Shown: one piece after another, positions 1 through 64,000 of the stretch
Numbering within the stretch: position 1 is the first letter of the stretch
How the letters are laid out: each line of letters opens with the position of its first letter
Source: Candidatus Latescibacterota bacterium
GTDB lineage: Bacteria > Latescibacterota > UBA2968
Length of the DNA: 64,000 bases
Reading direction: 5' to 3'
Assembly (NCBI GenBank): GCA_965205975.1
Contig: OZ242195.1
Location: forward strand, 1,952,001-2,016,000
The notes under the pieces: model-generated
What the model saw: the letters and a program-made list of their open reading frames with translations, nothing else
Told to the model about the DNA's origin: nothing
Databases searched by the model: none
Position numbers and translations under genes: made by a program

Positions 1-2
1 TC

Positions 3-2219
3 GAAGATGGCGAGACGCGGAAATCTGTACTGCGCCAGCATCAACGCCGCGCAATCGACCGCATTCTCAAACGCTGTGCCGAACCATCCAGGCGTCGGGG
101 GCTAATATGGCACACCCAGGGATCCGGCAAAACCTTTACACTACTCACCGCCGCACGCCTGATTCTGGAACACAAGGAACGATTCCACACGCCAACCGTG
201 GTGGTAGTCGTAGATCGCAGAGAACTCGAAGGACAACTCAAGGAATGGGTTGAACGCCTGCTCGGTGAAATGCATCAACAGGACATCGCGGTATGGCGAG
301 CAAACTCCAGGGACGACCTCCGGAACCTGCTCAAAACCGACAAACGCGGGCTAATCCTGTCTATGATCCACAAATTTGAAGGCATTGAGCGGAATGCCAA
401 CACCCGCGGCAACATCTATGTATTCATAGACGAGGCGCACCGCTCAGTCGCCAAAGACCTCGGCACGTATCTGATGGCGGCGGTACCAAATGCCACTATC
501 ATCGGTTTTACCGGCACACCGATAGCCAGGACAGAGCATGGGGCAGGCACCTTCATGATCTTCGGTGCCGATGACGAGCAAGGTTATCTCGATAAGTATT
601 CGATTCGTGAGTCAATTAAGGACGAAACGACGCTGCCTATTCGCCATACCATGGCACCGAGTGAAATGGCTGTACCAGCCGAGCAACTCGATAAAGAATT
701 CTTTGAACTTGCTCAAGCCGAAGGCGTTACCGATGTCGATGAACTCAATAAGGTCCTCGACCAGGCCGTGGGCTTACGCACCTTCCTGACCGCCGATGAC
801 CGCATTGAGAAGATCGCCAAATACGTAGCCGAGCACTTTGTGGAAAACGTAGTTCCACTCGGCTACAAGGCATTTCTCGTGGGCGTGAACCGCGAAGCCT
901 GCGCCAAGTACAAACGCGTACTCGACAAACTCCTACCACCCGACTGGACGGCGCCTGTCTATACAGAGAATACTTCAGACATCATTGACCGTCCACTCGT
1001 TGCGGAACTTCAACTCACTGAGGATCAAGAGGCGGACACGCGCCGCCTATTCAAAAAGGCGGATGAGAACCCAAAGATCCTCATTGTGACCGACAAATTA
1101 CTGACAGGCTACGACGCACCCCTTCTCTATTGCATGTATCTCGACAAGCCAATGCGCGATCATGTCCTCTTACAAGCTATTGCGCGCGTGAACCGCCCGC
1201 ATGTGGATGCGAACGGCACCCGCAAGCCCATCGGCCTCATTGTCGATTTCGTCGGCGTACTCCGTGAACTGAGAAAAGCATTGCGATTCGACTCGTCTGA
1301 TGTAAACGGTGTGATTGAGGACCTCGACCTGCTGCTGGATGCCTTTCTAAACAAGATCGAAAAGGCGAAAACGGACTACCTTACTGTCCGGGAAAATGGC
1401 AGCGCAGACGAGCATCTCGAATGGGTTGTCTATGGACATTTCTTAGACTTAGAGGCGCGCAAAGCATTCTGCGAAGCGTACAAGGATATTGAGGCACTCT
1501 GGGAGATTTTGTCACCTTCGCCAGACCTGCGCGACCACATCGACACCTATAAGCAACTCGCCAATCTTTATTCAGCCGTACGCAATGCCTATACTACCAG
1601 CACTACCCCCGTAATAGACTTAGCCAACAAGACGCGCTCCCTGGTCCAGGACAGCGCTACCCAAGAAGGTCTCGGCTACCTGACAAAAACAGCGACATTC
1701 GACGTAAACACGCTCAAAACACTCCAAAACGAGTCTGGCTCACACGAAGCCAAAGTGTTCAACCTCGTGCGCGGCTTGCGGAAGGAAGTCGAACAAGAAT
1801 CGGAAATGGCGTCTGTGCTGCTGCCTTTGAAAGAACGCGCTGAACGCATTTTGGAGGATTTGGAGAATCGCAAAATAACCGCACTCGAGGCGATGGATCA
1901 GTTAGATGCCCTTGCAAAAGAAAAAGAGGAAGCTATCGAGGCCGCGCAGAACAGCGGACTTTCGCCGCGTGCATTTGGTATTCATTTGGCACTAAAGAAC
2001 GATCCGAATATAGTGGCTGTCGGCATATCGACATTGAACGTGGCACAGGAAGTGGAAACACTGCTCAACCGCTTTCCCAACGCGGCTGTCAACGCCGACG
2101 AACAACGGCGACTACGTGCGGCTCTCTATCTCCCGCTTCTAAAACTGGACAAAGACGAGCGCAGCCGCGCTGTAGATCGCGTCCTTTCAATTCTTCTGGA
2201 CACAAACCCCGATGTGTAA
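3..2219 (+). CDS. hsdR: Type I restriction endonuclease subunit R (5'-truncated by window edge)
   Basis: Frame is open upstream of the ORF-track start. Walker A HTQGSGKT at ~111-134, FIDEAHRS (DEAH box), [22 protein letters not shown] helicase motifs. Confidence 0.93.
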
Positions 2220-2505
2220 TGAACGGCGCAAGGTCATCCGCGACCGCGTCGAATACTGGGCGCGGCGATTGAACGTCCATCCCCGGCATGTTCGCGTTCA
2301 ACACATGACCCGGAAATGGGGTTCCTGCTCAACATCCGGAATCATCACACTCGCCATTGATCTGGCTGATCGGGAAGTAGGATTTCAGGACTTCGTCATC
2401 GCGCACGAGTTGTTGCACCTCCGCGTTCCCAACCACGGAAGATTATTTAAGGCATTGATGACCGTTCATATGCCTGAGTGGAAGAAGTACAATATCACAA
2501 GATAG
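2212..2505 (+). CDS. Short YgjP/DUF45-like (M48/SprT-type) metallohydrolase
   Basis: KWGSCS and HELLH (HExxH)...NH motifs. Overlaps the hsdR stop, a common arrangement after type I R genes. Confidence 0.85.
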
Positions 2506-2562
2506 AGTGCCGTCTGCGGTTCTCTAACTGACCTAATCTACACAGATTAGTACAAAAAATGA

Positions 2563-2618
2563 CCCCCCCGACTACTCCTTAATGGAGAGAACCCCTTGGG
2601 TTCTTGTCATCGGGGGGG
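2563..2618. terminator. Branched hairpin, probable terminator between convergent genes
   Basis: CCCCCCCGA...TCGGGGGGG outer stem with two inner hairpins. A-run on the left gives a T-tract on the minus strand. Confidence 0.55.
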
Positions 2619-2663
2619 AACCTTTTATCCATCGGGCTGGATGAACCCTGAATCAACAAATCT

Positions 2664-3410
2664 CTAAACCGCCATCGCCTCTTCTTTGAGATCATTCAGC
2701 CCTTCAAACTCGCGCCAGATATCGGCCATAGCATCCGTGCTATTTTCTCTGGCATTGACGTGTCGGGGTCTGAAAATCACGGCGTATCGGATATCGGGCG
2801 AATGATTTGGGCCTCCATTGTGATACATCTGGTGATGGCAGATCACCGCATCGCCCGCTTCGCCCATCAACTGAATCGGCCCATGCGGCAAATCGATATC
2901 GGGAATCCGGCGATTGGCCTTTGCCGTCTCCACGTAATTGGGATCCTTTTGAAACGCCGCCTCATAAGCGCGATGAGACCCGGGCCAAAAACAGAAATTG
3001 CCCATAAATGGTCTCGGAACATCGTGGACCAGAATCACCACCAGCAGCGTCATACCGCGACTCAGCAACCCATCCTTCAGCTTCCCACCCAAATCCAGAT
3101 GCCCTCGCGTCAGCGGACGCTCCTCTGCATCGGGAAAATTGAGCTTCACATTGCCTCCCTGCGGTGGAATCAACTTCCCCTCTCCCACTACTGACTCGCA
3201 CAGACCCCAAAGCGGCGATTTATTAAACAAATCTGTAATCACCGGCTCATTGCTCAACCCCGGATTTCGTCCCTGTTGCATCACGCGATAACGCATGTGA
3301 TAATTAATGGCCTTGCGCGCCTGATCGGCCATCAACTTTGGCACAGCACCTCGCACAAGCACATATCCTTCTTCGAAAAACTGCTGCTTTTGAGCTTTGG
3401 TCATCTGCAT
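2664..3410 (-). CDS. Phytanoyl-CoA dioxygenase (PhyH) family Fe/2OG enzyme
   Basis: FFEEGYVLV N-terminus, HLD (HxD), WPGSH, GEAGDAVICHHQMYH, R in final strand. Confidence 0.85.
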   Translation of the reverse strand: MQMTKAQKQQFFEEGYVLVRGAVPKLMADQARKAINYHMRYRVMQQGRNPGLSNEPVITDLFNKSPLWGLCESVVGEGKLIPPQGGNVKLNFPDAEERPLTRGHLDLGGKLKDGLLSRGMTLLVVILVHDVPRPFMGNFCFWPGSHRAYEAAFQKDPNYVETAKANRRIPDIDLPHGPIQLMGEAGDAVICHHQMYHNGGPNHSPDIRYAVIFRPRHVNARENSTDAMADIWREFEGLNDLKEEAMAV

Positions 3411-3466
3411 GGGAATCTCCTTTCAGTTAGCAGTTGTCGCCTCCAACGACCAGTCCCACCCAGCCC

Positions 3467-4438
3467 CTACTCATAATCCAACACAACCTTAATCGCCTCG
3501 TCTCGATGATCGATAAACAATTCAAAACCCTTTTGCACCTCTGTAAACGGCAAATGGTGTGTAATAATCGGCGAGACATCAATACGTCCCTGCGCGATCA
3601 TATCCATAGCCAGGGGATAATCGTTCAGCGAATCTGGACCCACAGAACCGACCAGCGTCACATTCTTACTGAAAAAATCGCGATAATTAAACGCATACAC
3701 ATCGTCATCGGGCACGCCAAACGCCAGCACCGTGCCCAGACGTTTGGTTAAATTCAGACACAAATTGACCGTATCCTGATTATGCCCCACAATTTCCACC
3801 GTCAGATCGGCCATGCGTCCATCCGTAATATCTCTCACAACAGCCACCACATCTTCCCTATCGGGATTCACCACATGGGTCGCCCGCATCTTTTTGGCCG
3901 CCTCGAGACGAAAATCAACCGTATCCACGGCAACAACGGTCTTCGCCCCCAAATTGCTCAACAAATGCGTCATCAACAAACCCATTGGCCCCTGCCCCAC
4001 CACCACGGCGTCCCAATTGAGAATATTGCCCAACTTGCGACACGCCCAAATCACCGTCCCCAAAGGCTGTGACATCAACAATTCATCGAGCGGTTTATAA
4101 TCCACGAGATGAACCCCCACTCTTTCGCTCGAAATATAATACTCAGCCAGCCCACCAATACCCGCCGTGGGCCGCGCCTGCACAAAATCCCCCGGTTGAA
4201 ACCGATCCGACGACGACGCAACCACCGTTCCAATACACTCGTGAATTGAAGTCCCAATATTCATCGGATACACCGCGTCTGGCTGTTTCAGTACAAACTT
4301 TGGCGAATCCGACCCACAAATCGCGGTCATATGCGCCTTAACCTTTATCGATCCCCCTGGAAAATCCTCAATATTCGGCTCATCGGCCTCAAACATCTCA
4401 ATCTGCCGATGAGCGACAACGTGTGCTGCTTTCACCAA
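3467..4438 (-). CDS. Zinc-binding (MDR) dehydrogenase
   Basis: ICGSD, IHE, VVGQGPMG Rossmann motif, ITHHLPF...AIKVVL C-terminus. GTG start with AGGAGG RBS. Confidence 0.9.
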   Translation of the reverse strand: MVKAAHVVAHRQIEMFEADEPNIEDFPGGSIKVKAHMTAICGSDSPKFVLKQPDAVYPMNIGTSIHECIGTVVASSSDRFQPGDFVQARPTAGIGGLAEYYISSERVGVHLVDYKPLDELLMSQPLGTVIWACRKLGNILNWDAVVVGQGPMGLLMTHLLSNLGAKTVVAVDTVDFRLEAAKKMRATHVVNPDREDVVAVVRDITDGRMADLTVEIVGHNQDTVNLCLNLTKRLGTVLAFGVPDDDVYAFNYRDFFSKNVTLVGSVGPDSLNDYPLAMDMIAQGRIDVSPIITHHLPFTEVQKGFELFIDHRDEAIKVVLDYE

Positions 4439-4462
4439 TTCCTCCTTTAGAAACTGTTAAGA

Positions 4463-6223
4463 TCAATCCGCCGCCTCAATCCGCGGCGCCTCCAACTCAC
4501 TGCGCTGTCCCAGCCATATAAACACACCGCCAACACCCAGCACAAAACCGCCCACAAACAAAATCCCCAGGCGTCCGATCAGTGGATTGGGCAACAAGAC
4601 GAGCGCGCAAATCACCCCGCCAATAACCGCAGCAAAACTACCGATAATTTTGAGCTGGCGCAAATCATTTGGCACGCCGATCTCTTTCTCAAAATCAACC
4701 GGTGTCAGCATGCGATCAAAAAAGTCCTGCGCCTGCCTCTTATATACTTCCGACGTGCGATTCCAGAACGGCATCGTCAACAAATAAACCACTATCCCCA
4801 CGGCGAGATTGACAAACACCTTCTGCTGAAAAGACCAGGTCTCGCCAAAGAGTTCCGCACTAAAAAACCCGATTGCAGATGGAATCAACGTCACACACAC
4901 CGTCACAATAGCCGCCCAACTCGGCGACGTGCGAATAAACAGCCCCATCAACGCGGGGACAGCCATCGGCAGAGCCAGCAACGCGCCGATATTCAACATA
5001 TGTTCAAACACCCCTCGGCCCTCTGTATTCGCAAAATACGTGGCAATACTCACAATACACACCCCAAACACCGCAGAAAACACCTGCCCCAACCGCATCA
5101 GGCTTTTGCCCTGCATAGTCGCCCGTCCAAACAACCGACATAACGTCGGATAAATATCATTGGTAAAAATCGCCGCATTGCGATTCAACCCCGAATCCAT
5201 CGAACTCATCGTCGCCGCAAACATCGCCACCACCATCAACCCCGTCAGGCCCAGCGGCAACACATTCAAACTCGCAATTGCATACGCAGCTTCCGCAGCC
5301 TTGGGAATATCGACCGCCATCACCTCGGCGTGAAACAAAAGTCGCGCAGTCATCGGCGGAATAAACCAGATAAAAGCACCCGCCGTCATCAGCACAAAGC
5401 CCAGCCACGCCGCCTTTTGCGCCTCGCGCCCATCCTTCACCAGAAAATACCGCTGTGCCGACGTAAGCGTATTGTATCCAATCACATTCTTCAGCAGCAT
5501 CGCTATAGCCCACGCATACGTATAAGCCCGCAGCGGAAACTGGTCAGGCGCATTAAACACACCATAAGCCGACGACAGATTCATATCCTGAATGCCCTGA
5601 AACAAAGCGCCCACACCACCGAGCTTCACCAGACACAACACCCCCACCAGAATAGTAATGGGAATGAGGATAAGCGTCTGCAGAAAATCCGTAGCCGTCA
5701 CCGCCCAGCTACCGCCGATCAGCGAATAGAGCAACACCACCGCGCCTACCACCACGATCACCTGCTCAATTTTATATCCAAACACCGCCGAACAGAAAAT
5801 CGCCAATCCCAGAAGATGTAGCGACGAATACAGCGTTTGCATCACAAATGACATCCACGCGTAAAATTGTTGCGTCGAAATGCCAAAGCGCAGGCGGATA
5901 ACCTCGGGACCCGTAATAGCCCGGATCTGTCGAAACCATTTGGCGAGAAACAAACCATTAATCGCAAAACCCACTGAATTAGCCAGATAAATCACCAACA
6001 CACTCCAGCCGGCTTCATACGCCGCACCCGCTGCACCCGAAAAAGTCCACGCACTAAACGCCGTCATAAACGCACTCGACCCCACCAGCCACCAGGTGCC
6101 CTTGCAGCCGTTTCGAAAATAATCACTCACATTTTCATTAAAACGGCGAAACACCATCCCCACCCCAACCAGCACGACCAAATAACAGCCAATCACAACA
6201 TATTCAACCGATGTTTCACTCAT
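4463..6223 (-). CDS. Sodium:solute symporter (SSS) family transporter
   Basis: DYF..G..WW, SAWTFSGAAG, GGSWAVTATDFLQ, QRY, AATMSSMDSGLN motifs; many TM segments. Confidence 0.92.
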   Translation of the reverse strand: MSETSVEYVVIGCYLVVLVGVGMVFRRFNENVSDYFRNGCKGTWWLVGSSAFMTAFSAWTFSGAAGAAYEAGWSVLVIYLANSVGFAINGLFLAKWFRQIRAITGPEVIRLRFGISTQQFYAWMSFVMQTLYSSLHLLGLAIFCSAVFGYKIEQVIVVVGAVVLLYSLIGGSWAVTATDFLQTLILIPITILVGVLCLVKLGGVGALFQGIQDMNLSSAYGVFNAPDQFPLRAYTYAWAIAMLLKNVIGYNTLTSAQRYFLVKDGREAQKAAWLGFVLMTAGAFIWFIPPMTARLLFHAEVMAVDIPKAAEAAYAIASLNVLPLGLTGLMVVAMFAATMSSMDSGLNRNAAIFTNDIYPTLCRLFGRATMQGKSLMRLGQVFSAVFGVCIVSIATYFANTEGRGVFEHMLNIGALLALPMAVPALMGLFIRTSPSWAAIVTVCVTLIPSAIGFFSAELFGETWSFQQKVFVNLAVGIVVYLLTMPFWNRTSEVYKRQAQDFFDRMLTPVDFEKEIGVPNDLRQLKIIGSFAAVIGGVICALVLLPNPLIGRLGILFVGGFVLGVGGVFIWLGQRSELEAPRIEAAD

Positions 6224-6244
6224 AGAGAGTTCTCCAATTAGCCA

Positions 6245-8221
6245 TCACCAGTGATGCACCAGATGCCCTTGCCCAAAGAAAAACAACACATCCACGATAA
6301 AAATCAACCCAATGCCCAGAACATAACCGAGCATCAGCCCCATAAACAAAGGTAGCGATTGGCGATAAAGTCCAATACCGCCAATTTTTAACAAAACGGA
6401 TTTAACCGCCCACGCCACAAAAACAGTAAACACCTGCCGCTGCAAAATACCCGTCGTAAACACCGTCAATCCAATAGGACTCAACGGCCACCACACAAAC
6501 CGATAGCGCAAAAAACTACACACACCTGCGATACTCGCGCCAATACCAAAAAACATCAGCCTCTCCAGACTGATGCCAAAGGGATTTTGCAATTTCATCA
6601 CCACATTGCTAAAAATCACCACATTCCCGGAATTAAACGTATAAACATTAAAATTGTACGCACCATACATATAACCCAGATAAAGCGTAAATACCGCCGA
6701 AATAACCAGCGACACCACCAGAGCGCACATCGTCGTCCAGAATAGCGAACGGGTCTTGAGCTTGAGCCTTGCCCCCATCTGCGCGATATGAGCCAGCGTA
6801 GCAGCGCCAAAAGTATTACCCAAGCCAAACGTCGAATAAGACAGCGCCAGAGACGCGGCACTATTGGTATCCATCTGCCGAATACCAATCGTATAAAAAG
6901 TAAAACTCTGAGGCGTAATAGGCATCCGCGCATAAGCCAATCCCGACTCAGCCACAAACCGCGTCACACCCACCGTCATCAAAATCAGTGCAAAAAGAAA
7001 AACACCGGCCACGAGCGCGGACATGCCCGAATGCCACAACCAGAAAAAGAGAAAAGCCGCCCCCACAATAATCCCCCACACCGCCGCCCGATAAGACAAC
7101 AACTCATCCGAATCATCCACCGCATCATCGCCGCGCATCGCCTTGCGCCACACATCCCGCAAATGCGCGCGCGCCATCCACATACTCAATGCCGTAAATA
7201 CAAAAAAAGCCCCCATCGCCTGCCAGCCCAACGCAGCACCACCGCGAGACCCCCAGATATCCGACGCCCCAATAGTATATCCCAAACGGTCAAAAACACC
7301 GGTTTGCACAATACCCAGCGCGTAAAAAAACCACAAACTGAACAACACATCGAGATTGGTAAAAAACGCGAACCCCAGCACAAAAAAATTCAACTTAATC
7401 GTAACACTCGGAAACCCGCGCCCAAGTGGCAAAGCCCATCTATCCATCAACGGAATAGGTGGAAATGTGTGCCAAAAATAACCCACGATATTCCACAACA
7501 CCACAACCACGGGAATGGTCAGTCCAACCCAGAACAGGCGAGAATGCAGGAGCCTGTATTTTCCTGCCCCAACCTCCTCCAACATCGTCAGCGGTGCTTC
7601 AGCCAGGGGAAAAGGCAGGCGTTCTCGATCCACCCACTGCCGCCGCAACACAGCCATCAGCGCCACGCTCACCAGCGCCAGTGCAATGAGAAAAACACCC
7701 CACCACACAAGCGGCGTCATCCACGCATCCCAGGGAATATCAACCCCAGGAGGCTTGCCCTCAAAAAAATACGTCATCTGCCTGGCGTCATTGGGCGGCG
7801 CGGCCCATTTGGGCAACCCATCCAACAAATAATCGCCCCACTGATTCTCGGGCGAGGCATAATAATAAGGCGCGGCAATCCCCCCGATAAACAAACCCAT
7901 AAAATTCGCCGCAGGCACAGCCCCTGCAATCCACCCCATCGAAAAAACCACCACCATCTCGCCCTGCGACAGTGCCCATTGAGGCTTTACCCGCGCCATC
8001 AGAACATTCAACGGCCACGCCAGCACCGTGAAAACCACCATAGTCGCCATGGGCAAATGGGCAAAAACCATACGCGACGAATGCACGATATAGGCCGAAT
8101 AAGCGGGCAACAAATTCACCAGAAACGTCACCGCAATCCCCACGCAAAAAGCGCGTGTGGTCACGCTCAGATGTTTGCTCTCCGGGTGTAAATCCCGATC
8201 CATCGCTTTCAATTCGGCCAT
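6245..8221 (-). CDS. DUF6785/DUF6784-type polytopic membrane protein (OPT-like putative transporter)
   Basis: LRRQWVDRERLPFPL, RFVAESG, RYRFVWWPLSPIG, FMGLMLG motifs; paralog of 51339-53324. Confidence 0.8.
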   Translation of the reverse strand: MAELKAMDRDLHPESKHLSVTTRAFCVGIAVTFLVNLLPAYSAYIVHSSRMVFAHLPMATMVVFTVLAWPLNVLMARVKPQWALSQGEMVVVFSMGWIAGAVPAANFMGLFIGGIAAPYYYASPENQWGDYLLDGLPKWAAPPNDARQMTYFFEGKPPGVDIPWDAWMTPLVWWGVFLIALALVSVALMAVLRRQWVDRERLPFPLAEAPLTMLEEVGAGKYRLLHSRLFWVGLTIPVVVVLWNIVGYFWHTFPPIPLMDRWALPLGRGFPSVTIKLNFFVLGFAFFTNLDVLFSLWFFYALGIVQTGVFDRLGYTIGASDIWGSRGGAALGWQAMGAFFVFTALSMWMARAHLRDVWRKAMRGDDAVDDSDELLSYRAAVWGIIVGAAFLFFWLWHSGMSALVAGVFLFALILMTVGVTRFVAESGLAYARMPITPQSFTFYTIGIRQMDTNSAASLALSYSTFGLGNTFGAATLAHIAQMGARLKLKTRSLFWTTMCALVVSLVISAVFTLYLGYMYGAYNFNVYTFNSGNVVIFSNVVMKLQNPFGISLERLMFFGIGASIAGVCSFLRYRFVWWPLSPIGLTVFTTGILQRQVFTVFVAWAVKSVLLKIGGIGLYRQSLPLFMGLMLGYVLGIGLIFIVDVLFFFGQGHLVHHW

Positions 8222-8240
8222 CGCAATCTCTTAAAAGCAA

Positions 8241-8268
8241 CCACAGATAAACACAGATGAACACAGAG
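8241..8268 (+). repeat. 10-bp-period tandem repeat (ACACAGATRA)x3
   Basis: ccacagataa acacagatga acacagag; its reverse complement resembles 29148-29178. Confidence 0.6.
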
Positions 8269-8458
8269 AGTTGCATTGTTGCTCATCACAAAATCCGTGC
8301 AAGCGTGGTTGTTTTTCGCCTTTCTTTGTGTCCCTTGGTGCTCTTCGTGGATATTGTTGTGCAATGTACCTCAAAAAGAAAGTGTGTGCAAGGAATCCAT
8401 CCCCTGCACACACCGGTTGTGGTTCAGGATCTATCAGCGATCCACTAACAGAACGCTA

Positions 8459-9421
8459 TCAAAACGACCCACTAACAGCAATGCGCAACGGCGGATCGAA
8501 ATACGCGCCGCCATCGCTATACGACAGATCCACGCGGATATCGCGCCCGCCAAAATCGTACTTCAGGCCAGCGCCCAAACTGTAATCCTCCACGTCGTAG
8601 TTGACCTTATATCCACCGCGCAATGCGAGCATATTGGAAATCCAAAGCTCACCGCCAAAATTCCACCGCTGACCGTAATCAGTAGCCATAATGGTCTCGG
8701 CCGCAAGCGTCAAATACGTCGGGTCGCCTTGCTCGCCATAGACCTCACCTGCCAGCCCAAAATTGAAATTGATCGGCGGTGAAAACTGCTCGGTCTCCAC
8801 AGTAATCTCAGTACCCACATTGCGCGCGGCGGCAGCAATGCGCAAACTGCGATAGCCCGTATATGCCGAAATGCCCAGATCAAACTGAAAGGTACTCGTC
8901 GTTTTGAGCACCAGGTCTTCCTGCACCCACCGCGCCTGCACGCCCCAGGACACTTTATCGGTCATCTGACGCGCAAACATAAATCCAATGGCCGTATCGC
9001 CGCCCTGGATCATGCGCCCGGTACCTGTGGCCTGAAAAATCGTCGTTTCCTCCACCTCTTCGGGCACAAAGCTCACAATTGAAACGCCAAACGTATTGCC
9101 GCCCCATTTGTAAGCCAACGCCCCCGAATACAATCCCGAATTGACCAGCCAGCGCGTGTAGGACAGCGCGTATTCACCGCCCGAAACAAATCCCAATGCG
9201 CCGGGATTGTAAAAAGACGCATCAATACCGCCGTTCATAGCGACAAAGGCTTCGCCCATAGCCACGGCACGGGGCGACGCACCGATTTTGAGAAATGCCA
9301 GCGACGACTGGCCCTTCACCGGCAAAATCGTACCGTATTCGCCAAAATCCGACTGTGCAAAGGCCGGTCCTGTCATCAGCCCGACCCCTATAATCAGCAC
9401 CAGTAATATTCGTTTGTTCAT
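8459..9421 (-). CDS. PorV/PorQ-family outer-membrane beta-barrel
   Basis: Signal peptide, FLKIGASPRAVAMGEAFVA...FYNPGAL N-terminal signature, ALRGGY, C-terminal SGSF. Confidence 0.85.
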   Translation of the reverse strand: MNKRILLVLIIGVGLMTGPAFAQSDFGEYGTILPVKGQSSLAFLKIGASPRAVAMGEAFVAMNGGIDASFYNPGALGFVSGGEYALSYTRWLVNSGLYSGALAYKWGGNTFGVSIVSFVPEEVEETTIFQATGTGRMIQGGDTAIGFMFARQMTDKVSWGVQARWVQEDLVLKTTSTFQFDLGISAYTGYRSLRIAAAARNVGTEITVETEQFSPPINFNFGLAGEVYGEQGDPTYLTLAAETIMATDYGQRWNFGGELWISNMLALRGGYKVNYDVEDYSLGAGLKYDFGGRDIRVDLSYSDGGAYFDPPLRIAVSGSF

Positions 9422-9431
9422 GTTGGGCTCC

Positions 9432-11807
9432 CTATCTCAAAATGTAAAACGTCCCCGTCACCGTTTGCCCCATACTTTCGGGCGTCAGCGATTCAACGAC
9501 GTAAAAATAAATTCCGCTGGCCACATCCGGTGCAGTCACATTGCGTTCAATTTGAAACCACGATGCCTCGCCTGAACTGGCATCGTCGTGCAGGATTTCA
9601 CCCACAATATCGCCCGCCACATTGAAGATCAACACGCGGCTTTTGGGGGGCAATCCCAGAAAGCGGATCTTTTTTGAACTCTGATAATTATAAGCCGATT
9701 CCGACAAACTGAACGGATTGGGCACCACGCGCACGCGCTTCTCCGGCCAGGACGGTGCCAGCCCCGGCTGAAACGGACTGAGATCCAGATTCACGCGCTG
9801 CTCGGGGGCAGAATATCCACCTTCGAGTCCAGACTGTAAATGCCCCTGTACTTCTGCGGGCAAATCCCCCATGCTCGACATGCCATTGCTCCATGAACTG
9901 CGCGGTTTGGCAAAAGCCCGCACATTGTAAAAGTATCGGAAACCGGCAACTGCTGTATTATCGCGCCACACGTATTGACCGCCCGAATAGTCCCAGGTCG
10001 ATCCGGAGGTACCTGCAGTGACTGTACCGACGTGTTCCCAGGGACCAAATTCCTGATACGCGGATCGGAACACGCGATATCCCACCACATCGGCGTCGCC
10101 AAAATCGGGATGCACCGACGATTCGGCGGCGGCGTCCCAGGTCAATGTAATCTCTGCATCCTGATTCACCCCAGGCGAAAACTTCACATCGGGTGGATAA
10201 TCGGGCAGATCGTACATATTGTCGTACGCGAATTGTGCGGCCTTCAAATGCGCCACAAGAGCAGCTTCTCCCTTGCTCAACCGCGCCAATCGTTCTTCTA
10301 CGGGCAGTGGAATGTCTTTCATACAAAATGCCTGCACATCCACTGCATAAGCCGACTGACCTTCTCGGGATATCGCCTGCGCGCCTGTCCCGGCGACATA
10401 AGCCACCACGATCTTGGCCTTCTCGCCCACAGCCAGATTATACGGCCCAAAAGTGAGTGCATTGGCCATCGCATTGACAATGGTTGGATTGTCATCGGTT
10501 GTTCCCGAAAACGTTTCGTAAATGCCCTGCTCAGAATCGCTCTGCAAATTTGGCAAATCCGTGTTCAAACCCCAGAAATCGCGCGTTTCCCACCACTTTG
10601 ACGTCCTGGGTTGTTCACCTTGCGGATTGACGTATTTGCCCTGATCATTGACATTGAACACATGCGACGGTCCACTATCTCGATAAGCCAATGGTGCAAC
10701 GCCCACGTACTGCGGCGATCTCATTTGCCCGTCGAATACGCCCCCCGGCAACCTCTTCGCATTGCCGTGTACGCTTTCAATATAAACGGGCTGCCCAGTG
10801 TCCTCTTCCGCACGCTGGATACTGTCGCCATCCCATTGATAGTTCATCTTCAAATCGACGTACTCAGCAGGTCCGTCGTAATTTGGCGCACCCGTATAGC
10901 GATATTGATCGTCTTGCGGCTCAAAAGATCCGGGCATGCCAGATCCGATGCTATTCCAATTGCCCTCGCCCGACATGCTCACCGTAAAACCCTGAACAAA
11001 TGCAAAATACGCACCGGTCAGGTTGTGTCCAGCACCGCCGTTCACATCGGCCACACCATCACCATCGGAGTCACCCGTGTTCTCAAATTCCACTTCCAAA
11101 ATGAAGAAATCGTCAAACCCCTGATAACTCCAGGCCATGGCTTTGCGCGTGATGGTAACACCGTGCCTGGTCGTCCACCTGCTAAAAACGATATCTTCTG
11201 CGCGGTCGTCCTTATCGGCGTCCATGTACTGGCCCCACCGATGATTGAGGACCTCATAGGGCACGCCCGTTCTCGGCGCGTCGGTTTGCAATACAGCACC
11301 GGGATACCAGTTGGGCATAATTGCTCCCGCACCCAAGCCATGAGGCGGCACATCAACTTGATATCCCCAATTGGCTTCGGGACTGTTGGCGATATCGTAA
11401 TACATCGGCGCGATATCTGCCGAAGGCGTCCACGGTCCCGAATACGACACGCCGTATTCGCCGCCAACATTGGTCAACACCCATATACCTTCTCCCGCCG
11501 ACAAATTCTGTGCCTCATTTTTTTGCTCGGCCCAGCTAAAACCGTTCTTTTTGCCGAAATACTCAATGTAGTCCGCGCCAGCCATATTGAGCATAAGGCC
11601 ATTGCCCATGCCCGGATACGTCAAGCGCGGCGCGCCGCGAGAACTTCGGTCGTCCCAGACGCCGCCCTGAGTACCTTCATTGCGAAATCCGGTCCAAAGC
11701 TGCCCGCGGGTGAGTTGCCGCATATTCTGCGTGTCCAGGGAATAGACCTCAAACGCCCACCCCACAACCACTATCATCAGGACAGCAGCGAGAAATTTCC
11801 TGTTCAT
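9432..11807 (-). CDS. Secreted protein with FN3-like domain and T9SS-type-A-like C-terminal domain
   Basis: Start moved to MNRKFL (GGAGG RBS). Signal peptide; ITLTWD...GYRVFRS...YFYNVRAF (FN3); VRVVPNPF...IFNVAGD...ASGIYFYVVES...GTFYILR CTD. Confidence 0.8.
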   Translation of the reverse strand: MNRKFLAAVLMIVVVGWAFEVYSLDTQNMRQLTRGQLWTGFRNEGTQGGVWDDRSSRGAPRLTYPGMGNGLMLNMAGADYIEYFGKKNGFSWAEQKNEAQNLSAGEGIWVLTNVGGEYGVSYSGPWTPSADIAPMYYDIANSPEANWGYQVDVPPHGLGAGAIMPNWYPGAVLQTDAPRTGVPYEVLNHRWGQYMDADKDDRAEDIVFSRWTTRHGVTITRKAMAWSYQGFDDFFILEVEFENTGDSDGDGVADVNGGAGHNLTGAYFAFVQGFTVSMSGEGNWNSIGSGMPGSFEPQDDQYRYTGAPNYDGPAEYVDLKMNYQWDGDSIQRAEEDTGQPVYIESVHGNAKRLPGGVFDGQMRSPQYVGVAPLAYRDSGPSHVFNVNDQGKYVNPQGEQPRTSKWWETRDFWGLNTDLPNLQSDSEQGIYETFSGTTDDNPTIVNAMANALTFGPYNLAVGEKAKIVVAYVAGTGAQAISREGQSAYAVDVQAFCMKDIPLPVEERLARLSKGEAALVAHLKAAQFAYDNMYDLPDYPPDVKFSPGVNQDAEITLTWDAAAESSVHPDFGDADVVGYRVFRSAYQEFGPWEHVGTVTAGTSGSTWDYSGGQYVWRDNTAVAGFRYFYNVRAFAKPRSSWSNGMSSMGDLPAEVQGHLQSGLEGGYSAPEQRVNLDLSPFQPGLAPSWPEKRVRVVPNPFSLSESAYNYQSSKKIRFLGLPPKSRVLIFNVAGDIVGEILHDDASSGEASWFQIERNVTAPDVASGIYFYVVESLTPESMGQTVTGTFYILR

Positions 11808-11825
11808 ATCACTATCCTCCAATTT

Positions 11826-14800
11826 TCAAAACTGAATTTCCAGACCGATTTCCAATTCGCGCGGCTGGTACCTGTAGCGCGTGGCTTCGTTTGGATCACC
11901 ATAAAGCAAATACTCGGTATCATCTGGCGGGGGTAGCCGCAGCCCGTACTGTATATACGTGAAATCAGAATTTCGGCTCTCCGTACTCTTTTCATTGAAC
12001 AAATTGCTCACCTCCACAAATAACGTGGGGCGCAAATTGCCAATGGCTCGAAAATCTTTGGCTGCGTACAGATCCGTCTTCATCACCGGTGTTCCGGTGC
12101 GAAATTCGCGCGGGCCAACCGGGGGAACGTACTCAAACGGCGCGCCGCTGAAAATGCGGTAGATCATGCTCACGCGCAGACCGCCAAACGGATTTATCGC
12201 ACCCATTTTGGGACCATAAGCCATCGGCGTGGCATAATACAACTGAAGCGACAACTGATTCCTGCGTTGTCCACTGGTAGGCTCAGCAGAAAAAACCTGC
12301 CCATTTGAAGCTGTCCAGATACCGTTCTCATTGGTTTTAATAGGCGGCTGCCACGGACCAGCACCCGGTCCCTGTGCCCCGGCCTGCTCGGTCCACGACA
12401 CGATATTTGCCTCGGCTTTCGCGCTGATGTCAGCCACTTGCTCAGACGTAAGCGGCACGGGCCTTTCCGAACCATCGGATTGCACTTCCCAATCGGTCCA
12501 ATAATGTCCAGCACTAATAAAATCGGCATCGGGAAGTACATACCAGTTTGCCGAATGTTTGCCGTAGTGAATGCCGCCCGGATCGCGCACCCATTCGGCA
12601 TTGTAGGACAGATTGAACTGGAAATTATTGCTAAACGTCTTTTTTAGCGACAATTCGAGACCGCGCGCTGTTTGCCAATAGGTATTGCGTATGGCGTTAA
12701 CCTGTGAGGATTGACCAGTGAGGGGATCTACCCAATAAGAAATATTGTTGCTGGCGTACAACCCCTCGTCGCGCCGATAGTGCGCTGTAATACTGGCCGT
12801 ATAATCGGCCACAAAATTCCAATCCACCCCTATTTCCATACTCGTCGTACGCTGGGGTTTCATGCCATCGGATGGCTGCCGCGCTGTGGTATGTACTTCC
12901 ATAGCATTCCACTTTTCGGTCTCATCGATCATGCCATTCCCATTGAGATCGTTATCTGGCGCCTCGCTTGAAAACTGCCTGCGATGGGTTTCGAGAAGCA
13001 CGGGAAAGACATTCGACCGACCGATAAAATAGTGCGCCGCCAGGCGGTCTGTAATCGGATGTGACAGACCCACGCGCGGACTCAATGCCGTCATCGTTGG
13101 CGTCGAACTATCGAGATGATCCATTTCATACCGCGCCCGCGTAAACGTGCTGTACATCGGCGATTTGCCCAGTGCCTCTCCCATTGAGCCATTGCGCCCA
13201 AAATTGTAATAATCCCAGCGCAAACCCAGGTTGGCAACCAGACCCCCGTACTCGATCTTATCCTGCACATACAGATTCAGCGTCCACGGTTTCACATTTT
13301 TGCCCAACTCAAAACCATCGGCCACAAACTCGAGAAAGCGGCTCTTGGTATTGGCAAAATTTTCGTGCGTGCGGTGATACGCCCGCTGCGTGAGCACCAA
13401 TCCCGTCTGAATCAAGTGCGATCGATTGACCTGGCTCACAAAATCGTATTTAATGCCGTATTTTATATCTTCTTCTTCGGTGTATTGGCGCAACAGCGTG
13501 GGCAAATTGAAAAAACCCGCCTTATCTTTCCGCAAGGCTTCGGTAGCATCCGGCACATCGAACGTATCGCGATCGTACTTGTTATAGAAAAACTTCAGAT
13601 CGTAATACGTATTTTTGCCCAATGTATGCGTCAGCGTCAATATCTGAAGTTGCCGGGACAATGTATAAGTGCCCGAAGCTGAAAAATCTTCGGGAAAGAA
13701 AATATTTTGTGCATTATTGCGCGTCGATCCCTGAAACTGATCCGACCGTTGATACATCCCCAGTGCTTTAACCTTGATATCTGCACCGGGCCGATACGTC
13801 AATGTCGCCTGCATTCGCGGCGGATCGTCCGACACCTGTTCAGCCGCCGGAAACCTGGCTGGGCTGCGCGCATAACTCAAACTGGCAAAAAACGAAAAAT
13901 CGCGTGCGAGCGGTCCACCCAGTGTACCTTCCAGACGGTGTCCGATATTATCCGTATAATCAACGCGCTCGTGCGCCATGCGCTCGACATCATCAGACGT
14001 CCCCAGGGTGCGATCCGGTCCCGGATCCATATATGTTTCGTTCACCCAATCGGGATTGTCCCACTGCACATTGTCTTCAAATCCGGGGCTTTCATAAACA
14101 TCTCGACCCCAGTGTTTTTTCCCCGAAGGCGTGAACTTATACTCCACCCGTCCAGAGAAATCGCCCCGGCCCTCTCTTGTCACCAGACTCACAATGCCAG
14201 CACCCGCATTGCCAAATTCCGCATTCATACCCCCGGTCAGCACACTCAATTCCTGAATAGCCGTGGTATTCACGCCTGTGAGCAAGCTTCTATCGACCTC
14301 AATCCCATCGATATAATAGCCCACCTGCGTACCCGTTTGCGCCCGCGTCGTGCTTCCGCGAATGCGGTTGGTGCCATCCAGCGCCATCCCCGGTTGCAAC
14401 GCGATCAATTGCGATGTCGATCTCACCTGTGGCACAGCCTGAATATCTGCCGAAGAAACCACATATTTGCTCGTGGTTTTATCTGGCTCCACAGGCGGAC
14501 GCTCCGCAACAACAATTAGTTCAGCCAATTCCAGACTGGCCTCTTTCAGTGCAAAATTCACCGTAGATGTATAATCCACAATCACCTGCACGGCCTCTTT
14601 CTTTTCTGTGCCATAGCCTACCATCGTCGCCGTAAGGGTGTACATTCCGGGATCTACAGCCAGAATTAAATAGCGGCCCTCGGCATCGGTAGTAGCTCCT
14701 TTGCGGGTCCCTTCGAGCGCCACATTGGCCCCCGGCAAAGACTCACCCGTGGCGGCATCTGTGATGACACCCGTGATTTTACCCGCTGTTGTCGCCATGG

Positions 14801-14852
14801 CCGATGTACCCATCAGCAACAACAAAATAAATCCCAATATTAACCGCTTCAT
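11826..14852 (-). CDS. TonB-dependent receptor (carboxypeptidase-reg-like N-domain, plug, barrel)
   Basis: Start at MKRLIL. GKITGVITD..TGESLPGANV, IRGS, GGMNAEFGNA, YVQDKIEY, SPRVGLSHPI, C-terminal F. Confidence 0.93.
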   Translation of the reverse strand: MKRLILGFILLLLMGTSAMATTAGKITGVITDAATGESLPGANVALEGTRKGATTDAEGRYLILAVDPGMYTLTATMVGYGTEKKEAVQVIVDYTSTVNFALKEASLELAELIVVAERPPVEPDKTTSKYVVSSADIQAVPQVRSTSQLIALQPGMALDGTNRIRGSTTRAQTGTQVGYYIDGIEVDRSLLTGVNTTAIQELSVLTGGMNAEFGNAGAGIVSLVTREGRGDFSGRVEYKFTPSGKKHWGRDVYESPGFEDNVQWDNPDWVNETYMDPGPDRTLGTSDDVERMAHERVDYTDNIGHRLEGTLGGPLARDFSFFASLSYARSPARFPAAEQVSDDPPRMQATLTYRPGADIKVKALGMYQRSDQFQGSTRNNAQNIFFPEDFSASGTYTLSRQLQILTLTHTLGKNTYYDLKFFYNKYDRDTFDVPDATEALRKDKAGFFNLPTLLRQYTEEEDIKYGIKYDFVSQVNRSHLIQTGLVLTQRAYHRTHENFANTKSRFLEFVADGFELGKNVKPWTLNLYVQDKIEYGGLVANLGLRWDYYNFGRNGSMGEALGKSPMYSTFTRARYEMDHLDSSTPTMTALSPRVGLSHPITDRLAAHYFIGRSNVFPVLLETHRRQFSSEAPDNDLNGNGMIDETEKWNAMEVHTTARQPSDGMKPQRTTSMEIGVDWNFVADYTASITAHYRRDEGLYASNNISYWVDPLTGQSSQVNAIRNTYWQTARGLELSLKKTFSNNFQFNLSYNAEWVRDPGGIHYGKHSANWYVLPDADFISAGHYWTDWEVQSDGSERPVPLTSEQVADISAKAEANIVSWTEQAGAQGPGAGPWQPPIKTNENGIWTASNGQVFSAEPTSGQRRNQLSLQLYYATPMAYGPKMGAINPFGGLRVSMIYRIFSGAPFEYVPPVGPREFRTGTPVMKTDLYAAKDFRAIGNLRPTLFVEVSNLFNEKSTESRNSDFTYIQYGLRLPPPDDTEYLLYGDPNEATRYRYQPRELEIGLEIQF

Positions 14853-14872
14853 AACCCTCTCCTCTTTGAGAT

Positions 14873-15565
14873 CTACCAGTATAATTTGAACGCCGTCCTG
14901 AAATCGAACATTGCAATGGGAAATACCCCGGGCAGATTCCACGCCTCCATAGGACGCAAATCACCCAAAATCATGTGATAACGCCCGCGAATATCCAGCC
15001 CGAATCGCCCCTGCACCACCGTCATTCCCAACCCAAAATTCGCCCCCAGAGCCGTATGTTCATCCTCTCGATCATCCAGCATCAAATCCGCGTTCAAAGG
15101 CTCTTCTTTTTGCCCCGGATAAATCAGACCAGTGATCCGATCCTGATAATCGTAGAACCCAGCCCCAACAGCGATATAGGGCAAAAGCTGCAAATCGCTG
15201 CCGGACTTGCGGGTATTCAGATACGCCAGCGCATTGATCAAAAAGCTATTGAGGTTAAACCGAGAATTGGCATCTGGACTCAAATATTTTTGCTTGTCAA
15301 TGGGCCAGGTAAATGCCAGACCTTCGATCTTTCCGTCATCCATTGTCAGGTGATGGTATTCAAACTCCATCGTAGCGCGCGAACTGATCTGATAATCCAG
15401 CATCGCACCATATACCTGAGAAGCCGAATACCTATCGTGAAATCCCAGCACGGGCACGCTGCGGTTAAAAAACACGCCAGCGCCGTATCGAGCCTCCTGG
15501 GCAGAAACCGGCACCGCGATCAACAATGCCAGCAGCCATGCGTTCAACATCAAATATCTATTCAT
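14873..15565 (-). CDS. Small outer-membrane beta-barrel protein
   Basis: Start at MNRYL (AAGGAGG RBS). Signal peptide, PYIAVGAG strand, C-terminal aromatic W; paralog of 42713-43411. Confidence 0.75.
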   Translation of the reverse strand: MNRYLMLNAWLLALLIAVPVSAQEARYGAGVFFNRSVPVLGFHDRYSASQVYGAMLDYQISSRATMEFEYHHLTMDDGKIEGLAFTWPIDKQKYLSPDANSRFNLNSFLINALAYLNTRKSGSDLQLLPYIAVGAGFYDYQDRITGLIYPGQKEEPLNADLMLDDREDEHTALGANFGLGMTVVQGRFGLDIRGRYHMILGDLRPMEAWNLPGVFPIAMFDFRTAFKLYW

Positions 15566-15662
15566 AGATATGCCTCCTTTAACAGTCAACGGTTGTATAA
15601 CATTCCACACCTCATAGCATATTGCCTCCTTTCCAGGGAGCACAACGGGTTATTTCTTTCGC

Positions 15663-16433
15663 TCAAACCCCCAGCTTTTTGATAAACGCCAGATTCTTCG
15701 CGTGATCGGCATTTGGATCATCGCCCGAAGGTGTCTCCAGAACAATATACCCATCGTAACCGATCTCGCGCATCGCCGCATCTACCGAATCAAAATCCAC
15801 GCGCCCATCCCCCAACGCCTGTCGGTCCGTATCCTTGGCGTGAATCATCCCGACACCCTCACTTCCCAGCTTCAAAATTTCCTCAGCCGGATCCTGTCCT
15901 CGCGTCATCGTATTGCCCGTATCGTGATAGACCTTCACCGCACGAGAACCCACGCGGTCCAAAATCATCGCCAGTTGATCCGCGCTAAAGGTCGTCTCCA
16001 GATCTAAAATCACGCCGTGTTCTTCCGCAATATCGCCCAGTGCTTTGAACCCATCCACCAGTTGGTCCCACGTCGCATCCGGCCACGCATCCATATCTCT
16101 CGGAAACATCGGCACCAGAATATGCCGCGTATCAACTGCTGCACACGCCCCAATCACATGCGTTAAAATCTCAACGCCCTCGGCGCACTTTTCCGCTTCT
16201 GGCAATGCGGGATGAAATTGTGAAAATACCCCCGGCGACAGTGAAGAAATCTCAACACCTGCCGCATCTGCCAAACCCTTCAGCTTCTCTGCCCCACCAT
16301 CCTCCCACAAAATATTCTCCCCATAGTCTCGCCCAACACAAAATTCCACCCCATCAAATCCAATATCCTTCGCCACTGAAAATACCGCTTCCAGTGGTGC
16401 TTTTAACATATTATCTCGAATACCGTATTTCAC
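15663..16433 (-). CDS. Sugar-phosphate isomerase/epimerase (xylose-isomerase-like TIM barrel)
   Basis: GFDGVE, LE, DTGN, HAKD, GDGRVDF, GYDGYIVLE motifs. Confidence 0.9.
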   Translation of the reverse strand: MKYGIRDNMLKAPLEAVFSVAKDIGFDGVEFCVGRDYGENILWEDGGAEKLKGLADAAGVEISSLSPGVFSQFHPALPEAEKCAEGVEILTHVIGACAAVDTRHILVPMFPRDMDAWPDATWDQLVDGFKALGDIAEEHGVILDLETTFSADQLAMILDRVGSRAVKVYHDTGNTMTRGQDPAEEILKLGSEGVGMIHAKDTDRQALGDGRVDFDSVDAAMREIGYDGYIVLETPSGDDPNADHAKNLAFIKKLGV

Positions 16434-16478
16434 AATAGATCTCCTTTATCGTTTAGCGGAAGAACCCTTGAAACGCTG

Positions 16479-17594
16479 TCAACAGAAGATTTCGTCTCCA
16501 ATATCTAATTGCGGCAACACCGCACCCAACACCTTCGCAAAGGCTTGCCGCTCGGCGGATGGCCCCACGGTCACGCGAATGCAGCGGTCGAGCGGAGCCA
16601 CGCCCGGCATCCGCACGAAGACCCCGTGCTGCAAAAGCATCTGCATCAGCCGCCGCGCTCGCGCGCCACTACCCACGTCGAGGGCCACAAAATTAGTCGC
16701 CGAAGGCACCGTTTGCAACCCCAATTCCGCCGCCAGCACCGCGTATTCCCGTCGGCCTTCCTCTACTTGCCGCACCACCGAGCGCACGAACGCATCGTCG
16801 CCCAGCGAAGCAAGTGCCCCGGCCTGGGCGATGCGATTGACGCCAAAGTGATTGCGCACCTTGTCGAGCGCGGCCACCACATCGCGGTGTGCCAGCGCAT
16901 AGCCGACCCGGGCCCCAGCCATGCCGTGCGCCTTGGAAAACGTCCGCAACCGCACCACCTGTGCCCGTTCCACTTCCAGCGGCAACAGGGCATCCTCCGG
17001 CGCGAAGTCGATATACGCCTCGTCGAGCAGCAACACACAATCCGGCGGCAACCCCGCGATAAAATCCCGCAACTCGTCGGCTCGCTGATAGGTGCCCATG
17101 GGGTTGTCGGGATTGGCCACGTAGATCAGCCTGGGGCGCACTTGCCTCGCCTTGTCCAACAGGGCTGGCAAGTCCTCCCGATCCGCGCGATAGGGCACCT
17201 TGTGCAACACCGCCCCGTGCCCCTCGACGTGGTAGTTAAACGTGGGATAGGCCCCCAGCGACGTCACCACTGCGTCACCCGGCTCGGCAAAAAGGCGCAC
17301 CAAAAGCCCCAACAGTTCGTCAATCCCCGCACCCAGGACGACCTCTTCCCGCGCCACCCCGTGCCGCACCGCCAACGCCGAGCGCAGCTCGTATCCCTCT
17401 GGATCGTTGTACCAATGCACTTGCTCCACCGCCTCTACCATGGCCTGCCGCGCCCGCGGCGAGATACCAAAATTACTCTCGTTAGCCCCAACTCGCAGGG
17501 CGAGCGGCTGCCCTTGCTCCCGCTCCAATGCCTCGGGCGGCACAAAGGGAACGGTCGCTGGCAGGGCGCGGACGATGTGCGTAAACGGCAACAC
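16479..17594 (-). CDS. PLP-dependent class I/II aminotransferase (HisC-like)
   Basis: GANES, NPDNPMG, LDEAY, RTFSKAHGMAGARVGY (PLP lysine), IRVTVG. Confidence 0.92.
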   Translation of the reverse strand: MLPFTHIVRALPATVPFVPPEALEREQGQPLALRVGANESNFGISPRARQAMVEAVEQVHWYNDPEGYELRSALAVRHGVAREEVVLGAGIDELLGLLVRLFAEPGDAVVTSLGAYPTFNYHVEGHGAVLHKVPYRADREDLPALLDKARQVRPRLIYVANPDNPMGTYQRADELRDFIAGLPPDCVLLLDEAYIDFAPEDALLPLEVERAQVVRLRTFSKAHGMAGARVGYALAHRDVVAALDKVRNHFGVNRIAQAGALASLGDDAFVRSVVRQVEEGRREYAVLAAELGLQTVPSATNFVALDVGSGARARRLMQMLLQHGVFVRMPGVAPLDRCIRVTVGPSAERQAFAKVLGAVLPQLDIGDEIFC

Positions 17595-17597
17595 GGG

Positions 17598-18416
17598 TTA
17601 AGACCACACGTAGATTTCGTCGTCGTCTTCGGCATAGCCAATGAAGACGGCGAGCACCACCCGCGGATCGTCTCCCTGCACCGCAGGGACCTCGTGGATG
17701 CAGCGCGTATTGAAGAAATACAAATCGCCCGGGTCGAGCGCGACCTCGCAGTGCGCCACGCCATGCGCGGCCGCATATTCGTGAAAACGGCCCTCGGCGA
17801 TATACGGCTGTATCTCCTCGGTCCACAGACAGCGATGCAACACAGCCTGCACCCCAGGCCCTGCGGAATCCGCGTTCTGCACGCACAGCACACCCGCAAA
17901 TTGGTGGGTAAAGCGCGCCACCTCGTAGTTGAACCGCTTTTCGCGCAGAACGACGTGGTCGATGTGCGGACTATAGGCGTGGGTCTCGTAGTGGATGCGA
18001 AAGATGGCCGGGCCGTACAAGCGCCCGTCGCGCTCGCGCGCCGTCTTAACCTCCCTATTGGAAACCAACGCCTGCAAGTGCCGATAGAGCAGTTCCACCG
18101 GGTCGAGCAAACCCGCAAAAAGGGTAGCAAAAAGTGCGTGCGTCTCCTCCGCATCTGCCAAGAACGCCTCTTGGTCGCCGCCCAGGTTGCCGAGGCTGGT
18201 GCCAATGTCTATGCGCGTGCGCTCGTCGCCCGCAGCGCGCAGCAACCCGCGCTCGGCAAAGCGTTCCATCAGCCGCTGGCAATCGGCTGGCGTACAGACC
18301 TGGGGCAACAGAATCGCCGGTATCTCTGCCCGAGCCAAGGCGCCGAGCGGATCGGCGCACGCGTCCGGCCCCACGGGCCGCCAAGCGGCTCTTGTGTGAC
18401 CCTGTGGATACTTCAA
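17598..18416 (-). CDS. 2OG-Fe(II) oxygenase; true start uncertain
   Basis: HID (HxD), GDLYFFN..IHEV, PRVV. High GC; TTG start without a clear RBS. Confidence 0.75.
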   Translation of the reverse strand: MKYPQGHTRAAWRPVGPDACADPLGALARAEIPAILLPQVCTPADCQRLMERFAERGLLRAAGDERTRIDIGTSLGNLGGDQEAFLADAEETHALFATLFAGLLDPVELLYRHLQALVSNREVKTARERDGRLYGPAIFRIHYETHAYSPHIDHVVLREKRFNYEVARFTHQFAGVLCVQNADSAGPGVQAVLHRCLWTEEIQPYIAEGRFHEYAAAHGVAHCEVALDPGDLYFFNTRCIHEVPAVQGDDPRVVLAVFIGYAEDDDEIYVWS

Positions 18417-18520
18417 TGCGGATCCTTAGTATTGCTTGATAATACATGAAGGAGGTTAAATTTTTCAAATAATTTACAACATGATATCCAAGTCCGCCAG
18501 CGATTGTTTACTGTGGGATT

Positions 18521-18568
18521 TATGAGAAAGTGCCTTCTGATATCTCAGAAGCAATCGAACAGGCAGAA
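18521..18568 (+). pseudogene. Orphan fragment of the BrnA-like antitoxin 5' region
   Basis: tatgagaaagtgccttctgatatctcagaagcaatcgaacaggcagaa closely matches 23137-23184. Confidence 0.75.
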
Positions 18569-18579
18569 GTGGTTCTATT

Positions 18580-18694
18580 GTCCTGCCCCAAAACAGGTTG
18601 ACAGAACAATGATAATATGATTTTTTTTGTTATCACTAATCAAGCGAGAAGGGCAGTCCTGCCCCAAAACAAGTTGACTAAACAACGATAATAT
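18580..18694 (+). repeat. 39-bp imperfect direct repeat x2 (IS3-family-end-like) separated by 37 bp
   Basis: gtcctgccccaaaacaggttgacagaacaatgataatat (18580-18618) vs gtcctgccccaaaacaagttgactaaacaacgataatat (18656-18694), 35/39 identical. Confidence 0.75.
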
Positions 18695-18863
18695 CGTTAG
18701 TAAATACTAACCGTTTTGACCTTATGGTCTAGCGCAGCGATATGACGGCCTCCTGGCTTATTCGGCGCTACAGGCGCGAGTTTATCGAGTGTCATAACAA
18801 GACAGGGTGGTCGAGCTGACTTTGCCGCTGGTCACACATGCTAACTGAGAGGATGAGCGGTTC

Positions 18864-20588
18864 ATGGCGCAGAACGCCCTGCAACAAGTAACACAAGGCT
18901 CCTTTCCCGGCATGTGCCCGGTCAAGGATGCGCTGAATAAGCTGGCGCAAGCCGGAATTGAGGAACGCGGCGCAATTTTTACAAAGCGCGAGGTCGTCGA
19001 ATTCATCCTTGACCTTGCTGGCTATACCGCAGACCGGCCTTTGCACAAGATTCGCCTGCTTGAGCCTTCTTTTGGTGGTGGCGATTTTCTTCTTATCGCG
19101 ATCGAGCGCTTGCTCAAGGCCTGGGGCGAGCGAAAAGGTAAAACCGATCCGGGAGAAATGCTGACCAATGCCATTCGAGCTGTCGAGTTACATGACGATA
19201 CATTTCAGACAACGCGCGAGAAGGTCATCGCCGTGCTCAAGGCGGAAGGGCTTGAAACAAAGTCGGCCACGGCTCTTGCCGATACCTGGCTCATCAAAGA
19301 CGATTTTCTTCTCACGCCGATGCCGTTTGCGTTTGGTTGCGTAGTCGGCAATCCGCCTTATGTGCGGCAAGAACTGATTCCCGATGCGCTCATTGCCGAA
19401 TACCGCATTCGCTATACGACCATATTTGACCGCGCCGACCTCTATATCCCATTTATCGAACGTTCGCTCAACCTGCTGGAGCCGGGCGGTGCGCTTGGAT
19501 TTATCTGCGCTGACCGCTGGATGAAAAACCGTTATGGAGGACCGCTGCGCAAACTGACTGCTGATAAATTTCATTTAAAAATGTATGTCGATATGGTCGA
19601 TACACCGGCCTTCCATGCAGATGTTATTGCCTATCCAGCGATTACTATTATCGCCAATGAAAAGCCGGGCAAAACTCGCGTCGCGCGCCGTCCCGAGATT
19701 AAGCCAGCAACGCTCAAGGCTTTAAGCAAGACCCTGCTAGCAAAAGAAGAGCCTACCCCAGAGAGTGGGGTCAAGGAAATGACCGGAGTTGCGGCGAGCG
19801 TTGAGCCTTGGATATTGGAGTCATCCGACCAGCTTGCCCTTGTCCGGCGACTGGAGCGAGATTTCCCGCTAATCGAAGAGGTAGGGTGTAAAATCGGCAT
19901 CGGTGTCGCTACCGGTGCAGATCAAGCCTTTATCGGTCTCTATGACGAGTTGGATGTAGAGCCGAATCGCAAACTACCACTGGCGATGACCCGCGATATT
20001 CTCACAGGTACCGTCAAATGGCGCGGCTTTGGCGTCGTCAATCCGTTCGCCGATGAAGGAGGGCTTGTTGATCTAGCAAAATTCCCCAAACTCAAAACCT
20101 ATCTGGAAGCCCGAAAAGACCAAATAGCAAAACGACATATTGCAAAGAAATCACCTGCTAACTGGTATCGTACGATTGATCGTATCTATCCGGCCCTTGC
20201 CAGTAAGCCGAAACTGCTAATCCCTGATATCAAGGGCCAAGCCCATATCGTCTATGAATGCGGCAAGCTGTACCCGCACCACAACCTTTATTTTATCACA
20301 AGCGATGAATGGGATTTGCACGCGCTGCAAGCCGTGCTGCTATCGGGTATCGCCCGCCTGTTTGTATCGATCTATTCGACCCGGATGCGCGGCGGGTACT
20401 TGCGATTTCAGGCGCAATATCTGCGCCGTATCCGATTGCCTTACTGGCAAGACGTGGATGAAAAGCTCAAAAATGCTCTGAGGGAAGCTGCTAATCGCCG
20501 CGACATTGACGCCTGCAATGCGGCTGTATTCGAGTTCTATGGATTATCAAAGGACGAGCGGGCTGCACTCGGCGGCAGCGATAAATAA
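18864..20588 (+). CDS. N6-adenine DNA methyltransferase, PaeR7I/XhoI-like (gamma class)
   Basis: [16 protein letters not shown] (motif I), VVGNPPY (motif IV), ADLYIPFIE. Followed by a PaeR7I-like REase fragment. Confidence 0.92.
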
Positions 20589-20757
20589 GAGTCCCCTAAT
20601 AAAACCTTTTATGGCATTTAGGCTGAGTTCTATTACTTCTGAGTGTCGAGGTGAATATGCCGGAACACTATGTTGTGGGTAACAGATTGTAGCGTAGAGG
20701 GTGTAACACGCGGCGGTACCCGAGGATCAATGAGTTGGTGAACGGGGTCAGAGACTC
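20589..20757. mobile_element. Putative MITE/IS remnant (169 bp)
   Basis: TAA|GAGTCCC ... GAGACTC|TAA: short imperfect terminal inverted repeats flanked by a TAA direct repeat, one copy being the MTase stop codon. Confidence 0.45.
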
Positions 20758-20779
20758 TAAGATCTAAGAAAGAATTTTT

Positions 20780-21046
20780 ATGGCGATTGATCTGGCAAAT
20801 TACGAACAAAAAGCACGTGAGGCAGTCCAGGCATTTTGGGGCCATCGCGAACAGGCGCGACAGAAACAGATCAACACTAGCAAGGCGGACCAAGGCGAGC
20901 GTGCCGGCGTCACTGCCGGAAAAAACATGGACGGGTTTTTGGCCTTGGTAATGGATATTGTCAAGGCCAATGGAGCAGTTGCTTATGCACATCTGGTTAT
21001 CCCACGAGGACAGATGCGGCCACCTCACCCAGAAAAAAATAAATAG
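20780..21046 (+). pseudogene. Truncated PaeR7I/XhoI-type restriction endonuclease
   Basis: [30 protein letters not shown]...[27 protein letters not shown] matches the R.PaeR7I N-terminus as I recall it. Similarity stops after ~65 aa, so the catalytic region is missing. Confidence 0.85.
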
Positions 21047-21129
21047 CCTGCTTGCACCGCTCTTCGGCCATGTGATTGGTTCTAAAATTCGCGCTCATCT
21101 TATACCGTATTTCACAATAGGTCTCCTTC

Positions 21130-22503
21130 CTACGCCCAATTCTTCGGCCAGTCAAAATGCTCGTTGATATCTTCCACGTATTTCATCGGCTCATTGGGTT
21201 CGATATTAAACAACGCGTCCAGCACCTCCACCCCGTGCTCGTAAGACCTTGTCTCTTTGCTCTCCAGCACACCAAATAGCATCATCGACTTATCGCCCGA
21301 CAAAACCGCCTCGAGCGTACGCTCCATATTGAGCCAATCGGGATAAATGCACTCCAGCATAATTTTTTTAGGCAATGGCGGCACGCGCAAAGGCTGAATC
21401 CCCTTCTTATTCACAATCGCGGGAACCTCCACCGCCACATCGTCGGGAATACCCGGCAACACGCCGTGATTGGGCACATTCACCTGAAACTGCCCTTCCA
21501 CATTGTTCACCAGCCCATTCATAATCGGAATATGCTGCTCGTGCGTCATCTGATCACCAAAAAGATCAACCGGCCGAATTTTCTCATCATAAGCCGCCGC
21601 CTTCATCTGCTCGTATTTTTTTGCCTTGCCCGCCAGCACCGCATCGCGGCCAGCCGGCGTGTCTTTACCGCCATTGGGATCATACCAGTATTTCCGCGCC
21701 TCCAAATCCGTATGATACCACCAGCCGCCCCGCCGGGGCGTATCGCCAATAGGCATCAAACCATACATTTTGTATTGATGAATCGATGCACGAGACATCT
21801 GCGTGGGAATCGCCTTGCCCTCTCGGGCCAACCGCTCCCAATACGCCTCGCTCTCCTCGGCAATCCATCGATCCAACTTCGGATACATATCCTCATTTTC
21901 ATAGATAAAATCCGTCATCCAGATATTGTGATTCAACCCCGGTGCCTGCCACGTCACCTCATCCGGGTCCAATCCCAATGTGCGCGCCACCCCCGCGTAG
22001 CCATAATGCCCGTGACACAACCCGCACACCTTGATCCCCGTCTCCCGCGTCATCAATGTAGTTCCGGCAAAAACTGGATTACCCGCCAGCAAAATCCACG
22101 CATCGGGACACAGCTTCTCCATATCCTGCGCCACATCCAGCATCAGTTGCAAATTGTGATACTCGGGCATCCCGGTCTTATCGTAAAAATAACCGAGCTT
22201 CGCCGTCATCTTGCGTCGCCGCTGCATAAAATACTCATTGTGCGTCACCGTCGCCGTATTAATCACAAAATCGGCATCCTTCAACGCAGCCTCCCTGCTC
22301 GTTGTCTTCTCAAACGTCATATCCGCGCTCAAATCCTCGGCATATCGCCGCCCGAGTTCGTAAATCACATCGAGCACTTCCTCGTTGATATCCATAAAAC
22401 AAACGTGGCTGCCATTCAACTCCTTTGTCAGACACAAATCCTTCACCAGACCGAGCGAAAACACCACGCTACCCGCACCAAAAATCGTCACCTTATTTGC
22501 CAT
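21130..22503 (-). CDS. Family 4 glycoside hydrolase (NAD+-dependent, AglA/alpha-glucuronidase-like)
   Basis: Start at MANKVTIFGAGS. DADFVINT, NP, GLCHG, GLNHNIW, PIGDT, VNVPN.G..GIPDDVAVEVP. Confidence 0.92.
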   Translation of the reverse strand: MANKVTIFGAGSVVFSLGLVKDLCLTKELNGSHVCFMDINEEVLDVIYELGRRYAEDLSADMTFEKTTSREAALKDADFVINTATVTHNEYFMQRRRKMTAKLGYFYDKTGMPEYHNLQLMLDVAQDMEKLCPDAWILLAGNPVFAGTTLMTRETGIKVCGLCHGHYGYAGVARTLGLDPDEVTWQAPGLNHNIWMTDFIYENEDMYPKLDRWIAEESEAYWERLAREGKAIPTQMSRASIHQYKMYGLMPIGDTPRRGGWWYHTDLEARKYWYDPNGGKDTPAGRDAVLAGKAKKYEQMKAAAYDEKIRPVDLFGDQMTHEQHIPIMNGLVNNVEGQFQVNVPNHGVLPGIPDDVAVEVPAIVNKKGIQPLRVPPLPKKIMLECIYPDWLNMERTLEAVLSGDKSMMLFGVLESKETRSYEHGVEVLDALFNIEPNEPMKYVEDINEHFDWPKNWA

Positions 22504-22618
22504 TGCACACTCCCTATAAAAACATGAAAAACAGCACTCTCGCACAATTTACGACATAACATCTAAACCCGCCAGTCATTCAGAAACAGGTCTTATGATA
22601 AAAAACAGCGCAAAGACC

Positions 22619-22646
22619 TTGACTTGATGTGTAATATATGTATAAT
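22619..22646 (+). promoter_or_regulatory. Sigma70-type promoter of the BrnTA-like locus
   Basis: TTGACT-16 bp-TATAAT, overlapped by repeated TATATGTAT (possible operator). Confidence 0.6.
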
Positions 22647-22840
22647 TATATGTATCGAAATATGTCAATCAATATGAAATTGTGTAAAGTAAGGAAAGTA
22701 GTGTTGTGAATATAGATTACGTAAATACCCCTTCTGATATTGCAGAAGCAATTGAACAGGCAGAAATCATTGAGGACTTTCTGCCATCACTCTATCAACT
22801 TGATCTGAAGGAAGCGACGGGGAACAGGTTTGATTCTTTC

Positions 22841-23141
22841 ATGGTCAGAGAAAAAAGCCCTATAACAAACTTTGAGTGGGATTCTCAAAAGGACATTATT
22901 AATCAGTCTAAACACCAGGTCTCATTTTCCGAGGCCCAGCTTGCGTTTAGGGATTCTCATCGCATCATCGCCGTTGACCATAAACACAGCACACCTGAAG
23001 AAACGCGATATTTTTGTTTTGGAAGGGTTGGAGGATCGCGTCTTAACAGTTCGATTTACCTATCGGACAGACAACATTCGCATATTCGGTGCCGGTTATT
23101 GGCGCGAAGGAAGGAAGCGTTATGAGCAAGAAAAAATATGA
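22841..23141 (+). pseudogene. brnT: BrnT-family toxin with +1 frameshift near 23030
   Basis: FEWD..K...N..KH.VSF.EA...F.D and HS..E.RY..FG in one frame; VLTVRFTYR..NIRIFGAGYWREGRKRYE in another. An extra G in gtt-G-gag-gat explains the shift. Confidence 0.8.
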
Positions 23142-23367
23142 GAAAGCACCTTCTGATATTGCAGAAGCGATCGAACAGGCAGAAATCATTGAGGATTTTC
23201 TACCGCCACCTGATCAACTCGTCCTCAAAGAAGAGACCGTAAGGATCACACTGAACCTCAACAAAAAGAGTGTCGATTTCTTCAAGCTAAGAGCAAAAGA
23301 AAACGGCATTCCCTATCAGCGTATGATCCGCAAAGTGCTCGATATTTACGCCGAGCGATTTGTATAA
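23122..23367 (+). CDS. BrnA/CopG-like RHH antitoxin
   Basis: RITLNLNKKSVDFFK..A...GIPYQRMIRKVLDIY; overlaps the toxin 3' end. Confidence 0.85.
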   Translation: MSKKKYEKAPSDIAEAIEQAEIIEDFLPPPDQLVLKEETVRITLNLNKKSVDFFKLRAKENGIPYQRMIRKVLDIYAERFV

Positions 23368-23408
23368 ACCGCTCCGAATTGTGATCTCTCCTAACCAATC
23401 GTATAGAC

Positions 23409-24197
23409 TCAACGATTCAGACGTCTTTTCCATTCATCGCCATCAAATTGCGGGTGATACACCTCGCTGAAAAACCGACGGTGTTCTGGCGAAAGTGAAT
23501 TGAGCATCTCGCCAGTAAAACCGGGTTTGTGATGGCGCACATTGATGTGATTATAAGCGTAAAACAGAGCCATCCTCGGCACATCCTGCGTCCATACACA
23601 AGACGTATGGCGCACCGCCTCGGAAAAAACCAGCAGAGAACCCGGCGGACAGCCATACGTATCCCACACCCCCGAATCGGGATCGTCGAACAAAGGCAGC
23701 TTTTTCCTGTAATTGGACTTGTGGCTCCCCGGAATAAACGCCGTCCCACCTTTCCCCTTCTCCACGCCATTTAATTCCCAAACCACCCTCGTCATACCGG
23801 AGTAAATCCGCCCATCGTGGTACTGATAGCTATAATTGGGATTCACGGACTTACCCCCGGCATGCGGCGTCCATCCCCTGTGATTATCTCCCTTGAAGCG
23901 ATAAGACAAAAACGCGCCTTCCAGGCGGATCTTCTCAGTCTCATCGTCGATAACCGTATGTAACACCCGCATAATCGCCGGATGATCGATCAATTTCGAC
24001 GCTGGACCACCTGGCAAACAACGCGCCTCGGGCGGCAGAGACGCTTTATCGGTACGCAATTTCTCACACTGTTCCACAATCGGCGCAATCTCATCCTCGC
24101 TCAAAACAGCCGGAAAAAGAATATACCCTTTCAGATCAAACATCACGGTCTCTTTCTCCGTCAAAGTCGGCGTCCACTCTTTAGTCGAAATACCCAT
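23409..24197 (-). CDS. PhyH-family Fe/2OG enzyme with HxG motif
   Basis: FDLKGY, IPGSHK, PGSLLVFSEAVRH; first metal ligand motif reads PHAG rather than HxD. Confidence 0.8.
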   Translation of the reverse strand: MGISTKEWTPTLTEKETVMFDLKGYILFPAVLSEDEIAPIVEQCEKLRTDKASLPPEARCLPGGPASKLIDHPAIMRVLHTVIDDETEKIRLEGAFLSYRFKGDNHRGWTPHAGGKSVNPNYSYQYHDGRIYSGMTRVVWELNGVEKGKGGTAFIPGSHKSNYRKKLPLFDDPDSGVWDTYGCPPGSLLVFSEAVRHTSCVWTQDVPRMALFYAYNHINVRHHKPGFTGEMLNSLSPEHRRFFSEVYHPQFDGDEWKRRLNR

Positions 24198-24320
24198 CGC
24201 AAACCTCCTGTCTTCCGGTCAACGGTCAGTAGCCAGCCTTGTTCCCGTCCCCTTCTTCCAATTTTTAATTCCTAATGAACTGGTCTGAACAGCGACCAGT
24301 TGTACATCACTCCCTAATTT

Positions 24321-25628
24321 TTAATTGCGTTCCACCCACCATTTGTCCCGATGCTTTTCAGCCAACACCTTGAGTTCTTGCGCCACCTCGGGATACTCGT
24401 CAATCACATTCGTCGTCTCGTAGGGATCGTTCTCCATATCGAAAAGCGACAACTCGATATGCGCGGTCTCGTATCGCCCTGGCTCTCCGTCATTGCCCAC
24501 TTCTACAAGCGTGCGATAATCGTGTGGCAAATGCAACTTCCACTTGCCATCGCCACTGACCACCCCATCGAAATTCCGCCCGGTTGACACCGGATAATAC
24601 ACATGCGAATTCGTCGCACCCGGCTGGCACGTCACAATATCCCAAACATCGACCCCATCAATCGTATAATCCGGCAAATCCGCCCCCGCCAACTTCGCAA
24701 ACGTCGGCAAAAAATCCACCGAACAAAATGCCTGATGCGATACCTCACCCGCTGGAATGCCATTGGGATAGTGCATCACACACGCCGAACGCGTACCCCC
24801 GTCAAAACCCGTACCCTTCGCCTCGCGATACGGTGTCTTTCCCGCGTGATTGCCATAAGAAATCCACGGACCATTATCCGATGTAAAAACCACAACCGTA
24901 TCATCTGCCACACCCGCTTCTTCAAGCGCGTTCATAATCTCCCCCACCGACCAATCGATCTCCATCATCACATCGGCATACAAACCCTCCCCCGATTTTC
25001 CGTCAAACTTATCGCTGCAAAACAGTGGCACATGCGGCATATTGTGGGGTACATACAGAAAAAACGGCTCACCGGCATGACGCCCGATAAAATCGACCGC
25101 ATGCTCTGTGTACCACGTCGTCAGCATCTTCTGCTGCTCTGGCGACACATCGTCAATAACGATCTCTCCATTTTTCCAGAACTGCAAACCAAACTTATCG
25201 AAATTCCTGCTCTGCGGATGGTATCTCCACATATCATTGGAATACATCAAACCCGACGACTCGTCAAAACCCCGAGCGGGCGGGCGCGTATCCTCGTGAT
25301 CCCCAATATGCCACTTGCCAAACACGCCTGTTGCATAACCCACGGGCTTGAGCACCTCGGCAATCGTGGCAAAACTCGGATCCAAACCCCGCGCCCGGGG
25401 CGGAATCGCGCCATAAACCTTATGCCTGCCCGGATAACATCCCGTCAACAACGAAGCTCGCGACGCCGAACAAACCGCCTGAGGTACGTAAAACTGGTGA
25501 TAACAACATCCCCCTGCAGCCAATTTCTCCACATTGGGCGTCGGATACGCCGTCTCTCCAAATGGCCGAAAATCTGCCCATCCAGAATCATCTAAAAAAA
25601 TCACCACAAAATTTGGTCTTCGGTTCAA
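24321..25628 (-). CDS. Arylsulfatase-family sulfatase (Cys-type)
   Basis: RPNFVVIFLDD, CSASRASLLTG, GKWHIG, FTSDNGP, ELSLFDMENDPYE. Confidence 0.93.
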   Translation of the reverse strand: MNRRPNFVVIFLDDSGWADFRPFGETAYPTPNVEKLAAGGCCYHQFYVPQAVCSASRASLLTGCYPGRHKVYGAIPPRARGLDPSFATIAEVLKPVGYATGVFGKWHIGDHEDTRPPARGFDESSGLMYSNDMWRYHPQSRNFDKFGLQFWKNGEIVIDDVSPEQQKMLTTWYTEHAVDFIGRHAGEPFFLYVPHNMPHVPLFCSDKFDGKSGEGLYADVMMEIDWSVGEIMNALEEAGVADDTVVVFTSDNGPWISYGNHAGKTPYREAKGTGFDGGTRSACVMHYPNGIPAGEVSHQAFCSVDFLPTFAKLAGADLPDYTIDGVDVWDIVTCQPGATNSHVYYPVSTGRNFDGVVSGDGKWKLHLPHDYRTLVEVGNDGEPGRYETAHIELSLFDMENDPYETTNVIDEYPEVAQELKVLAEKHRDKWWVERN

Positions 25629-25736
25629 GATATGATCCTCCTTTTTACAGTATGCATTGTTCTTGACGACAACGCCCTACTACCCGATTATTATAGAACG
25701 AACTTGCTTTATCAGTCAATCTCCATGGAGCTTTCA

Positions 25737-26639
25737 ATGGCAACCATCTACGAAAAAGCCACCTCTCGCGTTACCGAAGACGACGTGGCCTTTTATCGCG
25801 AAAATGGATACCTCGTAATCCCCGATGCACTCACCCCCGAAGAAGTCGAAACCCTGCGCGACGAAACCACCGCTCTGTGCCGCGGGGAGCGCGGCGACAT
25901 AGGCAATTTACCAGCCGTCTCGCCCGACGATACCGATGAGGATGTAATCAAACGCATCCTATGTATCCACCACGTACATAGAATCTCGCCCATCATGTAC
26001 GACGCGCTATCCCATCCCGTAATGGTCGATGGCCTCACCAGCGTCATCGGACCCAATGTCAAATGCATGCAATCCATGCTCTTCATCAAAAGCGCGGGAA
26101 AACCCGGACAAGCATGGCATCAGGATGAAATCTACATCCCCACCCGCGACCGGTCGCTCACGGGCGGCTGGTTTGCCCTTGACGATGCCACCACTGAAAA
26201 CGGCTGCTTGTGGGTCATTCCCGGCTCGCACAAACGCGGCATATTGTGGCCCCAACACGTACAGCACGACAAGCGCTTTGACTGCGCCCATGAAACCTTC
26301 CGGTTTCCCTATACAGATGACGACGCCATCCCCGTCGAAGTCAAAACCGGTGCGCTCGTCTTCTTTCACGGCTACCTGCTCCACCGCTCGTTCCCCAACC
26401 GCGCCAAATCCGGCTTCCGTCGCGTACTCGTCAATCACTACATGAGCGCGGAATCCCTCCTCCCCTGGCGCAATTTGAAACCCGGCGAACGCATGGCAAC
26501 CGCAGACATGCGAGAAATCATCATGATCGCAGGCGAAGATCCCTATGCGTACAAAGGCACCAAAATAACGGGACAACCGAATGTGCGCACGGCTGGCGAT
26601 GGCGGATGCGGCGACGGCAGGCAAGACGTGCGATCCTGA
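25737..26639 (+). CDS. Phytanoyl-CoA dioxygenase family protein
   Basis: Start after GGAG RBS. FYRENGY, WHQD, ALDDATTENGCLWVIPGSH, LLHRS.PN, RR. Confidence 0.92.
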   Translation: MATIYEKATSRVTEDDVAFYRENGYLVIPDALTPEEVETLRDETTALCRGERGDIGNLPAVSPDDTDEDVIKRILCIHHVHRISPIMYDALSHPVMVDGLTSVIGPNVKCMQSMLFIKSAGKPGQAWHQDEIYIPTRDRSLTGGWFALDDATTENGCLWVIPGSHKRGILWPQHVQHDKRFDCAHETFRFPYTDDDAIPVEVKTGALVFFHGYLLHRSFPNRAKSGFRRVLVNHYMSAESLLPWRNLKPGERMATADMREIIMIAGEDPYAYKGTKITGQPNVRTAGDGGCGDGRQDVRS

Positions 26640-26644
26640 AACGC

Positions 26645-28060
26645 TCACTGGTACTGATCGCCCGGCGCGGGTTGGTACGTTTTCGCAATCTCCGGGTCGG
26701 TCTCTGTATCCTCAATCAGTTCCAAAAGCGCCCTGTGCAACCGCCTTGCTGCTTCGGGATGCTCGACAATCACATTGTTTTCCTGGCCGGAATCTTCTGG
26801 CATATAAAACAACTCATCCATGCGGCGCTCTGGCATATTGCGACAATCGTAGCGCTCGGTGCGAATCGGTTTGGGTCCCTTGTATTTCAAATCTTTATTC
26901 GGCCAATACACCAGCGTCCAGGTGCCATCGGTTATCGTAGCAGGCACAGTACCCCAGCTATCATTCAAATTGCGCCCGCTAATTGCAAAATCCCGGTGCT
27001 TCACCGTCTTGCCCGACAAAACATCGGCAAATGCTTCCCCCTGCACGCCATTGGGCACATCCAATCCCGCCAATTCGCAAAGCGTCGGAAACACATCCAC
27101 CGGCTGCACCAGACTATTCACCTGTTTGCCCGCCATCGCCCCATCCGGATGATACACCATAAACGGGATATGAACCATCGGATCGTAAAGCTGCCCCCAA
27201 TCTCCCCAGGGCTTGCCCTGCAAACCGTGGTCGCCAAAATAGTGTCCGTGATCTGCCATCAGCAAAAAAACCGTATTCTCCTTTAAGCCCAACACATCTA
27301 TCGTATCCCACAACATCCCCAACCACCGATCCGTCATCGTCACCTCAGCCGCGTATAACGCGCGCACATGGTTGAGTTCCTCATCCGTCATATAATTGCT
27401 GAACCCATAACACGGATAAATAAGCTCATCGCCTTCATAACCCGGATCGTACATATCCACATAATACTGTGGCGGATCCCACGGCTCGTGCGGATCCCAC
27501 GAATCAATCCACAGAAAAAACCCATCCTTCACATAATTCCGCTCCAGCCAGTGCATCGCCTCGGTAAACACGCGGGGACCCAGATAATCCGATTCAAACA
27601 AACGCCCGCGCTGATTCGCCAGATAGCGCATCACCCCGGATTTTACTTTATCCTCACTGGCCGGCCATTTGATCTCCTGCAATTCATCGCTAATCCACGG
27701 CTCACCCCCCTGCCCGCGAATCCACGAAATAGAACCAAATCCGCGATCCAAAAAATTGCCCTGGGTCATAAACATCGGCGTATCAAAAACCAGCCCCGTT
27801 GTGTACCCCGCACGCCGAAAACGCTCGGCCATCGTGGGCAAATTCTGTTCCATTTTATCCCATGTATTAAACGGATGCCCCCACCGTCCCGTAAACAAAT
27901 CGCGTCGGCACGGCAGGGTTGGAAACGACCCCGAATACGCCTTTGAAAACACCAGCGACTCACGCGCGATGCGGTTCATATTCGGCGTCCTTGCCCGGTC
28001 GCCATAAGCACCCACGTGATCTGCCCGCAACGAATCCAGCATCACACAAATAACGTTCAT
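26645..28060 (-). CDS. Sulfatase-like hydrolase with Thr in the nucleophile position
   Basis: Start at MNVICVMLDSLR. SFPTLPCRRDLFTGR, DPHEPWD, ADHG, ELFY..D..QE.N. Confidence 0.88.
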   Translation of the reverse strand: MNVICVMLDSLRADHVGAYGDRARTPNMNRIARESLVFSKAYSGSFPTLPCRRDLFTGRWGHPFNTWDKMEQNLPTMAERFRRAGYTTGLVFDTPMFMTQGNFLDRGFGSISWIRGQGGEPWISDELQEIKWPASEDKVKSGVMRYLANQRGRLFESDYLGPRVFTEAMHWLERNYVKDGFFLWIDSWDPHEPWDPPQYYVDMYDPGYEGDELIYPCYGFSNYMTDEELNHVRALYAAEVTMTDRWLGMLWDTIDVLGLKENTVFLLMADHGHYFGDHGLQGKPWGDWGQLYDPMVHIPFMVYHPDGAMAGKQVNSLVQPVDVFPTLCELAGLDVPNGVQGEAFADVLSGKTVKHRDFAISGRNLNDSWGTVPATITDGTWTLVYWPNKDLKYKGPKPIRTERYDCRNMPERRMDELFYMPEDSGQENNVIVEHPEAARRLHRALLELIEDTETDPEIAKTYQPAPGDQYQ

Positions 28061-28076
28061 ATATTTCTCCTCATTC

Positions 28077-29060
28077 TCAAAGATGCCCAACGCCTCGCAA
28101 CACAGCCTCTTGAACCAGCAACTCGTGTTCATAAGATCGATCCGGCGCGCGCTCACCCCGAATAGCCGGTAAAAACGCCTCCAATTCCAGATCGTACAAA
28201 TCCTGCCGAGATTGTTGCGCCACATCGACAAATTGAACACCCGCTTCATACCCATCGCGCGCCTCGTCCAAACACAGGCGGATTTTCTCCGCAGGCTCCA
28301 TCGGCTCCATAATCGCACTGCCCTTTGTGCCATACACCTCAAACCGACGCGCGTTGGGCCGCGGCTCCAGCGCCGCAATATCGACAATGGCAATCGCCCG
28401 CTCAAATTCAAAAATACCCACCCCATTATCAGTAAATCCCTCAACCTCGCGCATATCGTCGCGCAAAAACGGCGTCACGCGCTCGGGCCTTCCCAAAAGA
28501 TGGACAACCTGATCGAGCTGATGCCCACACAAATCGAAAAACACCCCACCCTGATGCACTACAACCCTTTCTTTTTGCACCTTACCCAAAAACGTGGACA
28601 TATGCGCCCGAACCGCAAACACATCGCCCAAAAAACCCGAATGCACCCACTCTGCGATCTTGCGATACCCATCGTGATACCGAAACATGTACCCCATCTG
28701 AATCAACAAATCCCCCTCCCGTGCCCGCGCGATAATCCGCTGCCACTGATCCCAATTCTCACCAGCGGGCTTATCGTACCACACGTGCTTGCCCGCCCGA
28801 ATAATGGCCTCAGTCTGATCCAGACTCTCGACATTTGCACCCTCTGATGCAACAGCCACAATTTCATCATCGTCCAGCATCTCCGCTTCAGACTCAAACC
28901 AATAAACGCCTTCATAACCGCCCGATTGCACCACCTCCTCGCGACGGCTCTCATCGGGTTCGAACACACCAACCACCTCCACCTCAGCATTGGTTTGCAT
29001 CGACCGCAATTTGCCAGCTGCGTGACCGTGTTTTGTTCCGTATTGCGCCATTTTAATCAT
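28077..29060 (-). CDS. Gfo/Idh/MocA family oxidoreductase
   Basis: AGKHVWYDKP, GYMFRY, G.LG.V, GG...DL..H.LD. Confidence 0.9.
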   Translation of the reverse strand: MIKMAQYGTKHGHAAGKLRSMQTNAEVEVVGVFEPDESRREEVVQSGGYEGVYWFESEAEMLDDDEIVAVASEGANVESLDQTEAIIRAGKHVWYDKPAGENWDQWQRIIARAREGDLLIQMGYMFRYHDGYRKIAEWVHSGFLGDVFAVRAHMSTFLGKVQKERVVVHQGGVFFDLCGHQLDQVVHLLGRPERVTPFLRDDMREVEGFTDNGVGIFEFERAIAIVDIAALEPRPNARRFEVYGTKGSAIMEPMEPAEKIRLCLDEARDGYEAGVQFVDVAQQSRQDLYDLELEAFLPAIRGERAPDRSYEHELLVQEAVLRGVGHL

Positions 29061-29076
29061 TTGTCGTTCTCCTTTT

Positions 29077-29178
29077 GAACGGGTTCGAAACCCGTTCCTA
29101 CATTACATATTGCGTACGGGCAGGCACGAGGCACTGCCCCTACATTTCATCTGCGTCCATCTGCGTCCATCTGCGGAT
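29077..29178. repeat. Cluster of GTAG-type REP-like hairpins plus 10-bp tandem repeat
   Basis: gaacgggtt-cg-aaacccgttc-CTAC, then gtacgggcag...ctgccc-CTAC, then (catctgcgtc)x2+catctgcgg. Confidence 0.7.
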
Positions 29179-29187
29179 CAGATGTCT

Positions 29188-30024
29188 CTAAATATCAACA
29201 AACCCTTGTTGTGCCCGTTCTTGTTCCGCCACATCCAGAATGCGTCGAATCAGCAAACTCTCCAGGCGCGGGATATTCGCTTTGCCACTTTCAAAAAAAT
29301 CCATAATCGCCGCAGTAGAACGCGGGAAAATCACCGCCCGATCCACCTCCATATACCGGGTCTCCTCCGTCGTCGTCACAACAGCAGCCTGCGGCGTCCT
29401 GTGTTTCTCATTCATATTGATCACCGCCGTTCGGTTGCCCGTAAAATCGATCAAAATCTGATTGTACTTTCCCTTACCCCGGCGCATCAACCGTTTTGCT
29501 CCCGTACCCATACAACTCACCACAATTTCTGTCGGATGAATACCGTACTCGTCAAAAGACCGCCCACTCTGCCAGACAATTAGGTGTTTCACCTTGCGAG
29601 GACCGACTTCCCGCACAAAATCCTGCACATTGCTATACCGCAGAGCAGATGAAGTTTGTATTGGAACGCGGTACTTATCTGCAAGCGCGAATATCTGTTG
29701 CGCCGTATCGAGATCGGGCGCAAAAGTCTTATCCACATAAGTAGCTTTGCCATAAGGAAAAATCGCCTCACACATAGCCAGGTGGCGCTCCGGAGTCCTC
29801 GGCGCCAGAACGAGATAGTAATCAACCACATCGTTCAAAGCCTGCACGTCCGAAAAATAGGGCACCCCATTTTCCTCTGCCCATGCAAGACTCGATTTCT
29901 GGCGAATACCCGTACAACCCGCCACCTCAAATCCCCGGTCCTTCAACTCATTCCTGAACGCACTCAGATACACATTTGCGTGAAAATTATTCAGATCGAG
30001 ATCGTAAAAACCAACGCGTTTCAA
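29188..30024 (-). CDS. Gfo/Idh/MocA-like oxidoreductase
   Basis: TTG start after AAGGAGG. YVDKTFA, SSALRY, YGIH motifs. Confidence 0.75.
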   Translation of the reverse strand: MKRVGFYDLDLNNFHANVYLSAFRNELKDRGFEVAGCTGIRQKSSLAWAEENGVPYFSDVQALNDVVDYYLVLAPRTPERHLAMCEAIFPYGKATYVDKTFAPDLDTAQQIFALADKYRVPIQTSSALRYSNVQDFVREVGPRKVKHLIVWQSGRSFDEYGIHPTEIVVSCMGTGAKRLMRRGKGKYNQILIDFTGNRTAVINMNEKHRTPQAAVVTTTEETRYMEVDRAVIFPRSTAAIMDFFESGKANIPRLESLLIRRILDVAEQERAQQGFVDI

Positions 30025-30058
30025 GCGGTGACCTCCTTTCAAAATAGGGGTCAGTAGA

Positions 30059-31564
30059 TTACCTCAAACCCAGCCGCACATACTGTTCCGGGGGCGCATC
30101 ACATGCTTCCATCCCTTGAATCAACAGATCCACCATCCGTTTTTCAACCTCCGGATCCTCCAGTGGCTTTTCCTGTTTTGGATCCTGTTCCAAATCGTAT
30201 AACAAGGTCCCAAAATCATGGATTCTCAACAATCTGGGATTAACACCCTTGCTATCCAGACCAGTGTGAATCTTCAGCACCTCACACCCTTTGGTAAAAC
30301 TGAGCGGTTCAGAAAGCGCCATCTTGCCCACCAATTCCTCTGGTGCAAAATGAGATCGGATGTGGGTTGGCATCAACGTATATTCAAACAGAGGCTGATT
30401 TTCCCGGTCTGCCGATGCCCGCATATACACATACCGCCCATCCGTCACATTGCCCTGATGTCCGTGCATCCCAAAAACCGCTGCCTCCCGCACCGCCGTA
30501 TCGTTATCCACCGCATCGCCAAGTGGTTTGCCGAGCATATCCACTGTCGGCTCCAAACCAAAAAAGTCCAGCAACGTCGGCCCCAGATCAATCGACGGCT
30601 GTACCAATGCCTCCCGCCGTTCCCCTTTCTTACCACATCGCGGATCCCAGATAAAAAACGGTGTGTGGGCCACTTCCTCATAAAAAGGCATCCACATCTT
30701 TGCCCAGCAATCGTGCTCACTCAGCAAAAACCCGTGATCGGTCCACACCACCAGCAACGTATCTTCCCACATCTCCAACTCATCCATCAAATCCAGCACA
30801 TCGCCCAGCTTGGCATCGCACATCGACAGCAGCGACGCATATTCAAATCGCATATGCTCAATTTGCTCCCGCGTCTCTTTCACCGGTTCATAACTCGGCC
30901 AATCATGCAACGGACCGTCGTAATCGCGATAATGTTCGGCGTAGAGATCCTTAAACTTGCGCTGGGAGAAAAACGGCTCATGGGGATCAAATGTTTCAAT
31001 CTGCAAAAACCAATTGTCTTCCGTATGGTTCCGCCGAATAAAATCAATCCCCGCCTCAAACGTCTTCGACTGGGGTTGATCTTCTTCCCGCCGCATAAAC
31101 TGCCGATTGATCAAATCCTGCCGGGACAGGTCATCCTCACCCGAATTTCGCCCATACGTATTTTCCGTAGAAGGATCTGCCACCTGTCCCTTCCACAGAT
31201 CTCCTTCCTGTCCCCTGAAAAACTGCCAGGTGCTATACTGGGTGTGATACGTACACCCGCCGTCTTCCCAATAATGCTGATGATCGCTCACCAGATGGCT
31301 CGAAACACCATGCTCCTTTAACATGCGGGGCACCGAATCGTCAAACGGCTCCAGCGGTCCCCACGAACGATGCAAAAAATTGGGCCGCCCCGTATGAAAA
31401 TCCCGCCTGGCTGGCATACACGGCATCGAACACACATACGACCTGTCAAACGTCACCGCGCGCTCTGCCAACCGTTTAAAATTTGGCGTATGCGTCCAGT
31501 CACACCCATAGGGCGACAACAGATGTCGATTTAGTGAATCAAACATCACCACAACTGCCTTCAT
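30059..31564 (-). CDS. Sulfatase (Cys-type)
   Basis: MFDSLNRH, CMPARRDFHTGR, DPHEPF, TDHG, LYDLEQDP.Q. Confidence 0.92.
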   Translation of the reverse strand: MKAVVVMFDSLNRHLLSPYGCDWTHTPNFKRLAERAVTFDRSYVCSMPCMPARRDFHTGRPNFLHRSWGPLEPFDDSVPRMLKEHGVSSHLVSDHQHYWEDGGCTYHTQYSTWQFFRGQEGDLWKGQVADPSTENTYGRNSGEDDLSRQDLINRQFMRREEDQPQSKTFEAGIDFIRRNHTEDNWFLQIETFDPHEPFFSQRKFKDLYAEHYRDYDGPLHDWPSYEPVKETREQIEHMRFEYASLLSMCDAKLGDVLDLMDELEMWEDTLLVVWTDHGFLLSEHDCWAKMWMPFYEEVAHTPFFIWDPRCGKKGERREALVQPSIDLGPTLLDFFGLEPTVDMLGKPLGDAVDNDTAVREAAVFGMHGHQGNVTDGRYVYMRASADRENQPLFEYTLMPTHIRSHFAPEELVGKMALSEPLSFTKGCEVLKIHTGLDSKGVNPRLLRIHDFGTLLYDLEQDPKQEKPLEDPEVEKRMVDLLIQGMEACDAPPEQYVRLGLR

Positions 31565-31611
31565 ATCTCCTCCTCTTTGATCAAATCCCCACTTCCAATT
31601 CTAACGCCTTT

Positions 31612-31685
31612 AGAATATAACGCTATCGAACCGAAGTCAAACGAGATAACTCTGCCTTGACTTCCCAATCGCAAATCCCTACCAT
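31612..31685. promoter_or_regulatory. Back-to-back divergent sigma70 promoters
   Basis: Minus: TTGACT-17-TATTCT (31640-31612). Plus: TTGACT-17-TACCAT (31657-31685). Confidence 0.65.
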
Positions 31686-31712
31686 GCAATTGCTTTTGAT
31701 AAAGGACAAGCA

Positions 31713-32765
31713 ATGGATAAACAAATTCCAAAACGCGGGCTGGTGGAGCGCCTGAACGAAAGCGGTGTAATATGCGCCGAAGGGTATGTATTTGAACTCG
31801 AGCGCAGGGGATATCTCCAGGCGGGAGCTTATGTGCCCGAAGTTGTCTTAGAACACCCCGAAGCAGTCGCCGCTTTACACCGAGAATTTCTGCGGGCAGG
31901 CTCAGATGTCATCGAAGCCCTCACGTATTATGCCCACCGCGAAAAACTCCGTCTAATCGGCAAAGAAGAACTGCTCGAACCCCTTCAAAAAAACGCCTTA
32001 TCACTCGCCCACGACATAGCGCGAGAAGCCACTGGAGAGCCACCTCTGGTCGCGGGCAATATTTGCAACACAAATATCTGGCATCCCAATGACAAAGCAT
32101 CCGACGCGCTTGTTCGCGGCATGTTCGAAGAGCAAATCAACTGGGCAGCCGAAGCAAATGTCGATTTTATAATCGCCGAAACCTTCTCCTTTTTTGGCGA
32201 AGCGCGAATCGCCCTCAATGCCATCAAAGAATCTGGCCTACCCGCTGTCGTCACCCTCACCCCGCACAGGGAAGACGACCTCAGAGACGAGATTCCTCTC
32301 GAAGTCGCGGCCAAACAATTAGAGCAAGATGGTGCAACCGTCGTCGGTATTAACTGCGCGCGAGGTCCTCAGACCATGCTGCCCGCTGTCGTGCGCATCC
32401 GGCAAGCAGTCTCATGCCATGTTGCGGCATTGCCCGTCCCCTACCGCACCACCCTTGATCATCCCACCATGCAGTCCCTCCGCGACCCGCGCTTGCCCGA
32501 AGACCGCCCCTTTCCCACTGCGCTTGATCCCTTTACCTGCAATCGATACGAAATGGCAGAATTTGCCAGAGAAGCATATAGCGCGGATATCCGCTACCTC
32601 GGCGTCTGCTGCGGAGGCGCACCTCATCATGTTCGCGCTATTGCAGAAGCACTCGGTCGCACGCCAGAAGCCAGTCGCTATTCGCCAGACATGTCCAGGC
32701 ACTATGCCTTCGGCACCCACAAAAGCCTGAAAAAATACAATCTGGACAACGCAAAAAATCTCTAA
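31713..32765 (+). CDS. Homocysteine S-methyltransferase (BHMT-like)
   Basis: LHREFLRAGSDV, GINCARGP and GVCCGG zinc-binding cysteines. Confidence 0.9.
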   Translation: MDKQIPKRGLVERLNESGVICAEGYVFELERRGYLQAGAYVPEVVLEHPEAVAALHREFLRAGSDVIEALTYYAHREKLRLIGKEELLEPLQKNALSLAHDIAREATGEPPLVAGNICNTNIWHPNDKASDALVRGMFEEQINWAAEANVDFIIAETFSFFGEARIALNAIKESGLPAVVTLTPHREDDLRDEIPLEVAAKQLEQDGATVVGINCARGPQTMLPAVVRIRQAVSCHVAALPVPYRTTLDHPTMQSLRDPRLPEDRPFPTALDPFTCNRYEMAEFAREAYSADIRYLGVCCGGAPHHVRAIAEALGRTPEASRYSPDMSRHYAFGTHKSLKKYNLDNAKNL

Positions 32766-32774
32766 TACAAGACC

Positions 32775-33947
32775 ATGAAAACAGATTACGAATACATCGT
32801 CCTCGGTTGTGGAGGCATCGGCAGTGCAACAGCGTATTGGCTCTCGCGCCGAAAAAGCCAAGACGTCTTGGGCATAGAACAATTTGAACACGGTCATCAC
32901 TACGGCGGCTCCCAGGATCACTCGCGCATCATCCGCCTGACCTATTACTACCCTCAATATATCCGCCTGGCACCTGACTCGTACACTGCATGGCATACGC
33001 TCGAAGAGGAATCCGGCGTCCAGATGGTCTTCAAAACGGGTAGCATCCAATTTTCACCCGTCGATCATCCCTACCGATATGAAATCGACAAATACACGGG
33101 CGCAATGGATGAAACAGGTGTTCCCTACGATCGCGTTGACGCCGATGAAATCGCGAAACGCTTTCCGCAATTCCGTCTAAAATACGAAGTCGATGGTATC
33201 TATCAGGCCGATACCGGATTGGTAGATGCAAGTCGGGGAAATGCCACCCATGTAGCCATGGCGCGTTATCGCGGTGCCACCATGCTGGACAACTGTGAAG
33301 CCACGCGCATTCGCCCAACGGACACCGGTGTCACAATCGAAACCAAACAGGGCAACTTCTCATGCCGCAAACTCATCGTCACAGCCGGTGCCTGGACAGA
33401 TCGCCTGCTCGCCAGCGTGAACATAGATCTTTCTCTCACCGTAACCCAGGAACAGGTTACATACTACGCCACGCCAAACCTGCCGGACTTTGCCATTGGA
33501 AAATTCCCCATATTCATCTCTCATGCCGACGAATCCATCTACGGATTCCCCATCTATGGCGAAGTCGCCACCAAAGTCGGCATTGACGCATCCGGTCCCG
33601 CAGTAACAACCGATACGCGCACCTATGACCCCGATGCCGAACGCGAACGTCGCCAGGAAGCCTGGCTCAAAGAAAACATCCCCGGATTTCTCGGCCCAAA
33701 GCTCTACACCAAAACCTGTCTTTACACAATGCCCAAAGATCGCCACTTCGTAATCGATACACTCCCCGAGCATCCCCAGATCATCGTCTGCGTCGGCGCC
33801 GGACACGCGTACAAATTCTCTGGCATCCTGGGCAAAATCCTCAGCGAACTCGCCATTGATGGACACACAGATTATCCAATAGAACCCTTCGCACTGCAAC
33901 GCGACGCCATCACCGATCCCAATTTTAAACCCGTCTTTCGAATGTGA
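32775..33947 (+). CDS. solA: Monomeric sarcosine/N-methyltryptophan oxidase family
   Basis: GCGGIGS FAD motif, GSQDHSRIIR, TCLYT (covalent FAD Cys), GHAYKF. Confidence 0.88.
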   Translation: MKTDYEYIVLGCGGIGSATAYWLSRRKSQDVLGIEQFEHGHHYGGSQDHSRIIRLTYYYPQYIRLAPDSYTAWHTLEEESGVQMVFKTGSIQFSPVDHPYRYEIDKYTGAMDETGVPYDRVDADEIAKRFPQFRLKYEVDGIYQADTGLVDASRGNATHVAMARYRGATMLDNCEATRIRPTDTGVTIETKQGNFSCRKLIVTAGAWTDRLLASVNIDLSLTVTQEQVTYYATPNLPDFAIGKFPIFISHADESIYGFPIYGEVATKVGIDASGPAVTTDTRTYDPDAERERRQEAWLKENIPGFLGPKLYTKTCLYTMPKDRHFVIDTLPEHPQIIVCVGAGHAYKFSGILGKILSELAIDGHTDYPIEPFALQRDAITDPNFKPVFRM

Positions 33948-33948
33948 T

Positions 33949-34677
33949 ATGCCTGATATCCTGCGTCTAAACATGTGGAGTGGTCCCCGCAATGTCTCAA
34001 CCGCCCTCATGTACTCATTTGCACAGCGGTCAGACACCCGCGTAATCGACGAACCCCTCTACGGTCATTATTTACGCGTGTCTTCTGCCGCACACCCGGG
34101 CGCAAACGAAGTCATGTCCGCCATGGAATGCAATGGCGAAAACGTCATTCGCGATATCATTCTCGGCCCATGTGATCGCCCCGTGCTCTTTATGAAACAG
34201 ATGGCTCATCACCTCGTCGAAATAAGCCACGACTTTTTTGCACACACCCACAATGTCCTGCTCACGCGCGACCCCGTTGACATGCTCCCCTCGCTCGTCA
34301 ACCAGCTCAAAATCCCCACCCTGCGCGACACGGGCTACAAAATGCAAGCCCAGCTTCTGCGCGAATTTCACGCCACAGGTCAAAAATACCCCGTACTCGA
34401 TTCCCGAGAACTCCTCAAAAATCCACGGCATGTCCTCACAAAACTCTGTGACGCTCTCAACATACCCTTTGACCCCGCAATGTTCACCTGGAAATCCGGA
34501 CCTCGCTCCGAAGACGGAATATGGGCGAAACACTGGTATCACAACGTCCACAAATCCACTGGCTTTCAGCCTTATCGCCCCAAAACCGACCCCTTTCCCG
34601 ATCATTTGCGACCACTCCTCGAAGAATGTCAACCCTATTACGATCAGCTTTACGCACATGCCATCAAAGCTGAGTAA
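33949..34677 (+). CDS. Sulfotransferase-like P-loop protein of the type found with class IV aminotransferases
   Basis: MWSGPRNVSTALMYSF, DEPLY, KQMAHH, DGIWAKHWY. Confidence 0.82.
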   Translation: MPDILRLNMWSGPRNVSTALMYSFAQRSDTRVIDEPLYGHYLRVSSAAHPGANEVMSAMECNGENVIRDIILGPCDRPVLFMKQMAHHLVEISHDFFAHTHNVLLTRDPVDMLPSLVNQLKIPTLRDTGYKMQAQLLREFHATGQKYPVLDSRELLKNPRHVLTKLCDALNIPFDPAMFTWKSGPRSEDGIWAKHWYHNVHKSTGFQPYRPKTDPFPDHLRPLLEECQPYYDQLYAHAIKAE

Positions 34678-34688
34678 ACGGAGTCCCC

Positions 34689-35591
34689 GTGTCTATCCAA
34701 TTACCCGACCCGCGAAACGAAAACATCCTCATCCACGTCGGCGGTGAACTGTTCCCGCGCGAAGACGCCAAAATATCCGTTTTTGATAGCTCGGTCCAGG
34801 GCGGCGATGCCGTGTGGGAGGGCCTGCGCGTGTACAACGGCAAAATCTTCCAACTCGACGCGCACCTCGACCGCCTCTTCGACTCTGCCAAAGCCATGGC
34901 TTTTGCGGATATCCCCTCTCGTGAAGCAATCAAAACCGCGATCTTTGAAACCCTCAAAGCCAATAACATGCGCGATGAAGTACATATCCGGCTCACGCTC
35001 ACGCGAGGGAAAAAAACCTCATCGGGCATGAGTCCGCACTTTAATCAATACGGCTCCTGCCTCATTGTGCTACCAGAATGGAAACCCCCTGTGTATTCCT
35101 CAGACGGCATCCGTCTGATCACCGCCTCTGTTCGCCGCAATCCGCCCATGTGCATCGACTCCAAAATCCATCACAACAATTTGATCAACAACATCCTCGC
35201 CAAAATCGAGGCCAATGTCGCAGGCGTTGATGACGCGATCATGCTCGACATCTTCGGCTATGTTTCCGAAACCAATGCCACCAATATCTTCATCATAAAA
35301 AAAGGGGCGCTTATCACGCCCCACGCGGATTCCTGCTTGCCCGGCATAACAAGAGGTGTAGTAATCGACCTCGCACGCGACCTGGACATCGAAGTTACCG
35401 AACGCAACCTATCGCTTACCGAAGTCTATACAGCAGATGAAAGCTTCACCACGGGCACCATGGGCGAACTGTCACCCATCCTCGAAGTAGATGGCCGCAC
35501 CATCGGCAACGGCAAACCCGGTCCCATCACCAACCGCCTGCGCGAACAATACGCCCAACACACCGCAGAACACGGCTACTCCATTCCTTAA
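34689..35591 (+). CDS. Class IV aminotransferase (IlvE-like)
   Basis: GDAVWEGLR, HLDRL..SA, SKIHHNNL, ETNATN.F, LPGITR, ADE.F.TGT..E. Confidence 0.92.
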   Translation: MSIQLPDPRNENILIHVGGELFPREDAKISVFDSSVQGGDAVWEGLRVYNGKIFQLDAHLDRLFDSAKAMAFADIPSREAIKTAIFETLKANNMRDEVHIRLTLTRGKKTSSGMSPHFNQYGSCLIVLPEWKPPVYSSDGIRLITASVRRNPPMCIDSKIHHNNLINNILAKIEANVAGVDDAIMLDIFGYVSETNATNIFIIKKGALITPHADSCLPGITRGVVIDLARDLDIEVTERNLSLTEVYTADESFTTGTMGELSPILEVDGRTIGNGKPGPITNRLREQYAQHTAEHGYSIP

Positions 35592-35602
35592 ACATCACAT
35601 AC

Positions 35603-35639
35603 AAAAAAAGCCAACGCACAAACGTCGGCCTTTTGTGAT
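35603..35639. repeat. Terminator-like palindrome, repeated at 36422-36453 and partially at 37301-37319
   Basis: aaaaaaagccaacgcacaaacgtcggc(c)tttt; related hairpin at 53356-53383. Confidence 0.8.
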
Positions 35640-35676
35640 TTGAGCTATTGGTATTGTTGATTAGATCAAAACATCT

Positions 35677-36255
35677 TCAAATCTCCCAGTTCGAGGTATA
35701 AGACCGGTCATGGAGTCGCTCTGCAAGTTCAATCAGCACATCCAGTGACTTGCTCAATCTCGCCTTCCTCTTATCATCGAGTTTGCCTTCCTCAACCCAA
35801 TTGGCATCGTGAACATACACGTTATACGGGCTGATAATACACTTAAAATCCAGCATAAGAGATGTTGCCAGCGAAGCAAACGCCATATAGCTGTGTGGCA
35901 ATCCGCCCGCATTGACAAACATGACGATCTTATCGTAGAAAGCTCCTCGGAGGGAACCATCTTGTGGCGTGGAGCCTATATACTCGACAAATTTCTTGAG
36001 TTCCGAGCAACACGCCCAATTGTACACTGGGCTGGCCAATATCACAGCATCTGCGGCTGCGATGACTCTGTGGCACGATAGGTAAACCTCTGAGGAATAG
36101 ATCTCATCGTCGTCGAAATTTGGTGGGTCAAGTTGCCGGAGATCGATAAAGTCAACAGAAATGCCCTTGTCCTCCAGAGCGGTTTGGCACATGGCAGCGA
36201 GCATCCTACTGCGACTATGGGTATTGAGACTACTGCTGACAACTGAAATTCTCAT
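35677..36255 (-). CDS. NADPH-dependent FMN reductase
   Basis: SSL...SRS, ADAVILASPVYN....LK. Confidence 0.85.
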   Translation of the reverse strand: MRISVVSSSLNTHSRSRMLAAMCQTALEDKGISVDFIDLRQLDPPNFDDDEIYSSEVYLSCHRVIAAADAVILASPVYNWACCSELKKFVEYIGSTPQDGSLRGAFYDKIVMFVNAGGLPHSYMAFASLATSLMLDFKCIISPYNVYVHDANWVEEGKLDDKRKARLSKSLDVLIELAERLHDRSYTSNWEI

Positions 36256-36517
36256 CTGCACCTTTCTTCAAAGTATAGTGTCGATATGTTATGTGTAAAA
36301 AAATAGCCTCTTTGTAATCCCAATACATCGTCCTCAAGTACCAAAATAACCTGTTCTTTTGGACAGGTTATTGAAGCCTGAAAAACACCTTTTTTCAAAC
36401 TCATTGCAGTAGGCCGAGCCGAAAAAAAAGCCAACGCACAAACGTCGGCTTTTAGTACTCTTTTTTTCCTTCACCTACACTTTATACCTCTCGACGGATC
36501 GCAACGCTCGCTGTGTC

Positions 36518-36880
36518 CTACTTATAGACCAGGTGATCAGAAGTACGATCTTGATCTACCTGTACATGTAGCCTTCCCTGCCGATGAGATACCGGTTCCC
36601 TGATAACGATTTCTACGTCACGCCCAAGTGCTGTCAACAGACGCAAAAGACGCTCCATGGAATACTCACGAAAGTCCCCTCTCAGGAGACGCGAAACATC
36701 AGGTTGGGACAGACCGAGCAATTTCGCAGCCTCGACCTGCTTGAGTCCGCGCTGACGAATAATTTTGTCAATGCGGGTGACAAGCTCTGCCTTTAGTAAG
36801 TGAGCTTCGGCGTCAGGTCGCCCCAGGTCGGCGAACACGTTACCACTTCCACGTTCGATATTGATCTCTTTTGTCTTCAT
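36518..36880 (-). CDS. XRE/HigA-like antitoxin (HTH)
   Basis: GSGNVFADLG, GLKQVEAAKLLGLSQPDVSRLLRG, LGRDVEIVI. Confidence 0.9.
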   Translation of the reverse strand: MKTKEINIERGSGNVFADLGRPDAEAHLLKAELVTRIDKIIRQRGLKQVEAAKLLGLSQPDVSRLLRGDFREYSMERLLRLLTALGRDVEIVIREPVSHRQGRLHVQVDQDRTSDHLVYK

Positions 36881-36884
36881 TGCT

Positions 36885-37253
36885 TTACCTTTCGCCATAG
36901 ACATCCTTGTAGTGTTGTTCCGCTGTCCTTAGCCTGCGTTTGATCAGATCAATCTCCTGTTTTGGTGTCTCAATACCTCGCCTGGCTTTCTTCTGGAAGG
37001 CATGCAAGACATAGACCGCCAACTTGAATCGGACTGTATAAACCGCTCGGTAGGTATCGCCGTCGTGACGGGAAACGACCTCTAAAACACGGGGGCCCAC
37101 CCCCTTGAGCGGTTTGGCATCGCGGTGCCTAAGTCCGATCTGGGCCTGATACAGGGCAAAACCGACCCGGTCCTGCACGGCAGCCGGAAACTTCTTTAAG
37201 TCCCCTTTACTCGATCCGACCCATTCGACGGGCTTAAGCATCTCACTGGTCAT
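36885..37253 (-). CDS. RelE/HigB (Gp49-like) toxin
   Basis: KPVEWVGSS..DL..FP, AKPLKG, YRAVY, VYVLHAFQKK; toxin-first order. Confidence 0.9.
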   Translation of the reverse strand: MTSEMLKPVEWVGSSKGDLKKFPAAVQDRVGFALYQAQIGLRHRDAKPLKGVGPRVLEVVSRHDGDTYRAVYTVRFKLAVYVLHAFQKKARRGIETPKQEIDLIKRRLRTAEQHYKDVYGER

Positions 37254-37259
37254 ATCTAA

Positions 37260-37288
37260 ATTATAGTGATTTCACCATATTTACACAA
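37260..37288 (-). promoter_or_regulatory. Leaderless sigma70 promoter with operator palindrome
   Basis: TTGTGT-17-TATAAT then 6 nt to ATG; inverted repeat TATGGTGA-aa-TCACTATA lies across it. Confidence 0.65.
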
Positions 37289-37331
37289 GCACCTTTTTGT
37301 AAACGTCGGCTTTTGTGATACCTTTTTTCTC

Positions 37332-38153
37332 TCACCCATGAAAAACCTGCACTTGATCGGACGCTTTGCCCGACACAGTCGCGGGATCGAGTGCGCCTTC
37401 TCCAAAGAGGCGCGGAAACGTCTGACCAGTCTTCAAAGAACGCGTTCGCGCATCCATATAAGTCGCACTAAAAGCGCGTCGGGACGACGGAGTCGAATTG
37501 AGAGCCGAACGGTGGAGCAAAAAATTGTGCAGCAGAATAGCCTCTCCCGCCTCGGTCTCCAGATCGATCACATCCTCTGGCCCGGCATACCTGGCCTGAT
37601 CCTCTTCAGAAGTATAGTGCCGCTCATTGAGAATACCCAGATTATTGCTACCCGGCACAATCTGCATACAGCCACTGGCAACAGTGGCAGCATCCAACCC
37701 CGTCCACACCGTGATAATTGGATTGGTATCAATCCCCCAACCCACGCCGATATCCTGATGCCAGGGCAAAATCGTACCGCTCTCAGCGGGTTTATTCATA
37801 AACATAGAGCGAAAAACCGAAACATTTTCGCCGATATAGCGACGGGTAATCTGGCGGATAAGGGGATGCTGCATATAAGTGAGAAAGAGCGGATCCTGTT
37901 CCAGATCATCGATACGTCGATAATGGAGCGTCGGCTCCTGATTCCCCAGCGTGCGATCCATTCTGACGTCAGGCGTTTTGGGATTGAGCTGAAAGCGCAT
38001 ATTCTCGTAACGGACGCGCCCCAGCATAATATCGTCAATGCGCTGCTGCAGTGCAGCCAGTTCCCCAGGCGACAGGAGATGCCCCAGACGCAGATATCCC
38101 TCAGCCATAAACTGTTCGTGGTGCGAATCTTCAAACGAAGTGAGAGGATTCAC
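37332..38153 (-). CDS. Phytanoyl-CoA dioxygenase family protein
   Basis: GTG start after AGGAGG. WHQD, LDAAT..SGC..IVPGS, LLHRS..N, RR. Confidence 0.88.
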   Translation of the reverse strand: MNPLTSFEDSHHEQFMAEGYLRLGHLLSPGELAALQQRIDDIMLGRVRYENMRFQLNPKTPDVRMDRTLGNQEPTLHYRRIDDLEQDPLFLTYMQHPLIRQITRRYIGENVSVFRSMFMNKPAESGTILPWHQDIGVGWGIDTNPIITVWTGLDAATVASGCMQIVPGSNNLGILNERHYTSEEDQARYAGPEDVIDLETEAGEAILLHNFLLHRSALNSTPSSRRAFSATYMDARTRSLKTGQTFPRLFGEGALDPATVSGKASDQVQVFHG

Positions 38154-38330
38154 AGTGTGACCTCCTCGAAGATTGGACTTGTGTGGATTGACTTTCAAAC
38201 TATCACCGGGACTCGCCAGAAGCAACTGAAAAACGCCCAGTCCTGCGAAACGGCCCTGCTTGACAGAGAATAAATCTCTATACATGATGCCTATACTACA
38301 AATCTCCAATCACCAGAAAGGCGGGAAACC

Positions 38331-39707
38331 ATGAGCAATGTGAGAGAATTCGGAGCCAGAGGGGATGGGATCACCGACGATACCAAAGCAATTGAAGACA
38401 CGCTGGCAAAAGGAGATGGAACGCTACAATTTCCAAAAGGCGACTATCTCATTACTCACACGATTAACGTAAACTTAGCCGACAGCGGACGGATAAGCAT
38501 AGATGGATCAGGAGGCACAGCAAAAATCCTCATGGGTAGTGCAGGACCCGCCTTTCACATCACGGGCACACACAGACGATCAGCCGATCCCAAAACCTTT
38601 GAGCCGCGCGTCTGGACCCACGAAAGAATGCCCACAATATCAAACCTGGAGATCGAAGGCAAACACCCGGAAGCAGATGGCTTCTTGCTAACAGGCACCA
38701 TGCAGGCGACCTTTGAAGGCGTACTCTTGAGGAAGCTAAACCACGCCATCCACATACGCGCCCGCGCCCGAAATGTGCTTATCTCCCACTGCCATATACA
38801 CGACAACCGCGGTGCAGGCATCTTTCTCGACCATGTAGATCTACATCAAATCATCGTAACGGGTTCCCACATAAGCTATTGCAAACGCGGAGGCATCAAA
38901 ATCATCGGCTCACAAATCCGCAACTTGCAAATCACCGGCAACGACATCGAATACAACTTCGACAAAGAAACAGACCGATCCGCAGACATCTGGATCGACA
39001 CCAGCGACGGAGTCTCCTCAGTCCGCGAAGGCACCATATCGGGCAACACCATCCAGGCAAAACCCTCGCCAGGAGGCGCGAATATATTGATGATCGGCCA
39101 CTCTCCCCAAACGAATAACAAAGTAGGCATGTTCACCATCGCGGGAAATTTGATCGGCTCGCAACAAAATAACATCCACCTCATTGCAGCCAGAGGCGTC
39201 ACCATCACGGGAAATGCGATCTACAATGGAGTCAACAGAAACCTCCTGGTGGAACACGCGCAAAACATCGTAATCGGCAGCAACAGCTTTGATCACAATC
39301 CCGATTACGGTCCCTCGCGCTGCACTGGCGTCCAATTTATAAACAGCACAGACAGTATTATGAGCGGATCAACGCTTCAAGAATTCAAAGGCATTCAGGA
39401 TGAAGAAGACGATCGTCAGGGTCTATTGGAAATTATCCGTTGCGCCCGACTCACTGTAAACGGCTGCCAGACCCTGGACGGCTATCCCAGCGCAATATAC
39501 GTATCCAACTCCGACGACACCAGCATCACCGGATGTACACTACTCGAAAGGCGGAAACAAAAAGAAACCGTTTCAACCATCCGCTGGAACGGCACAGGCA
39601 GTGGCAATTTATTGAGCAACAACCGAATCGGAAACGGCACAGCAGGTGCATTATCCATAGACAAAGCTGCTGGCGTTCAAACCAGCCATAATCGGATGGA
39701 TAACTAA
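38331..39707 (+). CDS. Right-handed parallel beta-helix protein (pectate-lyase-3-like N-terminus)
   Basis: NVREFGARGDGITDDTKAI, FPKGDY, repeated ITGN/ISGN units; no signal peptide. Confidence 0.85.
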   Translation: MSNVREFGARGDGITDDTKAIEDTLAKGDGTLQFPKGDYLITHTINVNLADSGRISIDGSGGTAKILMGSAGPAFHITGTHRRSADPKTFEPRVWTHERMPTISNLEIEGKHPEADGFLLTGTMQATFEGVLLRKLNHAIHIRARARNVLISHCHIHDNRGAGIFLDHVDLHQIIVTGSHISYCKRGGIKIIGSQIRNLQITGNDIEYNFDKETDRSADIWIDTSDGVSSVREGTISGNTIQAKPSPGGANILMIGHSPQTNNKVGMFTIAGNLIGSQQNNIHLIAARGVTITGNAIYNGVNRNLLVEHAQNIVIGSNSFDHNPDYGPSRCTGVQFINSTDSIMSGSTLQEFKGIQDEEDDRQGLLEIIRCARLTVNGCQTLDGYPSAIYVSNSDDTSITGCTLLERRKQKETVSTIRWNGTGSGNLLSNNRIGNGTAGALSIDKAAGVQTSHNRMDN

Positions 39708-39717
39708 GGAGATAAAC

Positions 39718-40833
39718 TTGTCTTTAAAACCCGACCACTCAAAAGTCCCTGGCGTTGTGATTGATCACAGACCCGCCAGTACAAAACAATACGTGGGTAG
39801 CCCGAGCATCGTCATCATGCCCAACGGCGATTATATCGCATCCTATGATCTTTTTGGACCGGGCACAAATTACGACCGCATGGCTGTATTTCGTTCGCGC
39901 GACAAAGGGGAAACCTGGACTCAAATATCCGAACTGATCGGTCAGTGGTGGTCCAACCTTTTTTTGCACAAAGGCGACCTCTATTTGCTCGGCACAAGCC
40001 GCGAATATGGCTATGCCGTAATTCGGCGATCTACGGACGGGGGTAAAACCTGGACAGTACCAAAAGACAAACGCACCGGACAAATCTCTACTGAGGATCG
40101 CTATCACTGTGCCCCAATGCCCGTCGTCGCCCACAATGGATATCTCTGGCGCGCATTTGAATTGGCACATGGTCCGCGAGAAGAGTGGAAAGCGCAGGTT
40201 CTTTCCGTACCCGAAGATGCAGACCTGCTCCAGGCTAAAAATTGGCGATTCAGCGAAGCGTATCAACACCTCTGGTCAAGTTCACAGTGGATTGAAGGCA
40301 ATATCGCGATCACGCCAGATAACAAACTGGTAAACATCTTGCGTTCAAATCTACGAAATGTCTCGCCCGAAGAGATACAGACGGGAAGCGATAAAGCGGC
40401 TATTTTGCACATCTCGGAAGATGGAAAAACACTGACACACGACCGGGACAGAGACCTGATCGATTTCCCGGGTGGCGGTGTAAAATTCACAATTCGATTT
40501 GACGATCAAACACAGCGCTATTGGTCGCTGGGATGCAAACAAACCAATCCGCCAGCATACCGAAATATACTGGTCTTGACCTCGTCTGAAAATTTGCAAA
40601 CCTGGCGAATCGAATCCGTGATCTTGCACCATCCCGATCCAGATAAACACGCATTTCAATACGTTGACTGGCAATTTGAAGAAAACGATCTAATCGTGGC
40701 ATCTCGCACAGCTTATGACGATGGCCTGGGCGGCGCGCACAACGCGCATGATGCGAATTATATGACATTCCACCGAATTGAAAATTTCAGAGATCGAACA
40801 ATAGACGACCCGCCCTTAAATGAGAAAGAGTAG
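39718..40833 (+). CDS. BNR/Asp-box (sialidase-fold) protein
   Basis: SRDKGETW and STDGGKTW Asp boxes, GSPSI, FQYVDW. Confidence 0.82.
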   Translation: MSLKPDHSKVPGVVIDHRPASTKQYVGSPSIVIMPNGDYIASYDLFGPGTNYDRMAVFRSRDKGETWTQISELIGQWWSNLFLHKGDLYLLGTSREYGYAVIRRSTDGGKTWTVPKDKRTGQISTEDRYHCAPMPVVAHNGYLWRAFELAHGPREEWKAQVLSVPEDADLLQAKNWRFSEAYQHLWSSSQWIEGNIAITPDNKLVNILRSNLRNVSPEEIQTGSDKAAILHISEDGKTLTHDRDRDLIDFPGGGVKFTIRFDDQTQRYWSLGCKQTNPPAYRNILVLTSSENLQTWRIESVILHHPDPDKHAFQYVDWQFEENDLIVASRTAYDDGLGGAHNAHDANYMTFHRIENFRDRTIDDPPLNEKE

Positions 40834-40850
40834 CTCTCGGAGAGGATACA

Positions 40851-42494
40851 ATGAAAGCAATTCACAACCTGCAGCCAGACAGGATATTTTACAATGGCAA
40901 CCTGATCACCATGGCCGATCACAAAGGGACTGCGGTTGCCGTGTTGAAAGGATCTATATGCGCTGTGGGATCTGATCGTGAAATTATCGACCTTGCAGGT
41001 CCCAACACCGAACTTACCGACCTGGCGGGAAAAACCCTGCTACCCGGATTTTACGACACACATGGACATTTTCCAAGCGCGGGCCTCGTGGCTGTTTCCT
41101 CTGTAAATTGCAATTCTCCGCCGATGGGACCCGTGGAAAAAATCGATGATATTGTCCAGCTATTGGCAGAACGCGCCAAAGACGTACCAGAGGACCAGTG
41201 GGTATTGGGCAGAGGCTACGACGATACCTTACTGGAGGAGAAACGACACCCCACACGAACAGACCTGGATCGCGCTTCGCAGAACCATCCGATTTGCATC
41301 GTCCACACCTCAGGCCATTTTGCTGCAGCAAACACACGCGCATTAGAACGCGCCGGAGTCCATTCCGACACGCCCAATCCAACGGGTGGCGTGATTCGCA
41401 AAGACCTCATCACGGGTGAGCCGGATGGTGTCCTGGAAGAGACCGCAATGCGCCCGGTGAGAAATCTGATCCCCCCATTGGACGAAGCCCAGTGGTTTGA
41501 GGGATTGGAGATCGCGGTAAATGAATATGTCCGTGAAGGCGTAACCTCCGTAGTAATCGCTGGCTGTACTCGCCGCGACATTGCGCGCCTGCAAACAGCC
41601 ATCGACAGCGGCAAGCTACCCCTGCGCATGGTTTGCATGACCGGGAAAAGCAAGCCCGGTCAGCAGTCGATTCTGGAGACAAGCGGATTAAAAACGGGCT
41701 TTGGAACAGACCGCTTGCGATTGGGTGCGGTAAAAATGTTTCAGGATGGATCAATCCAGGGCTATACGGGTTATCTGAGCAAACCCTATCACGAACCATT
41801 TATGGGCGATACTCAGTATCGCGGTTATCCGATGCGAAGCCGAGAAGCATTGGTAGAGATGGTAGATGAAGCTCATAGAGCTGGTAAGCAGATTGCGATA
41901 CACGGCAATGGAGACGCGGCAATCGACGATATTTTATCTGCCTACGAACAGGCACAACAAAAAACGCCCCGCACAGATACGCGGCATCGCATAGAACACT
42001 GTCAAACAGTCAGAGAAGATCAGCTCGATAAAATGCAGACACTGGGCGTAACCCCCTCTTTTTTTGTTCAGCACACCTATTACTGGGGCGACCGCCACGA
42101 AGCGATCTTTTTGGGACCCGAGCGCGCGCATCGAATCAGCCCACTGAAATCGGCGTCCGACCGTGGAATCCGCTTTACCATCCACAACGACTCGCCAGTA
42201 ACACCTACCAAATCGCTCTTTTCCGTCTGGTCCGCAGTGAACCGCCTATCGCGCAGTGGACAGTGCATGGGCGAAGCACAGCGGATCGATCTTGAACTGG
42301 CATTTCGGGCAATCACTATTGACGCTGCCTGGCAGAATTTTGAAGAAGATGCAAAAGGATCGATAGAGGTTGGCAAGCTGGCGGACTTCGTAGTTTTAGA
42401 ATCAGATCCATTCGCAGGAGATATATTGGATGTGAAGGATATTGATATAATGGAGACAATTGTGGGAGGCAAAACAGTATATCGAAAAGCGTGA
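40851..42494 (+). CDS. YtcJ-like metal-dependent amidohydrolase
   Basis: DLAGKTLLPGFYDTHGH, K.FQDGS, HGNGD.A, RIEHCQ, GSIEVGKLADFVVL. Confidence 0.92.
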   Translation: MKAIHNLQPDRIFYNGNLITMADHKGTAVAVLKGSICAVGSDREIIDLAGPNTELTDLAGKTLLPGFYDTHGHFPSAGLVAVSSVNCNSPPMGPVEKIDDIVQLLAERAKDVPEDQWVLGRGYDDTLLEEKRHPTRTDLDRASQNHPICIVHTSGHFAAANTRALERAGVHSDTPNPTGGVIRKDLITGEPDGVLEETAMRPVRNLIPPLDEAQWFEGLEIAVNEYVREGVTSVVIAGCTRRDIARLQTAIDSGKLPLRMVCMTGKSKPGQQSILETSGLKTGFGTDRLRLGAVKMFQDGSIQGYTGYLSKPYHEPFMGDTQYRGYPMRSREALVEMVDEAHRAGKQIAIHGNGDAAIDDILSAYEQAQQKTPRTDTRHRIEHCQTVREDQLDKMQTLGVTPSFFVQHTYYWGDRHEAIFLGPERAHRISPLKSASDRGIRFTIHNDSPVTPTKSLFSVWSAVNRLSRSGQCMGEAQRIDLELAFRAITIDAAWQNFEEDAKGSIEVGKLADFVVLESDPFAGDILDVKDIDIMETIVGGKTVYRKA

Positions 42495-42526
42495 TAACGA
42501 CCGCAAAATACAATCATTTAAAAAGG

Positions 42527-42566
42527 AAAGAACGGCAACTTTTCAGCAGTTTGCCGTTCTTTTTTT
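42527..42566 (+). terminator. Intrinsic terminator
   Basis: aaagaacggcaa...ttgccgttcttt plus T-run. Confidence 0.8.
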
Positions 42567-42601
42567 AGTGATTACAATATGTCGGACAGAATTCATTTCG
42601 C

Positions 42602-42630
42602 TTGCATTTGAAAATCAAGTTCCTTAATAT
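42602..42630 (+). promoter_or_regulatory. Sigma70-type promoter of the second TBDR operon
   Basis: TTGCAT-17-TAATAT followed by a very AT-rich leader and GGAGG RBS. Confidence 0.55.
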
Positions 42631-42712
42631 ATTAAAGTAAAATATTTTATTTTTTAAATAAGTTTTAAAATTATAGAACAAAATAAAAAATAATATCATA
42701 TAGGGAGGTCAA

Positions 42713-43411
42713 ATGAAAAATGTATTCTCGATTTTATGCATTGTCGTGCTGTTGCCAAATGCGCAGGCAACAGCACGAGAAGGTGCTTTTGGCGCTGGCG
42801 GATTTTTCGACTTCTACATTCCCGTCTTTAACTTCAAAGATATGTACGATAGTGGTACAAAATTTGGAGGCACAGCGCATTATATTTATCACAAGCGCAA
42901 GATGGCCGAAGTAGAATTTCACCATGCCCGCTTTAACAATGGCAGCCTTGAAACACGCACCTTCAGTTTCAGCGACGGTAAAGAGTACACCAGCCCACAG
43001 GCCGAAGCCAACATGACCATTAACAGCATCAATGCCAACTGGCTATTTGCACTGCGGGAACAGGGGTTTGGCCAGGGCACAACGCTCTATCTCACATTTG
43101 GCGCGGGCCTTCACGATTATTCCAGCAAAGTCAGCGGTCTGATCTTTGCCGGTCAAACACCATCGGGTGCCGGTGCGCCCCCCGACCCAACCATCCTCCT
43201 GGAACCCATCAACGACACGCGCACAGCCTTTAGTGCCAGCTTTGGCGGCGGGGTTCAAATCGGTATGGGAGACAAAGCCGCGTTAGATGTGCGTGTACGC
43301 TATAATGTTGTAATGGGGGAGTTGCGCCCTTTCCTTGTTTGGGGCATTGAAAAAACATATCCCTTCAACCTCATTGATATCGGTGCAGGTATCAAATTCA
43401 ACTTAAATTAA
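42713..43411 (+). CDS. Small outer-membrane beta-barrel protein
   Basis: Signal peptide; shares FHH.....G.LE..TF, YxSPxA and GELRP...W with 14873-15565. Confidence 0.75.
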   Translation: MKNVFSILCIVVLLPNAQATAREGAFGAGGFFDFYIPVFNFKDMYDSGTKFGGTAHYIYHKRKMAEVEFHHARFNNGSLETRTFSFSDGKEYTSPQAEANMTINSINANWLFALREQGFGQGTTLYLTFGAGLHDYSSKVSGLIFAGQTPSGAGAPPDPTILLEPINDTRTAFSASFGGGVQIGMGDKAALDVRVRYNVVMGELRPFLVWGIEKTYPFNLIDIGAGIKFNLN

Positions 43412-43423
43412 GGAGAGCCGCGA

Positions 43424-46400
43424 ATGAAACGAATCGTTATGATTTTCACACTTCTGTGTTTAGCCTCTCACCTCCAGGCAGGCACCACGGGTAAAATCGC
43501 TGGTATCATCAAAGACGATCGGGGCAATCCGCTTCCCGGCACTAATGTAATCGTAGAAGGCACGCGACTCGGTGCTGTGGCAGATGCCGACGGCAGCTAT
43601 TTTATCATCAATATCCTGCCGGGAAGATACACACTCACGGCCTCGCTTATCGGATATACCAATCAAACCCAGAGCGATGTATCGGTCAAAACGGATTTCA
43701 CCACGCCTCTCAACTTTGAACTCAAAGAAACCACAGTCGAATTAGCCGAGCTCACAGTCGTGGCCGAACGCCCACCCGTGGAAAAAGACAAAACCACGAG
43801 CAAATACATCATGGGCGGTGATGCGATTGATCGGCTATCTACAGCGGCAAATACCTCAGAACTCATGAGCCTTCAGGCCGGTGTCTCTCTCGACAACAAC
43901 GAACCCGCCATTCGCGGCAGCTATCAGGGCAACCGCGGCACCTCGGAAACACTTGTCTATGTGGATGGCGTTGTCATGGATGCGGGCACTGCCCGGGGCG
44001 ACGTTCAATTTGTCGGTGTCAACAGTGCCGCCGTGCAAGAAATTACCGTCATCACTGGCGGAATGGAGGCCGAATACGGCAATGCCACATCCGGTGCCAT
44101 TCACATCATCACCCGCGAAGGCGGCAAAAATTTTCACGGCAAGAGCCGCCTCACCTATATTCCGCCCGGCAAAAAACACTGGGGTGGCAATGTCTATGAC
44201 AGTCCCATCCACAAAGGCAGAATGAAATGGGGCGATGCGACCTGGGAAAATGAAACATACACAGACCCCGGTCCAGACCGCCAGATGGGAACGGGCGACG
44301 ACATCACCCGCCTGGCGCACGAGCGCACGGACTATACCGGCATTCACGGTTATGAAGTCGATGGGGCTCTCTCGGGTCCATTGCTGGGAAATGCTTCCTT
44401 TTTTGTCACCGCACAGCACGAGGGGCAAGCCTCGCATTTTCCCTCCCCCACCAAACGCGGCATCTTCCATCAGGCCGTCTCAACATCTCCACAAACCGCC
44501 CGCTGGATCGAATCGCCCTACAACATCAAAGGCACCTACAAGCTGGGATGGGATGTACAATCCAACATAAAGGTTAAAGTCGGTGGGGTTTATGCACGCC
44601 ACGAAGCCTATCAAGTTGGCGAGGGTGAAAGCTGGGTACAGGGCGTCAAACGCACCGTTGGTCGAGAACTTCAGGGCATCGACATTTTCCTGCCCGCAGA
44701 AGAAGCTGGCGCGGGCATCGCCAACGTCAAACACGACCTGGCATACATATCCCTCACGCATACCCTGAGCAACAAAACTTTTTACGAAGCCCGGCTATCC
44801 TATTACCGGGACGCCACGGACACGACCAATGTGCCCGGTGTCACCAGCCAATTTGGCGGCGGCATTACAGAACCGCTCAGAAAAGATCAGGACGGGGTAT
44901 TCACCATTGGCCCCAGGCGGGTCTCCATCTGGATCAACGACCATCGCGCCCGCCTCAACTTCAAACTCGATTATTCCAGCCAGATCAACAAGAACCACTT
45001 CATCAAAACCGGCATTGACCTGACGCGACACACCTACTGGTGGAACCAGATCAACTGGCCTCAGGCGGGCAAATCGCGCTATCAGCTCGCGGGCGTGCCC
45101 TACGAAATGGGCGAACCCATTAACCCCATCCAATCCGCCTTCTACCTCCAGGACAAAATGGAATTCGAAGGCATCATCGTCAACCTGGGCATCCGCTACG
45201 ACAGACATGACCACAATGGCGATTTTTACTCTCCACTTGCCAACAATGCCTGGGGCGGAGCCCCCATGACCAACTCGTGGTCGCGACAGCGCAAATTTAT
45301 GCCGCGCACCTCTGTATCGACCAAATCGGCATGGAGTCCTCGCCTGGGTGTTTCACACCCCATTACGGCCAGTGCCATCATTCGATTTTCCTACGGTATC
45401 TTTCACCAGATGCCCGGATTCTGGCACCTCTATTCCTATGAATGGCGCGGCGTTGCCCCTCCCGAAGACTTCAACAACAATGGACAGATCGACGATACCG
45501 AATGGCTGAACAAAAACAACCAGCGAGCCACTACGGGCAACCCCCATCTCGACTACAAACGCTCCACCAATTTCGAGGTGGGTACAGACTGGAACTTCTA
45601 TCAGGATTATGTCCTGAGCTTTACGACTTATCAGCAAAGTGTAGATGGTCAGGTTCGATTTGGCAATGCCCTGTGGCGAGATCCCAGTCGCAAAAGTCAG
45701 GTGGGGCGCAACACACCGCTGGGCTATGTCTTTACAGACAATCGCGGATTTGAAATGAGCCTGCGAAAGGACTTCAGCCAGAACTTCTCCTTCCAGGTCG
45801 CGTACAACCACCAGTGGCAGTCGGGAGGTAATGCGGGAATCAACCGGATTATTTACTTCCCCAACTCGCAATTTGTCGCATCCGATCTCTATTTCGTCCA
45901 GCACACCAAAGACACCAATGGCGATGGCGTAGTCAATGCCAGCGACGACGGTTCAGAAGCAAAAGTGCCGCTCACATCGCAGCAGATTCAGGACATCGGT
46001 GCCGAGGCAGACCGCTATATCCAGACCATCCGAGAAGGCACCAACCCAGACTGGAATCCGCTGACCGACAGCGAGATTCAGGAAGTGGAAAATCTTCCAG
46101 GCGTCTTTTACTTCACCCGCAACACCACCTCTGATCGCAGTGCGGGTCGCGGGGGCCGCGCAGAAACCGCTGGTTTTGGCGACCGACGCGGCACCATGAA
46201 AATCGCGTTTACGTATGAAACGCCAATGCATTACGGCCCAGCCCTCGGCGGCTTCAGACTCAATTTGATCAACACCTTGAAAACGGGACGCCGAATCAGC
46301 ATTCCGCATCCCACACAGGGCAATGTCGAGCGATTTGGACCTATGGAAACCAAGACCCACCTGTCTTTGGAAAAACGCTTCCGCACAGGTCGAACCGAAG

Positions 46401-46645
46401 CCACCCTGTTTATGAACGTGTACAACTTCTTCAACCAGCGCGACCCGGCCACCGAATATTTCTGGCGCGGTCCCTGGTTTGATCGACACAATCAGGGCCC
46501 ACAGGCCGAACTCTGGTATCTCTACGGCATGGACATGCCCAAACCCACGGACAACAATTATATCCAATACGGCGATACCAAAGAATACCACCGCTGGGCA
46601 GGACGACCTCGAGAGATCAGCGTAGGTCTCCAGCTCGGATTTTAA
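43424..46645 (+). CDS. TonB-dependent receptor
   Basis: GTTGKIAG, IRGS, TGGMEAEYGNA.SG, YLQDKMEF, SPRLGVSHPI, C-terminal F. Confidence 0.93.
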   Translation: MKRIVMIFTLLCLASHLQAGTTGKIAGIIKDDRGNPLPGTNVIVEGTRLGAVADADGSYFIINILPGRYTLTASLIGYTNQTQSDVSVKTDFTTPLNFELKETTVELAELTVVAERPPVEKDKTTSKYIMGGDAIDRLSTAANTSELMSLQAGVSLDNNEPAIRGSYQGNRGTSETLVYVDGVVMDAGTARGDVQFVGVNSAAVQEITVITGGMEAEYGNATSGAIHIITREGGKNFHGKSRLTYIPPGKKHWGGNVYDSPIHKGRMKWGDATWENETYTDPGPDRQMGTGDDITRLAHERTDYTGIHGYEVDGALSGPLLGNASFFVTAQHEGQASHFPSPTKRGIFHQAVSTSPQTARWIESPYNIKGTYKLGWDVQSNIKVKVGGVYARHEAYQVGEGESWVQGVKRTVGRELQGIDIFLPAEEAGAGIANVKHDLAYISLTHTLSNKTFYEARLSYYRDATDTTNVPGVTSQFGGGITEPLRKDQDGVFTIGPRRVSIWINDHRARLNFKLDYSSQINKNHFIKTGIDLTRHTYWWNQINWPQAGKSRYQLAGVPYEMGEPINPIQSAFYLQDKMEFEGIIVNLGIRYDRHDHNGDFYSPLANNAWGGAPMTNSWSRQRKFMPRTSVSTKSAWSPRLGVSHPITASAIIRFSYGIFHQMPGFWHLYSYEWRGVAPPEDFNNNGQIDDTEWLNKNNQRATTGNPHLDYKRSTNFEVGTDWNFYQDYVLSFTTYQQSVDGQVRFGNALWRDPSRKSQVGRNTPLGYVFTDNRGFEMSLRKDFSQNFSFQVAYNHQWQSGGNAGINRIIYFPNSQFVASDLYFVQHTKDTNGDGVVNASDDGSEAKVPLTSQQIQDIGAEADRYIQTIREGTNPDWNPLTDSEIQEVENLPGVFYFTRNTTSDRSAGRGGRAETAGFGDRRGTMKIAFTYETPMHYGPALGGFRLNLINTLKTGRRISIPHPTQGNVERFGPMETKTHLSLEKRFRTGRTEATLFMNVYNFFNQRDPATEYFWRGPWFDRHNQGPQAELWYLYGMDMPKPTDNNYIQYGDTKEYHRWAGRPREISVGLQLGF

Positions 46646-46660
46646 CTGAGGAGCAATAAC

Positions 46661-48970
46661 ATGTATCCATTGAAACACATCGGATGGATGGGCGTTCTAT
46701 GCGTACTGATATTTGCATCCGAAATCTATGCCCAGCAACCCGAACTTCAACGCCACTTGACCCGGGGCAAGCTCTGGGCCACCTTTCGCAATACTGGCAC
46801 CCAGGGCCTGCGCGACGACAGCCGCCTGGGCGCAGATGCCGGCTTGATGTATCCCGGCTGGGGCATTGGGGAACGCGATTTTACCGAATACTGGATCATT
46901 GGGCAGGACAACGACCACCGCTATCACACCAGCCAGGGCGAGGGTTTTTGGGTTTTTACCAGAGAAGGTGGATCATATAATGTATCCACCTCCAACCCAC
47001 GCTACAATACCGACGACATCTTTGAAATGATCTACGATGCCGCTTCGGGTCCAGAGCGCGATCTGGGCGTTGAAACCCGGTCGTTCCTCACGGGCAATAC
47101 CACGGCCAATTACTGGCCAGGAGCACCTGCACTGGTGGCCGACGAACCCATCGAAATCCACAATTACGATTACGGACGTTACATTCCCAACGACAACGAG
47201 GCCGAAGAAATCATCATCTCCAAATGGACGACAGAACGCGGCCTCACCATTACCCGCAAAGCCAGAGCGTGGAGCTATCCGGACTACGACGACTTTATTA
47301 TTCTCGAAGTCATCATCGAAAACACCGGAGATAACAACGGAGACGGCATACCCGATGCAGGGCTACCCGTTGATCACCAGGATGTCTATTTCGCCTTTGT
47401 GAATAACCTGGCCCCATCGTGGGCCGGACACCGCTGGCAAAACCAGACTGTACCGTGGGCGTATTCCGACCCGATCATCCTGGACGATTGGTACAAATAC
47501 AGCGAAGCATCCAATTTCGATGGCTTGCCCGCACTTCGGGGGAAAAAAATCTCTTATGTTTATGACAGCGATCTGCTCTCTTCTTCCGGAGACGACACGG
47601 GCCAGCCTTTCGATAAGAACAACGCCCAGGCAGCCTATATCAACCGGGGCCAGCTCAACCACGGTGAACTCATGGCTTTCCAGTACATCGGCCTGGCACC
47701 CCTCGACTACGACCCCACCGACGGGTTCACCAACGACACCGAGACCTACGTGGCCCCCAAAACAATGGACCAGCCCGCCTTCGCCAACTGGTGGGAGATC
47801 TTCGGGCGCTTCGATTGGGACACGCCAGACATTACCAATCTGAATAGCGACGAGAACCTCTACAATGAATTTATTGGTTTGGGTAGAGTTCCAGCCGATC
47901 AACCCAACCCCGACCATATCAGCCGCGTAACCTTCGCACATACTTATGGACCTTATGATCTGGCTCCCGGAGAAAAAGCCAAAGTCGTGGTCGCCTGGGT
48001 CGCCGGATCGGGTGCTGAATTTGCCGGTCCCGGCGGCAGTCCCATGGATGTTTACGAATGGGCGCGCCAGGGCAACCAGAGCCAGGTAGCCGACGGCGAA
48101 CGCGCGATGGCACAACATCTGGAACGCGCGCAATTTGCCTACGACAACAATTACGACCTGCCAGACGCGCCTCCCGATGTTGCCGTATTTGTAGATAGCG
48201 ACGAAAACGGGAACAACGCCATCACCTGGTCTGACCGAGCAGAAAAGTCCCCTGACCCGGATTACACGGGCGATGAAGCCCTGGATGTGCAGGGCTACCG
48301 GGTCTATCGCACCCAAAACAACCATCTGGGACCCTGGGAACTCGTGGCCGATATCCCCAGGGGAACTACCCCGACCAACACGGAGTATGCCCCCAGCACG
48401 CCCTGGACTTCTCCCACGATCTCCTACGCCGATGGGGGAACCTACACCTATCGAGACGTAAATTCAGTGCCTGGTTTCAGATACTGGTATTCGGTGCGCA
48501 CGTACGATTCCGGGCACAGCGACTGGAACGGCACAGGCCGATCCATTCCATCTCTGGAATCCGGGCACAGTGCACCGGAACAGCGCATGAATGTTTCGAG
48601 AAGCCCCATTGTGATTGCAACCGCTGAAAAAGACGCGCTAGCCGAACAGGTGCGCGTGGTACCCAATCCTTTTCGAGACGATCCGGGAGACGCCGATCAC
48701 CGGTATCCACCCGCCAGCAACAATATTCGCTTTGTCAATATTCCCCGAAAGGCCAAAATCTCCATCTTTTCTATCTCCGGAGATCTAATCGCCGTCATCA
48801 ATCACCCGCAACGCGCCACCGACCCCGATAGGGGCGAAGCCACCTGGGATCAGCGCACGCGCACATTTTCCGGGCGCGTCGCCGCCGGACGCTATTACTA
48901 TGTGGTAGAATCTCTGGTTGCTGGTGAAACGGGCAAAAAGCAAACCGGGATGTTTATGATCATCAAATAG
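46661..48970 (+). CDS. Secreted protein with FN3-like domain and T9SS-type-A-like CTD
   Basis: Signal peptide; GYRVYR...YWYSVRTYD; VRVVPNPF...IFSISGDLI...ATWD...AAGRYYYVVES...FMIIK; paralog of 9432-11807. Confidence 0.8.
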   Translation: MYPLKHIGWMGVLCVLIFASEIYAQQPELQRHLTRGKLWATFRNTGTQGLRDDSRLGADAGLMYPGWGIGERDFTEYWIIGQDNDHRYHTSQGEGFWVFTREGGSYNVSTSNPRYNTDDIFEMIYDAASGPERDLGVETRSFLTGNTTANYWPGAPALVADEPIEIHNYDYGRYIPNDNEAEEIIISKWTTERGLTITRKARAWSYPDYDDFIILEVIIENTGDNNGDGIPDAGLPVDHQDVYFAFVNNLAPSWAGHRWQNQTVPWAYSDPIILDDWYKYSEASNFDGLPALRGKKISYVYDSDLLSSSGDDTGQPFDKNNAQAAYINRGQLNHGELMAFQYIGLAPLDYDPTDGFTNDTETYVAPKTMDQPAFANWWEIFGRFDWDTPDITNLNSDENLYNEFIGLGRVPADQPNPDHISRVTFAHTYGPYDLAPGEKAKVVVAWVAGSGAEFAGPGGSPMDVYEWARQGNQSQVADGERAMAQHLERAQFAYDNNYDLPDAPPDVAVFVDSDENGNNAITWSDRAEKSPDPDYTGDEALDVQGYRVYRTQNNHLGPWELVADIPRGTTPTNTEYAPSTPWTSPTISYADGGTYTYRDVNSVPGFRYWYSVRTYDSGHSDWNGTGRSIPSLESGHSAPEQRMNVSRSPIVIATAEKDALAEQVRVVPNPFRDDPGDADHRYPPASNNIRFVNIPRKAKISIFSISGDLIAVINHPQRATDPDRGEATWDQRTRTFSGRVAAGRYYYVVESLVAGETGKKQTGMFMIIK

Positions 48971-48986
48971 TACAAAGGAGATACAC

Positions 48987-49928
48987 GTGAAACGCTTACA
49001 AACAACGCTCATCCTGGTCTTCACTGCCTTTGTCCTATCGGCAACAGGCGCAGAAGCCGGGTTAAAAAAACTCGGCAATGCCGGGTTCACCTTCCTCAAA
49101 GTCTCTCAAAGCGCGCGCGCAGTTGCTATGGGCGATGCTTACACCGCAGTGGGCACAGGTGTCGATGCCATGTTCTGGAATCCAGCGGGCATCACGCAAA
49201 TCAATCGCGCCGCTTTTAGCCTGGGATACAACAACTGGATGGTCAATTCCCAATTTTATTCAGGTGCATTTGCCTATAATTTGGGAACACAGGCCATAGG
49301 CATCACGGTCTTGTCTTTCACACCCGATGAATTTGAAGAAACCACCATTTTTCAGCCCAATGGCACGGGCAATATCATTAAAGACAGCGACTTTGCTGTT
49401 GGCCTGACCTATGCCATCAAATTCACCGACAGATTGTCATTTGGCGCCCAGGGCAGATATATTCGAGAGACGCTCTATACCGATGTCAACAGCGGCCTGG
49501 ATATCTCGATAGGCACGCTCTTTTACACCGGATTCCGCTCTTTGCGACTGGCCATGACACTAAAGAATTTCGGACAGGATATCGTCATTATCGATGACAC
49601 AGCCTTCCGCCCCCTCATCTACAGCATCGCGGCTTCAATGGAACTCTACGGCAATCTGGGCGATCCAGTTTCACTTACCGTAGCTGCGGAGAATGCCTTT
49701 TTTGTGGATTTCGAAGGCCGCATTCACACAGGCGCCGAACTCTGGTTGCACAATATTCTCGCACTGCGCGGCGGCTGGAAATTCAACAACGACACCGAGA
49801 GTTTTGCCCTGGGATTTGGCCTCAAATACGCGCTCAATGAGCGTCCCTTTACCCTGGACTTTGCGTATAGCGATATGGGAGAGCTATTGGACCCCACCTA
49901 TCGGATAACCATTGGCGGTTCCTTCTAA
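48987..49928 (+). CDS. PorV/PorQ-family outer-membrane beta-barrel
   Basis: FLKVSQSARAVAMGDAYTA...FWNPAGI, ALRGGW, C-terminal GGSF. Confidence 0.87.
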   Translation: MKRLQTTLILVFTAFVLSATGAEAGLKKLGNAGFTFLKVSQSARAVAMGDAYTAVGTGVDAMFWNPAGITQINRAAFSLGYNNWMVNSQFYSGAFAYNLGTQAIGITVLSFTPDEFEETTIFQPNGTGNIIKDSDFAVGLTYAIKFTDRLSFGAQGRYIRETLYTDVNSGLDISIGTLFYTGFRSLRLAMTLKNFGQDIVIIDDTAFRPLIYSIAASMELYGNLGDPVSLTVAAENAFFVDFEGRIHTGAELWLHNILALRGGWKFNNDTESFALGFGLKYALNERPFTLDFAYSDMGELLDPTYRITIGGSF

Positions 49929-49942
49929 GAAGCGGTCGCGAT

Positions 49943-51322
49943 ATGAAACAGGTCCTTTTGTCGCTGTGTCTCGCGCTGGCTCTCATCGCACCAATTTCAG
50001 GCGAAGATATCCCCGTTATGGCACAGGGAGCCATCCCATTTTGGGTCGATAGAGCTGGGTTTTATGCGCCAGACAGCCTGAACTATGGCGAACTATATCT
50101 CCAATGCCTTTGCCAGCACCTCACATTTAAAGAATCAAATGACCGCCAACGGGCCACCTACCGCGTAGAAGCAACCTTTTACACCGAGCGCGATACCATT
50201 CCCTTCAAATGGGAAAAACAGATTGTCACAGGCGTGGGAATAGATCTGCGCGACCAAATGATTACAGAGGCGTTGCGCTTCAGAATCGCTCCCGGCACCT
50301 ACCGGGGTCGCGTTCGCCTGAAAGATTTGCAGGCCAATGCTGAAGGCACCTGTGAACTTGCCTTTACAATGCCCGAATTTGACAGCGCCGCCTTGATCAT
50401 GAGCGACATCCAGTTTGCCCATCGAATTGACGCCGAGAACTCACAGACCAGCAGCAGCCTGGTCAAAAATGGGTTCAAAATCATTCCCAATACGCGCAGG
50501 TCAATAGACACGACCTTAAACATCTACTTTGAACTGTATGGCCTTGCCGAAGGCGAGGGACGCGCTGCAACTTTTGACCTCGCCTATACCCTCCTGGATA
50601 CCGCGGGACAGCGGATCAAAAACTTTCCCTCAGCGCGCTACCGCAAACCCGGCACAACTGCAATTAAAACCGAATCTCTCGATCTCAAAGGTGTACCGCC
50701 AGGGCATTATGTACTGCAAATCACTACCCGCGATAATGGCACTGGCAAAATGACCACGCGCCAGAGAACCTTTTCAATTGTAGATGTGCAAAAACCCACA
50801 CTGGCAACAGACCCCGCCTCTTTAAAACGCTATTACAAACAAATCCGCTACATCGCCACAAAAGCTGAACGAGAAACCTATGCCTCCTTGAGCACGGCCG
50901 AGAAAGTGAAATTTATTCTCTCTTTCTGGAAAAAACATGATCCAACGCCTCTAACGCCCGAAAATGAATTTGCCACCGAACATTTCAAGCGCATCCGCTA
51001 TGCAGACGAACGCTTCTCTGCGCGTCCAGGACAAAAGGGATCGGATACCGATCAGGGGCGCATCCACATCAAGTATGGCCTGCCAACAGACATTGAGCGC
51101 AGTCCGTTTAGTGCTACCGGCAAAGCTTTTGAAATTTGGACCTACGAACACCTCAACTACTACGAGTTTGTATTTCTGGATCGCCTCGGAGATGGCGTTT
51201 ATGAAATGATCCACGCCACCATGCCAGGAGAACGCTACAACCCCAACTGGCGAGACGAACAAGCCATCGGTGACCAAACCGACCCCACATCGCTGCCATC
51301 TGAGGCATATTCTCCGCCATAA
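49943..51322 (+). CDS. GWxTD-domain-like secreted protein
   Basis: Signal peptide; MSDIQ, FW...DP.P.TPENE, R..YA...F, GSDTDQGRIHIKYGLP, EIW.Y. Confidence 0.82.
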   Translation: MKQVLLSLCLALALIAPISGEDIPVMAQGAIPFWVDRAGFYAPDSLNYGELYLQCLCQHLTFKESNDRQRATYRVEATFYTERDTIPFKWEKQIVTGVGIDLRDQMITEALRFRIAPGTYRGRVRLKDLQANAEGTCELAFTMPEFDSAALIMSDIQFAHRIDAENSQTSSSLVKNGFKIIPNTRRSIDTTLNIYFELYGLAEGEGRAATFDLAYTLLDTAGQRIKNFPSARYRKPGTTAIKTESLDLKGVPPGHYVLQITTRDNGTGKMTTRQRTFSIVDVQKPTLATDPASLKRYYKQIRYIATKAERETYASLSTAEKVKFILSFWKKHDPTPLTPENEFATEHFKRIRYADERFSARPGQKGSDTDQGRIHIKYGLPTDIERSPFSATGKAFEIWTYEHLNYYEFVFLDRLGDGVYEMIHATMPGERYNPNWRDEQAIGDQTDPTSLPSEAYSPP

Positions 51323-51338
51323 GCAATCGATCAAACCT

Positions 51339-53324
51339 ATGGCAAAAACGCCAGTCTCTCAATACAAATCAGAATACCTGTCCAAACCCAAGACAAGTGG
51401 CGTAAGCCTTCGCGCCATTGTATTGGGTCTCGCGCTCGTTGTCCTGATCAACCTCTGGATGCCCTATTCAGAGTACATCGTGCGGGCATCGCGCATGAAC
51501 CTCAGTCACTTTCCGGTCGCAGTATTCATCCTCTTTCTCCTCATACGCTACCTGCTCACCCCCCTACTATCAGCCTGGAACCCCACCCTTCTTTTAACCC
51601 CTTCTGAACAGTTCGTCATCATTGCAATGGGACTTGCAGGTGGTGTCGTGCCCGGATCAGGTGTACTCGGTTTTCTCTTTGGGACCATTGCTACCCCGTA
51701 TTATTTTGCCACGCCAGAAAACCGCTGGGCGGACTTCTTTCACGCCCACCTTTCCACCTATTTGGTACCCCCCAATACCAACGGCGCAATGCGCGATTTT
51801 TACGAAGGCGCACTGCCCGGCACGCCAATCCCCTGGTCTATATGGGGCGCACCCCTTTTTTGGTGGCTTGTTTTCATCGCCGCCATTGTCTTTGTTTCGG
51901 CCTGTATTGCAGTTATCTTGCGCCGCCAGTGGTCTGAAAATGAACGTCTGGCATTTCCTCTGTTAAGTCCGACCCTGCATATTGTTTCTCCAGAACAAAC
52001 ACGCGATAACCCCTTGCAGTACAGAGGTCTCTACTGGGCGGGATTCGCTCTTTCCTCTGGCATTCTCGCCTGGAATATTCTCCATTTCTTCTGGCCTATC
52101 GTGCCCGATATTAAACTGACACTTCCCTTTTTTTATTTCGCCAAAGGTTATCCCCCTATCTTTCCCCGGTTCAATATTTACGTCATGGGATTTGCCTATT
52201 TTGCCAACCTCGACGTGCTTTTCAGCATGTGGTTCTTCCATCTCCTTTTTTACCAAATCCCAGGTGGCCTCTTAAATCGCATTGGATTTGACATGTCCGG
52301 CCGCGGCGACCCTTATGGTGCGCTTCACTTTTCCGGCGCGGGCTGGTTGTGTTTTGGCGCTCTGTGTTTTTTCGTTTTTTGGGGATTGTATATCTCTCGC
52401 CATCACCTCAAAGCAGTCCTTCTCAAAGCCATCAATCCACAACACCCCATTGACGACACCCGGGAACTCTTATCTTACCGCACCGCTATTTTAGGACTAC
52501 TTATTGGAACAATTTTTATTTTTTTTTGGTTGTATCAATCCGGCATGGCCCCCTCAACAATCGCCTTTTACATTGTAACCACCTTTGTCATTTACGTAGG
52601 CGTGGCGCGTGTCGTCGCGCAAACTGGCATCCTTTTTGTGCAAGCCCCAATCAGCGCACAGGTTTTCACCATTTATTCTCTGGGCGCACACGCCCTTTCG
52701 ATGCCCACGATGACATCGCTCGCCCTCTCCTACGCACTCACCAATTATATTCGCGGTCTGTTTATGCCCGCATTAATCCATATCGCCAAACTATCCGAAT
52801 GGATCAAAGCCGACCACCGCAAACTTTTAGGCGCGGTCTTTTTGGGATTAGTCGTCGGCTGTCTGGCGTTTATTGTATATGTCATACCCCTAGGTTATGA
52901 AAGGGGAGCTTTCAATTTTAACGACATTCCGCTCAAATCGGGTATCAATCGGATCTATCCGGTGATTCTCAGCAAAATTGTCAATCCCTTTGATCCCGAC
53001 TGGCAAAGACTGGGCTTTTTTGGCGGCGGTGCAGCATTGATGGGATGCCTCACATTCTTACAATATCGCTTTCCCTGGTGGCCCCTGCACCCCATTGGCC
53101 TGACTGTTTGCAGCACCAATGTCGCCCGCAGCAATCAGGTCTCTATTTTTATTATTTGGGCATTCAAATTGTTCGTACTGCATTTTGGCGGTGTCTCTGC
53201 TTATCGTCGTTTTCAGCCCTTCTTTATTGGCCTGCTTACCGGTTATGGCCTGGGAGTCGCGCTGTCTTTTATTGTCGATGCCCTGTGGTTTTCCGGTCAG
53301 GGACATTACGTACACAGGTGGTAA
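51339..53324 (+). CDS. DUF6785/DUF6784-type polytopic membrane protein
   Basis: LRRQWSENERLAFPL, RVVAQTG, RFPWWPLHPIG, FFIGL..G, C-terminal HRW. Confidence 0.8.
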   Translation: MAKTPVSQYKSEYLSKPKTSGVSLRAIVLGLALVVLINLWMPYSEYIVRASRMNLSHFPVAVFILFLLIRYLLTPLLSAWNPTLLLTPSEQFVIIAMGLAGGVVPGSGVLGFLFGTIATPYYFATPENRWADFFHAHLSTYLVPPNTNGAMRDFYEGALPGTPIPWSIWGAPLFWWLVFIAAIVFVSACIAVILRRQWSENERLAFPLLSPTLHIVSPEQTRDNPLQYRGLYWAGFALSSGILAWNILHFFWPIVPDIKLTLPFFYFAKGYPPIFPRFNIYVMGFAYFANLDVLFSMWFFHLLFYQIPGGLLNRIGFDMSGRGDPYGALHFSGAGWLCFGALCFFVFWGLYISRHHLKAVLLKAINPQHPIDDTRELLSYRTAILGLLIGTIFIFFWLYQSGMAPSTIAFYIVTTFVIYVGVARVVAQTGILFVQAPISAQVFTIYSLGAHALSMPTMTSLALSYALTNYIRGLFMPALIHIAKLSEWIKADHRKLLGAVFLGLVVGCLAFIVYVIPLGYERGAFNFNDIPLKSGINRIYPVILSKIVNPFDPDWQRLGFFGGGAALMGCLTFLQYRFPWWPLHPIGLTVCSTNVARSNQVSIFIIWAFKLFVLHFGGVSAYRRFQPFFIGLLTGYGLGVALSFIVDALWFSGQGHYVHRW

Positions 53325-54755
53325 ACAAACGCGCGAAAAACAGTGCCAAATATTAAAAAGCCGATGTAAAAACATCGGCTTTTCTTGAAAATCTGTCGCG
53401 CGATCGCCTGCTGATCCTCCATACGCAACAACACAGCGCCCAGCTTTGTCACCGCATCAACATCATCCGGTTCCAGGGACAAATAGCGCGTATAATACGC
53501 TGCGGCTGTTGCATTGTCTTGAGACAATGCGTAAAAATCATCGCGCGCAAACCAATCCCCCAACAACTGATAGGGCGCGCTATACGTCGAATCAATCGCA
53601 ATCGCCCGATACGCCATATCCACGCACTGATCCGTACCGATATCAAAATACACCGACGCCATCTGGTAATACAAATCTGCGTGCGTCGTATCCGCCTCTA
53701 TAGCGCGATAAAAATACGAAATCGCGCGCCAGCGCGACCATCCCCCGATTTACCCAGCCCGGTCCGTCTTGCGGCTCCGGTTGATTTGCCCAGGCATCTG
53801 TCTGAGTACCCGATTTAACCTTTGCCAATCCCGCGACCAGATCCGTGGCAATAGTCTGTGACAAATCGTCAAACCGATCCTTGCGCCAGACGCGCCGACC
53901 ATTGGCACTACCCGCCCATAAGATACGACCGGAAGACGTATCAATCAGCCGCAGTGCAACCCCCACAGCATTGATCGCATTGTCCTTGCCAGTAGCCATC
54001 AAACTACCGCATAAAACAGCATCTGATCTATGCGCCAACAGCATTCGCTCAGCAGCACTCAGACGCGCGCCTACTCGCTGTGACATATCCAATCCATCAA
54101 ATAACCCATCACCTATTATACCCTCTCTAATCAACCGCTCATACCCGCCCACCAGTGCTTTTTGCGAAGTATGCAAAGGTGAGAATACCGCCTGCAACGG
54201 CCACTCATCTGACCGCATCATCCGCCCGTGCCGATTGGCTTCCTGAAACCCGAGTTGCGCCATCAAATTGCCCAGTGCAATCTCTCCAATATCGCGCTGG
54301 GCATAGATCCACTGCCATTCGACATCATCCCGCGCCTTGCTCGTCCAAATGGGTTCTCCAGTATCCAGATCCACAATCCACACATGCAATGTGCGCGTCC
54401 CGGCATCAGAAACAAATCCGATCAACGCCTGCTCTGCACGGGCCGCTGTTTTCAACAAAAACAAATCATAGTCTTTCAACGCCTGTTTTGTCTCCACCAT
54501 CCCCTTCATCTTGATCCGTGGAATCGTATCAGGCTCCACCAGTTCAAACCAGCGCCCCTGATAGGCGGGAATATCCCGATGCCGCATCAACTCATCTACC
54601 AATCGGTCAGCCATAAAAACCCCGTAATCGGGATCCTTCTCTGAAAGTAGTGGAAACACCGCCAGACGAGGAGCCGCTTCGCGCTGCGGCAAGTCCTCCT
54701 CACACTGCACCGCTGAGGAAAACACAAGCAATAGAATTGAAAGAGAATATCTCAC
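53306..54755 (-). pseudogene. Secreted CsgG/TolB-N-like plus TPR protein, frameshifted near 53720-53730
   Basis: LAVFP...LVDEL and RLIDTSSGRILW domains. TPR begins GWVNRGMVALAR and continues in another frame as ISYFYRAIEAD..HADLYYQMA. Confidence 0.65.
53356..53383. terminator. Bidirectional terminator-like hairpin
   Basis: aaaagccgatgt-aaaa-acatcggctttt between convergent genes. Confidence 0.75.
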
Positions 54756-54767
54756 GTCTCACCGCCT

Positions 54768-55460
54768 TTAATTATTAATCGCCATTCGCGTCGCTTCTAA
54801 GAACGTTTCGTATCTTTGAGGGCCACCGCGCAATACGCGGACAATCTCACCTTTGGCATCAATAAAAAAGGACCTGGGAATACCAGTGTTCTCATACGCA
54901 TTGTTCACTTCTCCCACCGCGTCGAGAACAAAAGTCCAGGTGTAGCCATATCTTGTGACAAAACGCAGCACCAGGCTACGCGATTCTCGCAGGTCAATAC
55001 CGACGATCTGGATGGAATCGCCCATAGTATTTTGCAACTTTTGCATGTCGGGCATTTCAGCAACACAGGGGCCACACCAGGTTGCCCAGAAGTTGAGAAG
55101 CACGGGTTTGCCGCGCTGTTCATAGAGATTGAACGATTCCCCAGTGAGGGTTCTCAGCGTAAAGTCAGGAGCTTGCATCCCAACTTCAATGCCAACGGGA
55201 GCGTCGGTGGTTGGCGGAGGGGTTGGCGCGGTGGTTGTCTGCCCGTAGAATTGGGCAAAAATGACAAAGTCCCGAAAATTGACTGCGCCATCCCCATTTA
55301 AATCAAACTGGGTCTGGGTTGTTCCATAGCCCTGTGAAAATGCGATAAAATCGGCAAAATCCACTTTGCCGCTGTTGTTGAAATCACAATCTGCTACGGT
55401 TGGTGCTGCGTGTACCGAGGCAGGTAGGAGCAGGAAAATTAATGTCATAACATACTTCAT
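54768..55460 (-). CDS. TlpA-like thiol-disulfide oxidoreductase with N-terminal dockerin/EF-hand-like domain
   Basis: Signal peptide, DFNNSGKVDFADF and DLNGDGAVNFRDF, Pro/Thr linker, APDFTL, NFWATWCGPC..EMP, GIP. Confidence 0.9.
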   Translation of the reverse strand: MKYVMTLIFLLLPASVHAAPTVADCDFNNSGKVDFADFIAFSQGYGTTQTQFDLNGDGAVNFRDFVIFAQFYGQTTTAPTPPPTTDAPVGIEVGMQAPDFTLRTLTGESFNLYEQRGKPVLLNFWATWCGPCVAEMPDMQKLQNTMGDSIQIVGIDLRESRSLVLRFVTRYGYTWTFVLDAVGEVNNAYENTGIPRSFFIDAKGEIVRVLRGGPQRYETFLEATRMAINN

Positions 55461-57505
55461 GGCATTCCTCCATTCACGATGTCCTCGTTTGCCGCAGGGG
55501 GCATGCGCCGCTCATTCTCCTTTACCGTGGGCTTCAACGCGCCAAACCGCACATCAACCCCTCTATCTCGAAGGGCTGGAATATGCGTGTTGAGCGATGT
55601 GGCACTTAAGGGGTTATTCCGTACATCAACTCTGTCTCCACGGCCCAATCCCCTGTTTGCAACCAGAGGCGAAAGGTCTGTGATGTTGTTGTTGTAAAAA
55701 AACAGATAGTCCAGACTCATCCAGCTAGATAGCGCAGATATATCTGAAATGTCGTTGCTGCCAAGATCCAGTAATCTCAGGCTGGCCAAGTTTGATAGTG
55801 GTGCAATGTTCGAAATGTCGTTGCCGGAAAGAGACAGCCGTTCCAGGCTGGTCAAGTTTGATAGCGTAGATACATCTGAAATGTCGTTGTTGAAAAGATG
55901 CAGAAATCTCATGCTGGTCAAGTTTGATAGCGCAGATACATCTGAAATGTCGTTGTTGCCAAGATTCAGTATTTCCAGACCGGTCAAATTTGATAGTAGC
56001 GTGATGTCCGAGATGCCCGTGTCGGCAAGATCCAGCGTTCTCAGCCTGATTAAGTTCGATAGGGGTGAAAAGTCCGAGATGTTGTTGCTATTGCGCGGAA
56101 AACCGACCGTATCACCATAACCAAGATGCAGCCAGGTCAGATTAGTTGCAAGCTCAAGCCCGGTCAAATCACTGATGTTCGCGTTCGGAGCCTCAAGTTT
56201 TGACACAAATGCCATCTCAAAACTGGTGATCGGTTCATCTGATGCCTTGCCCAAATTTGTTTTAATGGCCGCACGCAAGTTGGCATCTGGGATATATGCT
56301 TCTGATAGGTCGGACAAGCGAGACAGCAACGAGCTGTCTCTAATTGTGGTGCCGTAAAGACTGAGCGATATCAATCTGGTTAATCCCGACAACGGCGATA
56401 TATCCGAGAAGAAATTGTCGTGAAGTCTGAGGCTTGTCAGGTTGATTAAACCCGACAACGGCGATATATCTGTGATGGCGTTAACGGAAAGATCCAGCGA
56501 TGTCAGATTGGTTAAGCCCGACAGCGGTGTGATATCCGAGATGATATTATTTGAAAGGTCCAGCGATGTCAATTTGGCTAAGCCCGATAGCGGTGTGATG
56601 TCCACAATGATATTATAGGACAGGTCCAGCGGAGTCAGACCAGTGGCAAATTCGAGCCCGGTCAAATCGCTGATGTCCGAGCTTGACGCTTCAAGGCTTG
56701 TCAAACTCGCCATCTCTACTCTCGTGATCGGCGCACCTCTCGCCTTGCCCAGTGCGGTCTCGATTGCTACACGGAGGTTCGCATCTGGAATGGTAACCGG
56801 TGTTTCCTCTCTACCATCGCCAGCCTCTTTGACAAAGTTGCTGCTAAAAATTAGAAAATCGCCAAAGCCAATCGCGCTGTCGCTGTCCAGGTCGTATTTT
56901 GCTTCATATTTCCCATCGCCCTGGCGGGTCCCAAAATGACTTGCAAACGCCAGGAAGTCGATAAAATTAACCGCACCATCGCCGTTAAAGTCCAGAGTAA
57001 GAACCTGTAACTTTAATTCAACGCTCGTATTCAGGGTTACAGTGTCAAATCCTCCACCCCGACCGAGTTCTGCACGCACCAGCCGAATCGCTGTGCTCGA
57101 AAACGAGGCTGTCGTGCGAAAGCGAACTGTGCCTGCCAGACCACTGTTGGCAGTTGCTTGACCACCCAAAGATGCAATGCCTATCTCAATAGAAGTTGGA
57201 TTTATGCCCTGCTCTATGAGTGCCTGAGCATTGGGCAACACATCGCCAGCATCAAAGCCCTCATAAGTCACTTGACTGGCATCGTATTCAAAACGCACGG
57301 CAAGGCCGATCGCATTTTGTATATCCTTGCCAAATATCTGAATAGCGACAGCTTGATCCGCGGATACGTTGATAGATGTGATCGCTTGATCACCTGCGGC
57401 ACCATCCACATCCAGTGAAACGGAAAAGCTGTTCTGTGCCAAAAGAGACAGGGGGTGTATCAAAAGTGCGAGTATTGATAAAGTTGACAGGATCAGGTTA
57501 CGCAT
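55457..57505 (-). CDS. Secreted cohesin-like, dockerin-like, internalin-type LRR protein
   Basis: Signal peptide, cohesin-like beta domain, DFNGDGAVNFIDF/DLDSDSAIGFGDF, two IPDANLR.AI caps, 22-aa LSxLTxLxxLxLxxNxIxDI repeats. Confidence 0.88.
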   Translation of the reverse strand: MRNLILSTLSILALLIHPLSLLAQNSFSVSLDVDGAAGDQAITSINVSADQAVAIQIFGKDIQNAIGLAVRFEYDASQVTYEGFDAGDVLPNAQALIEQGINPTSIEIGIASLGGQATANSGLAGTVRFRTTASFSSTAIRLVRAELGRGGGFDTVTLNTSVELKLQVLTLDFNGDGAVNFIDFLAFASHFGTRQGDGKYEAKYDLDSDSAIGFGDFLIFSSNFVKEAGDGREETPVTIPDANLRVAIETALGKARGAPITRVEMASLTSLEASSSDISDLTGLEFATGLTPLDLSYNIIVDITPLSGLAKLTSLDLSNNIISDITPLSGLTNLTSLDLSVNAITDISPLSGLINLTSLRLHDNFFSDISPLSGLTRLISLSLYGTTIRDSSLLSRLSDLSEAYIPDANLRAAIKTNLGKASDEPITSFEMAFVSKLEAPNANISDLTGLELATNLTWLHLGYGDTVGFPRNSNNISDFSPLSNLIRLRTLDLADTGISDITLLSNLTGLEILNLGNNDISDVSALSNLTSMRFLHLFNNDISDVSTLSNLTSLERLSLSGNDISNIAPLSNLASLRLLDLGSNDISDISALSSWMSLDYLFFYNNNITDLSPLVANRGLGRGDRVDVRNNPLSATSLNTHIPALRDRGVDVRFGALKPTVKENERRMPPAANEDIVNGGMP

Positions 57506-57610
57506 CGGGATCTCCTGCTGATGGCCTTCTCACGTTGGTTTCAGACGTGTCCTTTGAAAGACCACCACGGCTTTGCTTACGGCGAAAGGGTTGAATCTAT
57601 AAAAATATAA

Positions 57611-57626
57611 AGCAATTTCTGTGCCA
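57611..57626 (-). promoter_or_regulatory. Sigma54 (-24/-12) promoter for the LRR-TlpA operon
   Basis: Minus strand TGGCAC-agaaa-TTGCT matches the consensus. Confidence 0.8.
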
Positions 57627-57760
57627 AAAACCTCTTCTCTATGTTTTACAATCAGTTACGAAAATTTGTGCCATGAACGCAGTTTAATAAGTGTCCGATT
57701 TTGATACAGTAGTATCCGAAAATGAACACTTGAAATAAAAACCATATCCCGAATAATGTT

Positions 57761-57844
57761 ATGCGAAATAATTAGCATATAAATTTCAAAAAAATAACCA
57801 ATTAAAAACTCGTTGTCAAGGCCAGGATGCGAAATAATTAGCAT
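57761..57844. promoter_or_regulatory. Two identical 18-bp pseudo-palindromes, candidate enhancer (UAS) sites
   Basis: ATGCGAAATAATTAGCAT at 57761-57778 and 57827-57844. Confidence 0.65.
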
Positions 57845-57859
57845 TTTTTGATACCCGGT

Positions 57860-57899
57860 AAAAACGGCGGTGGATATTATGTCCACCGCCGTCCTTTTT
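57860..57899. terminator. Intrinsic terminator hairpin
   Basis: acggcggtgga...tccaccgccgt flanked by A and T runs. Confidence 0.75.
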
Positions 57900-57923
57900 A
57901 CTTTTTACAAACAAAATTGAAAA

Positions 57924-58421
57924 TCAGAGTTGAAAATTTAATCCAACAGAGAGAGGTTGTTCGAGAATGCCTTCCGCCTTCGCAATGGGGATCGTCCAGA
58001 ATGTGTTGAGATTCAGGTCAACCCGCTCAGACAGTGAAATAAGCGCCCCGACCTTTGGCTGAAAGAAAACACCGGAATTGGCAGGTCGATAAATCGTGCC
58101 ACCCGAAAGCGTATAATAAAATCCGAACCGCCCCACAATCTTATGAACATTGCGGATACCCACACCAAGCGTAAACTGACGCCTACCATCTGATTCCCAG
58201 GGATGTTTATTGATCTGATCGCCATAAGCCATTGCAACTTCCAGGCCAATAGATGATTTCAGCCCTAATACGCCTAATAGCTTTATTCGAGATTGGTAGC
58301 CATCAGTTGGAGAATTTGCAAATTCTCCCTCTACACCCACATAGTTGTGCTTCATCTCTTCGGCAGCAAGCGGACTGGACAAAAGCACCAAAAACATCGG
58401 GAAAAAAAGTAAAGTTTTCAT
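57924..58421 (-). CDS. Small secreted protein, probable OM beta-barrel
   Basis: Signal peptide, alternating amphipathic strands, ends VGLNFQL. Confidence 0.65.
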   Translation of the reverse strand: MKTLLFFPMFLVLLSSPLAAEEMKHNYVGVEGEFANSPTDGYQSRIKLLGVLGLKSSIGLEVAMAYGDQINKHPWESDGRRQFTLGVGIRNVHKIVGRFGFYYTLSGGTIYRPANSGVFFQPKVGALISLSERVDLNLNTFWTIPIAKAEGILEQPLSVGLNFQL

Positions 58422-58470
58422 CTGGTGGTAACCCCCTGAAAATGTGTGACCCCGGCTGGATTATTGTATA

Positions 58471-58486
58471 AGCAAAATTCGTGCCG
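58471..58486 (-). promoter_or_regulatory. Sigma54 promoter
   Basis: Minus strand CGGCAC-gaatt-TTGCT, 50 bp upstream of the 58421 start. Confidence 0.7.
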
Positions 58487-58648
58487 TAAACTGTTTTTCG
58501 GAAAGAAATGATATAAATGCCTATTTTTATAGTATTTTGATTATCTCATTCTATTTAACAAAGAAAGCAACAGATGTGCTTTTTTAGCACAGATGTTGTA
58601 AAATTGATACAATATGGAGTTAGGCAAGTCCCCTGCTGCCTTCATCGT

Positions 58649-60466
58649 TCAACCACCATCATCCACACGCCTGGGCGGAGACACCAGTGCCATACCCCGG
58701 GCATAAGCCCAATGCCGAGCGGCTTTGGCGAGTTTGGGGTTGTCAGACGCGAGCATCGCGCTGGCCATGCGCTCATCGCCTTCGTACTCCAGAGCCTGAA
58801 CAAGAGCAGAAGTTGCAAATGCGGAATACTCGCGGATAAAAAATGGATGCGCCGCTGCAATAACATCCAGTTCGCGCTCTCGCAGAGCGCGTTTTAAGAC
58901 CTCGACAACGCGATCGCCACCTATCTCAGAAAGCCTCATGGCCGCCGCAATGCGTTCTACACCTTTGCCATTCTCAAACGCTGAAATCCACGCATCAACT
59001 TTCTCCTGTACATCGCGCCTATTGCGCCAATCTGGCTCAATATCCCGAAGTGCGCTCACCGCCATCTGCACATTCGCCCCCTTGCTCAGCATTTCTACCA
59101 GCACAGGTACCACACGCGCATCCTTCAATGTGACAAGTGCCCACGCCGCAGACCAGCTCACAAAAATCGAGCTATCATTTAATGCTGTCGCCAGAGCATC
59201 CGCCGCTCGCAGATCGCCTATTTGTCCCAACGATTCTACAGCAGATCTTCGAACCTGTATCCTCGGATGGCCCAACAAGCGGATCAAAGCATCTATCCCT
59301 CGCCTGTCATTTAAGACACCCAAAGCACGGGCAATGGATTTCATCAACTCATCTCCGGATCGCCCCTGCAAATGCATCTCTCGATCCACGACTGAGATCA
59401 GCATATCAACAGCGCTCGTATCGCGCAATTGGCCCAATGCTCGCGCCGCTGCTCCGCGAACATACCCGTCTTCTCCCATAAGCGCGTGCCTCAACACACC
59501 TGCCGCGCGCATATCTCTCATATTGCCCAGTGACTGAATGGCTTGCCGACGCACATCGCGGTCTTGATCTTCTATTGCGACAAGCAATGCCTGCACTGCC
59601 CGTTGATCCTTCAAATCGCCCAAAAAACGCGCCGCGACTTTTCGCTCATCATCATTGCCCTCTATCACCCATCGGTGCCAGTGCATCACCAGTTCTTCTC
59701 CCCAATTTTTCTCTCGCCAGCCGGGAACAACCGCGTTGAGACCCACCAATGCGCGGAACCGAACGATTGCCTGCTTATCGCCCAACACATCATCTTGCAT
59801 CAAACCGCGCCGAAATCTCTCCACAGCCATCTCGACCTCTGGCCGCGCACGCCAATTCTTATCAATCTGATCCAGAGCAAACAGAACAGTCTGGCGCATC
59901 TCCTCATCGCCCAACAAATTTGCCAAAGGCCCAATCGCCCGGGGCGACCCAATGCGTCCCAAAGCCACTGCTGAAACCCATCGCACCTGAGTCGTTTCAC
60001 CTTGCATTTGCAAACACAGGACATCCACCGCAGCCGAATCACCGATCTGACCCAATGCATCTATCGCCGCCAATCGCAATACAGACACCTCCGCTTGCAC
60101 AACAGCGATCAAAGCATCCACCGCAGTCGAATCTCCAATCTGACTCAGCGCATCCACCGCTGCCAATGCCAGAACCGCTCGCTTGTCCTGCAAAAAGGGA
60201 ATAAGTACCTCAGTCGCCTGCCTGTCTTTCAGCATACCCAGTGCATCAATCGCTGCCAACCGCACCCGCACTTTTTCATCTTTCAACGCCTGAATCAAAT
60301 GCGGTACAGCATCCAACTGACCACTCTCCCCCAACTTCCCAACCCCATAAACCCGCACATCGACATCCACATGGCGCGACTGACGCACGTATTCATCAAT
60401 ACCCCGAGAGCAACCGCCCAACACAAGCGCGATAATCAACCAAATGTATAACTTTCTATTGTCCAT
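58649..60466 (-). CDS. HEAT/PBS-lyase repeat lipoprotein
   Basis: LGGC lipobox; many VR.AA..ALG.IGD..AV..LI..L.D repeats. Confidence 0.88.
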   Translation of the reverse strand: MDNRKLYIWLIIALVLGGCSRGIDEYVRQSRHVDVDVRVYGVGKLGESGQLDAVPHLIQALKDEKVRVRLAAIDALGMLKDRQATEVLIPFLQDKRAVLALAAVDALSQIGDSTAVDALIAVVQAEVSVLRLAAIDALGQIGDSAAVDVLCLQMQGETTQVRWVSAVALGRIGSPRAIGPLANLLGDEEMRQTVLFALDQIDKNWRARPEVEMAVERFRRGLMQDDVLGDKQAIVRFRALVGLNAVVPGWREKNWGEELVMHWHRWVIEGNDDERKVAARFLGDLKDQRAVQALLVAIEDQDRDVRRQAIQSLGNMRDMRAAGVLRHALMGEDGYVRGAAARALGQLRDTSAVDMLISVVDREMHLQGRSGDELMKSIARALGVLNDRRGIDALIRLLGHPRIQVRRSAVESLGQIGDLRAADALATALNDSSIFVSWSAAWALVTLKDARVVPVLVEMLSKGANVQMAVSALRDIEPDWRNRRDVQEKVDAWISAFENGKGVERIAAAMRLSEIGGDRVVEVLKRALRERELDVIAAAHPFFIREYSAFATSALVQALEYEGDERMASAMLASDNPKLAKAARHWAYARGMALVSPPRRVDDGG

Positions 60467-60557
60467 CTATTATCCCCAATTCAGACCCCCCGAAATACGC
60501 ATTCCGGGGGATCATTTTTTTAGCTATTTCGACACCCTACTTCAACAACGGAGCAAT

Positions 60558-62966
60558 CTATTCCGTTGGCAAACGAAAAGAGACCGGCTGAGTCATCCAT
60601 ACAGCTACGGGTTTGCCATTGTGTTCGGCAGGCTTGAACCGAAATTGCAATATCCCATCTATCGCCGTTTGATGAAACGCCTCTGGCCCCCTCAGGACAC
60701 GCACATCGCTCACCGAACCATCCAAATTGACCATGAACTTCAAAAATACTTTGCCTTCCAAACTATCTTTGAGTGCCTCCTCCGGATGCACAAACTTAAC
60801 AGAGCGCAGGATCTTGGGCTTTACTTCAACCATATAAAATTCGAGAACCTTAATACTGTCGGCATCGCCAGATGCAGGCGGCGTGGTTTGTTGCTTTGGC
60901 AATCGAAATGTAACCCACTGTGTCATCCGCACGGGCACAACTTTGCCGTTGAGTGTCCCCGGCTTGAACCGATATTGCAAGATCGCGTCTATCGCCGCTT
61001 GATGAAATTCCTCCGGACCTTTCAAAACCTTCATATCGCCCACCGAGCCATCCTCATAGACCCTGAACTCCAAACGCACAGTAACTCTTGTTGGATACAC
61101 AGATTTAACAGATTGCAGGAGTTCGGGCGTAGCTTCGACCTCGAAAAATCTGGGGATCTCAACCTCATTACCGTCAGCATCAATTGTCACGGGCGATGTG
61201 AGCTGGAGATCTGTGTCCGTGAAATCTAATGAAAACTCAATCGGCATCACTATCCACACGGGCACAACTTTACCATTGTGCTCCGCAGGCTTGAACTGAG
61301 ACTGAGATATCGCATCTATCGCCGCTTGACGAAAGATCTCTGGTCCTTCCAAAACACTCACATCACTCACTGAACCATCCACATTGACTACAACCTTCAA
61401 AGTCACTTTGCCTTCTATCCTTTTCTTTTTTGCCTCTTCGGGATATACAGGTGTAACAATATCTATGGGATGGGGTTTTACTTCAACCTCGTCATATGCG
61501 AGGACATCAACTCGCCTCCCGAGGTGAATTAGATATTTGACATTTCCCTTTATACCTTCGACCCCGGCATAGATTTCTTTGATCTCATCATATTTGAGGG
61601 CCTCAACCAGACTACTGTCAGCACTGTCAGATACAGGCTGTGTGATCTCTTGCTCCCTGAAAACTAATGCAAAATCAATCGGCTGAGTCATCCATACAGG
61701 CACAACTTTGCCATTGTGCTCCGCGGGCTTGAATCGAAATTGTGATATCGCGTCTATTGCCGCCTTTTGAAATATCGCCTTCCCTTTCAAAACACTCACA
61801 TCGCTTACTGAACCATCCACATTGACCATAAACTTCAAAAACACTTTGCCAGTTAGACCCGCTTTTCGGGCTATATGAGGATACACCGGTGGAACAGTAT
61901 CTATGAGTTGGGGTTTTACTTCGACCTCTTTATATTCGAAAACTTCACTACTATCGGCATTGCTAGACGCAGGTGCTAGCTCTCCTTTTGAGGCTGTTTG
62001 GGATGACTGAGTATATGCCTCTCGAATTGAAAAAGGCACAATCGCCAGACCAATGAGAATGGGAATTGCCAACTGCCATCTGGACCGTTTCACATTGTCC
62101 TCCTTGAAATTAAGGACATACTCCAGGCGTTTCTTGAGCGCGGTCCCACGCTCATTGAAATACAGCGCACTCATAGCAGGGCGTCTGTCAACAAAACCGA
62201 ACAACAGCCGCCCGTATTCGGCAGGCGTTAGATTTGTCTCGCGCAACACTGCCTCGTCACAGCGCAACTCGCGCAAAAAAGCCAGCCTTCGGTTCAGCAG
62301 CCAGACCAGCGGATTTATGCAAAACAGTGCCATTGCAATCCCCTGAAAAATCAGCACCCAGATATCGCGATTATCCCGGTGTGCCAACTCGTGTGCAACA
62401 ACGCCGCGCAACTCCTCGGGCGACCAGGATGACCAGTGCGCTGGCAAATACAATCTCGGTTTTACGATACCGACCAGAAGCGGAGAACGCAGACTGGCTT
62501 TGACATAAACCTTTATATCCTGCGCCTCGTTCAGTGATCCCACTTCCCTCGCCAGATCAACCGGCACTGCCAAACTGAGCGCGCGGTGAAACGCCGCATT
62601 CTTCCACAACGTCACCCCCACCCATACCACAACCGAAACACCCCACACACAAAACAGATAAAATGCCAGTGGGAGCGGTGAGACTTGCACAGGAGCAACA
62701 ACCCCTTCCCCAGAAATCACATCGGTATAAACCGGTCCAACTGGCACATTGTCGGATACCGTCAAAAACTCTGGTAGCGGAATAGCGTAAAAAGGCGGCA
62801 CAAACACCTTCGCCAATGCCAACAAATAGAGGACATACCGCAACCGCGTATCCAGCGACATCCAGCGATCCACCGCCCACACCAGCAAAATGAACAGCGA
62901 CACCTCTATAAAATGCACCGCATAAAGCGGCCACCACGCCTCGGCCAAATAGATCAACGCATCCAT
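60558..62966 (-). CDS. BlaR1-type M56 peptidase fused to four TonB C-terminal domains
   Basis: SPLLVG..KP..YLP, HELAH, NPLVW, RELRCDE, LKKRL; four repeats of G.V.LKF.VN.DGSV.DV.VL.G...AAIDAI..F.FKPA..NGK.V.V. Confidence 0.9.
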   Translation of the reverse strand: MDALIYLAEAWWPLYAVHFIEVSLFILLVWAVDRWMSLDTRLRYVLYLLALAKVFVPPFYAIPLPEFLTVSDNVPVGPVYTDVISGEGVVAPVQVSPLPLAFYLFCVWGVSVVVWVGVTLWKNAAFHRALSLAVPVDLAREVGSLNEAQDIKVYVKASLRSPLLVGIVKPRLYLPAHWSSWSPEELRGVVAHELAHRDNRDIWVLIFQGIAMALFCINPLVWLLNRRLAFLRELRCDEAVLRETNLTPAEYGRLLFGFVDRRPAMSALYFNERGTALKKRLEYVLNFKEDNVKRSRWQLAIPILIGLAIVPFSIREAYTQSSQTASKGELAPASSNADSSEVFEYKEVEVKPQLIDTVPPVYPHIARKAGLTGKVFLKFMVNVDGSVSDVSVLKGKAIFQKAAIDAISQFRFKPAEHNGKVVPVWMTQPIDFALVFREQEITQPVSDSADSSLVEALKYDEIKEIYAGVEGIKGNVKYLIHLGRRVDVLAYDEVEVKPHPIDIVTPVYPEEAKKKRIEGKVTLKVVVNVDGSVSDVSVLEGPEIFRQAAIDAISQSQFKPAEHNGKVVPVWIVMPIEFSLDFTDTDLQLTSPVTIDADGNEVEIPRFFEVEATPELLQSVKSVYPTRVTVRLEFRVYEDGSVGDMKVLKGPEEFHQAAIDAILQYRFKPGTLNGKVVPVRMTQWVTFRLPKQQTTPPASGDADSIKVLEFYMVEVKPKILRSVKFVHPEEALKDSLEGKVFLKFMVNLDGSVSDVRVLRGPEAFHQTAIDGILQFRFKPAEHNGKPVAVWMTQPVSFRLPTE

Positions 62967-63352
62967 TACGCACCTCCTTTCTCCCTTGTCTCAATCAGCG
63001 CGCGCAACTCATCCAGTTCCTTCTGCGAAAGCTCTCCCGAATCCACGAGATACGTTGCCAGCGCTCCAAAAGATCCCTCGAACATACGCGACACCAGCGT
63101 GCGCGTCTCGACCTGCGCCGCATCTTCTCGCGATAGAGCCGGTTTGTACACATTCACCGGACCGATCTTTTGCCGATTGAGCACACCCTTTTCAAACAGA
63201 ATATTCATAATCGTCTGCACCGTCGTATAAGCCTTCTCCCCATTGGGATACAGGTAATCGACAACATCGCGCACCGTAACCCGACGGTCGAGATGCCAGA
63301 TGCCATCCATCACCTCCCATTCGGCCTCAGATAGTCGTTTCTTCGCGGCCAT
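62966..63352 (-). CDS. BlaI/MecI/CopY family repressor
   Basis: LSEAEWEVM..IW, AYTTVQT....L..KG.L.R, FEGS, LSQKELDELR. Confidence 0.93.
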   Translation of the reverse strand: MAAKKRLSEAEWEVMDGIWHLDRRVTVRDVVDYLYPNGEKAYTTVQTIMNILFEKGVLNRQKIGPVNVYKPALSREDAAQVETRTLVSRMFEGSFGALATYLVDSGELSQKELDELRALIETREKGGA

Positions 63353-63368
63353 AAGACCCTCCTTGAAA

Positions 63369-63390
63369 TATTACTAATTTTTTAGTAATA
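63369..63390. promoter_or_regulatory. Palindromic operator upstream of the BlaI-family gene
   Basis: TATTACTAA-tttt-TTAGTAATA just downstream of a minus-strand TTGACT (-35). Confidence 0.75.
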
Positions 63391-63437
63391 TGACGAATCA
63401 ATTAGGAGAAGTCAAGCAAAAATCTCATTTCTTAAAG

Positions 63438-63476
63438 AAAAAAAAGAGCGGCAGGTTGCAGAAACCCACCGCTCTT
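63438..63476 (-). terminator. Intrinsic terminator
   Basis: aagagcgg...ccgctctt with a long T-run on the minus strand. Confidence 0.75.
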
Positions 63477-63547
63477 AAGAAGTAAGAAGCCCACCCCAGA
63501 CCGCCCCAAGGTAGGTGCTTGCTTCATCACCTTTACACTCCCCAATA

Positions 63548-64000
63548 TCAGGTACTATCAGAGCCTGACTCTTTTTGACGAGATTTTTCTATTTCTTCCA
63601 AAACCTTCAAAAATTCACGAATGCGAACAATTTTAATACCAGAATATTCCTTTGTTGGAAAATGTCGGATATTTTTCGTTACAAGATAATCTGCATTTCC
63701 CGAGACAGCACATTCTAAAAAGCGATTATCTGACTGATCGGTGCAAACATTCAATTCAAATGATGGTTCCATCCAGTCAGACTGCAAGCGCAATGTACTC
63801 AATACTCGTTCTCTCTCCTTCTGTTTCGAATCGGGAATTAACCAATCAGCTACTGCTCTGTATTCATCCAAAATGGGTTGGGAGAGCAACAACTTAAAAT
63901 AATCGTCTTCTCGAATCATCCAATTAATCAGTTTTGCAGAGGCCCCTCGATTACTGAGAATCGCTGACATGATATGATTTGTATCAATTACAACGCGTAA
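63548..64000 (-). CDS. PIN-domain toxin (5' end beyond window)
   Basis: Frame is open to the window edge: LRVVIDTN. Also ILDEY, D..DNRFLECA..G.ADYLVT.N.RHF. Confidence 0.88.
   Translation of the reverse strand, partial: LRVVIDTNHIMSAILSNRGASAKLINWMIREDDYFKLLLSQPILDEYRAVADWLIPDSKQKERERVLSTLRLQSDWMEPSFELNVCTDQSDNRFLECAVSGNADYLVTKNIRHFPTKEYSGIKIVRIREFLKVLEEIEKSRQKESGSDST

Follow-up and report, generated by a model that had tools for sequence, protein, structure and literature searches.

Two oppositely oriented operons lie within the window, the whole 64,000-nucleotide stretch of DNA analysed here. As originally predicted, operon A (minus strand) and operon B (plus strand) share five homologous genes in the same order. 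In operon A these encode a small outer-membrane beta-barrel (14873-15565, minus), a TonB-dependent receptor (11826-14852, minus; the open reading frame is listed from 14942, with 14852 as the likely start), a CTD protein (9432-11807, minus), a PorV/PorQ-family barrel (8459-9421, minus) and a multi-pass DUF6785/DUF6784 membrane protein (6245-8221, minus; Pfam 376 bits). The counterparts in operon B are a small barrel (42713-43411, plus), a receptor (43424-46645, plus), a CTD protein (46661-48970, plus), a PorV/PorQ-family barrel (48987-49928, plus) and a DUF6785/DUF6784 protein (51270-53324, plus; likely start 51339; Pfam 353 bits). Pairwise identities range from 31 to 42% (small barrel 31%, receptor 35%, CTD protein 37%, PorV-like barrel 42%, DUF6785 protein 38%), all at E of at most 1e-38. 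The shared motifs reported earlier, four out of four in the CTD proteins and one in the receptors, are present in both copies. The prediction overlooked a sixth gene in operon B, which encodes a GWxTD-domain protein (49943-51322, plus; TIGR04514, 99 bits) between the barrel and the DUF6785 protein and is retained in close relatives (L001-L012).

In operon A, a gap of 238 bases separates the PorV-like barrel and DUF6785 genes. This gap holds the strongest terminator-like site between 2 and 17 kb: a hairpin of 15 pairs followed by a T run (8381-8414, minus, reading from 8414 to 8381), a putative terminator at the end of a four-gene unit. A matching stem and T run are read 3' of the barrel gene in three further loci (L072, L075 and L076). 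Promoter-like sites in the same 2-17 kb are fewer than chance (10 found versus 15.6 in shuffles).

The conserved unit consists of three genes and not five: TonB receptor, CTD protein and PorV/PorQ-family barrel. The host genome, of a member of the Latescibacterota, encodes 12 CTD proteins. Each is followed by a barrel, and 11 of the 12 are preceded by a receptor. Among complete CTD proteins for which the genes on either side could be seen, the order receptor, CTD protein, barrel occurs in 73/77, 110/131 and 59/59 cases in three sets of loci. The expectation that gene order would be conserved elsewhere thus holds for this core and fails for the five-gene module. DUF6785, a likely inner-membrane transporter by prediction (copy A has about 11 hydrophobic segments in a simple scan), is a frequent neighbour recruited repeatedly beside cassettes. 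Of its 35 copies in the genome, nine are encoded downstream of a CTD protein at a distance of at most 13 kb, and 26 lie away from cassettes. Seven of the 12 CTD proteins have a copy nearby versus 0.45 expected, an association above chance in this genome. The cassette-linked copies nevertheless form no clade (seven label changes on the tree versus 8.1 when shuffled, with 117 of 500 shuffles as low), and copies A and B are not sisters, being divided by a 99/96 branch. Gene neighbourhoods of the cassettes in this genome are otherwise mixed: some hold sugar enzymes, transporters and a sulfatase, others unrelated genes. NCBI labels proved a poor guide to spread across phyla: records that bear the names KSB1, Caldithrix sp. 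or Cytophagia all group within a single phylum set, and a record labelled 'Gemmatimonas' (G199, identical to G003) belongs to the window's own class. A literature search found no description of this triad.

Receptor A matches PF13620/PF13715 and the plug domain PF07715, all above the Pfam cut-off. It has an N-terminal extension, a TonB-box-like stretch, the plug and a predicted C-terminal barrel ending in Phe; the TonB-box-like stretches and terminal Phe of the receptors were identified by eye. Receptor B also has the plug above cut-off and matches TIGR01782 only in part (residues 571-745). Across 160 triads, the smallest receptor barrel plus N-domain measures 1083 residues. The small barrels belong to PF13505 (30 bits for A, against a cut-off of 28.7). 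All six copies in the genome stand immediately 5' of a cassette receptor, and the small barrel is an accessory that marks one cassette subfamily and lies outside the conserved core.

The CTD proteins have no assigned Pfam family. Their family comprises 923 clusters at 50% identity in a search at E 1e-30. CTD protein B, which carries a signal peptide recognized by eye, is modelled with high confidence (pLDDT 94.6, pTM 0.94). The predicted domains are a mutarotase-like beta-supersandwich (residues 26-498), an FnIII domain (about 509-625; profile match to Fn3 3MPC, E 2e-4) and a T9SS-type CTD (655-769; bases 48623-48967). The C-terminus adopts an Ig-like beta-sandwich in the model, in line with the T9SS-CTD/Ig fold anticipated for it, and superimposes on the PorZ CTD 5M11 (Z 12.4, rmsd 2.2, 91 residues aligned). 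A profile match of 96.9% links it to the ordinary CTDs of the host genome. By profile and by model, the tail is homologous to T9SS CTDs. A profile built from 10 cassette tails alone matched no CTD structure. A special likeness to retained CTDs was considered and is weakened, since the ordinary CTDs of this genome match PorU and PorZ too. An export glycine of T9SS CTDs is described in PMC11285876. Its likely counterpart, G707, is present in all 160 cassette CTD proteins.

Judged by its sequence profile, the tail also forms a distinct subtype absent from all other proteins of the genome: the 12 cassette proteins score 77-132 bits (CTD protein A, 112), and every other protein scores at most 28. 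The type A models PF18962 and TIGR04183 give no hits in the CTD proteins of the window. A near-terminal Lys characteristic of type A occurs in 1/28 triads with the small barrel versus 117/132 without it; the copies in the window have Thr or Met at this position. Type B identity was rejected: matches are weak only (tail B scores 15 bits in a test with TIGR04131 and PF13585, cut-off 27), and the adjacent barrel is of the PorV/PorQ family and not PorP/SprF.

The PorV/PorQ family model NF033709 (cut-off 90) is passed by all 11 distinct cassette barrels scanned, at 143-190 bits (151 for A and 164 for B). Scores to the equivalog models, 37-74 bits for PorV and 52-109 for PorQ, stay below the cut-offs of 250 and 220. 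Barrel A scores 52 and 59 bits, and PorQ outscores PorV in 8 of the 11. The best PorV candidate of the genome is a separate barrel, which reaches 161 bits to PorV. The proposed private PorV-like barrels are therefore borne out as family members distinct from that candidate.

No SusD, SprA or PorK-N family member was hit among 43 window proteins scanned, as first noted; yet the genome carries sprA elsewhere. The product is 2091 residues long and scores 641 bits. A PorU-like protein with a C25 domain is also encoded and could cut the cassette tail. In searches made without a positive control, GldM is above cut-off in none of 38 genomes and GldN is not found in the host genome; a diverged motor may simply escape detection. 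SprA is present in 37/38 genomes, and SusD in 6/42. Where cassettes abound, SusD is thus seldom encoded: the host genome has a single copy, outside the window.

In gut Bacteroides, SusD captures substrate for the SusC receptor. The reading we prefer, with a probability of about 0.6, is that SprA exports the CTD protein, the private barrel keeps it uncleaved and the CTD protein feeds the receptor as SusD does. (i) The barrel would take the CTD protein out of the SprA channel. (ii) It would then hold the protein uncleaved on the cell surface. (iii) There the beta-supersandwich would catch the substrate of the neighbouring receptor, likely a glycan or sugar derivative. That the protein leaves through SprA on its private barrel is likely. 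Secretion by the barrel itself, as the original prediction had it, is unlikely because the genome encodes SprA. Service to the neighbouring receptor is likely, and retention without PorU cleavage is probable; for the latter, PorZ on PorQ is a precedent (PMC10202324). The CTD protein may also act as a lid in direct contact with the receptor, at odds slightly short of even. Against the preferred reading stand the failure to detect GldM and GldN, part of the energy chain required for release from SprA in Flavobacterium (PMC10994853), the PorU-like protein, the mixed gene neighbourhoods, a near-terminal Lys kept in only 1/28 triads of this subfamily, and loci with several CTD proteins per barrel.

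The fold bears on an alternative that we consider unlikely, namely that the CTD protein, exported and anchored in this way, works at the surface as a glycosidase, lyase or epimerase and prepares substrate for the receptor, like SusG and not SusD. Top fold matches of CTD protein B are carbohydrate-active enzymes throughout. The supersandwich matches the glucoamylase N-domain 1LF6 (Z 18.6, rmsd 2.9, 232 residues aligned), stand-alone mutarotase-like proteins (Z 12-14) and a GH174 fucanase (Z 13.9); a sequence search of the N-domain against solved structures gave no matches. Six acidic residues (D210, D211, E216, D275, D302 and D312) are almost invariant in the close family. In a wider alignment of 150 sequences, however, conservation stays below 90% at every acidic or His residue of the supersandwich. 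The top matches are N-terminal domains of enzymes with a separate helical catalytic barrel, and it is this barrel that the model lacks. A single partner per receptor in a fixed position is also more SusD-like than the variable enzymes of PULs.

A role in uptake would be absent if barrel and CTD protein served for display at the surface, as an adhesin or layer, and shared only their regulation with the receptor. One pair of CTD protein and barrel was duplicated together and stands without a receptor (3.8 kb, 95%), and arrays of CTD proteins occur. The receptor nevertheless stands directly 5' of the CTD protein in 74/78 and 113/131 cases in two sets of loci, and it co-diverges with its partners: distances among ten paralogous triads co-vary (rho 0.64-0.81, P < 0.001), and the three trees have one five-member group and one pair in common. 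Display alone is quite improbable. Co-inheritance alone could explain such co-divergence. The predicted pairing of barrel and CTD protein agrees with the co-divergence and joint duplication. It is not strictly one-to-one, because some loci (L033, L036, L147 and L221) hold several CTD proteins per barrel. A coupling analysis of 160 paired sequences (effective number about 130) had too few data and is neutral (top CTD-protein/barrel score 8.3 versus 8.5-11.2 shuffled).

The barrel might instead form a FadL-like channel or shuttle its cargo only temporarily, with the CTD protein cut by PorU and then released or attached to LPS. Weak FadL/TodX matches and the PorU-like gene speak for this very unlikely arrangement; against it, the cassette-barrel family profile finds PorV (6H3I_F) at E 1e-36 and TodX at only 8e-6, and a shuttle function hardly accounts for twelve private barrels beside a separate PorV candidate. 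Finally, the receptor, pulled by TonB-ExbBD, might provide the force by which barrel and cargo leave SprA, so that this T9SS would work with no PorLM motor. SprA without detected GldM in 37/38 genomes and three copies of ExbD in the host suggest this, but it is barely credible: ordinary CTD cargo is encoded far from any cassette receptor, SprA occurs even in genomes without a CTD-protein match, and a diverged motor may be missed.

Export by SprA, retention on the private barrel and delivery to the receptor would, if true, mean that lineages poor in SusD genes have built their substrate capture at the surface from T9SS parts and not from lipoproteins. The triad would then mark utilization loci missed by SusC/SusD-based tools. 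A genome with twelve cognate pairs of tail and barrel would allow swaps to test how carriers select CTDs and shield them from PorU. In two phyla SprA occurs with no motor detected (the GldM/GldN search having no positive control), which raises the question of the energy source for export. Tentatively, receptor, lipid-free lid and private anchor barrel, joined in this subfamily by the small barrel as a fourth member, might form a fixed outer-membrane complex that takes over from SusC/SusD as the principal machine for high-affinity uptake in several uncultured phyla related to FCB. The tail of the CTD protein might be a third T9SS address, intermediate between types A and B, that dedicated PorV-family barrels read and that is exported without the PorLM/KN motor.

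Three known systems invite comparison. Type B CTD proteins have cognate PorP/SprF shuttles (PMC12618676), and here too cargo and dedicated carrier are linked genetically; the type B Pfam model gives weak matches to 48 of 100 tails. The carrier, however, is of the PorV/PorQ family, and 63 of the 100 tails match type A TIGR04183 (weakly) and one matches type B TIGR04131. The PorQ-PorZ (and PorV-PorU) attachment complex of the T9SS is comparable in that a PorV-family barrel of the cassette lies next to a protein with a CTD like that of PorZ in sequence and model. It differs in that the pairs of the cassettes are paralogous, twelve in number and tied to receptors, the PorZ match is limited to the tail of a supersandwich protein, and the barrels fall below the PorQ and PorV equivalog cut-offs. 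Unlike in SusC/SusD (RagA/RagB) of Bacteroidota PULs, the partner protein has no PF07980 hit and is modelled as a mostly beta supersandwich; a lipobox-like pattern is found in 4/160 CTD proteins and absent from 156/160, a T9SS tail and a barrel gene standing in its place; and the receptors of the window reach only 92 (A) and 66 (B) bits to the SusC model TIGR04056 (cut-off 368). Both systems nonetheless join a large TonB receptor with an N-terminal extension to one partner gene immediately after it, occur as many paralogous loci per genome and have transporters and sugar enzymes near some of them.

A three-gene outer-membrane system, consisting of a TonB-dependent receptor, a protein with a T9SS-type C-terminal domain (CTD protein) and a PorV/PorQ-family barrel, is encoded in both operons of the window. 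As judged from sequence, the system is real and widespread. It is apparently undescribed in the literature: searches on the combination or on DUF6785, which reached few subscription journals, turned up no paper describing it. The original prediction recognized homologous genes in operon A (15565 to 6245, minus strand) and operon B (42713 to 53324, plus strand); gene-by-gene identities of 31-42% confirm this, and all of the motifs it quoted are present. Operon B has an extra member, a GWxTD gene. The closest public relatives, with CTD proteins 88-97% identical, are labelled Latescibacterota. The genome searched (5.56 Mb, single contig, 98% complete) contains 12 CTD proteins. A PorV/PorQ-family barrel lies directly 3' of all 12, and a TonB-dependent receptor, in one case split over two frames, precedes 11. 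Receptor, CTD protein and barrel co-diverge. In 8 of the 12 cassettes, among them operon A and not operon B, the barrel gene is followed by a hairpin and T run, as judged by eye. The cassette unit is best taken to stop at the barrel. All six genome copies of the small barrel (PF13505) directly precede a cassette receptor. One CTD protein and barrel are duplicated, 3.8 kb at 95% (G000:C1:3026838-3030620 and 5091808-5095594 on the genome's contig), with identical barrels; the receptor of the first copy occupies two frames, and the break near residue 405-445 is either real or an assembly error.

The expected conservation of gene order elsewhere is borne out for receptor, CTD protein and barrel in three sets of loci, counting only CTD proteins that are complete and have both adjacent genes visible: 73/77 (L001-076), 110/131 (L107-226) and 59/59 (L227-306). 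The first set is not independent because it is mostly close kin. The second comprises 120 regions picked for upstream room from about 300 best listed matches, and the third comes from metagenomes queried with proteins that NCBI names Ignavibacteria. L077-106 were excluded for their short flanks. In the same order of sets, the small barrel is found upstream in 53/68, 7/92 and 0/46, and DUF6785 downstream in 55/73, 3/110 (about 3.5 kb downstream covered) and 0/59. The CTD-protein family occurs in 106/121 genomes from the window's own phylum and in 111/114 from another, to which a KSB1-labelled genome belongs; WOR-3 record names appear among the protein homologues. An extended table of SprA, SusC and SusD across FCB phyla in PMC12611786 may bear on these distributions. 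Variant loci occur. In many of L228-L305 and L169-L177, an unannotated gene of 240-275 aa precedes a small-barrel homologue two genes past the PorV-like gene. A second, longer PorV-like barrel (~500 aa) follows the first in some loci (L179, L183, L186, L194, L201-L217). L147, L207, L221 and L226 carry arrays of 2-6 CTD proteins, some ordered receptor-barrel-CTD proteins.

The CTD protein has no Pfam family. Its matches form 923 clusters at E 1e-30 and 4084 at E 1e-10, the latter count including tail-only matches. An AlphaFold2 model of the operon B copy (150 sequences) has a pLDDT of 94.6. In this model, the closest structural counterpart of residues 26-498 is the N-terminal beta-supersandwich domain found in glucoamylase, glucodextranase and GH94 phosphorylases (Z 18.6-17.8 at 9-10% identity); mutarotase-like proteins also match this part (Z 12-14). 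A common fold is no proof of function. An FnIII domain sits between supersandwich and CTD. The C-terminus is modelled with a T9SS-CTD fold, in line with the prediction: the CTD of PorZ aligns to residues 655-769 (Z 12.4, rmsd 2.2, 25% identity) and takes Foldseek rank 2 for the tail. Cassette tails are homologous to the genome's ordinary CTDs and, by profile score, distinct from them: the 12 cassette proteins score 77-132 bits, and no other protein of the genome exceeds 28. PF18962 matches nine other places in the genome. At E 0.05 or better, 100 cassette tails gave mostly weak matches to the PorZ model (69), type A TIGR04183 (63), type B PF13585 (48) and TIGR04131 (1). In the small-barrel subfamily the near-terminal CTD lysine is lost (kept in 1/28 triads versus 117/132 others) and the receptor motif G.KHWG is common (21/28 versus 9/132); these belong to a single lineage and hence are not independent events.

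Membership of DUF6785 in the conserved module was not upheld: it does not co-diverge with the core, and among 35 genome copies the cassette-linked ones are scattered over the tree. DUF6785 is enriched after cassettes (7/12, 0.45 expected), as expected of a utilisation locus's inner-membrane transporter; its 10-11 or so hydrophobic segments and its context suggest transport. Its Atlas look-alikes are mostly from Armatimonadota, and 11% of one largely archaeal cluster carry the OPT transporter family, which is a lead. Dozens of TPR/GWxTD-like proteins occur genome-wide and often adjoin DUF6785 paralogues. A cluster between the operons (23409-34677) encodes sulfatases, PhyH dioxygenases, oxidoreductases and a sulfotransferase-like gene. 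The minus strand carries a cohesin/dockerin-like leucine-rich-repeat protein, then a dockerin-like redoxin (54768-57505), and a BlaI-type repressor with a BlaR1 M56 peptidase fused to four TonB C-terminal domains (60558-63352). The fusion may be a TonB-linked sensor.

A genome check for T9SS components was partly positive. SprA is present (G000:C1:1640322-1646597) and a PorU-like protein scores below cut-off; GldM and GldN were not found in a search run without a positive control. A PorV candidate lies outside all cassettes, and ExbD is present. A BamG-like barrel (G000:C1:1238756-1239919) scores 144 bits, below its cut-off of 250. In a selection of genomes from the two phyla, 37/38 have SprA, 0/38 have GldM over cut-off, and 6/42 have SusD (1-3 copies each). 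Near-universal SprA without GldM over cut-off possibly reflects a T9SS without the known motor.

In Flavobacterium, carrier-barrel loops bind the CTD inside SprA and both exit together (PMC10994853). PorZ and PorU retain CTDs on PorQ and PorV, and shielding of these CTDs by cognate barrels has been proposed (review PMC10202324). Type B cargo has linked private carriers, whereas all type A cargo is said to use PorV (PMC12618676). By inference, each cassette barrel would carry its own cargo, the CTD protein, and keep hold of it, and the CTD protein would capture substrate for the neighbouring receptor. Three features point to capture: the fixed place of the CTD protein after a receptor, the rarity of SusD, and a fold of the carbohydrate-enzyme type. 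Several points weigh against capture and retention: no motor was detected, a PorU-like protease is present, some loci have more than one cargo protein for a single barrel, the neighbouring genes are mixed, and the likeness to PorU and PorZ is just as strong in ordinary CTDs. Coupling analysis for contacts between cassette proteins was underpowered. Five sponge-metagenome runs labelled as RNA, from two studies, contain 21-29% of the words sampled from positions 42600-52500 taken as a whole. The cassette would function in the manner of SusC/SusD, built from T9SS parts, and belongs to neither system.
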